Made by a program: the position numbers and the translations under genes. The notes beneath the pieces were generated by a model. That model was not told where the DNA came from and made no database searches. It worked only from the letters and a program-made list of their open reading frames with translations. 64,000 bases of DNA from Eledone cirrhosa (taxonomy: Eukaryota): the NCBI GenBank assembly GCA_964016885.1, contig OZ024740.1, positions 416,764,001 to 416,828,000 on the forward strand, written 5' to 3'. The stretch's first letter is position 1. Each line of letters opens with the position of its first letter. This document shows positions 1 to 64,000 of this stretch, in pieces.

Positions 1-3000
1 AGTCTACCTTCTCTTCTAGACAGTTGTCATGCGCCTATATTGGAGTTATATTTACTGGAAGTATACCTTCTCTTCTAGACAGTTGTCATGAGCCTATATT
101 CGAGTTATATTTACTGGAAGTCTACCTTCTCTCCTAGACAGTTGTCATGAGCCTATGTTGGTGTTATATTTACTGGAAGTCTACCTTCTCTCCTAGACAG
201 TTGTCATGAGCCTATATTGGAGTTATATTTACTAGAAGTCTACCTTCTCTTCTAGACAGTTGTCATGAGCCTATATTGGAGTTATATTCACTGGAAGTCT
301 ACCGTCTCTCCTAGACAGTTGTCATGAGCCTATGTTGGTGTTATATTTACTGGAAGTCTACCTTCTCTCCTAGACAGTTGTCATGAGCCTATATTGGAGT
401 TATATTTACTGTAAGTCTACCTTCTCTTCTAGACAGTTGTCATGAGCCTATATTGGAGTTATATTTACTGGAAGTCTACCTTCTCTCCTAGACAGTTGTC
501 ATGAGCCTATATTGGAGTTATATTTACTGTAAGTCTACCTTCTTTTCTAGACAGTTGTCATGAGCCTATATTGGAGTTATATTTACTGGAAGTCTACCTT
601 CTCTTCTAGACAGTTGTCATGAGCCTATATTGGAGTTATATTTACTGTAAGTCTACCTTCTCTCCTATACAGTTCTCATGAGCCTATATTGGAGTTATAT
701 TTACTGGAAGTCTACCTTCTCTTCTAGACAGTTGTCATGAGCCTATATTGGAGTTATATTTACTGGAAGTCTACCTTCTCTCCTAGACAGTTGTCATGAG
801 CCTATATTGGAGTTATATTTACTGTAAGTCTACCTTCTCTTCTAGACAGTTGTCATGAGCCTATATTGGAGTTATATTTACTGGAAATCTACCTTCTCTT
901 CTAGACAGTTGTCATGAGCCTATATTGGAGTTATATTTACTGGAAGTCTACCGTCTCTCCTAGACAGTTGTCATGAGCCTATATTGGAGTTATATTTACT
1001 GGAAGTCTACCTTCTCTTCTAGACAGTTGTCATGAGCCTATATTGGAGTTATATTTACTGGAAGTCTACCTTCTCTTCTAGACAGTTGTCATGAGCCTAT
1101 ATTGGAGTTATATTTACTGGAAGTCTACCTTCTCTTATAGACAGTTGTCATGAGCCTATATTGGAGTTCTATTTACTGTAAGTCTACCTTCTCTCCTAGA
1201 CAGTTGTCATGAGCCTATATTGGAGTTATATTTACTGTAAGTCTACCTTCTCTCCTAGACAGTTGTCATGACCCTATATTGGAGTTATATTTACTGTAAG
1301 TCTACCTTCTCTCCTAGACAGTTGTCATGAGCCTATATTGGAGTTATATTTACTGGAAGTCTACCTTCTCTGCTAGACAGTTGTCATGAGCCTATATTGG
1401 AGTTATATTTACTGTAAGTCTACCTTCTCTTCTAGACAGTTTTCATGAGCCTATGTTGGGGTTATATTTATTGGAAGTCTACCTTCTCTTCTAGACAGTT
1501 GTCATGAGCCTATGTTGAGGTTTATATTTACTGAAGATCTACCTTCTCTTCTAGACAGTTGTCATGAGCATATGTTGGGGGTTATATTTACTGGAAGTCT
1601 ACCTTCTCTTCTAGACAGTTGTCATGAGCCTATGTTGATGTTATATTTACTGGAAGTCTACCTTCTCTTCTAGACAGTTGTCATGAGCCTATGTTGGAGT
1701 TATATTTACTGGAAGTCTACCTTCTCTCCTAGACAGTTTTCATGAGCCTATATTGGAGTTATATTTACTGTAAGTCTACCTTCTCTCCTAGACAGTTGTC
1801 ATGAGCCTATATTGGTGGTTATATTTACTGGAAGTCTACCTTCTCTCCTAGACAGTTGTCATGAGCCTATATTGGAGTTATATTTACTGGAAGTCTACCT
1901 TCTCTTCTAGACAGTTGTCATGAGCCTATATTGGAGTTATATTTACTGTAAGTCTACCTTCTCTTCTAGACAGTTGTCATGAGCCTATATTGGAGTTATA
2001 TTTACTGGAAGTCTACCTTCTCTCCTAGACAGTTGTCATGAGCCTATATTGGAGTTATATTTACTGGAAGTCTACCTTCTCTCCTAGACAGTTGTCATGA
2101 GCCTATATTGGAGTTATATTTACTGGAAGTCTACCTTCTCTCCTAGACAGTTGTTGTGAGCCTATATTGGAGTTATATTTACTGGAAGTCTACCTTCTCT
2201 CCTAGACAGTTGTCATGAGCCTCTATTGGAGTTATATTTACTGGAAGTCTACCTTCTCTTCTAGACAGTTGTCATGAGCCTATGTTGGGGTTATATTTAC
2301 TGGAAGTCTACCTTCTCTTCTAGACAGTTGTCATGAGCCTATGTTGGGGTTATATTTACTGGAAGTCTACCTTCTCTTCTAGACAGTTGTTGTGAGCCTA
2401 TGTTGGGGTTATATTTACTGGAAGTCTACCTTCTCTCCTAGACAGTTGTCATGAGCCTATATTGGAGTTATATTTACTGGAAGTCTACCTTTTCTCCTAG
2501 ACAGTTGTCATGAGCCTATGTTGGGGTTATATTTACTGGAAGTCTACCTTCTCTTCTAGACAGTTGTCATGAGCCTATATTGTAGTTATATTTACTGTAA
2601 GTCTACCTTCTCTTCTAGACAGTTGTCATGAGCCTATTTTGGAGTTATATTTACTGTAAGTCTACCTTCTCCTAGACAGTTGTCATGAGCCTATATTGGA
2701 GTCATATTTACTGTAAGTCTACCTTCTCTTCTAGACAGTTGTCATGAGCCTATATTGGAGTTATATTTACTGGAAGTCTACCTTCTCTCCTAGACAGTTG
2801 TCATGAGCCTATATTGGAGTTATATTTACTGGAAGTCTACCTTCTCTCCTAGACAGTTGTCATGAGCCTATATTGGAGTTATATTTACTGGAAGTCTACC
2901 TTCTCTCCTAGACAGTTGTTGTGAGCCTATATTGGAGTTATATTTACTGGAAGTCTACCTTCTCTCCTAGACAGTTGTCATGAGCCTCTATTGGAGTTAT

Positions 3001-6000
3001 ATTTACTGGAAGTCTACCTTCTCTTCTAGACAGTTGTCATGAGCCTATGTTTGGGTTATATTTACTGGAAGTCTACCTTCTCTTCTAGACAGTTGTCATG
3101 AGCCTATGTTGGGGTTATATTTACTGGAAGTCTACCTTCTCTTCTAGACAGTTGTTGTGAGCCTATGTTGGGGTTATATTTACTGGAAGTCTACCTTCTC
3201 TCCTAGACAGTTGTCATGAGCCTATATTGGAGTTATATTTACTGGAAGTCTACCTTCTCTTCTAGACAGTTGTCATGAGCCTATTTTGGAGTTATATTTA
3301 CTGTAAGTCTACCTTCTCCTAGACAGTTGTCATGAGCCTATATTGGAGTCATATTTACTGTAAGTCTACCTTCTCTTCTAGACAGTTGTCATGAGCCTAT
3401 ATTGGGGTTATATTTACTGAAGTCTACCTTCTCTCCTAGACAGTTGTCATGAGCCTATGTTGGAGTTATATTTACTGTAAGTCTACCTTCTCTCCTAGAC
3501 AGTTGTCATGAGCCTATATTGGAGTTATATTTACTGTAAGTCTACCTTCTCTCCTAGACAGTTGTCATGAGCCTATATTGGAGTTATATTTACTGTAAGT
3601 CTACCTTCTCTTCTAGACAGTTGTCATGTGCCTATATTGGAGTTATATTTACTGTAAGTCTACCTTCTCTCCTAGACAGTTGTCATGAGCCTATGTTGGA
3701 GTTATATTTACTGTAAGTCTACCTTCTCTCCTAGACAGTTGTCATGAGCCTATGTTGGAGTTATATTTACTGTACGTCTACCTTCTCTCCTAGACAGTTG
3801 TCATGAGCCTATTTTGGAGTTATATTTACTGTAAGTCTACCTTCTCTTCTAGACAGTTGTCATGAGCCTATATTGGAGTTATATTTACTGGAAGTCTACC
3901 TTCTCTTCTAGACAGTTGTCATGAGCCTATATTGGAGTTATATTTACTGGAAGTCTACCTTCTCTCCTAGACAGTTGTCATGAGCCTATATTGGAGTTAT
4001 ATTTACTGTAAGTCTACCTTCTCTTCTAGACAGTTGTCATGAGCCTATATTGGAGTTATATTTACTGGAAGTCTACCTTCTCTTCTAGACAGTTGTCATG
4101 AGCCTATATTGGAGTTATATTTACTGGAAGTCTACCGTCTCTCCTAGACAGTTGTCATGAGCCTATGTTGGTGTTATATTTACTGTAAGTCTACCTTCTC
4201 TTCTAGACAGTTGTCATGAGCCTATATTGGAGTTATATTTACTGGAAGTCTACCTTCTCTTCTAGACAGTTGTCATGAGCCTATGTTGGGGTTATATTTA
4301 CTGTAAGTCTACCTTCTCTCCTAGACAGTTGTCATGAGCCTATTTTGGGGTTATATTTACTGGAAGTCTACCTTCTCTCCTAGATAGTTGTCATGAGCCT
4401 ATATTGGAGTTATATTTACTGGAAGTCTACCTTCTCTTCTAGACAGTTGTCATGAGCCTATATTGGAGTTATATTTACTGTAAGTCTACCTTCTCTTCTA
4501 GACAGTTGTCATGAGCCTATATTGGAGTTATATTTACTGGAAGTCTACCTTCTCTTCTAGACAGTTGTCATGAGCCTATATTGCAGTTATATTTACTGGA
4601 AGTCTACCTTCTCTCCTAGACAGTTGTCATGAGCCTATATTGGGGGTTATATTTACTGTAAGTCTACCTTCTCTTCTAGACAGTTGTCATGAGCCTATAT
4701 TGGAGTCATATTTACTGTAAGTCTACCTTCTCTTCTAGACAGTTGTCATGAGCCTATATTGGAGTTATATTTACTGTACGTCTACCTTTACTTCTAGCCA
4801 GTTTTCATGAGCCTATATTGGAGTTATATTTACTGGAAGTCTACCTTCTCTTCTAGACAGTTGTCATGAGCCTATATTGGAGTTATATTTACTGTATGTC
4901 TACCTTCTCTCCTATACAGTTGTCATGACCCTATATTGGAGTTATATTTACTGGAAGTCTACCTTCAATTCTAGACAGTTGTCATGAGCCTATATTGGAG
5001 TTATATTTACTGGAAGTCTACATTCTCTCCTAGACAGTTGTCATGTGCCTATATTGGAGTTATATTTACTGTAAGGCTACCTTCTCTTCTAGACAGTTGT
5101 CATGAGCCTATATTCCAGTTATATTTACTGGAAGTCTACCTTCTCTCCTAGACCGTTGTCATGAGCCTATATTGGGGGTTATATTTACTGTAAGTCTACC
5201 TTCTCTTCTAGACAGTTGTTGTGAGCCTATGTTGGTGTTATATTTACTGGAAGTCTACCTTCTCTTCTAGACAGTTGTCATGAGCCTATATTGGAGTTAT
5301 ATTTACTGGAAGTCTACCTTCTCTCCTAGACAGTTGTCATGAGCCTATATTGGAGTTATATTTACTGTAAGTCTACCTTCTCTTCTAGACAGTTGTCATG
5401 AGCCTATATTGGAGTTATATTTACTGGAAGTCTACCTTCTCTTCTAGACAGTTGTCATGAGCCTATATTGGAGTTATATTTACTGGAAGTCTACCTTCTC
5501 TCCTAGACAGTTGTCATGAGCCTATATTGGAGTTATATTTACTGGAAGTCTACCTTCTCTTCTAGACAGTTGTCATGCGCCTATATTGGAGTTATATTTA
5601 CTGTAAGTCTACCTTCTCTTCTAGACAGTTGTCATGAGCCTATATTGGAGTTATATTTACTGGAAGTCTACCTTCTCTCCTAGACAGTTGTCATGAGCCT
5701 ATATTGGAGTTATATTTACTGTAAGTCTACCTTCTCTTCTAGACAGTTGTCATGAGCCTATATTGGAGTTATATTTACTGGAAGTCTACCTTCTCCCCTA
5801 GACAGTTTTCATGAGCCTATATTGGAGTTATATTTACTGGAAGTCTACCTTCTCTTCTAGACAGTTGTCATGAGCCTATATTGGAGTTATATTTACTGGA
5901 AGTCTACCTTCTCTCCTAGACAGTTGTCATGAGCCTATATTGGAGTTATATTTACTGGAAGTCTACCTTCTCTTCTAGACAGTTGTTGTGAGCCTATGTT

Positions 6001-9000
6001 GGTGTTATATTTACTGTAAGTCTACCTTCTCTCCTAGACAGTTGTCATGAGCCTATATTGGAGTTATATTTACTGGAAGTCTACCTTCTCTTCTAGACAG
6101 TTGTCATGAGCCTATATTGGAGTTATATTTACTGTAAGTCTACCTTCTCTTCTAGACAGTTGTCATGAGCCTATATTGGAGTTATATTTACTGGAAGTCT
6201 ACCTTCTCTTCTAGACAGTTGTCATGAGCCTATATTGCAATTATATTTACTGGAAGTCTACCTTCTCTCCTAGACAGTTGTCATGAGCCTATATTGGGGG
6301 TTATATTTACTGTAAGTCTACCTTCTCTTCTAGACAGTTGTCATGAGCCTATATTGGAGTCATATTTACTGTAAGTCTACCTTCTCTTCTAGACAGTTGT
6401 CATGAGCCTATATTGGAGTTATATTTACTGGAAGTCTACCTTCAATTCTAGACAGTTGTCATGAGCCTATATTGGAGTTATATTTACTGGAAGTCTACCT
6501 TCTCTCCTAGACAGTTGTCATGTGCCTATATTGGAGTTATATTTACTGTAAGGCTACCTTCTCTTCTAGACATTTGTCATGAGCCTATATTCGAGTTATA
6601 TTTACTGGAAGTCTACCTTCTCTCCTAGACCGTTGTCATGAGCCTATATTGGGGTTTATATTTACTGTAAGTCTACCTTCTCTTCTAGACAGTTGTTGTG
6701 AGCCTATGTTGGTGTTATATTTACTGGAAGTCTACCTTCTCTTCTAGACAGTTGTCATGAGCCTATATTGGAGTTATATTTACTGGAAGTCTACCTTCTC
6801 TCCTAGACAGTTGTCATGAGCCTATATTGGAGTTATATTTACTGTAAGTCTACCTTCTCTTCTAGACAGTTGTCATGAGCCTATATTGGAGTTATATTTA
6901 CTGGAAGTCTACCTTCTCTTTTAGACAGTTGTCATGAGCCTATATTGGAGTTATATTTACTGGAAGTCTACCTTGTCTCCTAGACAGTTGTCATGAGCCT
7001 ATATTGGAGTTATATTTACTGGAAGTCTACCTTCTCTTCTAGACAGTTGTCATGCGCCTATATTGGAGTTATATTTACTGTAAGTCTACCTTCTCTTCTA
7101 GACAGTTGTCATGAGCCTATATTGGAGTTATATTTACTGGAAGTCTACCTTCTCTCCTAGACAGTTGTCATGTGCCTATATTGGAGTTATATTTACTGTA
7201 AGTCTACCTTCTCTCCTAGACAGTTGTCATGAGCCTATGTTGGAGTTATATTTACTGTAAGTCTACCTTCTCTCCTAGACAGTTGTCATGAGCCTATGTT
7301 GGAGTTATATTTACTGTACGTCTACCTTCTCTCCTAGACAGTTGTCATGAGCCTATTTTGGAGTTATATTTACTGTAAGTCTACCTTCTCTTCTAGACAG
7401 TTGTCATGAGCCTATATTGGAGTTATATTTACTGGAAGTCTACCTTCTCTTCTAGACAGTTGTCATGAGCCTATATTGGAGTTATATTTACTGGAAGTCT
7501 ACCTTCTCTCCTAGACAGTTGTCATGAGCCTATGTTGGTGTTATATTTACTGGAAGTCTACCTTCTCTCCTAGACAGTTGTCATGAGCCTATATTGGAGT
7601 TATATTTACTAGAAGTCTACCTTCTCTTCTAGACAGTTGTCATGAGCCTATATTGGAGTTATATTCACTGGAAGTCTACCGTCTCTCCTAGACAGTTGTC
7701 ATGAGCCTATGTTGGTGTTATATTTACTGGAAGTCTACCTTCTCTCCTAGACAGTTGTCATGAGCCTATATTGGAGTTATATTTACTGTAAGTCTACCTT
7801 CTCTTCTAGACAGTTGTCATGAGCCTATATTGGAGTTATATTTACTGGAAGTCTACCTTCTCTCCTAGACAGTTGTCATGAGCCTATATTGGAGTTATAT
7901 TTACTGTAAGTCTACCTTCTTTTCTAGACAGTTGTCATGAGCCTATATTGGAGTTATATTTACTGGAAGTCTACCTTCTCTTCTAGACAGTTGTCATGAG
8001 CCTATATTGGAGTTATATTTACTGTAAGTCTACCTTCTCTCCTATACAGTTCTCATGAGCCTATATTGGAGTTATATTTACTGGAAGTCTACCTTCTCTT
8101 CTAGACAGTTGTCATGAGCCTATATTGGAGTTATATTTACTGGAAGTCTACCTTCTCTCCTAGACAGTTGTCATGAGCCTATATTGGAGTTATATTTACT
8201 GTAAGTCTACCTTCTCTTCTAGACAGTTGTCATGAGCCTATATTGGAGTTATATTTACTGGAAATCTACCTTCTCTTCTAGACAGTTGTCATGAGCCTAT
8301 ATTGGAGTTATATTTACTGGAAGTCTACCGTCTCTCCTAGACAGTTGTCATGAGCCTATATTGGAGTTATATTTACTGGAAGTCTACCTTCTCTTCTAGA
8401 CAGTTGTCATGAGCCTATATTGGAGTTATATTTACTGGAAGTCTACCTTCTCTTCTAGACAGTTGTCATGAGCCTATATTGGAGTTATATTTACTGGAAG
8501 TCTACCTTCTCTTATAGACAGTTGTCATGAGCCTATATTGGAGTTCTATTTACTGTAAGTCTACCTTCTCTCCTAGACAGTTGTCATGAGCCTATATTGG
8601 AGTTATATTTACTGTAAGTCTACCTTCTCTCCTAGACAGTTGTCATGACCCTATATTGGAGTTATATTTACTGTAAGTCTACCTTCTCTCCTAGACAGTT
8701 GTCATGAGCCTATATTGGAGTTATATTTACTGGAAGTCTACCTTCTCTGCTAGACAGTTGTCATGAGCCTATATTGGAGTTATATTTACTGTAAGTCTAC
8801 CTTCTCTTCTAGACAGTTTTCATGAGCCTATGTTGGGGTTATATTTATTGGAAGTCTACCTTCTCTTCTAGACAGTTGTCATGAGCCTATGTTGAGGTTT
8901 ATATTTACTGAAGATCTACCTTCTCTTCTAGACAGTTGTCATGAGCATATGTTGGGGGTTATATTTACTGGAAGTCTACCTTCTCTTCTAGACAGTTGTC

Positions 9001-12000
9001 ATGAGCCTATGTTGATGTTATATTTACTGGAAGTCTACCTTCTCTTCTAGACAGTTGTCATGAGCCTATATTGGAGTTATATTTACTGGAAGTCTACCTT
9101 CTCTCCTAGACAGTTTTCATGAGCCTATATTGGAGTTATATTTACTGTAAGTCTACCTTGTCTCCTAGACAGTTGTCATGAGCCTATATTGGTGGTTATA
9201 TTTACTGGAAGTCTACCTTCTCTCCTAGACAGTTGTCATGAGCCTATATTGGAGTTATATTTACTGGAAGTCTACCTTCTCTTCTAGACAGTTGTCATGA
9301 GCCTATATTGGAGTTATATTTACTGTAAGTCTACCTTCTCTTCTAGACAGTTGTCATGAGCCTATATTGGAGTTATATTTACTGGAAGTCTACCTTCTCT
9401 CCTAGACAGTTGTCATGAGCCTATATTGGAGTTATATTTACTGGAAGTCTACCTTCTCTCCTAGACAGTTGTCATGAGCCTATATTGGAGTTATATTTAC
9501 TGGAAGTCTACCTTCTCTCCTAGACAGTTGTTGTGAGCCTATATTGGAGTTATATTTACTGGAAGTCTACCTTCTCTCCTAGACAGTTGTCATGAGCCTC
9601 TATTGGAGTTATATTTACTGGAAGTCTACCTTCTCTTCTAGACAGTTGTCATGAGCCTATGTTGGGGTTATATTTACTGGAAGTCTACCTTCTCTTCTAG
9701 ACAGTTGTCATGAGCCTATGTTGGGGTTATATTTACTGGAAGTCTACCTTCTCTTCTAGACAGTTGTTGTGAGCCTATGTTGGGGTTATATTTACTGGAA
9801 GTCTACCTTCTCTCCTAGACAGTTGTCATGAGCCTATATTGGAGTTATATTTACTGGAAGTCTACCTTTTCTCCTAGACAGTTGTCATGAGCCTATGTTG
9901 GGGTTATATTTACTGGAAGTCTACCTTCTCTTCTAGACAGTTGTCATGAGCCTATATTGTAGTTATATTTACTGTAAGTCTACCTTCTCTTCTAGACAGT
10001 TGTCATGAGCCTATTTTGGAGTTATATTTACTGTAAGTCTACCTTCTCCTAGACAGTTGTCATGAGCCTATATTGGAGTCATATTTACTGTAAGTCTACC
10101 TTCTCTTCTAGACAGTTGTCATGAGCCTATATTGGAGTTATATTTACTGGAAGTCTACCTTCTCTCCTAGACAGTTGTCATGAGCCTATATTGGAGTTAT
10201 ATTTACTGGAAGTCTACCTTCTCTCCTAGACAGTTGTCATGAGCCTATATTGGAGTTATATTTACTGGAAGTCTACCTTCTCTCCTAGACAGTTGTTGTG
10301 AGCCTATATTGGAGTTATATTTACTGGAAGTCTACCTTCTCTCCTAGACAGTTGTCATGAGCCTCTATTGGAGTTATATTTACTGGAAGTCTACCTTCTC
10401 TTCTAGACAGTTGTCATGAGCCTATGTTTGGGTTATATTTACTGGAAGTCTACCTTCTCTTCTAGACAGTTGTCATGAGCCTATGTTGGGGTTATATTTA
10501 CTGGAAGTCTACCTTCTCTTCTAGACAGTTGTTGTGAGCCTATGTTGGGGTTATATTTACTGGAAGTCTACCTTCTCTCCTAGACAGTTGTCATGAGCCT
10601 ATATTGGAGTTATATTTACTGGAAGTCTACCTTCTCTTCTAGACAGTTGTCATGAGCCTATTTTGGAGTTATATTTACTGTAAGTCTACCTTCTCCTAGA
10701 CAGTTGTCATGAGCCTATATTGGAGTCATATTTACTGTAAGTCTACCTTCTCTTCTAGACAGTTGTCATGAGCCTATATTGGGGTTATATTTACTGAAGT
10801 CTACCTTCTCTCCTAGACAGTTGTCATGAGCCTATGTTGGAGTTATATTTACTGTAAGTCTACCTTCTCTCCTAGACAGTTGTCATGAGCCTATATTGGA
10901 GTTATATTTACTGTAAGTCTACCTTCTCTCCTAGACAGTTGTCATGAGCCTATATTGGAGTTATATTTACTGTAAGTCTACCTTCTCTTCTAGACAGTTG
11001 TCATGTGCCTATATTGGAGTTATATTTACTGTAAGTCTACCTTCTCTCCTAGACAGTTGTCATGAGCCTATGTTGGAGTTATATTTACTGTAAGTCTACC
11101 TTCTCTCCTAGACAGTTGTCATGAGCCTATGTTGGAGTTATATTTACTGTACGTCTACCTTCTCTCCTAGACAGTTGTCATGAGCCTATTTTGGAGTTAT
11201 ATTTACTGTAAGTCTACCTTCTCTCCTAGACAGTTGTCATGAGCCTATATTGGAGTTATATTTACTGTAAGTCTACCTTCTCTCCTAGACAGTTGTCATG
11301 AGCCTATGTTGGAGTTATATTTACTGGAAGTCTACCTTCTCTCCTAGACAGTTGTCATGAGCCTATTTTGGAGTTATATTTACTGTAAGTCTACCTTCTC
11401 TCCTAGACAGTTGTCATGAGCCTATATTGGAGTTATATTTACTGGAAGTCTACCTTCTCTCCTAGACAGTTGTCATGAGCCTATGTTGGAGTTATATTTA
11501 CTGGAAGTCTACCTTCTCTCCTAGACAGTTGTCATGAGCCTATTTTGGGGTTATATTTACTGTAAGTCTACCTTCTCTCCTAGACAGTTGTCATGAGCCT
11601 ATATTGGAGTTATATTTACTGGAAGTCTACCTTCTCTCCTAGACAGTTGTCATGAGCCTATGTTGGAGTTATATTTACTGGAAGTCTACCTTCTCTCCTA
11701 GACAGTTGTCATGAGCCTATTTTGGAGTTATATTTACTGTAAGTCTACCTTCTCTCCTAGACAGTTGTCATGAGCCTATATTGGAGTTATATTTACTGGA
11801 AGTCTACCTTCTCTCCTAGACAGTTGTCATGAGCCTATGTTGGGGTTATATTTACTGTAAGTCTACCTTCTCTTCTAGACAGTTGTCATGAGCCTATGTT
11901 GGTGTTATGTTTACTGGAAGTCTACCCTCTCTTCTAGACAGTTGTTGTGAGCCTATATTGGAGTTATATTTACTGGAAGTCTACCTTCTCTTCTAGACAG

Positions 12001-12485
12001 TTGTCATGACCCTATGTTGGGGTTATATTTACTGGAAGTCTACCTTCTCTTCTAGACAGTTGTCATGAGCCTATATTGGAGTTATATTTACTGGAAGTCT
12101 ACCTTCTCTTCTAGACAGTTGTCATGAGCCTATGTTGGGGTTACATTTATTGGAAGTCTACCTTCTCTTCTAGACAGTTGTCATGAGCCTATGTTGAGGT
12201 TTATATTTACTGGAGATCTACCTTCTCTTCTAGACAGTTGTCATGAGCCTATGTTGGGGTTTATGTTTACTGGAAGTCTACCTTCTCTTCTAGACAGTTG
12301 TCAAGAGCCTATGTTGGTGTTATATTTACTGGAAGTCTACCTTCTCTTCTAGACAGTTGTCATGAGCCTATGTTGAGGTTTATATTCACTGGAGATCTAC
12401 CTTCTCTTCTAGAGAGTTGTCATGAGCCTATGTTGGGGTTTATGTTTACTGGAAGTCTACCTTCTCTTCTAGACAGTTTCCATGA
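1..12485. repeat. 59-bp tandem satellite array (about 210 units in the window; continues upstream of position 1)
   Basis: Unit AGTCTACCTTCTCT(T/C)CTAGACAGTTGTCATGAGCCTATATTGGAGTTATATTTACTG(G/T)A is repeated head to tail. Diverged 60-bp variants occur at the right edge (about 12120-12485) and internally near 1500 and 8880. Confidence 0.98.
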
Positions 12486-12888
12486 ACAGAAAAAAAATAA
12501 AACAACACTATACATCTCAATTGTTATTTATAAAAAGAAATTATGAATAAAAGAAATATCTTAGTACGTCTAGTTCATCTTTCCTGTAGTTCTTTCATTT
12601 AACTTTTTGTTGTTGTTGTTGGGGGAGAAGGTGATAGGGATCTGGGAGTAGGGAAAGTCATAATATATGTTTGTAAAATATAGAGTTCTTTTTAAATGGT
12701 TACATGAAAATATGTATTTGTTGGGGGTTTTGTGGAGGGTGGTGGGATTAAGAATGAATTACTATTGCCATTGTCACCATTAATGCCATCATTACTATCG
12801 AGAATCATCAGATTATATGGGACAAAATCTGGAACTAGTTTTTCTGTGCTTCATCATGTTACTGTTATAAAGACTGGTTTTATTTCCA

Positions 12889-12902
12889 TTAAATTTCACA
12901 TT
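12889..12902 (-). CDS. Integrin beta-like putative terminal exon, (E)CEI-stop
   Basis: Acceptor ctttctattttaacag, then AA TGT GAA ATT TAA. Phase 1 completes Glu and supplies the last conserved beta-tail Cys. AATAAA lies on the minus strand at 12879-12884. Confidence 0.75.
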
Positions 12903-15900
12903 CTGTTAAAATAGAAAGAAATATTATATAGTAAAAACTTGAGACTAGTAATGCATTCACACACACACACACATATATACATTCATATACACATAAAATG
13001 ATGATGATGATGATGATGATGATACACACATACACCCTTTCTCTTGCTTGTACTTCCTCTCTCCCACTTTTCTCTCTCTCTCCCTATCCCTTTTCTCTCC
13101 CCGTCTCTCTCCCCGTCTCTCTCCCCTCTCCTCTCTCTGATTCGCTCCTCCCACTTCTCTCTCCTCACCCCTTCTCTCTCTTATACACCACTTTTTAATA
13201 AAATTATTACCTTTTCTCCGAATGACATAAGTTTTCATTTTATTCCTTGCATCTTGTTCGAGAACAAACCTGACTCTACAATCGTCAAAATCATCAATAA
13301 ATAAACACACATGTCTTGTCATTTCTGTGTATATATTATCTGAAATACAGAAATTATATTGGTTATCATCATCATCATGATTGTATTGGTTCTGTTTATA
13401 GAAATTATCAATATTATCTGAAATACAAAAATTATATTGATTATCACCATCATCATATTGGTTCTAATCTTAGAAATTATCAATATTATCTGTAATACAG
13501 AAGTTATATTGGTTATGTTAATAGAAATGAAATTATTATATATTAATTTACATAAAATTATGTTGGAATATTTTAATTTAAATTGGAAACCCTTAAATTG
13601 GGTGGTTTTATTTCATAGAACCAGAGCCAGTTTTGACTGGGTTGGTAACTAATAGGTTAATGATGTCTAATAATTGTTTCTACGTTAGGCACAAGGTCAG
13701 CAATTTCCCAGTGTATTACTGGTACTTTATTTTATCGACCTCGGCAGGATTTGAACTCAGAATGGCAAGGGCCGTAACTCTATGCGTCAAAGCATGGCAT
13801 CCGACCCTCTACCAATACTGCCAATCCACCGCCCTATGATGTCTAATAATATTTTCGTTTTTGCTACTCTTAGTATTTCATTGTTTTATTGTTCTGTCCA
13901 TGACATTTAAAAGTCTTCTATATACCCACATCTCAAATAGTTCTATATACCCACATCACAAATGTCTTCTATATACTCACATCACAAAGTCTTCTATATA
14001 CCCACATCTCAAATAGTTCTATATACCCACATCACAAATGTCTTCTATATACCCACATCACAGGGTTCTCTCTAAAAATGAAAGGCAGGCTGTATGATGC
14101 CTGCATACGAACAGTAATGTTACATGGCAGTGAGACCTGGGCATTGTGTGCAGAGGATATACGCAGACTGGAGAGGAACGAAGCTTGCATGCTCCGCTGG
14201 ATGTGTAATAGTAATATATGTGAACGGCAAAGCATAAACGAACTAAGGGCGAAATTAGGAATAAGAGGAATCAGATGTTGTTTACTCGAGAGAAGACTAC
14301 GTTGTTACGGTCACATGATGCGCATGAAAGACGACAGCTGTATCAAAAAGTGCAGGGCAATAAAAATAGACAGTAGCCACGGAGTAGGCAGACCCAGAAA
14401 AACATGGGACGACTTGATAAATTCTGACTTCACACACTTACACCTCTCCAAGACAATGTCACTGGACCGAGATCTTTGGCGCTACACAGTCATACAGAAG
14501 ACCCGCCTTGGCTAAGTACAAAGCGAAACCTACAGTCAGTAGGCACCTCTAACAAAATACACCCCGTCCCACTACTCCCACCCCATCCACACACACCACC
14601 CCCCTTAAATGTGAAGTTATGTTGGTACCACAACATCCAGTCCAAAACAAATGAGGTCGTGTAGGTGTCACGACAAAAAAAACACACAGTCCACGCTGTA
14701 ATGTGGCCATGTAGGTAACACGGTAAAAAACTCCCAGACCACAATGTAAACGTGGTTGGTGTTAGTAAGGGCATCCAGCCGTAGAAAACCCGCCAGACAG
14801 TCCTATATGAGCAGGACAATAAATCTTGCCTCAAGTGGGAAAGCTCCCGTCCAAACCCATGCAAGTGTGGAAGATGGACGTTAAACGATGATGATGATGA
14901 TGATGATGATACCCACATCACGAAAGTCTTCTATATACCCACATCACAAAAGTCTTCTATATACCCACATCTCAAATAGTTCTATATACCCACATCACAA
15001 AAGTCTTCTATATACCCACATCACAAAAGTCTTCTATATACCCACATCACAAAAGTCTTCTATATACCCACATCACAAAACTCTTCTATATACCCACATC
15101 ACAAATGTCTTCTATATACCCACATCTCAAATAGTTCTATATACCCACATCACAAATGTCTTCTATATACCCACATCACAATATCTTCTATATACTCACA
15201 TCACAAATGTCTTCTATATACCCACATCACAAATGTCTTCTATATACCCACATCTCAAATAGTTCTATATACCCACATCACAATGTCTTCTATATACCCA
15301 CATCACAAATGTCTTCTATATACCCACATCTCAAATAGTTCTATATACGCACATCTCAAATAGTTCTATATACCCACATCACAAATGTCTTCTATATACC
15401 CACATCACAATATCTTCTATATACTCACATCACAAAAGTCTTCTATATACCCACATCACAAATGTCTTCCATATACCCACATCACAAATGTCTTCTATAT
15501 ACCCACATCACAAATGTCTTCTATATACCCACATCTCAAATAGTTCTATATACCCACATCTCAAATAGTTCTATATACCCACATCACAAAAGTCTTCTAT
15601 ATACCCACATCACAAAAGTCTTCTATATACCCACATCACAAAGTCTTCTATATACCCACATCTCAAAGTCTTCTATATACCCACATCACAATATCTTCTA
15701 TATACCCACATCACAAATGTCTTCTATATACCCACATCACAATGTCTTCTATATACCCACATCACAAATGTCTTCTATATACCCACATCTCAAATAGTTC
15801 TATATACCCACATCACATCATCATCATCATCATCACCGTTTTACGTCCGTTCTTCCACGCTAGCATGGGTTAGACGGGTTGTCCTGTTGTGGGCAGTGTC

Positions 15901-18900
15901 TGGTCGGCTGACCATGCCTTGCTCATACAGGAACTGATTTGGCTTGGTTTGGCTTGGTTTCTACAGCTGGATGCCCTTCATCACAAAGTCTTCTATATAC
16001 CCACATCACAAAGTCTTCTATATACCCACATCACAAAGTCTTCTATATACCCACATCACAAATGTCTTCTACATACCCACATCTCAAATAGTTCTATATA
16101 CCCACATCTCAAAGTCTTCTATATACCCACATCACAAAGTCTTCTATATACTCACATCACAAAGTCTTCTATATACCCACATCACAAATGTCTTCTATAT
16201 ACCCACATCACAAAGTCTTCTATATACCCACATCTCAAATAGTTCTATATACCCACATCACAAAGTCTTCTATATACCCACATCACAATATCTTCTATAT
16301 ACCTTCTATATAGTTCTATATATCTTCTATATATCTTCTATATATCTTCTATATATCTTCTATATATCTTCTATATATCTTCTATATATCTTCTATATAT
16401 CTTCTATATAGTTGCTGAGATGCTGAAGGCATCAGGGGACGTAGGCACTAAACTGGTTGCACGCATCATCAATCAGGCTATATATGGTGGTGTCATACCC
16501 AAAGACTGGTGCAGCAGTATTCTCATAAATTGCTACAAAGGTAAACGAGATGCTTTGGAGAGGAGCAATTATAGGGGTATAAAACTGATAGATCAGGTTA
16601 TGAAAGTGGCAGAAAGGATTTTAGCACAACTAATTAGAGAAAGGGTCAAACTAGATGAGATGCAGTTTGGTTTTGTGCCTGGGAAGAGTACAACAGATGC
16701 CCTCTTCTTGGTGAAACAATTGCAAGAGAGGTTCTTAGAGAAGAATAAGCCACTATACTTAGCCTTTGTTGACCTAGAGAAGGCCTTTGATAGGGTACCC
16801 CGATCTGTCATCTGGTGGTCCCTAAGGAAGCTAGGTGTTGAGGAATGGCTTGTGAGGACAGTGCAAACTTTGTACAGAGGTACTCTCAGTAAAGTCAGGG
16901 TAGGAATGGAGTTTAGTGAGGAATTCCAGATACAAGTAGGAGTACATCAGGGTTCGGTCCTCAGCCCGCTCTTGTTCATTATAGTCCTCCAAGCCATAAC
17001 AGAGGAGTTTAAGACTGGCTGTCCATGGGAACTTCTCTATGCTGACGATCTGGTTCTTATAGCAGAATCAGTAGAGGAGCTAGAGAATAAATTCTGGCTA
17101 TGGAAACAGCAGTTGGAAGCAAGAGGACTGAGAGTGAATCTAGCTAAGACAAAAGTGTTGATGAGTAGAAAAGAGGACAAAACCCTGATTCCGTCAGGGA
17201 AATGGCCATGTTCGATATGCAGAAAAGGAACTGGCATAAATTCTATAAAATGCACACAATGCAGATCCTGGGTACACAAGAGATGTAGCGGGATAGCAGG
17301 CAAACTAACAGGTAGGGAGAAATATGTATGCAGTAGATGTACAGGGAAATTAGACAGTAGAAGTCGCATTGATAGACACATTTTTCAAATGCAGGAGAGC
17401 GCTATAGAAGTGGTGGATAGCTTCCGGTACCTAGGAGATCAGATTAGCATGGGAGGAGGGTGTTCCGAGGCCATAGTATCTAGAATAAGGACGGGTTAGA
17501 AGAAGTTTAGGGAGCTGCTTCCTCTGTTGACGAAGAAGGGATTCTCCCTGCGTACGAAAGGCCGGTTGTATGATGCCTGTGTGAGGAGCGCGATGCTGCA
17601 TGGTAGTGAGACATGGGCAGCAACTGCAGAAGATATGCGACGGCTGGAGAGAAATGAGGCAAGCATGCTCCGTTGGATGTGCAGTGTAAATGTGCGTGAA
17701 CGACCCAGCATAAATGTGTTGAGAGAGAAACTGTGTCTGAGAGGGATAGAATGTAGTGTACGGGAGAGGAGACTGAAGTGGTATGGACATGTGATGCGCA
17801 TGGAGGATGACCGATGGGTGAAGAAGTGCCAGGAATTGCCAGTTGAAGGAAGACGTGGTAGAGGTAGACCACGAAAAACATGGGCGGAGGTGGTGAGAAC
17901 AGACCTCAGATCGCTGAAGTTCACGGTGGAGATGACGAAGGACCGTGGCGAGTGGAGAGATGCTGTGCTGAATAAGACCCGTCCCACCCTTGCAAGCAGG
18001 GAAAAGCGGACGTAAAATGATGATGATGATGATGATGATGATACCCACATCACAAATGTCTTCTATATACCCACATCACAAAGTCTTCTATATACCCACA
18101 TCTCAAATAGTTCTATATACCCACATCACAAAAGTCTTCTATATACCCACATCACAAAAGTCTTCTATATACCCACATCTCAAAGTCTTCTATATACCCA
18201 CATCACAAAAGTCTTCTATATACCCACATCTCAAAGTCTTCTATATACCCACATCACAAAGCCTTCTATATACCCACATCACAATATCTTCTATATACCC
18301 ACATCACAAATGTCTTCTATATACCCACATCACAAAGCCTTCTATATACCCACATCACAAAGTCTTCTATATACCCACATCACAAATGTCTTCTATATAC
18401 CCACATCTCAAATAGTTCTATATACCCACATCACAAAAGTCTTCTATATACCCACATCACAAAAGTCTTCTATATACCCACATCTCAAAGTCTTCTATAT
18501 ACCCACATCACAAAGCCTTCTATATACCCACATCACAATATCTTCTATATACCCACATCACAAATGACTTCTATATACCCACATCACAAAGCCTTCTATA
18601 TACCCACATCACAAAGTCTTCTATATACCCACATCACAAATGTCTTCTATATACCCACATCACAAAGCCTTCTATATACCCACATCTCAAATAGTTCTAT
18701 ATACCCACATCACAAAGCCTTCTATATACCCACATCACAAAGTCTTCTATATACCCACATCACAAATGTCTTCTATATACCCACATCACAAAGCCTTTTA
18801 TATACCCACATCACAAAGTCTTCTATATACCCACATCACAAATGTCTTTTATATACCCACATCACAAAGCCTTCTATATACCCACATCTCAAATAGTTCT

Positions 18901-19973
18901 ATATACCCACATCACAAAGCCTTCTATATACCCACATCACAAAGTCTTCTATATACCCACATCACAAATGTCTTCTATATACCCACATCACAAAGCCTTC
19001 TATATACCCACATCACAAAGTCTTCTATATACCCACATCACAAATGTCTTCTATATACCCACATCTCAAATAGTTCTATATACCCACATCACAAAAGTCT
19101 TCTATATACCCACATCACAAAGTCTTCTATATACCCACATCACAACTAGTTCCCAGTATGAAATATTTATTTATTTAAATACTTTCCTTAGACTTAATAA
19201 GTCTCATATTCATTAATAAGGAACTTACCCAAACTGTCAACTAAATGGATAGGATCACACTTTATACATTGTTCAAATGTTAATGTCCCGGTACCAAACA
19301 CTTTGCATAAGACACATTGTTTCATTTTCTCACAGTTGTTCACACATGTCTGAAATAAAAAGTATCAAGGATGTTAACCAATCTGGAATATACATTGTTT
19401 CCCTAAAGTCGCTGGACCATTATAATGGATGTTAAATGATGATATGTATAAGTATTTATATATATATATCATCATTTTACGTCCGCTTTTCCCTGCTTGA
19501 TTTCTACAGATGGATGCCTTTCCTAACACCAACCTCATTTACAGGGAGTGCTGGGTGCTTTTTTTCCATGGCGCCTACACGTCCACTTTACAGTGTGGGC
19601 TGAGTGCTTTTTTCTTTTTGCCGTGGCACCTCCACGACTACTTTGCAGTGAAATGAGATGATAGGACTGGCGTCCCTATCATCTCATTTCTACAGCTGAG
19701 TAAACTGGAGCAACGTGAAATAAAGTGTCTTGCTCAAGGAAACAACACATCACCCGGTCTGAGAATTGAACTCACAACCTTTCAATTGCAAGGCCAATGC
19801 TAAAACAACTGTAAGACGCAAATGCGGCTTATTTCATATCCAGAATAATGAGAGATATTAGGAGTAAATCCAGTTGGTATACATCCAGTCATCTTAGATT
19901 TAAACAACAGAGCTTATATTAACAAAGAAAAAGTCAATAATGTGTTAATTGTTGAACTTGGTGACTTTTTCTT

Positions 19974-20046
<73 letters not shown>

Positions 20047-20256
20047 ATAATAATAAATGCGAAGACTAAAATCCACCAAAGAGGGCTCGATAAGGATGAA
20101 TATATATCAAATATATAAGGACCCCAGAGCAAATATTTATTAAAATAACAGATTAAAGTTTAAGCAAAGAATCGCTGCTTTCACCCTTAACGGGAGTTTC
20201 AGAAGATCCCGTTAAGGGTGAAAGCAGCGATTCCTTGCTTAAACTTTAATCTGTTA

Positions 20257-20289
<33 letters not shown>

Positions 20290-21625
20290 CATCATCATCA
20301 CCGTTTTATGTCAATTTCTCCATGCTAGAATGGGTATTTATATACTGGGTGCTACCACCCTACTGTGAATTGCTGTAGTACTTGTTTGTTACATTTTCAT
20401 TTGCCTGATACTGCCAACAAGGATTGTGTGGTCTTTAATACCATGATAACTGGAGACAAGACATAAGTGTACAGGTACAACCTATCCCGCATCCCACATT
20501 GCAAAGATCCCAAAAGGACATCAGGTGTAGAGCAACTCAAGGTGATGCTGACTATTTTTTTTACTAGTAAGGTGTTGTACATCTCAATTAAGGACAAACA
20601 ATTGCAAAGGAGTATTATGAAGAAGCCCTCTGATTTCTTCATGGTGCAATTCAGTGCAAGAGACCGGATCCGTGAGCCTTACAAAACTGGCAACTACATC
20701 ATGACAATACTCTGGCTCATTTGTCGTCATTCTTAACAAAGAAAAGCATTTTGCTCATTCTCCAGGCTCCCTAAACTTCTGACCATTGGTTGTTTCCTAA
20801 ACAGTAGAAATATCACAGGGCTGAGGGATGTGAAAACACAAGAGACCTACTTCAAAATGAACAATTGAACCCCATTAAATATGTATTTTTTCTCCACCCT
20901 AACATTGGATAGTGGAGACGTGTGGCCTAGTGGCAAGGGTGTTGGACTTCTGATCATAATGTTGTGGGTTTGATTCCTGGACTGGGTTATGTATTGTGTT
21001 ATTCAGCAAAACACTTCATTTCACCTTGCTCCAGTACACTCAGCTGTAAATGGGTCCCAACAATAGCTGGAGGTTTAACCCTGCAATGGACTGGTGTCCT
21101 GTCCAGAAGGAAGTCTTGTACTCTCAGTCGCTTCACGCCATGAAACCAGGATAAGCACCGGCCTAATGAGTCCTCTGGCTTAAGACAGACTTTAGACCTG
21201 TTTTAGGTCTAAGATTGGATACTTTTTTAAAAGACCTTGTAGTATGTAGTAATTTATTTTAAGAATTATAGAATATGAGAGTGAATTTAAATAACCATCA
21301 AAAGAGAGATATGTCAATAATCTTTACCTACCGGACACGATTCACATGTTGGTCCAGCATAACTTCCAGTGCATGTGCACTGGTTGTTTGTACAGATTCC
21401 TTTTTCGTTACATATAAGCTGCAGAAAGAATTAAAATGCAATCTTGTTAATATCTTTGTAGTTATAAATGTTAAATTCTTTTGGCACAATTAAACAGAGT
21501 TTGGAGGTTTACACAACAATTATATGCATTTTATATTGTTTTTGTTCTTTAGTTTGATTTAACCATGACATGAAGACCTTTCTAGAGCACCACCATCAAA
21601 CATTTGATACACACACACACACGCG

Positions 21626-21671
<46 letters not shown>

Positions 21672-24300
21672 ACCACCACCACCACCACCACCACCACCAC
21701 CACTTAAGGAAGATTTTAGGTGCTATTTCTAGAAGTGCCAGAAAACATGCAGATGCTCCCTCTTTTGCTCACTGGTGTGATGAACTTTTCCTTAAACAAA
21801 AGGAAAGAATAAATTAATATTGAATTATGGCAATGACGCAGATTATTTTTTTCAATGAGAGGAATGAAGTTTGTTGAATCAAGTTCAGTGTATTACTGGT
21901 ATCTATTTATTTATGTCAACTTGGAATATTATTGGTATTTTAGAGTTTAGTAGGAGAAAAAATCATGTCAACCTTATAGAAGCTAATAATGGTTTCTAAT
22001 TTAACTCTTTACCATTTACAATACTCTATATTTACCACTAGCTGAGGTACCCAGTAATACCCGGGAGCGGGGGTATTCCCATTAAAATACCCAATGCCTC
22101 TCAGACCAAAAATGAAATCAAAATATAGGACAGGTAATCAAAAGCGAAGACAAATTCATTCACGAAACAATAATACAAATAAATATTGTTGATTGCATTG
22201 ATCAGGCGAAAAAATGTTTGTCAGAGAAGTTATGTTGCTATAAGGAAAAAAATAGAACCCCCATTAGGGTGTCTTAATATTATTAAAATTTGCTAAAATT
22301 TTGTGAATAGGCATTATATCTTGTCAATTACCTATGGTTTAAATTTCATATAAATCGAAGGGAAAAGATTTTCAGCAGGGGTTCGAGCCCCTGGGGAACC
22401 CTTTGATTAAAATGAAATATACGTATGAAATCAAATGGGCATGTGCCCCACACACATGTCAAGTTTCATCAAGATTGGTTTGGTAGTTTTAGGTTCACAA
22501 ACAAATCCACAAACACACAGAAATTGCCATTTATGTATATAGATTATATTTTCACAGTAAAGGCTTTACCTCACATAATATCGAATCTATGAGATTTCGA
22601 TATCATTTATTTTGAGAACAATACTTTAACATAAGTATGAGCAGCCGGTTACAGCCAGTTTGAACAGAAAGAGGTGAGAGAATTCTGGCCAGATACAGCC
22701 GATTTAAATATTAAAATGTTAAGGCACAAGTCCACCAATTTTTGAAAAGGGGAAGGTCGATTATATCGATCTCAGTGCATTAATGGTGTTTTATCGACCC
22801 TGTAAGGATGAAAGGTAAAGCTGACTTCGACAGGATTTGAACTCCGAGCATAAAATGGCGGAACAAATACCGCAAAGTATTTTGTCGGATGCACTACCAG
22901 TTCTACTAATCGAATAATAATTGTTTCTACTTTTGACAAAGGCCAGCAATTTGAAAGGAAGGGGAAACATTGATTAAATCAATCCCAGTATGCTATGGTG
23001 CTTTATTTTATTGACCCTATAAGAATGAAAGGCAAAGTTAACCTCAGCGGGATTAGAACCCAGAAGACAAAGGGCCGTAACTCTATGCTGCAAAGCATGT
23101 TGTCTAATGCCATACTGATACTACTAATCCACGACCCTTAAATAATCGTTTCTGATTTAGGCACAAGGCCAAACATTTTGGGGGAGGGTCAAGCTGATTA
23201 AATTGACTCCAGTACATTACTGGTACTTTATTTTCTTGACCCTGTAAGGATGAAAGGCAAAGCTAATCTCGGCGGAATTTGAACTCAAAATGTAAAGGGC
23301 CACAACCAAATGGTGCAAAGCATTATGCCTGACACACTGATCTTTCTGACAATCTACCGCCTCTTTATAGAACTTAATAATATCAATATAAAGCAAAAAA
23401 GAAATTACTAACTCCATTTGATGCCAGACATCTATCTGTTGCTTTGGTAACAGAACAACTAGAACCCTCAAAGCCACTCTTGCAATGACATTCTCCACAA
23501 TCACACATGCCTCGTTTTACACCTACAAACAGAAAATAATGTTAATTAGATTTATACAAAATAAATACTGGAAAAAAGCAACAAATATTTGGTGTGAACA
23601 TCACTGAAAAGAAGTGACATAGTCACTACTTTAAAACTGATAGCATATAGTCTTCTAAATGTTTTTAATTAAACATACGGTATATTACCAAATATACTAT
23701 ACAACATTGATGTATACATCGCTATTTCAGAGCACCAATCCTAATACCTTAATTTTTGCTGGACCGGCAATTGCTCTGTATAATCAGCGCCTGATTATTA
23801 CTGGAATTCTATAAGAATCCAGCTTCTATAATTTTCGGTGAAGGCAGAGGAGTGAGTGGCTCTGATGAACACCAACCAGCGTGAAACAGACTGTCAGCTT
23901 CTCTCCCTTCTTTCGCCGAAAATAAGTGACATAGTCACTACTTTAAAATTGATAGTGTAGGGTCTTCTAAATGTTTTTTAATTAAACATACGCTATATTA
24001 TCAAATATATTATACATACATTCATGTATACATCGCTATTTCAGAGCACCAATCCTAATATATATATATATGTGTATGTAAAAGGTAAACAGAAATAACA
24101 CAATCGGTACAGTATATGGAAGGAATATATTAGGTTAATGCTTGAAATAGCAGCAAGAGGGTCTTGACGTTTTGGACGCTAGTCCTTCAACAGAAGAAAG
24201 AATGAGAAACAATATAGATTAAGGGGACAGACGAGTTGGAATTGGAAAAATGTCTTTAGATAAAAATAACAGGTCTATTCATGTTAACATCTCTTGGAAA

Positions 24301-24381
<81 letters not shown>

Positions 24382-27300
24382 CTGGGTTCAGTCGGGGATA
24401 ACTACACTAAGTAAGGTACTGAATACATTCAATATATTAGTAGAGTGTAAATATCATGTTTAATATAGAAATGGCTTCTACAGGACTAGAACTGTTTCAT
24501 TCAAAAGAAATCACAAGGAAAGCCCTCATGATTTCTTTTGAATAAAATAGTTCTAGTCCTAGCAAAAGAACTGCCCAGAGGTTCTTCTGCTGGTATTGTC
24601 TAATAATTATAATGAAAATTAAAGATGTTCAGCAACTAGTTTACCGCCACAAAGTTTCCCGTTGTAGTAGTCACAGCTGTAATCATCACATTCACAGAAC
24701 TGACCGCTATAAAACTGATTGGAATTCTGAAAATATAAAGATAAGAACAAATATAAAATAATTGTTTCTACTTTTGGCACAAGAGCAGTACTGGTACTTT
24801 ATTTTATCGACCCTGTAAAGATGAAAGGCAAAGTTAACCTCGACGGGATTTGAACTCAGATATAAAATAATAATATAATTTCAATTTTGATTTTTTCTTA
24901 AAAAATTTACTTGATCACTTTAAAAGATTTTTCTTAATGAAATTTTGAAATTTTAGGATGTATGCCTAGACTAAATTAGAAATTATAAATATGTTCTTCT
25001 CCTCCTCCTTTCCCTTTATCATCATCATCATCGTCGTCGCCATCATCATCTTCTTTATCCACTCATTCCTGAGAGGGTCGTGGGAGCCGAGTCCTCAAAC
25101 ACTCCTTCCAGCGGGTCCTGTCAGAAGCAACCATTTCGAAATGATCAAGCTGGATCCCCAAAAGAAACCAGCCAAGCTCATAGATATTATATCGACATCT
25201 TGCAGAGAGTCTACCCCTGGGTCTCCTGTAGATTAACTTTGTGTGTATTAAAAATGTTTCATCTATGACTCATGAATAGGTTTTCTTTGACAGTAGAAAC
25301 ATGTTAACATTGACACTGAAAACAAGTAAAGGATTAAATGTTATGACAAAAGAAACAAAATATTTACCTTTGAATGACATTGGCAAACTCCCAGGACACA
25401 GTTCCCTCGGTTGGAACAGATACTTGATGTATTGCTGTGTGTGATGTAACAAAAACAAAGAGATGAAAACAAATGATACGTGCTTTAACCCTTCAACAGT
25501 TACATTACTCTATATTTACTATTGTATTTTCATGGTAAAGGCTTTACCTCACATAACATTTACATTACTCTATATATAGTATTGTATTTTCATGGTAAAA
25601 GCTTTACCTCACATAATATCTCACATAACATTTACATTACTCTATATATACTATTGTATTTTCATGGTAAAGGCTTTACCTCACATAACATTTACATTAC
25701 TCTATATATAGTATTGTATTTTCATGGTAAAGGCTTTACCTCACATAATATCTCACATAACATTTATATTACTCTATATATACTATTGTATTTTCATGGT
25801 AAAGACTTTACCTCATATAATATCTCACATAACATTTACATTACTCTATATATACTATTGTATTTTCATGGTAAAGGCTTTATCTCACATAATATTTCAC
25901 ATAACATTTACATTACTCTATATTTACTATTGTATTTTCATGGTAAAGGCTTTACCTCACATAATATTTCACATAACATTTAGATTACTCTATATATACT
26001 ATTGTATTTTCATGGTAAAGGCTTTAACCTGCAAAATTCATGAGTTCAAAATTTCAACATTAAGCTTCCATTTTGCTTCATTTCCATTAAAAAGTCTTTT
26101 AAGACAATATTTTTACTTGAAAACAAGCCTATTTGAATACACCGTAAAACAAGCAAATATTTTGTAAAAAAAAGCATTCATCTCGAATAAAGTCTTATGA
26201 GATTTTCATTTAGAAGCAATGATTTTAAACGACAGACAGATAAAGCATTTTTTTTTTTTTTTTTCATGTCCATCCAATTTCTTTGTTTCAAAATAACTGA
26301 TAGTTTGGTTACGCTGATGTTTTTCTCTGAGACATGTGTTGCAGTGTTTACATTTTCGATTTGTTAATAGATTACCAGTGCAGTTTTATCCCCAGCATCC
26401 TCTTTTGTTTTAACATTCGTGTTATGGTTATGTTTTCTTAACTTCATAAGGCATACTGTTAATCAAAAGTACCACATGAAAGTCTACACTGTAGATTCTA
26501 CAGTTTTCAAGCCAAGAAAGGAATTTAACATTGTAACTTTAATACAGTTATTGAGCAGCCCCAAGCAACGCCGGGCTTTGCTGCTAGTCTATATATATAA
26601 AACTGAGGTTGTCTGTCTGTCTGTCTGTCTATCTGTCTATCTACTAAAACGGTCGGCACACATCTCCTCTTAAACCGTACGTTCAGATTTCGGTGAAATT
26701 GCTACACTTATAGATGAAGGTCCGGCGGAGACATGGGTCAAAATATTTTTCAAATCGACCCACGCCAACTGCAAAAATCGAATTTGTAATGTATTGATTT
26801 TTCAGTTCAAATGTATAAATAGAGATGAGAGACGAGTTATTTCCCTTTTATATATAAAACTGAGGTTGTCTGTCTGTCTACTAAAACGGTCAGCACACAT
26901 CTCCTCTTAAACCGTACGTTCAGATTTCGGTGAAATTGCTACACTTATAGATGAAGGTCCGGCGGAGACATCGGTCAAAATATTTTTCAAATCGACCCAC
27001 GCCAACTGCAAAAATCGAATTTGTAATGTATTGATTTTTCAGTTCAAATGTATGAGATGAGAGACGAGTTATTTCCCTTTTAAGGCGTTATTTGTTTATC
27101 TATTTACGTTACGAACAAACTACGCGTACAAAAATACGCGAACAGTTTTCGGGCCAGCAAAATTTTAACCTGCAAAATTCATGAGTTCGAAGCTTCAACA
27201 TTAAGCTTCCATTTTGCTTCATTTCCATTAAAAAGTCTTTAAAACAATATTTCAGCGCATCAGTCTCGCCATCACCCGAGGCAACGCTGCGAGTGTGCTG

Positions 27301-29283
27301 GCTTGCCTCAAAATTAGAGTGGTTGGCCAGTACTCGCGACGTTGCTGACTTTTGCTCTGGTGTTGGCTCCGTTGTTCGTTCCTTCCTTTGCATTTTCTTT
27401 AATATTGTAGTTTATGTATATATTTAAAATATATGTGTTATGTTATTCTACTGTAAATTTATTTATATGCTCTGTTTATACCCTCAAAAATCTATGAAAC
27501 TACATACATGTTGCAACTATCTCTCTCTATATATATCACACACAAACATATACATATACATCTAAAGAGAGAGAGGGTGAGATAGGTAGTTATACAGAGA
27601 GAGGTACAAGATAATCAGAGAGAGAATGGCGACGAACGCTGGTTCACACACACACAAACACATATATATATATATAAAGACAGAGAGAGAAAGAGATCTG
27701 CGCGTTCTTTATTGTTCGCCATTCTGCAGGAGGAAGAGAGGGGGTATGAGTGAGTGAGAGGGAGAGAAAGAGAGAGGGTATAAGAAAAAAGGGAGAGGGG
27801 TTGAGAAAGAAAGAAAGTTTAAGCAAAGAATCGCTGCTTTCAACATTAACGGGATCTTAAATTGATAAATTATATCTATGGACGCAGAATTAAATATTTC
27901 GAGAAACGTTGCAACCGAAGGAAATCGGGAAGACGATATTTTGGTTCGTGAAGACGTTCGCTGGTAATGAACGGAAAAAAAGCGAGGATAATACGTCGTT
28001 ATGTGAACCGGGAAGAACAATTTCATGCAAAGGCAAGACCAAGTTTATGGTATAAATGGAGTCGTTAGACTAATATTCTATTTAAAATAACCGAATGATT
28101 TCCAGCCCCGGAGTTTAAGAATCATGTAAATAAAATTGTAAACGAAAGTGACGGGTTATTAAAATAGTTGTTTCTACTTTTGGTACAAGGCCAGCAATTA
28201 CTCAGTACATTACTGGTACTTTATTTTATCGACCCCGTAAGGATGAAAAGCAAATTTAACCTCGACGGGATTTTAACTTTGCCTTAACATAGTAAAAGTA
28301 AATAGTGAAGATTTAGGCCAGTACATACGTATGCGCCGACGAACATACACATAGATATACATACGCACACACAAATACATACACACGCGCGCGCGTGTGT
28401 AGACCTTATGCATTTCTACAGTATTTTCATCAAACTTAAGACATAGGTTACTTATGTACTCTGGATGGTCATGGGCACTTTCATTTTTACAGATATTGAT
28501 TATAGAGCCTCCCGGCAGATAACCCCCTTTAACCACTTCCTTGGAGTTGACTGAAGCACTGCACTGCAATGCAACAAAACGTCATAACTTCTGGAGTTCG
28601 CAACCGATTTTCACAAAACTTGACACATGGGCTACGTTTGTTCTACAGATGAATGTGAACTCTCAGAATTGGCACATATTGAGTAGGGGACCCCTGGGGA
28701 TAGGAACCCCCTTTTGGAAAAAGCTGATGATTTTGTAAAAATATAGTTTTCCAAGCAGCACTGAAATATTGACATAAATGGTATACATAACTGGTATTTA
28801 ATACCCGAGCAGCGCCGGGTACCTCTGCTTGTATATGTATATATATAGTGTGTATATATATATATATATATATATTCTTATGCCAGGGAACGTTTCCACG
28901 AACCAAAGTATCGTCTTCCTGTCTTCCTCCGGTTACAACGTTTTTCGAAATATTTACATCTACGTTCACAGATTGATTTTTTTAGTTTCAGAAGATCCGT
29001 TAAGGGTGAAAGCAGCGATTCTTTGCTTAAACTTTAATATGTTATTTTAATATAGATATTCGTGTACAGATATTTTTGCATACACAAAAACGAAATATAA
29101 ACAAACAAGGCCAACGATTACATCAGTTAGTCTTAGTGTACTTCATACTGCTTTTAGGTAGAAGATCCCGTTAAGGGTGAAAGCAGCGATTCATTTTCTG
29201 CGTTCACAGATTGATTTTTTTAGTTTCAGAAGATCCCGTTAAAGGTGAAAGCAGCGATTCTTTGCTTAAACTTTAATCTGTTA

Positions 29284-29344
<61 letters not shown>

Positions 29345-32300
29345 ATTAAATATTCGTGTACAGATATTTTTGCATACACAATAACAAAATATAAACAAAC
29401 GTATTTATTTCACGAGGCTCGATAAGGATAAACATATATCAAATATATAAGAACCCTAGAGCAAATCCCGAGCAACGCCAGGCCATTCTGCTAGTTAGAT
29501 CTAAATATTATTTGTATAAATGAAGTTCTACAAAATATAGTTTTTAGTCTGTATAGTACTGAGCTATTAGTAGAGTAATATGACTGAAATAGTTGTATTT
29601 TAGTCTATATTTATAATATATATATATATATATCATCATCACCGTTTAACGTCCATTTTCCATGCTAGCATGGGTTAGAAGAGTTGTCCCAAGTTAAATC
29701 AGATAAATGTGTCTTGCTCATACAGGATTGGTTTTGGCTTGATTTCTACAGCTGGATGCCCTTCCTACACCAACCCCGTTTATAGTGTGGGCTGGGTGCA
29801 TTTTCTCATGTCACCAAAACGACCACTTAACACTGTAAGGTGGTCATGCTGGTGACATGAGAAAAAGCAGTCCACACTGTAATGTGGTTGGTGTTAGGAA
29901 GGGCATCTAGCTGTAGAAACCAAACCAAAATACAGATCTGTATGAGCAAGACATGGTCTCTGGACCTAACTTGTCTCATAATATAACAACACTCTAAGCC
30001 ATGATAGCATGGAAAAATGGACGTTAAACAGTGATAATGATGATAATGATGATACACCTACAATAAACATATATCTTAAAATAATTAAATTCTTTAAAAT
30101 AATCACCTTAGAATATTTATGTACTTCAAAATAATCATAATTATGATAATCATCATCATCATCTAACGGCCATTTTTCCATGCTAGCATGGTTTAGATGA
30201 GATGACCCATTATGAGACAAGCTAGATCAAATGACCATGTCTTATTCATACAGGACTGTTTCTGGTTTGGTTTCTATAGCTGGATGTCCTTCATAACCCA
30301 ACCACATTTACAGCATGAACTAGATGCGTTTTTATGTGGCCCCAAAACGGCCACTTTACAGTGTGGACTGGGTTCTTTTTGTTGTATCACTAGCACAAAT
30401 GGCTGGCTTGTTGGACAGGGTGCTATTTGTTATGTCACCATCCCGACCACTAACTTGTTCTATGTACATGTAACAGAGAAGAAGGAGTAGAAAGGAGGAG
30501 GAAGAGGAGGAGGAGGAGGAGGAGGAGGAGAAGAAGAAGAAGAAGAAGAAGAAGAAGAAGAAGAAGAAGAAGAAGAAGAAGAATTTTCAAACACACAGAA
30601 GAAGAACACGAACAGATGAAATAAACTGAACATAGAATAGTATTTACCTTTGGAGACATTTTAGTGTGAGGTTTTTTTCTGATTGCTGTCAAAAATATAA
30701 AAATACAGTGGGAGACAAATTAACAAGAATTTGGTAGGAGGAAAAGGTGATGAATTTCAAAAATAACGTCAGAGTTGGCACTTTGTTCCAGGTTTTATCA
30801 CATTAAGTAGATAAAATATAAAGGTACGTGGCTTAGTGGCTAGAGAGGTGGATTCACAATCGTGAGGTTGCAAGTACGATTCTTGTACCAGGTAGTTCAT
30901 TATGACCTTGAGCAAGACACTTTTTTTTATTTCATGTTCCTCTTTCTTTCAGGAGTTGACCAGTTGATAGTATTAGCAATTGGAAAGACCAATGGAAACA
31001 TTGTTTCCTTTGTCTGATCTGACAAGTTCCACCTCACTCAGTAAGCAAATGAGTTCTGGGATCTTGTGAATTCCGATCATTCTATACCTAAGATGCTTTA
31101 CTGTGATATAAAATGAACCTCAACAAGGCAGTCAATTAGCAGAGTTACTAGAGTGTCAAATAAGATACATTGCAATATTTGTTTCATTTTCTCTGTACCC
31201 TGCTGAAGTCACCTTTGCAGTTTGTTATTTTGTGGTAGTTAAAATACCAGCTCAGTGCTGGCCCAACCCTCTCTCACTTCAGTAAGCAAATAAGGTTTGT
31301 GATCCAGCAAAACTCAACACTCTCATTTGAACAACATATCTCAGCTAAGCCTGTCATTTATAGAGACTGCACCAGTCATTCAACCTCATGGGTTCCCTCC
31401 CATGGGTGTGATGCTCTCATGTCAATTTAGCAGAGGAGAGCAGAAGTGAGGATATGAAAGGTCTTAACAGTAAAAACAGTTTCAAAACATTAAATAATAA
31501 ATAAAACAATGAACAGTTGTGAAAATAGTGAAGAAATTACCAAACTGAATTCACATTTTTTGCCAAAATAGTTTTGTTGGCATACGCATCGATTATTTTG
31601 GCAGCGACCATGACCACTGCAGACCTATCAAAGATAAATTAGATATCAGAAAATAGATAGCTAAATAAATATATTATGATATGAAGCAAAAAAGCAATTA
31701 AAATAGAAGTTTTACTTTAAATTTTGAACAGGAACCAATTATGTAGTGCTGAAGAAGACCTGACCTGCATCATACAATGTGACATGACCAACCCCCATGC
31801 CCCAACTATCACTTCCCTACAGTTATCCTCAACATCACTTCTTCAACCCCACCACATATGCCCCTCTCCTCCGATTCCTAGCAGCTACCTTCCACTCCAT
31901 CCTGTAAAGCAGTTGATGATGGGAAGGGTATTCAGCCATAGGGGCTAAACAAAAGGTTGGGAGGACCTTTCAGTCATGTCAAGGACATGACAACATCCCT
32001 AGTGTTGGTGATCTACATGATAAATGCACCCAGTACATACTGTGAAGTAGTTGGTGATAGGAAGGTCATCCAGGTGTAGAAATCTTGCCAAACAAAAGGG
32101 GTCAAGAGAACCCTCAGTTGTGTCAAAGATAACAACCTCTCCTGTACACTCTGTGGAGCATCGACTATACATAAAGTGAGACACAGATCCCTGGCCTGTC
32201 TGGGAGATCAGTGGCTCCACTTCAGTACTGACTTGCTCTATGTAGACCCATCCAACCTTTGTTAGTTGGGAAAGTGGACATTAAAATGACAATGATGATG

Positions 32301-33413
32301 AAAGACAAAATGAAGTTGCTTACATACATGTGTGTGCGTCTGTATGTGTGATTAAGAATGTAAGAGGGAAAGCCAGTACAATGTGAATAGGAAATATAAT
32401 GGTGGAACTAGAGGACAGTAAAGTAAGAATGATAAAACAAAACAATAGTTTTTACTCTATACTTTATATTTCGAGGCGAAAGCCTCTTTATCAAAAGAAG
32501 AAGAATTGGAGTTTCTTGTTACAAGTTCTTTATTTTTTTGAGATTGAGATAGTGGAAGCTGGTCAGTGGAAAGGTGACATGTTCAGACCAGTCACAATAG
32601 CCAGGAGTGGTTCCATGTAACTAAAATCTGTTGTTAGGTGAACATGTAAGACTTGATGTTACAGGGAGGCTGGGAGATTAACTATCAAGAGGTTCAAAGC
32701 ATCAGTAAAGACTGCTGAGTAGATGAGTTGTCTTCATTATAGTTTAAAAAATAATTTGATGTGATATGGAGTTTTATAAAGAGATAGCCTAGCATCATGT
32801 TTAGATTATAAAGGGTTTAATGATCAGAGGTGGATAGCAAATACCAAAGTAGAGTTTAAATATTCATTTATTATGGCTAAGTAGTAAGACTTATTACTCT
32901 GGAGTTTCACCTACACAGTTTTCCTTTGTGGCTAGGCTTTTCCTGTACATTGTATCAGCCCTTCTTGTAGGTTTCCTCAGTAGCTGCTGTTTTCTTATGT
33001 GTATGTGTTTCTTTTTTTAAATGTCCCATTAGCATTTAAAATGTCCCACTGATAGTATTTTCAGGATGGTGTTATGGTAGGTATAGTGACAAATTAATAT
33101 TAGGTTGTCAAAGGCAGGCTGATACATTCTCAACAGAATGGGCATTTATGTAAAAACACTGAAAGGTACTGTCTCATGGTGCCATCTAGGTTAATAGACC
33201 AATGACTGCAATGTAGATATAATCAGAAAAGAGCAATGTAAACAAGCCAGCTGGTAGGAAGGATGGGCAGAGTTGGTAAATGTGCATTACTGTCACCCAT
33301 TGCAGAAGGGTGACATGGTGGGTGAAAGAGTGTAGATAGATGAGAGAGAGTTATGGAAAGAAGCAACAACAATAGGATGATAAAAGAGGGAGTAATGTAA
33401 GTGAAAGAGGAAA

Positions 33414-33452
<39 letters not shown>

Positions 33453-36400
33453 TCGTCGTCATTTTAATGGTTCGCTTTCCCTGCTAGCAAGGGTTGGATG
33501 AGTATCATCATCATCATCATCATCACCGTTTTACGTCCGTTCTTCCACACTAGCATGGGTTAGATGGGTTGTCCTGTTGTGGGCAGTGTCCAGTCAGCTG
33601 ACCTTATCTTGCTCATACGGGAACTGATTCTGGCTTGATTTCTACAGCTGGATGCCCTTCCTAAAACCAACCTCATTTACAGTGAGTACTTTTTTTCCTG
33701 TGGCACCTACACGTCCACTTTACAGTGTGGGCTGGGTGATTTTTTGCCGTGGCACCACCACAACCACTTTGCAGTGGGAGGGGATGGGGGCATATTGTCT
33801 ATATGCTTCAGCTTCGGCTTGTACCCGTGGGGAGTCGGGTCTTCTGTATTACTGCGTGACGCCAGAGGTCACGGTCGTGTGTCATCGCCTTTGAGCCTAC
33901 ATAGACCAAATCAGCACTGAAGCAGTGGCTACTGATCTCCAAGACAAGCCATATATATATATATATATAAGTTTGTTAATGAAGCTATTGGAAGAGGGGT
34001 CCAAATAGCCCATATAATGATGTAGGTGTAGGTGAAACACCAGAGTAACAAGGCTCACTACTTAGCTATAATAAATGAATATTTAAACTCTACTTTGGTA
34101 TTGAGTACTGTTTCTCACATCTGTCAATGACACATGGATATATATATATATATATATAGACCCAACAGAGGGACCAACTATTGAAATTGACAGCTCTAGG
34201 ATTGGAAACATAATTATGAAGGAAAGCAACTAGACTATCAGGGATAAACACTTAGATGCTGAAAGTATCCAGCAAAGTCGAATACATGTTAGTCACTGGG
34301 ATAGTTAATTAGTTAGTATAGGGGGGTGTCATACCAAATGACTGGCCAAGCAATATCATCCTCAGCTGCTATGGAAGTAAAGGAGATATTCTACAAAGAA
34401 ACAACTACAGAGGCATCAAACTTATGGACCAAATTATAAAAATAACAGAAAGAGATATACCATGCTCTCAGGTCTTGAATAATCGTACCCTCCCCTCCTT
34501 CCTGCTTATTAATTTTTCAGATGTTTTCCATCCATCCTGCTTTTATTTCAACTTCTTAGTAAATTTTGCTAATCTATCTCCAACAAAATTTTATTGTAAG
34601 TGATTCATATTGATACAGCAGCTGAAGAATCTAATTATAATTTTATTTTACATTAAAAAATCATTATATATGACAAAAAAAAAGAACATTACAAGAAATC
34701 CCATATTTCAAGCGTACACTATAGAATTACCCCCCCCCCCCCCACACACACACACCTATTATTTGGGACCCGAGAGTAACTGATTAGGATGAGAATTAGC
34801 TTAGATGTGATGCAGTTTAGGATTGTGCTAGAATGTGGTACCACTGATGAGCTCTTCCTACAAAGGTAAAAAAGTTCAAGACACTATTTTTTTTATGCTG
34901 TCAACAAATGATTTATTTCTCAGGGTTAACGGCTTATAGTATACAAATGTACAAAGCGTGATGTTGTGTGGTAGTGAAACATAAGCATTGAATGTTGGGG
35001 TTGTGTGATGGCTGGAAAGAAACGTAGTGAGTACAGTTCCCTGGATGTGTAACATTAGTACCCAAATATACTAAGAAAAAAACAAACAAAAAAAACCCAA
35101 AACAAACTAAGAATCAGATGAACTGTAAAGAGAAAATGGCCCTGGTTCAGACATATGATGCATCTAGAAGATGGCAGCGGGGAAACAAAGTCCTGAGTGA
35201 TTCAAGAGGAAAGAACCAGCAGAAGAGAGACCAAGAAAGACATGAGGAAAAGTGAAGATCTGAAAGTGCTGAACCTTCCAAAGAATGTGACAACAAACCA
35301 CAAGTAGTGAGACATTGTGTGGTAGAGAAGTCATGTCAAAACCATGTCTAGAAAACTGATGTAAAACTGACAATGACGATGACAATGATGATAAAGATAT
35401 ATTTTTTAATGAATGAATATTGCAAAGAAGCAATTTATTTGTGACGTCCATTTTGAGTTTGTTTTAAATAGCATGAACTGACAAGTCAACACTCATATCA
35501 TCATCATCACCATTTAACATCCATTTTCTATGTTAGCTTGGCTTAGACGAATTGTACTATTGTGAGGCAAGTCAGATTAGATGACCATGCCTTGCACATT
35601 TAGAATTATTTCTGGTTTGGTTTCTACAGCTGGATGCCCTTCCTAATGTCAACCACATTTACAGTGTGGGTTGGGTGCTTTTTATTGTGGTACCAACATG
35701 ACCTCTTTACAGTGTGGACTGGGTGCTTTTTGTCGTGACAACAACATGACCACTTTACAGTGTGGACTGGGTGCTTTTTGTCATGACAACATGACCACTT
35801 AACAGTGTGGGTTGGGCGCTTTTTGTCATGACAACCACATGACTACTTTACATTGTTGATTGGCTATTTTTGTTGTGGTACCAACACAACTTCTTTACAG
35901 TGTCGACTGGGCACTTTTTATCATATATATTGAAAAATTTGATTAACTCTTTCAGAACCAACATACTCGAAACCATATCTAGTTTTATGATTCAAAATTA
36001 CTTGTTTTTAAAGAATCTATATTTAAATTGAAATATTCTATCATAATTTTATGTAATAAACATTTGTTGTGTTCCAATCAGCAACTTCATAACAAAAACG
36101 TTAATGATTTTATTAATAATTCTTCTAAATTCTTGATTATTTTCCAAGAGACTTTTTTTTAAATGCAGACCGAGTATTTCATTAGAAATGTGGCAATGAA
36201 AGTGTTAATAAAAGCAAATAACTTACACCTCTTGGTGAGATACAGTTTTGAGACTGTAGACTTAATTCACAGGCTCTACCTTCATAATTAGCAAAGCACT
36301 GGCACTGGCCACATTGGCAGACTCCTTGTCTTCTACCTAGAATAGAGAATTATTACAATCTTTGAAGAGATTGAAAAATAAAACAGCAGTTATAAACATA

Positions 36401-37484
36401 GGTTTCATTTTGTGGGGTACAAGATCAGCTTTTGTGACTAAATGTGATATAGATGGTATCACATTATTTACCTCTACAAATGATATTATAGATAATATCC
36501 CATAATTTACATCTACAAATGATATTACAGATAATATCACATTATTTACCCCTAAAAATATTATTGATATTATCACATTATTTACCTCTACGAATGATAA
36601 TATCACATTATTTATGTCTACAAATGATATTATAGATGTCATCACATTATTTACGTCTACAAATGATATTACAGATAATATCACATCATTTAACTCTACA
36701 AATGATATTAGAGATATCACATCATGTAACTCTTCAAATATTATTGATATCATCACATTGTTTACCTCTAAAAATGATAATATCACATTATTTACATTTA
36801 CAAATGATATTATAGATATCATCACATTATTTACGCCTACAAATGATATCACAGATAATATCACATTATTTACCCCTGCAAATGATATTATAGATCTCAT
36901 CACATCATTTAACTCTACAAATGATATTAGAGATAATATCACATCATTTAACTCTACAAATGATATTAGAGATAATATCACATCATGTAACTCTACAAAT
37001 GATATTATAGATCTCATCACATCATTTAACTCTACAAATGATATTAGAGATAATATCATATCATGTAACTCTACAAATGATATTAGAGATAATATCACAT
37101 TATGAAAACTCTACAAATGATATTAGAGATAATATCACATTATTTACCTCCACAAATCCTTCCATTTGAAGTAGGACAGCTGGAATCATCACACTCACAG
37201 TACTTGCCACTATATACATGAAGTGTTCCCTAAAATTAAATGAAAATACAATTTCACATCAGTTAAGGGTTTTATAAATAGTATGCAAAATCATTTTCTT
37301 GGATTTTAATAATTTATGACTTATATAGAATATCTCCATCTTAATATATAATACATATTTTTGGTTGGTAACTTGTTCTATGTACATGTAACAGAGGAGG
37401 AGAAAGAAGAAGAAGAAGAAGAAGAAGAAGAAGAAGAAGAAGAAGAAGAAGAAGAAGAAGAAGAAGAAGAAGAAGAAGAAGAAG

Positions 37485-37515
<31 letters not shown>

Positions 37516-40500
37516 CTAATCAGAGAATACTGAAACCAAGGAATTATTAAATGACTAAACCCCCTATCATTTTCGATGGGTACTATGATAGTTTTATAAA
37601 TAGAAATTTATCTAAAGAATCAAATTAAAATAGTCTTCATTCTTTAGTCTTCCAGTTCAAGAATTGATTTGGCAAATCTATGATTAAAGCATTTAAGCCA
37701 TGATCATTCCATCTTTTTAACATTTTTCATAGTTTGTCTAAGTCTCCATTATCACATGTATCATTCTATATTTTAATTGAAAACTTAGTGGTGTGATTTG
37801 AGGAAAAATTGGCTACTATTTCTAACTTGAAATTGATAAAATATCTTAAGAATGCAATATATAAGAGAAATAGTCAGAAGCCTTTAATTTTGATATTTTT
37901 CAGCTGGTCTTACCAGTTTGACACAATACAGAAAGGATGGATGCAAATTAAATAGTAGAAAAAATAGTTTTATTATGTCAACTATATTTTACAAACAGAA
38001 GTTATACAATGATGGAAATATTAAAAAAACAGATAAAAATAAAATTAAGTAATGAAAACCATGGAGAAAAGGACAAAGAAGAGCAGATCTGGCTGCATAG
38101 GAAAGTAGAGGAAAGGACTATAAATGCCATAAATATGAATAAAAGGAGGGAAAGAGCAAGGATTAGTCAGCAATGGGAGAGAGAGAGAGGAGGAAAGAGA
38201 GAGGGCGACAGGCTCTATGACTAGGTCGGGACTGTGTTTCAGCTGCACCCCACAATAGTAGAATGAAAGCAAAGATTTTGTGTCTTTCTAAAATTACTTT
38301 ATAAAACTAGGGAAGCTGAAATTATATTTAGTGTTTTATTTTTTCATTGGTTTTTACGTACATTTTTCCCTGCCTAAGTTGGACGGAGGCTGGAGCTTGT
38401 CCAGGTGTGATGTGGGATGAAGCAGTTGAGAGTACAAGACTGTCCTTTGACTGGGCATCAATCTGTTGCTGGTCCTCATTTTCAGCTGAGTAGACTGGAG
38501 GAACATGAAATGCCTTGCTGAAGGACACAACATGCCACAATACTTGGTGATCGAACCCACAACCTTTTGATCATGAGATAAACACCCTAACCATTAGGCT
38601 GTACATGTTCATTGAAATTTAGAGTTTCTTGGTATTGAGCTTTTCATTGCCATCTTCTCTTAAGTCATCCCTTTTTCGAAGGCAAAGTATTCATTTGGCT
38701 TTTTTTAATGGCTAGAATATATGTGGCTTGCCACACTGTAGCTTGCCACATCTGCATACTTATTGGAGTGATCAACAAGATTCCAGACCACATTCAATTA
38801 CCAAGTGAGGTGGAGCTCATCAAATCAGACAGAGGAAAAAATGTTTTCATTGGTCTTTCCATTTGCTAGTACTATCTACCAGTCACAACTCCTGGCAGAA
38901 GGAGCAATGTGAAATAAAGTGTCTTGCTCAAGGACAAAATGCATCGCCCTGTCTGGGAATCGAACTCACAACCTCACAATTGTGAATCCAATCCTCTAAC
39001 CATTAAGTCATGCACCTTCACAATATTTCTAATAAAATGCATTGTATTTGAATTAATTACTGAAGAATTTGGAGGAATTTACTAAAATTATTTCAATTAT
39101 CACAACAGTATTTCTTACATAACATAAAATTATGTTGGAAGATTTTAATTTTATATCCGACACATTTAAAATGGTTGGCTTCAATCTACTGAAGCAGAGG
39201 CAGTAAGCAGCTGATAGATATCAAACTGTTAATTCTGTATTTAAAAAAAAATCTATTTAGAACATATTTAGAATGACTTTTTGGAGTCAGATAATATGTG
39301 GTATACTAAAGCAAGACCTTGTTACAGGGATGTCATCATCATCATCATCATACGTCCGCTTTTCCCTGCTTGCATCTCTCCATTCATCACGGTCCTTCGT
39401 CATCTCCACCATGAGCTTCAGCAATCTGAGGTCTGTTCTCACCACCTCTGCTCATGTTTTTCGTGGTCTTCCTCTACTGCGTCTTCCTTCCACTGGGATG
39501 TTTTGGCACTTCTTTACCCAGCAGGCTTCCTCCATGTGCATCACATGTCCATACCATCTCAGTCTTCTCTCCTGCACACCTCAACCTATACCTTCGCTAT
39601 CCCAATGATACATCATCATCATCTTTTAACGTCTATCTTCCACGCTAGCATGGGTTAGAGGGGAATTGGTCCCACTTGAGGCAAGATTGGTCAGGTGACC
39701 GTGTCTCACTCGTATAGGACTGTCTGGCAGGTTTTCTACAGCTGGATGCCCTTCCTAACACCAACCACATTTACAGTGTGGACTGGGAGTTTTTTATCGT
39801 GTTACCTACACGGCCACATTACAGCGTGAACTGTGTATTTTTTTGTCGTGACACCTACACGACCTCATTTGTTTAGACTGGATGTTGTGGTACTAACATA
39901 ACTTTACAGAGAAAGAGTGGTGTTGGTGGGAGTGGGAGGGTGGAGTAGGGGCAGTGGGTTGAGGTGTATATTTGGTTAAGAGATAGATGTAGTGATATCA
40001 GCATCCTATACCATTGCTATCCCAATGATACATGTAGTGATATCAGCAACCTATACCATCGCTATCCCAATGATACATGTATTGATATCAGCATCCTATA
40101 CCATTGCTATCCCAATGATACATGTAGTGATATCAGCATCCTATACCATCGCTATCCCAATGATACATGTATTGATATCAGCATCCTATACCATCGCTAT
40201 CCCAATGATACATGTATTGATATCAGCATCCTATACCATCGCTACCTTAATGATACATGTATTGATATCAGCATCCTATACCATCGCTATCCCAATGATA
40301 CATGTATTGATATCAGCAACCTATACCATCGCTATCCCAATGATACATGTAGTGATATCAGCAACCTATACCATTGCTATCCCAATGATACATGTAGTGA
40401 TATCAGCATCCTATACCATCGCTATCCCAATGATACATGTATTGATATCAGCATCCTATACCATTGCTATCCCAATGATACATGTATTGATATCAGCATC

Positions 40501-43500
40501 CTATACCATCGCTATCCCAATGATACATGTATTGATATCAGCAACCTATACCATCGCTACCTTAATGATACATGTATTGATATCAGCATCCTATACCATC
40601 GCTATCCCAATGATACATGTATTGATATCAGCATCCTATACCATCGCTATCCCAATGATACATGTATTGATATCAGCATCCTATACCATCGCTACCTTAA
40701 TGATACATGTATTGATATCAGCATCCTATACCATTGCTATCCCAATGATACATGTAGTGATATCAGCAACCTATACCATCGCTATCCCAATGATACATGT
40801 ATTGATATCAGCATCCTATACCATCGCTACCTTAATGATACATGTATTGATATCAGCATCCTATACCATCGCTATCCCAATGATACATGTATTGATATCA
40901 GCATCCTATACCATTGCTATCCCAATGATACATGTAGTGATATCAGCAACCTATACCATCGCTATCCCAATGATACATGTATTGATATCAGCATCCTATA
41001 CCATCGCTACCTTAATGATACATGTCTGAGCAATGTGAGAAAAAGCTCTCTGGCATGCAGAACCTAAGTTACAAACCCCTTTGTCATCCCAGTGGATAGA
41101 ACGGAGAAAGCTTCAGCCTGGAGTATAGTGAGGGAGACATATTGAAATAATCATACCTGTTAGTAGGTAAGGACATAGTATATGAACAAAGAATACCAGA
41201 AGTGTCAACTGCTACAGATTCAATGGTGAACCTATTGAAATGTAGCCAATACTTCGACCATCTAAACCATGCTAGCATGGAAAGTGGACATGAAATGATG
41301 ATGTTGATGACTTCAACAGTTTACAATCTTCAGGTTGTTGGGCAACAAAACTTTCCTGACATTTGTACATTATTCTATGTATTATCAAATCCCGCCGAGG
41401 TTAACTTTGCCTTTCATCCTTACGGGGTTGATAAAATAAAGTACCAGTAATACACTGGAATAATTGCTGGCCTTGTGCCAAAAGTAGAAACAATTATTCT
41501 ATGTATTATATGGTGGATTGGCAGTATCAGTAGAGGGTCGGATGCCATGTTTTGTAGCAAAGAGTTATGGCCCTTTATGGTCTGAGTTCAAATCCCGCTG
41601 AGGTTAACTTTGCCTTTCATCCTTACGGGGTTGATAAAATAAAGTACCAGTATTACACTGGGATAATTTCTGGCCTTGTGCCAAAAGTAGAAACAATTAT
41701 TCTATATACTATGGAACGATTGTACTAAGGGCAGTGGATTGGCAGTATCGGTAGAGAGTCAGATGCCATGCTTTGCAGGATAGAGTCACGGCCCTTTATG
41801 ATCTGAGTTTAAATCCTGCTGAGGTTAATTTTGCCTTTCGTCCTTTCGGGGTTGATAAAATAAAGCACCAGTATGCACTAGGGTAATTGCTGGCTTTGTG
41901 CCAAAAGTAGAAGCAATCATTCTATGTACTATACAGCACCTTTAATGAGTTGTAGTGCACCCGAGCTCTGTACACAATAATTTTCATTATTATTTAAACC
42001 TGTGTTTGTCTTGAAATACACCAGGTTGCCACTGGAGAAAGTGTCACTACAGGCATATTCCAGATGAGGAGCTTACCACTGAGGAATGGGAAGATTGAGA
42101 TGTTTGAAAATAATATAGAATGGTCTCCTTTGAAATTCCTGGGGGTTGCAGGTCTGCTTTATTGAAGCTGATCTGGGGTTAAACAACAACAACAAAAAGA
42201 AAACAATAAATAATGTCCCTGTTTGAAATATAACAAAATAATTGTACTTACAGGTTTGGTTCTACAATGACAATAACCTTGGACACAGTTACCCCTGTTT
42301 GAGCAGATAGATGATGAACCACTGGAGTAATAAAATTACAAAATAGAGAGCAATTAATATTGTTACATATTTTGCAAGAAAATAAATTACAATATGTTAT
42401 TTTAACAAAATTGCCTCAGTAACTAAATCATAATAGGACCCCTTCTGTCACAAATGACCATGGGTGTTATCTCAGTAACTAAGTCACAGTAGCACCCCTT
42501 CTGTCACAAATGACCATGGGTGTTATCTCAGTAACTAGGTCACAGTAGGACCCCCTTCTGTCACAAATGACCATGGGTGTTATCTCAGTAACTAGGTCAC
42601 AGTAGGACCCCTTCTGTCACAAATGACCATAGGTGTTATCTCAGTAACTAGGTCACAGTAGGACCCCCTTCTGTCACCGATAACCATGGGTTTTGTCTCA
42701 GTAACTAATTTACAGTAGGCCCCCTTCTGTCACAAATGACCATGGGTTTTGCACAAGTCTGGGCAAGTGTTTTTGTGGAAGACCACCATTCACCCATGCA
42801 TACCTGTCCTTGGTGGTGGTGGTGGTGGTGGAAGAAATGAAGAAGAGAGCAAAGAGGAGGAATTTAACTGAACTTTCTGTTACTCTGTTATAAAGCACTA
42901 AACCATATATTTAAATAACTATGCACTCTTGAGTTGTGTCAAAAACATGACAACCTTTCTCATGCTGGTGCCAGGATTAAATGCATTTGGTAAAGCATGG
43001 GAGCAGATGTAAGCCAGATGTAGATCCCTGGCCCAATTGAGAGGTCACTACCTCCTCTTAAGTAGTAAAATGGTTTGTGAAGACCCACCCAACTCTTGCT
43101 AACAGAAAGACAAACATCAAAAAATGATGATGATGATGATGATGATAATACAATTTCCTGGAATAAATAAAAATATAGCAGGAATATATTTAACCCTTAA
43201 CCCTTTAGCATTTAAATCGGCCATATCCGGCCAAAACTCTCTCACCTCTTTCTGTTCAAACCGGCTGTAACTGGCCACACATACCTACATTAGGGTATTG
43301 TTCTCAAAATAAATGACATCAAAATCTCATAGATTCGATATTACGTGAGATAATTATGTAAGATAAAGCCTTTACCGTGAAAATACAATAGTAAATATAA
43401 AGTAATAATCATCATCATCATCATCATCGTTTAACGTCTATGTTCCACGCTTGCATGGGTTTGGACGGGAGTTTTCCCACTTCAGGCAAGAGTGGTTGTC

Positions 43501-46500
43501 TTGCTCGCATAGGACTGTCTGGCGGGTTTTCTACAGCTGGATGCCCTTCCTAACACCAACCACATTTACAGTGTGGGACTGGGAGGTTTTTACCGTGTTG
43601 CCTACACGGCCACATTACAGCGTGGACTGTGTGTTTTTTGTCGTGACACCTACACGATCTCATTTGTTTCGGCCTGGATGTTGTGGCACCAACATAACTT
43701 TACATTGAAAGGGGCGGTGTGGGTGGGGTGGGGGTAGTGGGACGGGGGTGTATTTTGTTAGAGATGCCTACTGACTGTAGTAGGTTTTACTTTGTATTTA
43801 GGTAAGGCGGGTCTTCTCTATTACTGAGTGCCGCCAAAGATCTCGGTCCAGTGACATTGTCTTGGAGAGGTGTAAGTGTATGAGGTCGGAGTTTATGAGG
43901 TCGTTCCAGGTTTTTCTGGGTCTGCCTACTCCGTGGCTACCGTCTATCTTTATTGCCCTGCACTTTTTTATACAGCTGTCGTCTTTCATGCGCATCACGT
44001 GACCATACCAACGTAGCCTTCTCTCGAGTAAACAACATCTGATCCCTCTTATTTCTAATTTTTCCCTTAGTTCGTTTATGCTTTGCCGTTCGCGTATATT
44101 ACTATTACACATCCAGCGGAGCATGCAAGCTTCGTTCCTTTCTAGTCTGCGTATATCCCCTGCACACAATGCCCAGGTCTCACTGCCATGCAACATTGCT
44201 GTTCGTATGCAGGCATCATACAGCCTGCCTTTCATTTTTAGGGAGAACCCTTTAGCGGCTAATAGTCGTATAAGCTCTCTGAACTTTTTCCATCCAGTTC
44301 TGACTCTAGCTACTGTACTTTCAGAGCACCCTCCCCCACTGCTGATTTTGTCACCCAGGTAACGGAAGCTGTCCACTATTTCTATAGAACCCTCTGCGCA
44401 ATTGAAAGAGCTAGTATTTTGTGGCAACTGGCTGCTACTTATTGCACCAGAGCACCAGCCACATGTAAAATCTATGTTCTTAGTTAGCTTACCTGTGATC
44501 CATACATCTTTTATGCACCCATACTTTGCATTTGGGACATAAAATGGAGTTTCTACCTACGTCTTTCCTACACACTGAGCATGGCCATTTCACCGAAGGG
44601 ACCGGCGCCTTATTTTCTTTCCTACAAACTAGAACTTTAGTCTTAGCCAGGTTAATTTTAAGGCCTTTTGATTCTAGGCCGTGCTTCCATGTTTGGTAAT
44701 TTCTTCTCTAGCTCGGCCATTGATTCAGCTATGAGCGTTAGATCATCTGCGTATAGGAGTTCCCATGGGCAGCCGGTCTTGAACTCCACTGTTATAGCCT
44801 GAAGGGCAATAATAAATAGTAGGGGGCTAAGAACGGAGCCCTGATGAACACCAACTTTTACGCTAAACTCTTCACTATATTCGTTGTTAATTCTAACCTT
44901 GCTGATTGTTTCTTTATACATGGCTTGTATAGCTCTCACAAGCCATTCGTCAACACCTAATTTTCTAAGAGCCCACCAGATAATGGAACGGGGGACTCTG
45001 TCAAAGGCTTTCTCCAAGTCGACGAAAGCTAAGTATAGGGGTTTACTTTTAGCTAGGTACTTCTCCTGTAGTTGTCGTACAATGAAAAGAGCGTCTGTGG
45101 TACTTTTGCCTGACACAAACCCGAACTGCATTTTATCTAGATCAATTCTCTCTCTGATTAGTTGCGCTATTACTTTTTCCGTGACCTTCATGACCTGGTC
45201 GATTAATTTAATGCCTCTATAGTTACTCCTATCTAGGGCATCTCCTTTACCCTTGTAGCAGTTAATGATGATGCTGCTACGCCAGTCCTTCGGAACAACC
45301 CCATTCTGTATGACTTGGTTTACTATCCGGGTGACCATGGTGTGTCCCACTGTTCCAGAGGCTTTCAGCATCTCAGCAACTATTTCCGAAGGCCCAGCCG
45401 CCTTACCCGTCTTCATATCTTTGATTTCCTTACTTATTATACTACCTTCGACTAACACTGCTGGTCCCTCTATTGGGTCGATGTGGGGGAGACTGTCTTT
45501 CTCCCATTTATTCTCCTCATTTAGTAGCCTTTCGTAGTGACACTTCCAAGCTACCTTCTTATCAGAGTCAGTGATGGCAAGTACACCATCATCATTAAGT
45601 ACACACTTCTCCCCGACAATATCACGGTTTTCCTTGCCTAGCAATCCTGAACACCTCACGTTTTTGGTCCTCGCGTTGTAGAACATGCTTGAACTTTCTT
45701 TCCTCTGCTTCCCTTCTTGCGAAGTACACTTGTCTCCTAGCTTCCTTCCTGGTCACTTGATAGTCTTCTCTACTTCCCCCATCCCGCCATACTTTCCAAG
45801 CCTGCTTTTTGGCCTTAATTGACTCCTCCACCTTACTGTTCCACCACCATGTTACTCTCCTCCTGCCTACAGGCCTGCTCCAGCCACAGACTTCGTCTGC
45901 CGCCATCAGCAGGTTTGCTTTCAGGAATTCCCACTGTTCCTCTATATTGTACGACTCTAATTGCTCTTCCTTACTGTCGAAAGCATCAAGTAATATGCTT
46001 TTAAATTTATTTCTGGCTGTGGGGTCCTTTAGCTTCCATATTTTTCTCCTGAGGATAGTCCTCTTCTGCTGTCGAGTACGTCTCGTCCTGACTATGAGGT
46101 CGCTAATTATCAGTCTATGTTGGGAGGTGCATTCTTCATGGTCGAGGGATTTAGTGTTTACAACAGACACTCTATCACGTCTTCTGGTAATGATATAATC
46201 TATCTGACTGGCGTGTTCCCCTGATCTGTAGGTGATCATGTGATTGTCTCGTATTTTGAAGTTAGTGTTACAGATAGTTAGGTTATTTGCATCACAGAAT
46301 TCCATGATTCTGGAGCCTTCCTCGTTTCTAGTACCAAACCCATAGCCTCCGTGGATTCCGTCATAGCTGTCACAATGTTGACCAACATGGCCATTTAGGT
46401 CGCCAGCAATAATTATATAGTCACTGTCGGTTATTTGGGAGGTAGCGAGCATCAGCGTCTCATAGAAGGGTTAACCATTTACATTGCTCTATATTTACTA

Positions 46501-48090
46501 CTATATTTTCACAGTAAAGGCTTTGCCTCACATAATATCGAATATAAGAGATTTTGATATTATTTATTTTGAGAATAATACTTTAACATAAGTATGAGCA
46601 ACTGGTTACAGCCAGTTTGAACAGAAAGAGGTGAGAGAGTTTTGGCCGGATATAGCCGATTTAAATGCTAAAGGGTTAATGGAACACACTGAATATGTAC
46701 TGCCAGTGTAAGGTTATATACTTTTGAAGCCCAAGGTATTTTTAAAAAAAACATGGTGTCCTCTCAATCTCTCCCACCTCCCCCTCGTGGGTTCTATCAG
46801 AAGCAACCGTTTCCAATTTGAGACTTGTGGGTCTGAGAAAAGTACCAAATTGGTAACTGTCACTAATAAAAGCACCAAATCAACATTTTTTCCTGAAAAT
46901 GAAATAGAGGTGAGGGAGAAGGTGACTAATATAATTTTCAAGAAAAAACATATTTTTCCAGTCAATTCCTATTCAAACTTTCCACAATTTAAATGGCTCT
47001 ATGGTTAAGAAGTTCACTTTGCAACTGTATGCTTTCATACTCATTTCAAAAGCTTTATAAACAGGTTTCTATACAGAAACTGTATAGAAACCTGTTGTGG
47101 TGGGGTAGATTTAAACTAATCCTTTGTTTAATACCACTTTGGGTTCCTTTAGCAAAGCCCACTCTGTTACATGGATCTAAGGATAACTTTCTCCCTTTCT
47201 CCTCATAATTTTGGAGGCCCTACTTCCACTATCTAAACTATTAAACCAGACAAACAGAGAAATAGACAGATGGATGGATTGACAGACAGACAGATAGATT
47301 GACAGACAGACAAATGGATTGATAGACAGACAGATAGATTGACAGACAGACAAATGGATTGACAGACAGACAGATAAATAGATTGAGAGAGACAAATGGA
47401 TTGACAGACAGAAAAATGGATTGACAGGCAGACAAATAGATTGACAGACAGACAAATGGATTGACAGACAAATAAGTAGATTGACAGACAGAAAAATGGA
47501 TTGACAGATAGACAAATAGATTGACAGATAAATAGATTGACAGGCAGACAAATAGATTGACAGACAGAAAAGTGGATTGACAGACAGACAAATGGATTGA
47601 CAGACAGACAAATGGATTGACAGACAGACAAATAGATTGACAGGCAGACAAATAGTTTGACAGACAGACAATTGGATTAACAGACAGACAAATGGATTGA
47701 CAGACAGACAAACAGATTGACAGGCAGACACATAGATTGACAGAAAGATAATTGGATTGACAGACAGACAAATGGATTGACAAACAGACAAATGGATTGA
47801 CAGACAGACAAATGGATTGACAAGCAGACAAATAGATTGACAGGCAAACAAATAGATTAAATGACAAATGGATTGACAGGTAGACAAATAGATTGAGAGA
47901 CAGATAAATAGATTGACAGGCAGACAAATAGAGAGATAGATGGACTGACAGGCAGACAATCTATAAAAACAAAACTCGTCATGAATCAATTTAATTAAAT
48001 TTTTATGTTTTGTTTAAGTTATAATAATAATTTTGCTGTTAGATTTTCTTACCTCTGAATACAGGGGGGATTCCAACTACTTCTGGGTTC
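12889..48090 (-). CDS. Spliced integrin beta-like gene, 3' part: 13 exons encoding six I-EGF domains and a beta-tail domain, no transmembrane segment; 5' exons outside the window
   Basis: Exons 48053-48090, 42252-42321, 37148-37229, 36227-36336, 31541-31624, 30648-30685, 25368-25434, 24645-24726, 23413-23522, 21332-21418, 19229-19349, 13211-13339 and 12889-12902. All have AG acceptors, the first 12 have GT donors, and phases match. Translation: EPRSSWNPPCIQSGSSSICSNRGNCVQGYCHCRTKPGTLHVYSGKYCECDDSSCPTSNGRICGGRRQGVCQCGQCQCFANYEGRACELSLQSQNCISPRGVCSGHGRCQNNRCVCQQNYFGKKCEFSLQSEKNLTLKCLQSNTSSICSNRGNCVLGVCQCHSKNSNQFYSGQFCECDDYSCDYYNGKLCGGVKRGMCDCGECHCKSGFEGSSCSVTKATDRCLASNGLICNEKGICTNNQCTCTGSYAGPTCESCPTCVNNCEKMKQCVLCKVFGTGTLTFEQCIKCDPIHLVDSLDNIYTEMTRHVCLFIDDFDDCRVRFVLEQDARNKMKTYVIRRKECEI*. 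The motifs CSxRGxC, G(K/Q)(Y/F)CECDD and CExCPTC and the beta-tail Cys spacing are characteristic of integrin beta. Confidence 0.93.
13211..13339 (-). CDS. Integrin beta-like exon, second half of beta-tail
   Basis: ctgtatttcag|...|gtaata; 129 nt; (D)NIYTEMTRHVCLFIDDFDDCRVRFVLEQDARNKMKTYVIRRK, resembling the integrin beta-tail C...DDCxxRF motif. Confidence 0.92.
13330..13515. repeat. Three tandem 72-78-bp units, each containing a copy of the exon splice acceptor
   Basis: atattatctg(a/t)aataca recurs near 13333, 13411 and 13483; the minus-strand CAG acceptors are at 13340-13342, 13418-13420 and 13490-13492. Confidence 0.8.
13670..13840 (-). mobile_element. tRNA-derived SINE, Meta-domain-type family, internally deleted
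   Basis: tactggtactttattttatcgacc...ggatttgaactcaga; same family as the copies at 22720-23370 and 41385-41920. Confidence 0.7.
14062..14909 (+). mobile_element. 5'-truncated RTE-clade LINE (ORF C-terminus, long 3' UTR, (GAT)n tail)
   Basis: ORF 14078-14515 KGRLYDACIRTVMLHGSETW...GRPRKTW is very similar to the 43798-44427 copy and ends in a (GAT)n tail. Confidence 0.93.
15817..15978 (-). mobile_element. Short RTE 3'-end fragment
   Basis: (CAT)n followed by caccgttttacgtccgttcttccacgctagcatggg, the reverse complement of the RTE 3' terminus. Confidence 0.8.
16411..18042 (+). mobile_element. 5'-truncated RTE-clade LINE: RT, PHD-like zinc finger and C-terminus, with one premature stop
   Basis: NYRGIKL, FVDLEKAFD, GVHQGSVLSP and LYADD motifs; CSIC...CTQC..WVHKRC..CSRC; TAG at 17497-17499 where the 44.3-kb paralog reads RTGWKKF; very short 3' UTR and (GAT)n tail. 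Confidence 0.96.
19229..19349 (-). CDS. Integrin beta-like exon, first half of beta-tail
   Basis: ttttatttcag|...|gtaagt; 121 nt; TCVNNCEKMKQCVLCKVFGTGTLTFEQCIKCDPIHLVDSL. Confidence 0.93.
20137..20263. repeat. Near-perfect hairpin with arms of about 58 bp, derived from a dispersed repeat
   Basis: ttaaaataacagattaaagtttaagcaaagaatcgctgctttcacccttaacggga, then gtttcagaaga, then the reverse complement. The same sequence occurs at 28980-29290 and 51010-51070. Confidence 0.85.
20913..21190 (+). mobile_element. tRNA-derived SINE (CORE-like family)
   Basis: A-box-like tggcctagtgg, B-box-like gggtttgattcc and central cagcaaaacacttcatttcaccttgctccagtacactcagctgtaaatggg. Related copies lie near 19680-19830, 30825-30920, 38470-38610, 38900-39020 and 48880-49020. 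Confidence 0.75.
21332..21418 (-). CDS. Integrin beta-like exon, I-EGF4-type (module 2)
   Basis: ttctttctgcag|...|gtaggt; 87 nt; LICNEKGICTNNQCTCTGSYAGPTCESCP. Confidence 0.93.
22038..22543 (-). mobile_element. Non-autonomous Helitron (about 506 bp) nested in a TTAA-bounded MITE (about 22002-22722)
   Basis: On the minus strand it starts TCTATATAC and ends ccgggtattactgggtacctcagCTAG. It sits between A and T with no TSD, and removing it restores the MITE sequence tttaccattatattttcacagtaaagg. Confidence 0.85.
22720..23370 (-). mobile_element. Three tandem Meta-domain-type tRNA SINE copies
   Basis: Three repeats of gaccctgtaaggatgaaaggcaaag...ggatttgaactc. Confidence 0.75.
23413..23522 (-). 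CDS. Integrin beta-like exon, I-EGF3/4 (module 2)
   Basis: ttctgtttgtag|...|gttagt; 110 nt; (G)VKRGMCDCGECHCKSGFEGSSCSVTKATDRCLASNG. Confidence 0.93.
24645..24726 (-). CDS. Integrin beta-like exon, I-EGF2/3 (module 2)
   Basis: tatattttcag|...|gtaaac; 82 nt; NSNQFYSGQFCECDDYSCDYYNGKLCG. Confidence 0.94.
25368..25434 (-). CDS. Integrin beta-like exon, I-EGF2 (module 2)
   Basis: catcacacacag|...|gtaaat; 67 nt; (S)NTSSICSNRGNCVLGVCQCHSK. Confidence 0.92.
25485..26027. repeat. 57/69-bp minisatellite amplified from the left part of the TTAA-bounded MITE
   Basis: Starts ttaacccttc, then about eight units of tacattactctatata..attgtattttcatggtaaaggctttacctcacataa. Confidence 0.85.
26588..29493 (+). 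mobile_element. Composite non-autonomous Helitron region
   Basis: 5' TCTATATATATAAAAC plus (GTCT)n directly follows another Helitron 3' end (cccaagcaacgccgggctttgctgCTAG, ending 26587). It contains a 5' tandem duplication of about 240 bp and a nested 3'-end motif near 28800-28830, and ends ccgagcaacgccaggccattctgCTAG-t. Confidence 0.7.
30648..30685 (-). CDS. Integrin beta-like 38-nt exon (start of module 2)
   Basis: tttttgacag|...|gtaaat; QSEKNLTLKCLQ(S); same length and phases as the 48053-48090 exon. Confidence 0.88.
31541..31624 (-). CDS. Integrin beta-like exon, I-EGF4-type (module 1)
   Basis: tatctttgatag|...|gtaatt; 84 nt; VCSGHGRCQNNRCVCQQNYFGKKCEFSL. Confidence 0.93.
34160..35390 (+). 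mobile_element. Old, decayed RTE LINE remnant interrupted by a MITE (about 34465-34778)
   Basis: Degenerate matches such as aactacagaggcatcaaacttatggacc (NYRGIKLMD), atgcagtttagg and agaccaagaaagacatg. MITE ends ctctcaggtcttgaataat / attatttgggacccgagag. Confidence 0.7.
36227..36336 (-). CDS. Integrin beta-like exon, I-EGF3/4 (module 1)
   Basis: attctctattctag|...|gtaagt; 110 nt; (G)RRQGVCQCGQCQCFANYEGRACELSLQSQNCISPRG. Confidence 0.93.
36455..37157. repeat. About 39-bp minisatellite derived from the exon 3' end and splice donor
   Basis: Unit ctctacaaatgatattagagataatatcacattatttac matches the junction tatttac|ctccacaaat at 37141-37157. Confidence 0.88.
37148..37229 (-). CDS. Integrin beta-like exon, I-EGF2/3 (module 1)
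   Basis: tttaattttag|...|gtaaat; 82 nt; GTLHVYSGKYCECDDSSCPTSNGRICG. Confidence 0.94.
39332..39590 (-). mobile_element. RTE 3' fragment (short-UTR subfamily)
   Basis: Reverse complement resembles 17750-18040; (CAT)n tail at 39333-39350. Confidence 0.85.
39609..39985 (-). mobile_element. RTE 3' UTR fragment (long-UTR subfamily)
   Basis: Similar to 43409-43760; (CAT)n tail. Confidence 0.8.
39988..41026. repeat. 39-bp minisatellite, about 26 copies
   Basis: Unit tgatacatgtattgatatcagcatcctataccatcgctatcccaa-like; one partial copy is stranded at 39586-39612 on the far side of the RTE fragment. Confidence 0.95.
41385..41920 (+). mobile_element. Three tandem Meta-domain-type tRNA SINE copies
   Basis: A-box-like tggcagtatcgg, B-box gagttcaaatcc and conserved gcctttcatccttacggggttgataaaataaagtaccag. 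Confidence 0.8.
42252..42321 (-). CDS. Integrin beta-like exon, I-EGF2 (module 1)
   Basis: ttattactccag|...|gtaagt; 70 nt; (S)GSSSICSNRGNCVQGYCHCRTKP. Confidence 0.93.
42415..42750. repeat. 56-57-bp minisatellite, about 6 copies
   Basis: ctcagtaactaggtcacagtaggacccccttctgtcacaaatgaccatgggtgttat. Confidence 0.9.
43198..43408 (-). mobile_element. TTAA-bounded (piggyBac-type) MITE, about 210 bp
   Basis: TTAA-CCCTTTAGCATTTAAA terminus; inverted relative to the 46471-46679 copy; other copies at 22002-22722 and 59971-60260. Confidence 0.75.
43409..46467 (-). mobile_element. RTE-clade LINE, 5'-truncated within the endonuclease domain, frameshifted
   Basis: EN motifs (IIAGDLNGHVG, SQIDYI, SQHRL) at 45622-46452; RT (NYRGIKL, DLEKAFD, LYADD) at 44658-45686; C-terminus at 43798-44427; 3' UTR of about 390 bp and a (GAT)n tail. 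Confidence 0.96.
46471..46679 (+). mobile_element. TTAA-bounded (piggyBac-type) MITE
   Basis: ttaaccatttacattgctct...tttaaatgctaaagggTTAA. Confidence 0.75.
47245..47960. repeat. About 20-bp degenerate minisatellite built on (GACA)n
   Basis: Unit gacagacagacaaatggatt. Confidence 0.9.
48053..48090 (-). CDS. Integrin beta-like 38-nt exon (start of module 1; most 5' exon found)
   Basis: ctttgctttttag|...|gtaaga; EPRSSWNPPCIQ(S). Confidence 0.85.
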
Positions 48091-49260
48091 CTAAAAAGCA
48101 AAGAATTTGATTATATTAGATATGATTGATGTAAAGAAAAGTATTTCTAGTCCTGTTTGAACTGTATGTGTGCAAAATATGGAGTGTGAAGACCATACAA
48201 GAGAACAAATTTAATGTCTTTGACAGCAAATATCTACGGAAAATCCTTGGCATCAGGTGGGATGACTTCATCACTATCAAAGAAGTCTGTCAACGAAACC
48301 ACTAACAGTGGCGGAGTGGGAGGGGAGGGGATATTCAAGACCTGAGAATAAGTTTATATTTTCTTAGAATCTAACAAGTCTAAGGGGGATAATTCTTTTC
48401 TCCTAATTTTTAAAGGATATTTGAAATAATAAAAAAAAGATCACTGTGAAAAATGAAAACAGTCACGAAATAATGGTTTCTGATTGAGGCCAAAGGCCAG
48501 CAATTTGAAGGGAGGGAAAAGTCAATTAAATCGACACCAGTGCGGTACTGGTATTTTATTTTATCGGCCCCGTAAGGATGAAAGGCAAAGCTAATCTCTA
48601 TGTTATTTGAAATCAGAACGTAAAAGGTTATAACTATATCCTGTAAAGCATGTTGTTCATTATTTGATAACTAAATATACTTTACATAAAATACTCAAAT
48701 ATATTTCTTGGATAAAATTACAAAAAATTTAATAATAAAGAATTAAATAGTCAAACATATAGAAAAAGAAATGCTATTGATGAGGGATGTAATGTAAAAT
48801 ATATATAAAATTCTAAGCCAAAGACTCATCAGGCCGGTGTATATCCTCGGTTTCCTTGGCGTTAAGTGAGTGTACAAGTCACTCCCTGGAAAGGATGCCT
48901 GTCTATTGCAGGATTAAATTCCCAGCTGATACTGGAGTAATGCGAAATAAAGTGTTTTGCTCAAGAACACAACACAGCAGCCTGTCCAGGATTCGAACCT
49001 ATGACATTACAATCATAGAACAATTTTTTTCCAAAACTTCATTAGCTTCTTGTGTTTATAGAAAGAAAGAGCTATTTAAAACTATCTTATACAAAAGGAA
49101 GGGTAATAAAAAAGGCAGCATTTTATAATTATTTTAATTTGTAAGAATGTCAACTTTGATCAATCAGACCTATGATCAAAGGTACCTAGTTTGATATACC
49201 CCCCCCCACACACATATATATCAAACCCCTTCCTGGTTGACACCTATATATATATATATA

Positions 49261-49471
49261 TAGGGTGGCCCAAAAGTCACACAGGGGTCGCAACTGTTTA
49301 TAATATTTTTATTTTATAATATTTAGTAATGTAGAGGTGTGACAATGATTGATGAGTGCAAAATGATTTCCAGTATGTCCTTTAAGTTGTATCAAAATTT
49401 CATACATCAATCTGTACAATTCAGGAAGTTAATAAAAACTGAAACCCCTGTGTGACTTTTGGGCCACCCTG
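49261..49471. mobile_element. Tc1/mariner-type MITE
   Basis: TIR agggtggcccaaaagtcacacagggg / cccctgtgtgacttttgggccaccctg, flanked by TA. Confidence 0.85.
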
Positions 49472-49920
49472 TATACACACACACACATATATATGTCCAA
49501 CCACTTCCTGGTTGACACCCATATGAGCAAGACACGGTCACCCGACCCAGCTTGCATCTAAATGGGACAAACTTGTATAACCCATGCTAGCGTGAACAAT
49601 AGACGTTAATCGATGATGATGATATATATATACACACACACACACACACATATATATGTCAAACCCATTCCTGGTTGACACCTATATATGTATAGTATAT
49701 TTGATAATATATTGTATGTTTAATTACAAACATTTTGAAGACCATTCACAATGAATTTTAAAGTAGTGGCTATGTCACTTATTCTCTGCAAAAACAAAGG
49801 GGAATAATTAACAGTCCTGTTTCTCGCTAGTTAGCGGTTATGAAGACTAATTACCACTTTGCTTCAGCCGAGAATTATAGAAGCTGGATTCTTATAGAAT
49901 TCCAATAATGTTTAAGATGT

Positions 49921-50905
49921 GTGGCGGAGGCGCAGCATAGTAATAAAACCACAATTCGGTCTTTAACGGACCGAAACGGACATGAGACAATTGATTCCAA
50001 GCGGATGTGTGAGGCCTTTCACCAGCACTTTGCTCGATTGTTTGGGGAGAGTGGCGGGTCAGAGACAGTAGCAGATTTCAGTCCCTACCTTGACTGCTTA
50101 CCGTGCATCTCGACGGTCGATACTGAACGCTGCAAAAGACCGATTACTTCAGCTGAAATTCAGGACGCCCTTGTTGGCAGCATGAGGCGCAAGTCACTCA
50201 GTTTGGATGGCCTGCCCTACGAGTTTTACATAATATGACTTGTTCTCTGATCTCATCGAAGCGCTTGGAGTAGTACCAGTCCTGTGACCAGGGTGGTGAC
50301 AAGAACAAGAGGGATACATTAGACAACTTCAGGCCCATAACTCTGCTCAACACAAAGTTTAAGATTTTGGTCAAGGTGTTAGCAAAGAGATTGGCGCTCA
50401 TCGTCGAGGATTTGGTTGGGGAGGCACAAACTAGCGCAATCCCAGCCAGGTCCATATATGACAACCTCCACCTCATGCGATACATCATAGAGAGGGTAGG
50501 GTGTAAACCTGGCTTCGGTGGGGCACTGATCAATTTAGATCAATCAAAAGCATTCGATAGGGTCGACCATCGGTATCTGGAGGCTGTCCTCAAAGCAGCT
50601 AGCTTTAGCCAAGTCGCTGCAATACGCAACGGTACCTGCTCGGTGGTCAAGGTTAATGGCCACCTCTCGGAACCGTTTCGGCTCTCCCGATCTGTCCATC
50701 AAGGGTGCCCTCTCTCTTCCCTTCTGTATGTATTGACTCTCGAGCCTTTAGTGTGGAAGCTGGAGCTGTTGCAAGGATGCGGAAAGGCTGTGTTGGCTTA
50801 TGTGGACGACATCACCGTGATGGTGTCGGACACCTTGGAAATCGAGGTGTTTGGCACCTTATTGAAGGAATATGAAAGGTTGACGGGAGCCAAACTTAAC
50901 CTGTA
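49921..50905 (+). mobile_element. Degenerate L1/Tx1-clade LINE RT fragment
   Basis: NFRPITLLN, LAKRL, LDQSKAFDRVDH, SVHQGCPLS and YVDD motifs, with deletions and frameshifts. Confidence 0.88.
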
Positions 50906-51367
50906 AAAGTCATTCCTAACGTCTTCACGAGCCAAAGTATCATCTTCCTGTTTTCTTTCGGTTGCAACGTTTTTCGAAATATTTACTTCTGCGTTCACAG
51001 ATTGATTTCACAGAAGATTCCGTTAATGGTGAAAGCAGCGATTCTTTGCTTAAACTTTAATGTTATTTTAATATATGTATATAATTATATGCATACACAA
51101 AAACAAAATATAAACAAACGTATTTATTTCATGAAAGCACAAACGGCTTATCGTCATTGTTACTGCCGATATACCACCCAAAAAGTCCTAGCTTGGCCGC
51201 AAGTTCAGATTTTCCAGAATAAAAAAATGTTATAACAAACGTATTTATTTCACGAAAGCACAGACGGCTCATCGTCATTGTTACTGCCGATATGCCACCC
51301 AAAAAGTCCTAGCCTGGCTGCAAGATCCGATTTTTCCAGAAGAAAAAATGTTACTAGAGCAACAGAG

Positions 51368-52275
51368 AGACTAAGTTTCGCGATTACCATCAACAAAGCT
51401 CAGGATCAAACCCTAAAAGTGGCTGGCCTTCATCTGGGAAAACCAAGGTTAATTGTATGTAGGATGCTCTAGGGTGAGCTCGCCAAACAATCTCTTCATC
51501 TTTGCTCCCGAGGGCCGAACAAAATATATTGTATACTCTGAGGCTCTAACAAAGTAATTTATGTATTTTCTGTTACTTGGAATTTCCATTATGGTTGTAC
51601 AAATTATTGTAAAGTTTGTTAACAAATTTGTTCTCTGTTCAACCTTTTTTGTTGTAACTATCAATTTTCTTTACCGTACTGGCTGAGAAAAGAAACCTAC
51701 AATGAAAGAACATCTTAAAGTTTACCAAAGCCAAATGTTGTATTTATTAACATTTCTAACTGCAGATACTTATGAAGCTTACTGGCGCTTTAGTATGGTA
51801 TTCAATTCTCATATCGTTTTTGATTGATATGGTGCATATATCGCAGCTATTCATATGTTTTAAACATTAGATAACGATTGCTGGTGTATATTGTACGACA
51901 GAATTAGCTGAAAAATATTTTGAATGAACAAATAAAAGAGATATAAAAGTTCCTTCGCGTATCACACGAAAAAAACGAAAAGTGACAAGCGGAAAGTATG
52001 TACAGGATTGGGATAAGAGTATATCCAGGAAAGTTTATTGATACTAATTTTATAACACCAAAGAAGAAGAAAGACATGCCACGTATGCTAACCAGCCTGG
52101 CTGCTATTTCTAGCAGGTTGGGAATCAACCATAAGGGATTCTCTCTGCGAGTTCGTTGTCAGTGATGATCGTGTTTCGCAGCCTATATCTCCCATTCCAA
52201 CGGTGGATTACACACACACACGCACACACACACACATATATATATACACACACACATACACACACACACACACAT

Positions 52276-52324
<49 letters not shown>

Positions 52325-52463
52325 TATATATATATATATGTACACAAACACACACAAACATACACACTGTAAACAAGACAATGCATTCAATACAGACATT
52401 TTCTCTTCTGCCGGTCTTCTCTTATCATTTGTTAACCTTGGCGAAGCTGGGTACCTCAGCTAG
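51368..52463 (+). mobile_element. Helitron 3' part: PIF1-like helicase C-terminus remnant, 3' UTR and CTAG end
   Basis: RLSFAITINKAQDQTLKVAGL, then LYVGCSRVSSPNNLFIFAPEGRTKYIVYSEAL; ends ccttggcgaagctgggtacctcagCTAG-t. Confidence 0.85.
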
Positions 52464-52471
52464 TATATATA

Positions 52472-52692
52472 TATGCCACCGCTGCATGTGTGTGTGTGTA
52501 TAAACTAGGAAGAAATGAGTTTCTGTTCTGATTGGATCCTCTCTATATAGAATTGTAACACAATAAATTGAGTTCAAATGCATCACTGATTTTTCGTTTT
52601 CTAATCTATATATATAGGATCCAATCAGAACAGTAACTCATTTCTTCCTAGTTTACAGATACGCATGCACACACACATGCAGCGGTGGCATA
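52472..52692. mobile_element. Palindromic MITE-like element in (TA)n; second copy at 59080-59302
   Basis: Inverted arms of about 75 bp: tgccaccgctgcatgtg...aaactaggaagaaatgagtt.ctgttctgattggatcct. Confidence 0.75.
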
Positions 52693-52711
52693 TATATATA
52701 TATATATATAT

Positions 52712-55700
52712 AAAGGAAAAAGTATGACCCCGACGGCAGAGCTCAAGCCGTTTCGACGGCTATTTCTGGACTAAATTAGAATTTTTAGCCTGGTGAATAA
52801 ATAGCCGAACTTATCAAGGGGGTACTTCCTTATATGGGAAGATTGTAGTTGTCAAGAGGATTGGTTAAAATTTGTTGTAAACACAAATAAGTTTATCATG
52901 GCATTTGGTGGGCGGTAGGGGTGGCTGAACTTGCCTGTAGAACAATAGGGGAGTGAGTGGAGCGGTCAAGCGTTGAAAGTGATATGTATACACCAGATTC
53001 TAAGGATAGTGTATGAAGTGGAGGAGGGAGGTTATAGAATAGGTATATCGAATGAGAGTAGGGGACAATAAAAGATAATAGAAAGAAATAAAAAAATATA
53101 TAAAATTAGATAGTGGGAAATGAATAAAAAAAATCACAATGCTATCTTACAATTACAGGTTAATAAGTTGAGAATAGAAAAAAAACTTGTAGAAATTGAG
53201 TAGTACCAGAACTGATACAAAATTAAAGGGGTTTTAACACATCTGCTATAAGTAGTTAGTAAAACTTATTCGGCCAATCTATCTTAAAATTACAGGGTTG
53301 GGGGAACTTATGCTACAGATGCCCGATGGGCTGCATCGGGGTAGGCGAAAGGGGAAAGCAGACGAGGAAAAAATAGGGGGTGGAAGGAAGTGATAGGATG
53401 AGACAGAGGGGAGAAGAAGACAAAGAGGAAAAGAAAAGAGATACATCTACCTTTGTAAGCTGGGGTTTCCCCTAACTTATTAGGCAAGTGGGGGGGATCA
53501 GCCCTTGTCTACCCACCCGGGTCGTTATGGGTTTTGAGGGCGAGGTAAATCCTACGCAATCTGTGTTTGCATGCGGTTACCAGTTCGTCTTTCTTGTTTA
53601 GGAGTTGGTCCTTCGAAAACAGCATTTGTAATGTTTCCTCCGAGCATAAGTTACACGGACGGCGTCCTCCCGTGTAAGAGTTAGCTCTGGACAGTAAGCT
53701 CCAAGTGAGATTTTAGGTTATTGGAGGTCCCAGATGTGGCCTGAAAGTGTAGTTGCATGTCGCCGGACCGGGTTTCGGAAAGTATGTCGGTATTGGTAGA
53801 GGCGGGTCTTGAAGTCACACGCGGTTAATCCTATATAAGCTTTGTTGGAGGTGTCCGTCCTCACGTTGCACTGGTAGATCACGTTAGGTTCTCGGCATTT
53901 GTTGTTGAGGGGGCACGTAGATCTATCAGGGCAGTTACACCTCCTGGTCGGCTCTCCACTGATGTCTAGGTTATTTCTTACATAGGGGTTGAGTTTTTTG
54001 TTGTTTGAGGAGACCATGTTTTGTGCGAAGTTAGGTGTGGTGTTGTAGGAGAGTTTGGTGGTGTTTTTGTTGATTATGTTGTGGTAGCGGTGTTGTAGTG
54101 GGAAGTGTTTTTCGAGGAGTCTAAAGAAGATTTTCCCGATAGGTGTTGCCACCTCGGCATTATGGGGAGGATTGAACCACGTTACGTTGCGTGAGTGGCG
54201 GTGTCGCCTGCTGGTTCCGCTAAGGGAAGCTAGATAAAAGGCTATTTCCTCCCGGAAGCCACTCCGCTTGAGGGCCTGGTTGTAATGAGGCGCGTGTTCG
54301 TCGAATATCTGCTCATTAGCGGACAAACGAGATATGCGGAGAGAGATGTTTTTAACCAGGTTATTGGTGATGTTTCTAGGATGGTTAGAGCGGCGGTGGA
54401 TGTAGTGCAGGTTGTCGTTTGGTTTCCTGTATGGGTAGTACAGATCATTTTCGAGGTTAAGGGTAACGTCCAGGAAATTGACTCGGGTTAGGGACGTTTG
54501 AAGGGTGATTTTAAATCTCCAGTCCCAGAAGAAGTTGATTAGTTGTTTACGGACCCGGTCTGTACTACTGGGGTTGTACCCTTTGAGTGTGAGGAGCCCA
54601 TCATCCCGTTACAATCCACCGCCGAATGCAGGAAACATTTCGGTGAGTTTAAATAGTAGGAATAAACCTATAAGATCTGTGACCTCGGCCGAATCCGTCG
54701 CGCCCATACTGACGTCGAAGGGGGAGTCGGGAGCACTCTTTATCCACTTGGAGTTGTTGAAAAGTAGGACTGCCTTCCTGGCGTGGAGAATGATATTTCT
54801 TTCCTAGTCAGTGATGGGTGTGAGTGTTTCGGCAAAGTCCAAGGCGGCCGTAAGGAGCGGTAAGGTAATAGATGCATAGTAACTCTCTATGTCAAACTGG
54901 ATGAATGTTGTGTCTCGTTTGTCCTCCATATTCCTGAACCATCAGATTACTTCCTGGGTACTGACCCATAGCCTAAGTCTCACGTTTGCTTAACTTTTGG
55001 TATAACTCGGTCTAGGATCTTTTTACTGATTCTTCCTATGTCCGACTTCGTTGGGTTTATAAGCCTAATGGATGGTTTGCGGTCGAAGTCGGATTTGTGG
55101 TCCTTCAGTGTGAAGTAGGGAGTCCGTGGGTCTAGGGGTTCAGTGTGGTCGGCGACCCCGAGGCTGTAGGTAATTTTTTGTCCACCTCGATTTATGTCCT
55201 CGATAATTGAATGGTTAGCCTTTTTATAGGTGGAGTTTAGGCTTCTCCTGATCAGTGTGTGGTATCTGTCAGGGTTGACGAAGTAGAGGTTTCCAGTTTT
55301 GTCCGAGTGCACCATGATGTCGTTGGTGTTTTCATACTCTGTTATTTTGCTACGGAGTTGTTGTAGGAATCTGTTGTGTCTGGGTTTGAATTTAATGCTC
55401 TTGACCAGGTAGAAAAGGTCGTTCTCGAAGGGTGAGAGCATAGGGTTCGGAGGGGGAGATTTGTAGGTATTGAATGCGAATCTCTCTTTGGTGTCGAAGT
55501 CCTGATTGTCGCGGTATCTATCGTAGAAAAAAGTTCTCCATCTTAGTCTTTTCGCAAAAAGGTCGATTTTTTGCGTGAGCATCCGAAGGTAAAGTTTTCT
55601 CGGTGGAACTGGGATGTTCTTGGTGGAGAAGTCAATGTTGTGTTTTCGCATCGTGCGGGTGAAGAAACTTGAGCTGGGTGAAAAAGTCGGGATATGGCGT

Positions 55701-55760
55701 GGTAGAGTCGGAAAGTGCTCTACTAGAGAGATGGGAGCTAAATAACAAAGGAATTGTGGT
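52712..55760 (-). mobile_element. Penelope-like retroelement, near full length but disrupted (RT and GIY-YIG endonuclease)
   Basis: DKTGN, KPSIRLINPTKSDIGRISK, FIQFDIESYY and GGL*RDDG; HPHYNQALKRSGF-like stretch, WFNPP, CNCPDRSTCPLNNKC, VIYQC...YIGLT; internal stops. Confidence 0.93.
52727..52823 (-). ncRNA. Putative type I hammerhead ribozyme in the Penelope terminal repeat
   Basis: Minus strand: cccc-UUGAUAA-g.. cggcuauuu...aaauagccg.c-GAAA-cggc uugagcucu gccg-UC-gggg. Confidence 0.7.
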
Positions 55761-55774
55761 AAGGAACCAAGGGA

Positions 55775-57306
55775 GCCGAGGATTACCCTTAAAGATCATA
55801 AGCCAAACTTTGAGTCCGACCTCCCGGTTAGACTAATAGCCTCCTCCAGATCGGACCTAGGGATCGTCAGTAAAAGCATACTAGATAGGATTTTGCCTAA
55901 GCTTCGGAAAAAACTAGATTACAGCAATGGTCATGCACGAGAGAGGTAATAGAATGGTTTACGATACTACTTGAGAAAAGTAGGACCAGCTTTATCCAAT
56001 TGGATATTGCCGGCTACTACTGCTCAATCTCGCCCATAGTGCTTAATAAGGCTCTTATTTTAGCGATGTCCAATACGGACCTAACCCGCGAGGGGGTGGG
56101 CATCATCCACGCCGCCGGAAAGACCTTGATCTGTTTCGGTGGAGACCTTTGGACCAGGAGTGATTGGCCAAATAACTTTGACATCACGATGGGCTCCAGC
56201 GACTCCGCACAGGTAATGGACCTGGTTGGGCTCTTCCTGTTGAAGCAGATAAAAGAAGAAATCCCCTGCCTGGGCGGCGGATTGTATCGCGACGATGCTC
56301 TCTTCGCCGTCTATGACCACAGCACCACTATGGTGGAGAGAATGGAGAGGCGAATTAGGCATTTCTTTAAGAACCATGGGCTCACTATTGAACTAGACCC
56401 AAATAGAAAGGTAGTTAACTTCCTAGGCACCACCCTAAACCTGAGCACCGAGCAATACTACCCCTATCACAAGCCCAACGAGAAACTGGTATATGTTAAC
56501 GCCAAGTCAAACCACCCTAGATCCATAATCAAGGCCGTAGTGAAGAGTGTCTCGGACAGGATCTCCAACCTGTCCGCCAATAAGGAGATCTTCGATAGCA
56601 ACACAGAATATTACAACGCAGCTCTAAATAAGGCGGCGCATGACCAAAATATATCATATAATCCGAAGCGCCATGATAGGGATAGCCCATCGGACACCCC
56701 GACCCACGTTATCTGGGAGGAGGAGGGGGGAACCCTAACAGTACAGGCAGAGTGGAAACAACTAAATACCATGAACCCGACACCACCACATTAGTGAAAG
56801 GGACGCGTACGCATAACCATGGGAGGAAACCCAGTACGAGTAGCGGTCTCAGGGGTGATACTAACCTCCTAGGGCCCGACGCCCCCAACTGAGAGACACG
56901 AAGTGGGACTGATGGAGGATCATCCCATTGTAGAACTCTCAGCGTGGGCAACAACCACCCCACAGGTACGGCCCGGGAAGCTAGCAAAACACATAGCGCC
57001 CAAAGGGGAAGCAACAATGCGGGAACCACTAGCAACCCAACAACTCCCCAACATCCCACAGCACGCTCAACCCACCCACATAGGAATAGACGCAGAAAAA
57101 TCACGTGGTACAACCCACCCTACTCAGCGGTCCTAAAGAACATCATTGCCCGTTCATTCTTTAGAGCACTAGATAAATGCTTTCCGAGGGACCATAGATA
57201 CCATAAGATCTTCAACAGACACACTGTGAACTCTCTTATTCTACCACGTGAAATGTAGCCCAGCATATAGCTAGCATCAATAGGGGTAGACTTAAAAGAC
57301 ACCCAC
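55775..57306 (+). mobile_element. Second Penelope-like element fragment (different subfamily, opposite orientation)
   Basis: DHKPNF, FIQLDIAGYY, FDITMGS, GGLYRDDAL, SNHPRSI and ITWYNPPYS motifs; truncated before the GIY-YIG domain. Confidence 0.9.
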
Positions 57307-57755
57307 ATTCAATTCTCATATCGTTTTTGATTGATATGGTGCATATATCGCAGCTATTCATATGTTTTAAACATTAGATAACGATTGCTGATGTATATTG
57401 TACGACAGAATTAGCTGAAAAATATTTTGAATGAACAAATAAAAGATATAAAAGTTGGTTCCTTCGCGTATCACACGAAAAACACGAAAAGTGACAATCG
57501 GAAAGTATGTACAGGATTGGGATAAGAGTATATCCAGGAAAGTTTATTGATACTAATTTTATAACACCAAAGAAGAAGAAAGACATGCCACGTATGCTAA
57601 CCAGCCTGGCTGCTATTTATAGTAAGTTGGGAATCAACCATAAGGGATTCTCTCTGCGAGTTCGTTGTCAGTGATGATCGTGTTTCGCAGCCTATGTCTC
57701 CCATTCCAACGGTGGATTACACACACACACGCGCGCACGCACGCACGCACACAGG

Positions 57756-57915
<160 letters not shown>

Positions 57916-58057
57916 TATATATATATGTACACAAACACACACACCATACACACTGTAAACAAGACAATGCATTCAATACAGACATTTTCTCTTCTGCCGG
58001 TCTTCTCTTATCATTTGTTAACCTTGGCGAAGCTGGGTACCTCAGCTAGTATATATA

Positions 58058-59075
58058 CCAGATAGAAAAATGCGTACAGCAAAAAAAAGTAATATTGTTG
58101 GAATATAAACCTTTAAAAATACAGGACAAGAAACTAAAATAAAACTTTAAAAGAATAGGACAAGAAACTAAGATAAAACTTTAAAGAATTGGACAAGAAA
58201 TAAAAAATTTTACAATAATATTAGTGGCAACATTTTTATTGGTAAAAAATCGAGTTCCACATTCATAGGCTCTGGGTTCCACATTCAGAGGTCGTCGTCA
58301 GACCGGGGGGATCATTTGATCCTGGTTTGAACACCAATTGGGCCATAACCATACCTCTATTTCATCATTCGGCGACACGCCTCATGTGTCATGCATAATG
58401 TGAATGGACCCATGGGCCCATGAGCACAGATCTTGAGCAGCAGCGGACGTTCTTGTCGTCCCGCTCATCCTTGATCTTGACCAACCCGTCCATCTTCTCC
58501 TTGCATCTTGTCCTTGAGTTCAAGTCCGGCAGTCCAGATGAATGCGTGCCACAGCTTTTTGGTACAGGAAGGGGGAGCAGGAGGACTGGAGGGATGACGG
58601 GACAGAGGGAGGGAGGACCGGTGGTTGAGGGAGGTGCCGTAGTCGGTGGTCAGAGTCGACATCTTGTCCCGGTCGTCTTCTCCATCTTCGTCTGGTGTTG
58701 CGGGACCAGAAGTGCATTCTTGGAGGAGACCTGCAGCTGCATCGGCCAATTCTTCTTGCAATGGTCATTCTGACGGAGCAGAACTGCTCAGCCAACCAAC
58801 CCCAACCAGAACCAACCGCTCAGGGGCAACGCACAATGAGAGCATGACAATTATTATGCACTAATCAAGAAGATACTGGGGCATAGCACAGGAAACGAAT
58901 AAAAAAATGTTGCCACTAATATTATTGTAAAATTTTTTATTTCTTGTCCAATTCTTTAAAGTTTTATCTTAGTTTCTTGTCCTATTCTTTTAAAGTTTTA
59001 TTTTAGTTTCTTGTCCTGTATTTTTAAAGGTTTATGTTCCAACAATATTACTAAACGGACTACCGTCCGTTTAGG
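58058..59075. mobile_element. Unclassified element with about 150-bp subterminal inverted repeats, a GC-rich core and a terminal hairpin
   Basis: IRs at 58089-58240 and 58898-59052; hairpin ctaaacggac-tacc-gtccgtttag at 59051-59074; inserted in a (TA)n tract. Confidence 0.7.
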
Positions 59076-59295
59076 ATATATATGCCACCGCTGCATGTGT
59101 GTGTGTGTATAAACTAGGAAGAAATGAGTTTCTGTTCTGATTGGATCCTCTCTATATAGAATTGTAACACAATAAATTGAGTTCAAATGCATCACTGATT
59201 TTTCGTTTTCTAATCTATATATATAGGATCCAATCAGAACAGTAACTCATTTCTTCCTAGTTTGCAGATACACATGCACACACACATGCAGCGGT

Positions 59296-59352
<57 letters not shown>

Positions 59353-59363
59353 GAAAAAGTATG

Positions 59364-59460
59364 ACCCCGACGACAGAGCTCAAGCCGTTTCGACGGCTAT
59401 TTCTGGACTAAATTAGAATTTTTAGCCTGGTGAATAAATAACCGAACTTGTCAAGGGGGT
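59364..59460 (-). ncRNA. Second copy of the putative hammerhead ribozyme
   Basis: Core UUGACAA...GAAA...UC; the stem changes relative to copy 1 are G-U wobbles. Confidence 0.65.
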
Positions 59461-59591
59461 ACTTCCTTATATGGGAAGATTGTAGTTGTCAAGAGGATTG
59501 GTTAAAATTTGTTGTAAACACAAATAAGTTTATTATGGCATTTGGTGGGAGGTAAGGGTGGCTGAACTTGCCTGTAGAACAATAGGGGAGT

Positions 59592-59668
<77 letters not shown>

Positions 59669-60282
59669 AAGGACAATGTGACACTGGGGGGGGGGTATCT
59701 TTGCAGTAGAGTGATGGGGGCAGGTATACCTAGCCGAGCACCAGCCGGACGGGGCATTAGCATATATATATAATGTACAGTGTGAGTCATATGTAGTGAT
59801 ATCTGAAGCACTTATAGGAGAAGGTTGAAAAATATTTGGCTCTATTCAATCTACAAGTGAGTAAATAACTTTATTGTTTCTATATGAATGTACTTACTGC
59901 TGACTATCTCTCAACTGGATAGTGTTTCATTTAGCTTATATGAATTTACGCTCTGGACTTGTTGAATAACTTAACCCTTTAGCATTTAAACTAGCTGTAT
60001 CTGGCCAGAATTTTCTCACCTCTTTCTGTTCAAACCAGCTGTAACTGGCCATTCATTTCGATGTTAACCCTTTAGCATTTTCATTTCTTTATAAATACAA
60101 TTGTGTTTTCATGGTAAACACTTTATCTCATAACTATCTCACATAATATCAAATCTATGATATTTTGATATTATTTATTTTGAGAAGAATAACTTAATAT
60201 AAATATGAGCAGCCGGTTATGGCCAGTTTGAACAGAAAGAAGTGAGGCAATTCTGGCCGGATATATATACATATATATATAC

Positions 60283-60345
<63 letters not shown>

Positions 60346-60522
60346 CATATATATATACATATATATACATGCATATATATATATACATATATATATATAC
60401 ATACATATATACATATATATATATATACATACATATATATATACATATATATATACATACATATATACATATATATATATACATACATATATATATACAT
60501 ATATATATATATACATATGTGA

Positions 60523-61248
60523 TTTATTTCTTCAACAAGTCTTGCGTTCTTTAGTCTCAGCGGGTGTTTTCTAGCAGTAAATTTCGCTATAGACACGTGG
60601 TTTTCTCCAAGGGAGGTAACCCCCGTTTTGTTGGTGAATTCGAAATTTGAGACAAAGGAATGAAATTCCCTTAGACAAACCGAATTAAGCACTCAACCAG
60701 AAGTTATCAAACAAACATAAACAATTAATCAATCAATGAGCACTTTTATTCGATATGTGTATTTCCACATTTCCTCGAATAGTTTTCGCGGATGTAGAGG
60801 TTATCTCCCTTGCCGAATTCCATGTGCGTTTTTTGCTTGTAGTTAGCCTCTTTTCCGTTAGGACGAAGATCGTTGAAGAAGTATATCCAGTCCGCTTGTT
60901 CTAGAAGTCTTATATATTTATATGTGAGCTGATAGAATACAGTCTAAGGATTTACAGAAACCCAAGAAGCTAGATTTAACACCTTTCTAGTGGGTCCGGG
61001 TATGATTTTACATTCATTTAAACTATTGATTTATTGATTTATTGATTTATTGATATTTTTTATCTGATTGCCCCGAATCTTCTATTATCGATTTTTTTAT
61101 CGTACGGTTGATTTTAGACTTGTTCTATGTGTGACGGTATTTTAACGATAGTTATAGCTCTGATTTATCTGAATCATTGAGCCCTCTGCCGCTCATTTCG
61201 AATTTTGTTTATCGTGAACTCGTGCGCCGATTTTTCGATACTCGATCA

Positions 61249-61292
<44 letters not shown>

Positions 61293-61296
61293 ATGT

Positions 61297-61336
<40 letters not shown>

Positions 61337-61381
61337 GTATATATATATGTATATATATATACATACATATATATATACATA

Positions 61382-61460
<79 letters not shown>

Positions 61461-61679
61461 ATTGATTGATTGATTAATTGTTTATGTTTGTTTGATAACT
61501 TCTGGTTGAGTGCTTAATTCGGTTTGTCTAAGGGAATTTCATTCCTTTGTCTCAAATTTCGAATTCACCAACAAAACGGGGGTTACCTCCCTTGGAGAAA
61601 ACCACGTGTCTATAGCGAAATTTACTGCTAGAAAACACCCGCTGAGGCTAAAGAACGCAAGACTTGTTGAAGAAGTAAA
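60523..61679. repeat. About 215-bp near-identical inverted repeat pair
   Basis: 60523-60737 is the reverse complement of about 61465-61679, with about two mismatches. Confidence 0.9.
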
Positions 61680-62392
61680 TCCTTTGTTCTGTCGTCAAAG
61701 GCCATTAACTTGCAGACCCCTCCAAGCGGAATTAGTCGATCTCGGATTTACAGAAACCTAGCGTGGATGTTGTATGATGTATGTGATGTATATCGTATGC
61801 TATACGATATACATTATATATTGCATTTGGTCTCCGCGCGATGGTCCAGGTGAGTCTAAAATCTTTTCCTGAGTCCAACCATTTTCGTTGCTATGGCAAT
61901 GCGGCTGGACTGCCGATCGCTATATTTGATTTGCAAAGCTGTCTAAATGTATTGTTATTACTCAGGGGTATTATTCTCTATCGAGTGCTAAACTACATTC
62001 CGAATATTTGCATTCGTTAGCTTATCCGCAACCTAAAGCTTCGTTAATGCTATACTAAAATTTGTATATATATATATATATATATACATCATCATCATCA
62101 TCTTCGTTTAACATCCATCTTCCATGCTAGCATGTGCATATATATATATATATATATATATTTGTCTTGTGGTAGCTAAGATGCGTCCATAGGCGACATG
62201 CCGGTTGAGCACTCTATGCTCCTACGGAGCAGAGTATGATACAATGGAAAACGAAGAATCAGTGATGCATCGGAACTCAATTTATTGCGTATTACAATTG
62301 TTTCTCCGGTGAACAGCTTGAGGTGCGATCTATTGGTGGATTTGTAATACGCAATAAATTGAGTTACGATGCATAACTGATTCTTCATTTTC

Positions 62393-62443
<51 letters not shown>

Positions 62444-63327
62444 GTTTAAGAGTAACCAATCTTAAAGAGAGAGATGGAGATAGGAGAGGAGAGATTGGCG
62501 AATTAGTTAGAAGCCAAAGCGTAAAGGCATGTGCTCAATGTGCAATATGCAGTAGAAAGCAGCTAGGTGGCTGGGTTCATGCAGAAGTTAGGCGCGCAGA
62601 GCTGGAAATATTCATTAGTTAAGCAAAACAAGACCACAAATTTCACAAGGAAGACATTATTAAAAGATTGTCAACATATTTTAGTTTGATGTAAGGAATG
62701 TAGAGAATAATAATAATATTAATAATAATAATTGTTTCTACTTTTGGCTCAAGGCCAATAATTACCCAGTGCATTACTGGTACTTTATTTTATTGACCCC
62801 GTAAGGATGAAAGGCAAAATAATAATAATGTCCATTTACAATTTTTTCGCTACATATAATATTTCTGGATCAGATGATTATATATCATTATTGATCTGGT
62901 TCAGTTGAAAATAATTAACATATTTAAAAACAGAGCGGCTCATCGGAACTTCAAAAGAATATAAATTAAAATAAGGAGAGAATGGCACATAATGTAATGT
63001 TCCATATATTGGTATTTCACTATGGTGTCCTGGTTGTATCAGTTGTCAGCCATAATCAAGCAGTATTCATCTGTCGAGGCTGCATTGTGTGAGATCTGCC
63101 TATGGGTAACAAGATGGTTGCCAATGGACATATTTACCTTACTAATTAGAGGGTGGTTTCAGGGGAAGTAACTCCTCGAGAGATTAGAAATTGTGGGTAG
63201 TTTATAGTTAAGTGCTAATTTTTTAATTTTTTAATTGAGAGACAATGTAGGGGAGGTAACGTATAATTATCTAAGTTAGTTATAGCTATTTAACTTATTA
63301 GCTACAAGTAAAAATGGGGGTAGATGA

Positions 63328-64000
63328 CTATGTTGGGTCAAATATTCTATTGGCGAAGGAATTAGCCCTTCGATGTTGACAGCTAATAGTTACCTCCGTT
63401 CTATTGTTAATCGGTAGAGGTCGTGATAGAGTTATGTAATATGCTTCGGTAATACAGAGATCACAAGATTTTCTTCCATTGAACGGTTGGGCCCTAGCCA
63501 CTATATCCCATTTTAGTGAGTGTTCAATGTTGCTTAATTTAAGGTTTTTAATGAGCCTAGCTAGAGATGTCGAACATCTGTTGCTAGGGTCTCGGAAGGA
63601 AAAAGAGTGCGCGTTATAGCGTACCTTAAAAGGGTTAGAGGTAGACCCGATATAAGAGCTGGTATTCGAAGCAGTTTTAACCGTGCACCTATAGACTATG
63701 TTGGGTGTCAGGCAGTGTCCATTTAATGGGCATGCATTGGGGTAACGGCAGTTGCAGTTGCTTCTGCGGTTAGTGAGAGTAGGGTAGTTTAACCTAAGCG
63801 GTAGGTCAGTGCTAGAAGGATTAGATGGGGGAGGTGTGCTACTAGAGTAATTATTGGTGTAGTAGCGTGGTGGTACCGCGGTGTGGAGTTATACTGTCTT
63901 AGTTTATGATGGTTACTGAATGCAATGTGGCTAGCTAGGTTAGGTGTTGTGGAGAATGAGATTTTAATGTTATTTTTGTTAAAGAGTTTGTAATATCTAT
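63328..64000 (-). mobile_element. Third Penelope-like element, GIY-YIG endonuclease end (continues beyond the window)
   Basis: Minus strand: CNCRYPNACPLNGHCLTPNIVYRCTVKT...SYIGSTSNPFKVRYNAH...CDLCITE...CQHR. Confidence 0.9.

Follow-up and report, generated by a model that had tools for sequence, protein, structure and literature searches.

An Integrin-Beta Derivative without a betaI Domain, Carrying 16 I-EGF Domains and a Complete Beta-Tail, in the Octopod Eledone cirrhosa

RESULTS

Gene structure at the locus

The window analyzed here is a 64,000-nt stretch of the 3.0-Gb Eledone cirrhosa genome (positions 416764001 to 416828000); coordinates follow its numbering and are extended past its ends, such that the genome position equals 416764000 plus the value given. 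It carries the 3′ part of a minus-strand gene for an integrin-beta derivative composed of PSI, hybrid, 16 I-EGF, and beta-tail domains. The complete gene has 37 exons, all bounded by GT-AG introns, spans 214,784 nt (∼215 kb), and encodes a protein of 977 amino acids (aa) with 132 cysteines and a single stop. The domain order is signal peptide, PSI, hybrid without betaI, 16 I-EGF domains (EGF1 followed by five copies of EGF2-3-4), complete beta-tail, and stop, and integrin domains account for all 977 aa. The gene appears to be single-copy in this genome.

Two five-exon modules lie within the window. Module 4 (I-EGF11-13; span 31541..48090, minus strand) consists of exons at 48090-48053, 42321-42252, 37229-37148, 36336-36227, and 31624-31541 (38, 70, 82, 110, and 84 nt), and module 5 (I-EGF14-16; span 21332..30685, minus strand) of exons at 30685-30648, 25434-25368, 24726-24645, 23522-23413, and 21418-21332 (38, 67, 82, 110, and 87 nt). 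A first-pass annotation of the window had read these as old but intact copies of a repeated I-EGF2-3-4 unit, and the modules proved real: all ten exons were found where it had placed them, with the same sizes and with AG/GT ends, the phases run 0-2-0-1-0-0 and the lengths sum to 384 nt in both modules, the paralogous motifs it quoted occur in both, and their joined frame is open into the beta-tail exon at 19349-19229. The ten exons are not chance frames, since they share 58 to 78% identity with their counterparts in the O. vulgaris protein. The copies are indeed well diverged, with 43% identity in protein and 55% in DNA (NG86 dN of 0.52 and a saturated dS of 2.75), and module 5 is the nearest of the modules to canonical I-EGF2-4. 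The absence of intron similarity also noted at that stage holds for modules 4 and 5, whose flanking introns are 50 to 62% alike in global alignment against a background of 45 to 67% for other module pairs, but it does not extend to modules 2 and 3, which share a tract that includes intron sequence (see below).

Extension of the gene model beyond position 64000 bore out the suggestions of an elongated leg and of further modules upstream: where at least 6 I-EGF domains had been counted, the whole gene has 16, and the window pair is the last two of five modules. Starting from the N terminus, the minus-strand exons outside the window are a signal-peptide exon (227672-227618), judged from hydropathy alone; two PSI exons (225994-225912 and 221498-221394), with a PSI exon match to PF17205 at E 3.5e-5; six exons of a hybrid domain without betaI (219457-219394, 219128-219061, 215859-215792, 214544-214490, 213649-213597, and 213099-213006); the I-EGF1 exon (211457-211324); module 1 (I-EGF2-4; 208689-208620, 207034-206953, 205840-205731, and 108482-108396); module 2 (I-EGF5-7; 106921-106884, 104930-104861, 100469-100388, 97971-97862, and 95062-94976); and module 3 (I-EGF8-10; 93467-93430, 91789-91720, 89213-89132, 83743-83634, and 76774-76688). 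The PSI and hybrid exons that had been proposed for checking upstream are thus both present. In each of the five modules, the EGF2/3 exon is interrupted by an additional phase-0 intron.

Downstream of module 5, the beta-tail is kept, as had been claimed, and is a complete domain on the minus strand. Its first exon (19229..19349, 121 nt) is the most conserved part of the protein and matches PF07965 at E 1.7e-5, which as half a domain is below the curated cut-off; the second (13211..13339, 129 nt, phase 1-1) matches the same family at E 0.022 and has 77% identity to O. vulgaris; and the last coding exon (12889..12902) holds the final beta-tail cysteine and then the stop, the protein ending in ECEI. 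The tail cysteines align with those of canonical subunits, AATAAA occurs 18 nt into the last exon, and orthologs terminate at the same place.

A 97,248-nt intron inside module 1 is filled by an uninterrupted 37-bp satellite (∼108960-205570), for which the period and 91% matches were measured on one 10-kb piece; away from its ends the intron has no unique islands. A 59-bp satellite of ∼94 kb starts ∼400 nt past the stop codon (window 1-12485, continuing to about -81700). The intron between the two longer tail exons contains a reverse-transcriptase frame with a PHD finger at 16243-17499 on the plus strand (PF00078 E 4e-30, PF00628 E 3e-6), a LINE-type element that sits in a 25-bp tandem array. 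Further intronic retroelement pieces are endonuclease and reverse-transcriptase frames at 43800-46470 (minus strand) and a reverse-transcriptase frame at 50274-50906 (plus strand), the latter in the 28,597-nt intron between modules 3 and 4, whose 3′ part fills 48091..64000 of the window. A piece at 63328-63888 (minus strand) has a weak GIY-YIG match (E 0.014) and is presumably Penelope-like, and frames at 53718-56794 had no match in the Pfam scan.

Orthologs and their database labels

The Eledone protein has 76% identity to records from O. vulgaris and O. sinensis and 64% to one from Argonauta. Matches to the EGF-exon profile include a 976-aa O. vulgaris protein (CAI9716324.1) labeled "integrin beta pat-3," a 983-aa Argonauta protein (GAB1599227.1), and a Logan protein of 983 aa that carries no name. 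An Acanthosepion pharaonis fragment falls in the cluster of the last, here called the cuttlefish cluster, in which 7 of 10 members are full-length (983 aa, within 2 residues of the representative) with 16 I-EGF domains. These seven open reading frames sit on contigs of ≤3,972 nt, which are probably spliced transcripts, since the 2.95-kb frame fills most of the contig. All five species-level records have 16 I-EGF domains, and the architecture is common to octopuses, Argonauta, and cuttlefish. The O. bimaculoides RefSeq annotation splits the gene into two records (P0122 and P0123) at the module 1/2 boundary. A Pfam scan of three orthologs found only EGF-type families and DUF7949; the "tenascin-X" label on the O. 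sinensis ortholog (XP_029637747.1) is a misannotation, given that neither fibronectin III nor fibrinogen domains were found in that scan. Used by itself as a homolog query, the second tail exon gave no candidates. We also considered RGD as a functional motif and rejected it, for it occurs in 2 of 5 records (O. vulgaris and O. sinensis), with KGD in one, and is not conserved.

The first-pass annotation had allowed that modules 4 and 5 might be mutually exclusive or belong to a protein already described. Because the full-length orthologs contain all five modules, they are used in series, and although skipping a module would keep the frame, 7 of 7 full-length members of the cuttlefish cluster hold 16 EGFs; minor skipped isoforms are possible. 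Orthologs do exist in databases, but under misleading names, and in the open-access literature searched we found no description of a betaI-less or elongated beta gene from cephalopods or other mollusks. A mention as "tenascin-X" or "integrin beta-like" in some transcriptome or proteome table is possible; the gene is real and conserved, and undescribed within the literature searched.

Absence of the head and the membrane anchor

No PF00362 match was found on the contig that holds the window; the 21 matches in the genome fall in five other loci (on C2, C13, C19 twice, and C26). Exon profiles built from these paralogs and run over 564 kb on both strands recovered PSI, two hybrid exons, EGF1, and the first tail exon of the gene, and none of the six betaI exon profiles gave a match better than E 0.11 in this region. 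The same approach missed one genuine hybrid exon as well as the second tail exon, so the exon-profile search is not exhaustive by itself. At the site where betaI would be inserted, the 68-nt exon at 219128-219061 corresponds to the hybrid strand with which the canonical first betaI exon begins; it is a remnant of that exon and ends at a phase-0 donor, whereas the canonical counterpart ends in phase 1; the next hybrid exon begins in phase 0 in both this gene and the canonical paralog. The 3.2-kb intron that follows the remnant holds repeat-like frames only. In alignment, the betaI junction has 58 residues in all four cephalopod rows compared to 277 to 414 in 37 of 37 canonical subunits.

Structural comparison agrees with this arrangement. 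The best sequence matches in the PDB are beta2 fragments (2p26, 5e6w, and 5e6v; 224 to 317 residues), which align in one piece across the junction. For the N-terminal record of O. bimaculoides (379 aa), an AlphaFold model built from 105 sequences had a pLDDT of 91 and superimposed on 5e6v with a TM score of 0.77 by target length (Z 17.5, rmsd 2.8, 214 of 224 residues); the full-length model, built from 13 sequences, had a pLDDT of 38.5. A betaI domain with its MIDAS is absent from the encoded protein, and the betaI (MIDAS DxSxS) exons that the first-pass annotation had proposed to look for upstream were not found.

The same is true of the anchor. PF08725 has 8 matches in the genome, with none on the contig of the window, and transmembrane and cytoplasmic profiles gave nothing credible at window positions 12.4 to 19.2 kb or in 168 kb past the downstream satellite, although the same transmembrane profile did recover the exon of the C13 paralog. 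The transmembrane candidates that turned up within 250 kb downstream proved to be repeats or low-complexity frames and were discarded. All five aligned proteins end within 6 residues of the last tail cysteine, and in none of them does a hydrophobic 19-mer exceed 1.18 after residue 30; neither a transmembrane helix nor an NPxY cytoplasmic tail was found. With betaI/MIDAS, transmembrane helix, and NPxY all lacking, the protein is not the long-stalk integrin that had been offered as one reading of the locus, and since it has no anchor, it should be secreted. The other reading, of an ITGBL1-like product, fits the outcome, with the qualification that this gene derives from a full beta gene and retains PSI, hybrid, and tail.

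A normal long-stalk receptor might be mistaken for such a gene if exons were missing or hidden past the satellites, or if two genes had been joined. The two ∼95-kb satellite arrays inside and just past the gene leave room for such errors, and the split O. bimaculoides annotation would fit them. However, seven 983-aa open reading frames on short contigs carry the whole architecture in one piece; the O. vulgaris, O. sinensis, and Argonauta records agree with it, are gapless at the betaI junction, and share the same end; the donor of the remnant exon is in phase 0, not in phase 1 as in the canonical paralog; and cysteine pairs have been lost together across module joins. We consider incomplete annotation highly improbable.

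Two observations concern other loci. The C13 paralog (41.60-41.62 Mb) has a degenerate motif at the MIDAS position and a transmembrane exon but gives no PF08725 match, and it is possibly a divergent or tail-less subunit. The hybrid-EGF1 region of the query also has a weak match (E 0.165) at G000:C2:303373124-303373372 on the minus strand, away from known beta genes.

Cysteine patterns and module history

Modules 1 to 5 contain 21, 20, 20, 20, and 21 cysteines, respectively, in all four species examined, compared to 22 to 24 in four canonical paralogs. The fifth cysteine is missing from the EGF4-type domains and from the EGF2-type domains of modules 2 to 5, and these same domains also lack the first cysteine, which the preceding exon would supply. 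In I-EGF domains the first and fifth cysteines are disulfide partners; each loss therefore involves both members of a pair that spans an exon join, which is what a single chain should show. The first cysteine of the tail is retained by the last module alone.

In a tree of modules, those of octopods group largely by position, and octopod module 1 joins cuttlefish module 1 (100/98). The middle modules are composite in octopods: their first three exons score nearer to module 5 in 27 of 27 cases, and of 18 cases for the last two exons, 17 score nearer to module 1, three of them with values near zero. For module 4, this means that its first three exons resemble module 5 and its last two module 1; the idea that modules 4 and 5 are tandem duplicates is thus right in that both are real but wrong in that module 4 is chimeric, and they are not a simple pair. 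In cuttlefish, 13 of 15 middle-module comparisons score nearer to module 5, and a tree of the last two exons places octopod modules 1 to 4 with cuttlefish module 1, leaving cuttlefish modules 2 to 4 outside (99/97). A joint constraint of position orthology was rejected in fast searches (p-AU of 0.0002 for the whole module and 0.0008 and 0.005 for the halves), as was a grouping of the middle modules into a single clade (p 0.019); for individual middle modules, orthology by position was not rejected (p 0.06 to 0.25).

These comparisons, which sample one cuttlefish lineage, are most simply read as the product of a seven-EGF (two-module) ancestor that expanded separately in octopods and cuttlefish, with the breakpoint apparently inside EGF3 in the former and at the module boundary in the latter. 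The three middle modules appear to have been filled by different duplications in the two groups, yet both have 16 EGFs. A single ancestral expansion followed by gene conversion among modules explains the pattern as well, and one conversion-like tract is visible: the third exons of modules 2 and 3 (L004:6389-6469 and L003:5133-5213) are 96% identical and lie in a 211-nt tract with 90% identity, which suggests recent conversion-like exchange. The third exon of module 2 also has G in place of an otherwise constant E between two cysteines.

Relatives without betaI in other animals

A search with the head of the cuttlefish-cluster protein against 1.84 billion representatives returned 276 hits, of which 150 were listed; among the 149 new matches listed, a pattern test flagged at least 16 with PSI-hybrid-EGF and no betaI, and the alignment contributed two more, Mytilus and a second chiton record. 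Named molluscan examples are Solemya KAL5018522.1, Liolophura XP_064617978.1, Haliotis XP_046562643.1, and Mytilus XP_071130316.1; outside mollusks, they come from several nematodes ("putative integrin beta-like protein"), Tachypleus, a moth, and two teleosts. These relatives have a junction of 49 to 59 residues at the betaI site and no MIDAS, and outside coleoids they have at most about six EGFs. The molluscan ones mostly end after the beta-tail and have a basic hybrid domain. Some have unnamed Logan members on 1.6- to 2.2-kb contigs, and some of the records may be exon-skipping or faulty gene models; one (P0201) clusters with a 763-aa subunit. Several nematode and horseshoe crab proteins (P0141, P0147, P0158, P0164, P0167, P0177, and P0199) have a hydrophobic, GPI-signal-like end and may represent a headless leg held at the cell surface. 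Two bivalve cases, read by eye, are further leg-only designs: Mercenaria XP_045172698.2 (P0050, 771 aa) has three EGF blocks and two beta-tails, and Mytilus P0152/P0283 lacks betaI and has two beta-tails.

A 57-row tree (20 headless and 37 canonical, with P0201, P0243, and near-copies left out) united the nine molluscan headless rows with 99/96 support, the bootstrap being not fully settled. Under a mixture model with 29 rows the clade received 93/98, hybrid columns being included in both trees. In a tree from which these columns were dropped, support fell to 55/86 and Mytilus moved outside. The octopod gene and the betaI-less relatives in chitons, abalone, and bivalves may form one clade. None of the proteins listed is named as a vertebrate ITGBL1, and the tree sets the octopod gene among molluscan proteins derived from beta subunits. 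A single origin of all headless rows was rejected (p 4e-34), while a clade of mollusks and nematodes was not (p 0.32); by these phylogenies, betaI-less forms have arisen several times.

Charge, conservation, and possible function

The hybrid domain is cationic in the molluscan headless proteins, with a net charge between +16 and +20 in four cephalopods and between +6 and +22 in five records from elsewhere among mollusks, compared to a canonical median of -1 (range, -8 to +8; n = 37) and -5 to +4 in non-molluscan headless proteins. Two of the molluscan values (+6 and +7) fall inside the canonical range, and the Mann-Whitney p of 0.0004, taken with one record per lineage, overstates independence because the shift sits in one related group. 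Conservation is also uneven: among four species, non-cysteine positions are invariant at 49% of PSI, 43% of the hybrid, and 56% of the N-terminal half of the tail, compared to 18 to 32% of the modules, so that the two ends are more conserved than the rod; conservation is poor (11%) in the C-terminal half of the tail.

Because the ends are conserved, the rod is not, and the hybrid is strongly cationic, we favor a tether, in which a cationic head would hold heparan sulfate or other polyanions, the tail would hold a protein partner, and the rod would act as a spacer; we put the chance of this at about even. A rather unlikely alternative is a secreted antagonist like ITGBL1, whose leg modules would hold integrin heterodimers inactive, with five I-EGF2-4 repeats raising avidity. 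The I-EGF2-4 part of the beta leg faces the alpha leg, and it is this part that is repeated; betaI-less forms have also arisen several times, an all-headless clade being rejected as above. ITGBL1 is described as secreted and inhibitory to integrin activity (PMC8921176), and a comparable role is raised, as speculation, for truncated zebrafish beta1 (PMC1538996). Against an antagonist, no other large part of the protein is less conserved than the rod, and one cysteine pair is gone from most domains of the EGF2 and EGF4 types, a pattern more in keeping with a spacer than with a binding site present in many copies; the cationic hybrid is left unexplained.

A soluble decoy or carrier for growth-factor-like ligands of PSI and hybrid, or a hemolymph factor with its cationic end on microbial surfaces, is less probable again and on balance unlikely. 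In favor are the strong conservation of PSI and hybrid and the cationic charge of the hybrid. Angiopoietin-2 binding is mapped to the PSI domain of beta1 in PMC13262729, which suggests that a PSI surface can bind ligand by itself. A decoy, however, would not need a 16-EGF rod of conserved length, and the gene appears to be single-copy. Many molluscan immune families, in contrast, have expanded.

Under the favored tether reading, the protein would be secreted, as suggested by its signal-peptide-like N terminus and missing anchor, and would form a monomeric rod with all 132 cysteines paired. The betaI domain is needed for the usual ligand site of integrins and for pairing with the alpha propeller, and without it both alpha-propeller pairing and the binding of RGD ligands would be unlikely. 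The N-terminal end would instead bind polyanions such as heparan sulfate through the cationic hybrid, the N-terminal half of the beta-tail would bind a protein partner, and the rod, at 2 to 2.5 nm per EGF, would be a fixed-length spacer of roughly 35 to 40 nm. As for its history, betaI and the anchor may have been lost early in mollusks, the two-module, seven-EGF form would be older than the octopod-cuttlefish split, and unequal crossing-over in introns could have added three modules with breakpoints that differ between the two lineages.

A broader and more tentative reading, which we hold to be possible though well short of even probability, is that an old molluscan family of secreted headless legs repurposed the hybrid as a polyanion-binding head and that coleoids made of it a molecular ruler, with 16 I-EGF domains reached independently, through different module duplications, in octopods and cuttlefish. 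If true, repeated betaI loss in mollusks, nematodes, arthropods, and fish would point to a general function of the leg outside the adhesion receptor.

DISCUSSION

Comparison with known systems

The octopod protein shares with canonical integrin beta subunits the PSI and hybrid domains, the I-EGF1-4 order, the beta-tail, the exon phases of the leg, and the fold. It differs in having no betaI/MIDAS, transmembrane helix, or NPxY, in having 16 rather than 4 I-EGF domains, in the extra phase-0 intron of the EGF2/3 exon, and in its strongly basic hybrid. Three PDB beta2 fragments (5e6v, 2p26, and 5e6w) likewise run PSI-hybrid-I-EGF in one chain without betaI, but they are laboratory constructs, which show that the fold is viable and not that it is functional. 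The zebrafish genes beta1tr-1/2/3 offer a natural comparison; Mould et al. (2006; PMC1538996) describe them as distinct genes whose beta chains lack an anchor and may be secreted, as is proposed there, with PSI, hybrid, and EGF-1 as the best conserved parts. As presented there, these chains differ from the octopod protein in that they keep betaI (A), have four EGFs, and stop four residues past EGF-4 without a beta-tail. Stalk expansion has been described in breviate and amoebozoan beta subunits, where the vWA head is kept (bioRxiv 10.1101/2020.04.29.069435).

Tenascins, too, are secreted and contain many EGF-like repeats in succession, and they fill the list of EGF-profile matches. The octopod repeats are of the integrin type and are accompanied by PSI, hybrid, and beta-tail, with no fibronectin III or fibrinogen. 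The protein belongs to none of integrin beta, ITGBL1, and tenascin, and such a gene is easily overlooked. An oyster survey, by its methods as given in PMC7390872, was baited with PF00362 and required a transmembrane helix, so headless genes are invisible to surveys of this kind. Headless beta-leg genes would thus be missed by PF00362-based surveys like that one and are mislabeled in databases.

ITGBL1/TIED is not known to contain PSI, hybrid, or tail. Its ten I-EGF domains are reportedly the subject of a paper by Berg et al. in 1999, as its title has it. The resemblance lies in a headless and anchorless tandem I-EGF stalk with a signal peptide, that of the octopod protein having been judged by hydropathy. 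Where ITGBL1/TIED has ten I-EGF domains only, the octopod protein has 16 together with PSI, hybrid, and a complete beta-tail, and its rod is built from a three-domain, five-exon module. PMC8921176 describes ITGBL1, with its ten I-EGF domains, as a secreted integrin inhibitor, and by analogy it is ITGBL1 that the octopod protein appears to resemble most, in being a free leg. With its chimeric repeats and its cysteines lost in pairs, the gene is a clean case of module shuffling, and a natural, conserved protein without head and anchor permits a direct test of what the surfaces of PSI, hybrid, I-EGF, and beta-tail do alone. Integrin legs are usually viewed as levers for the head; the octopod gene provides an invertebrate counterpart to ITGBL1.
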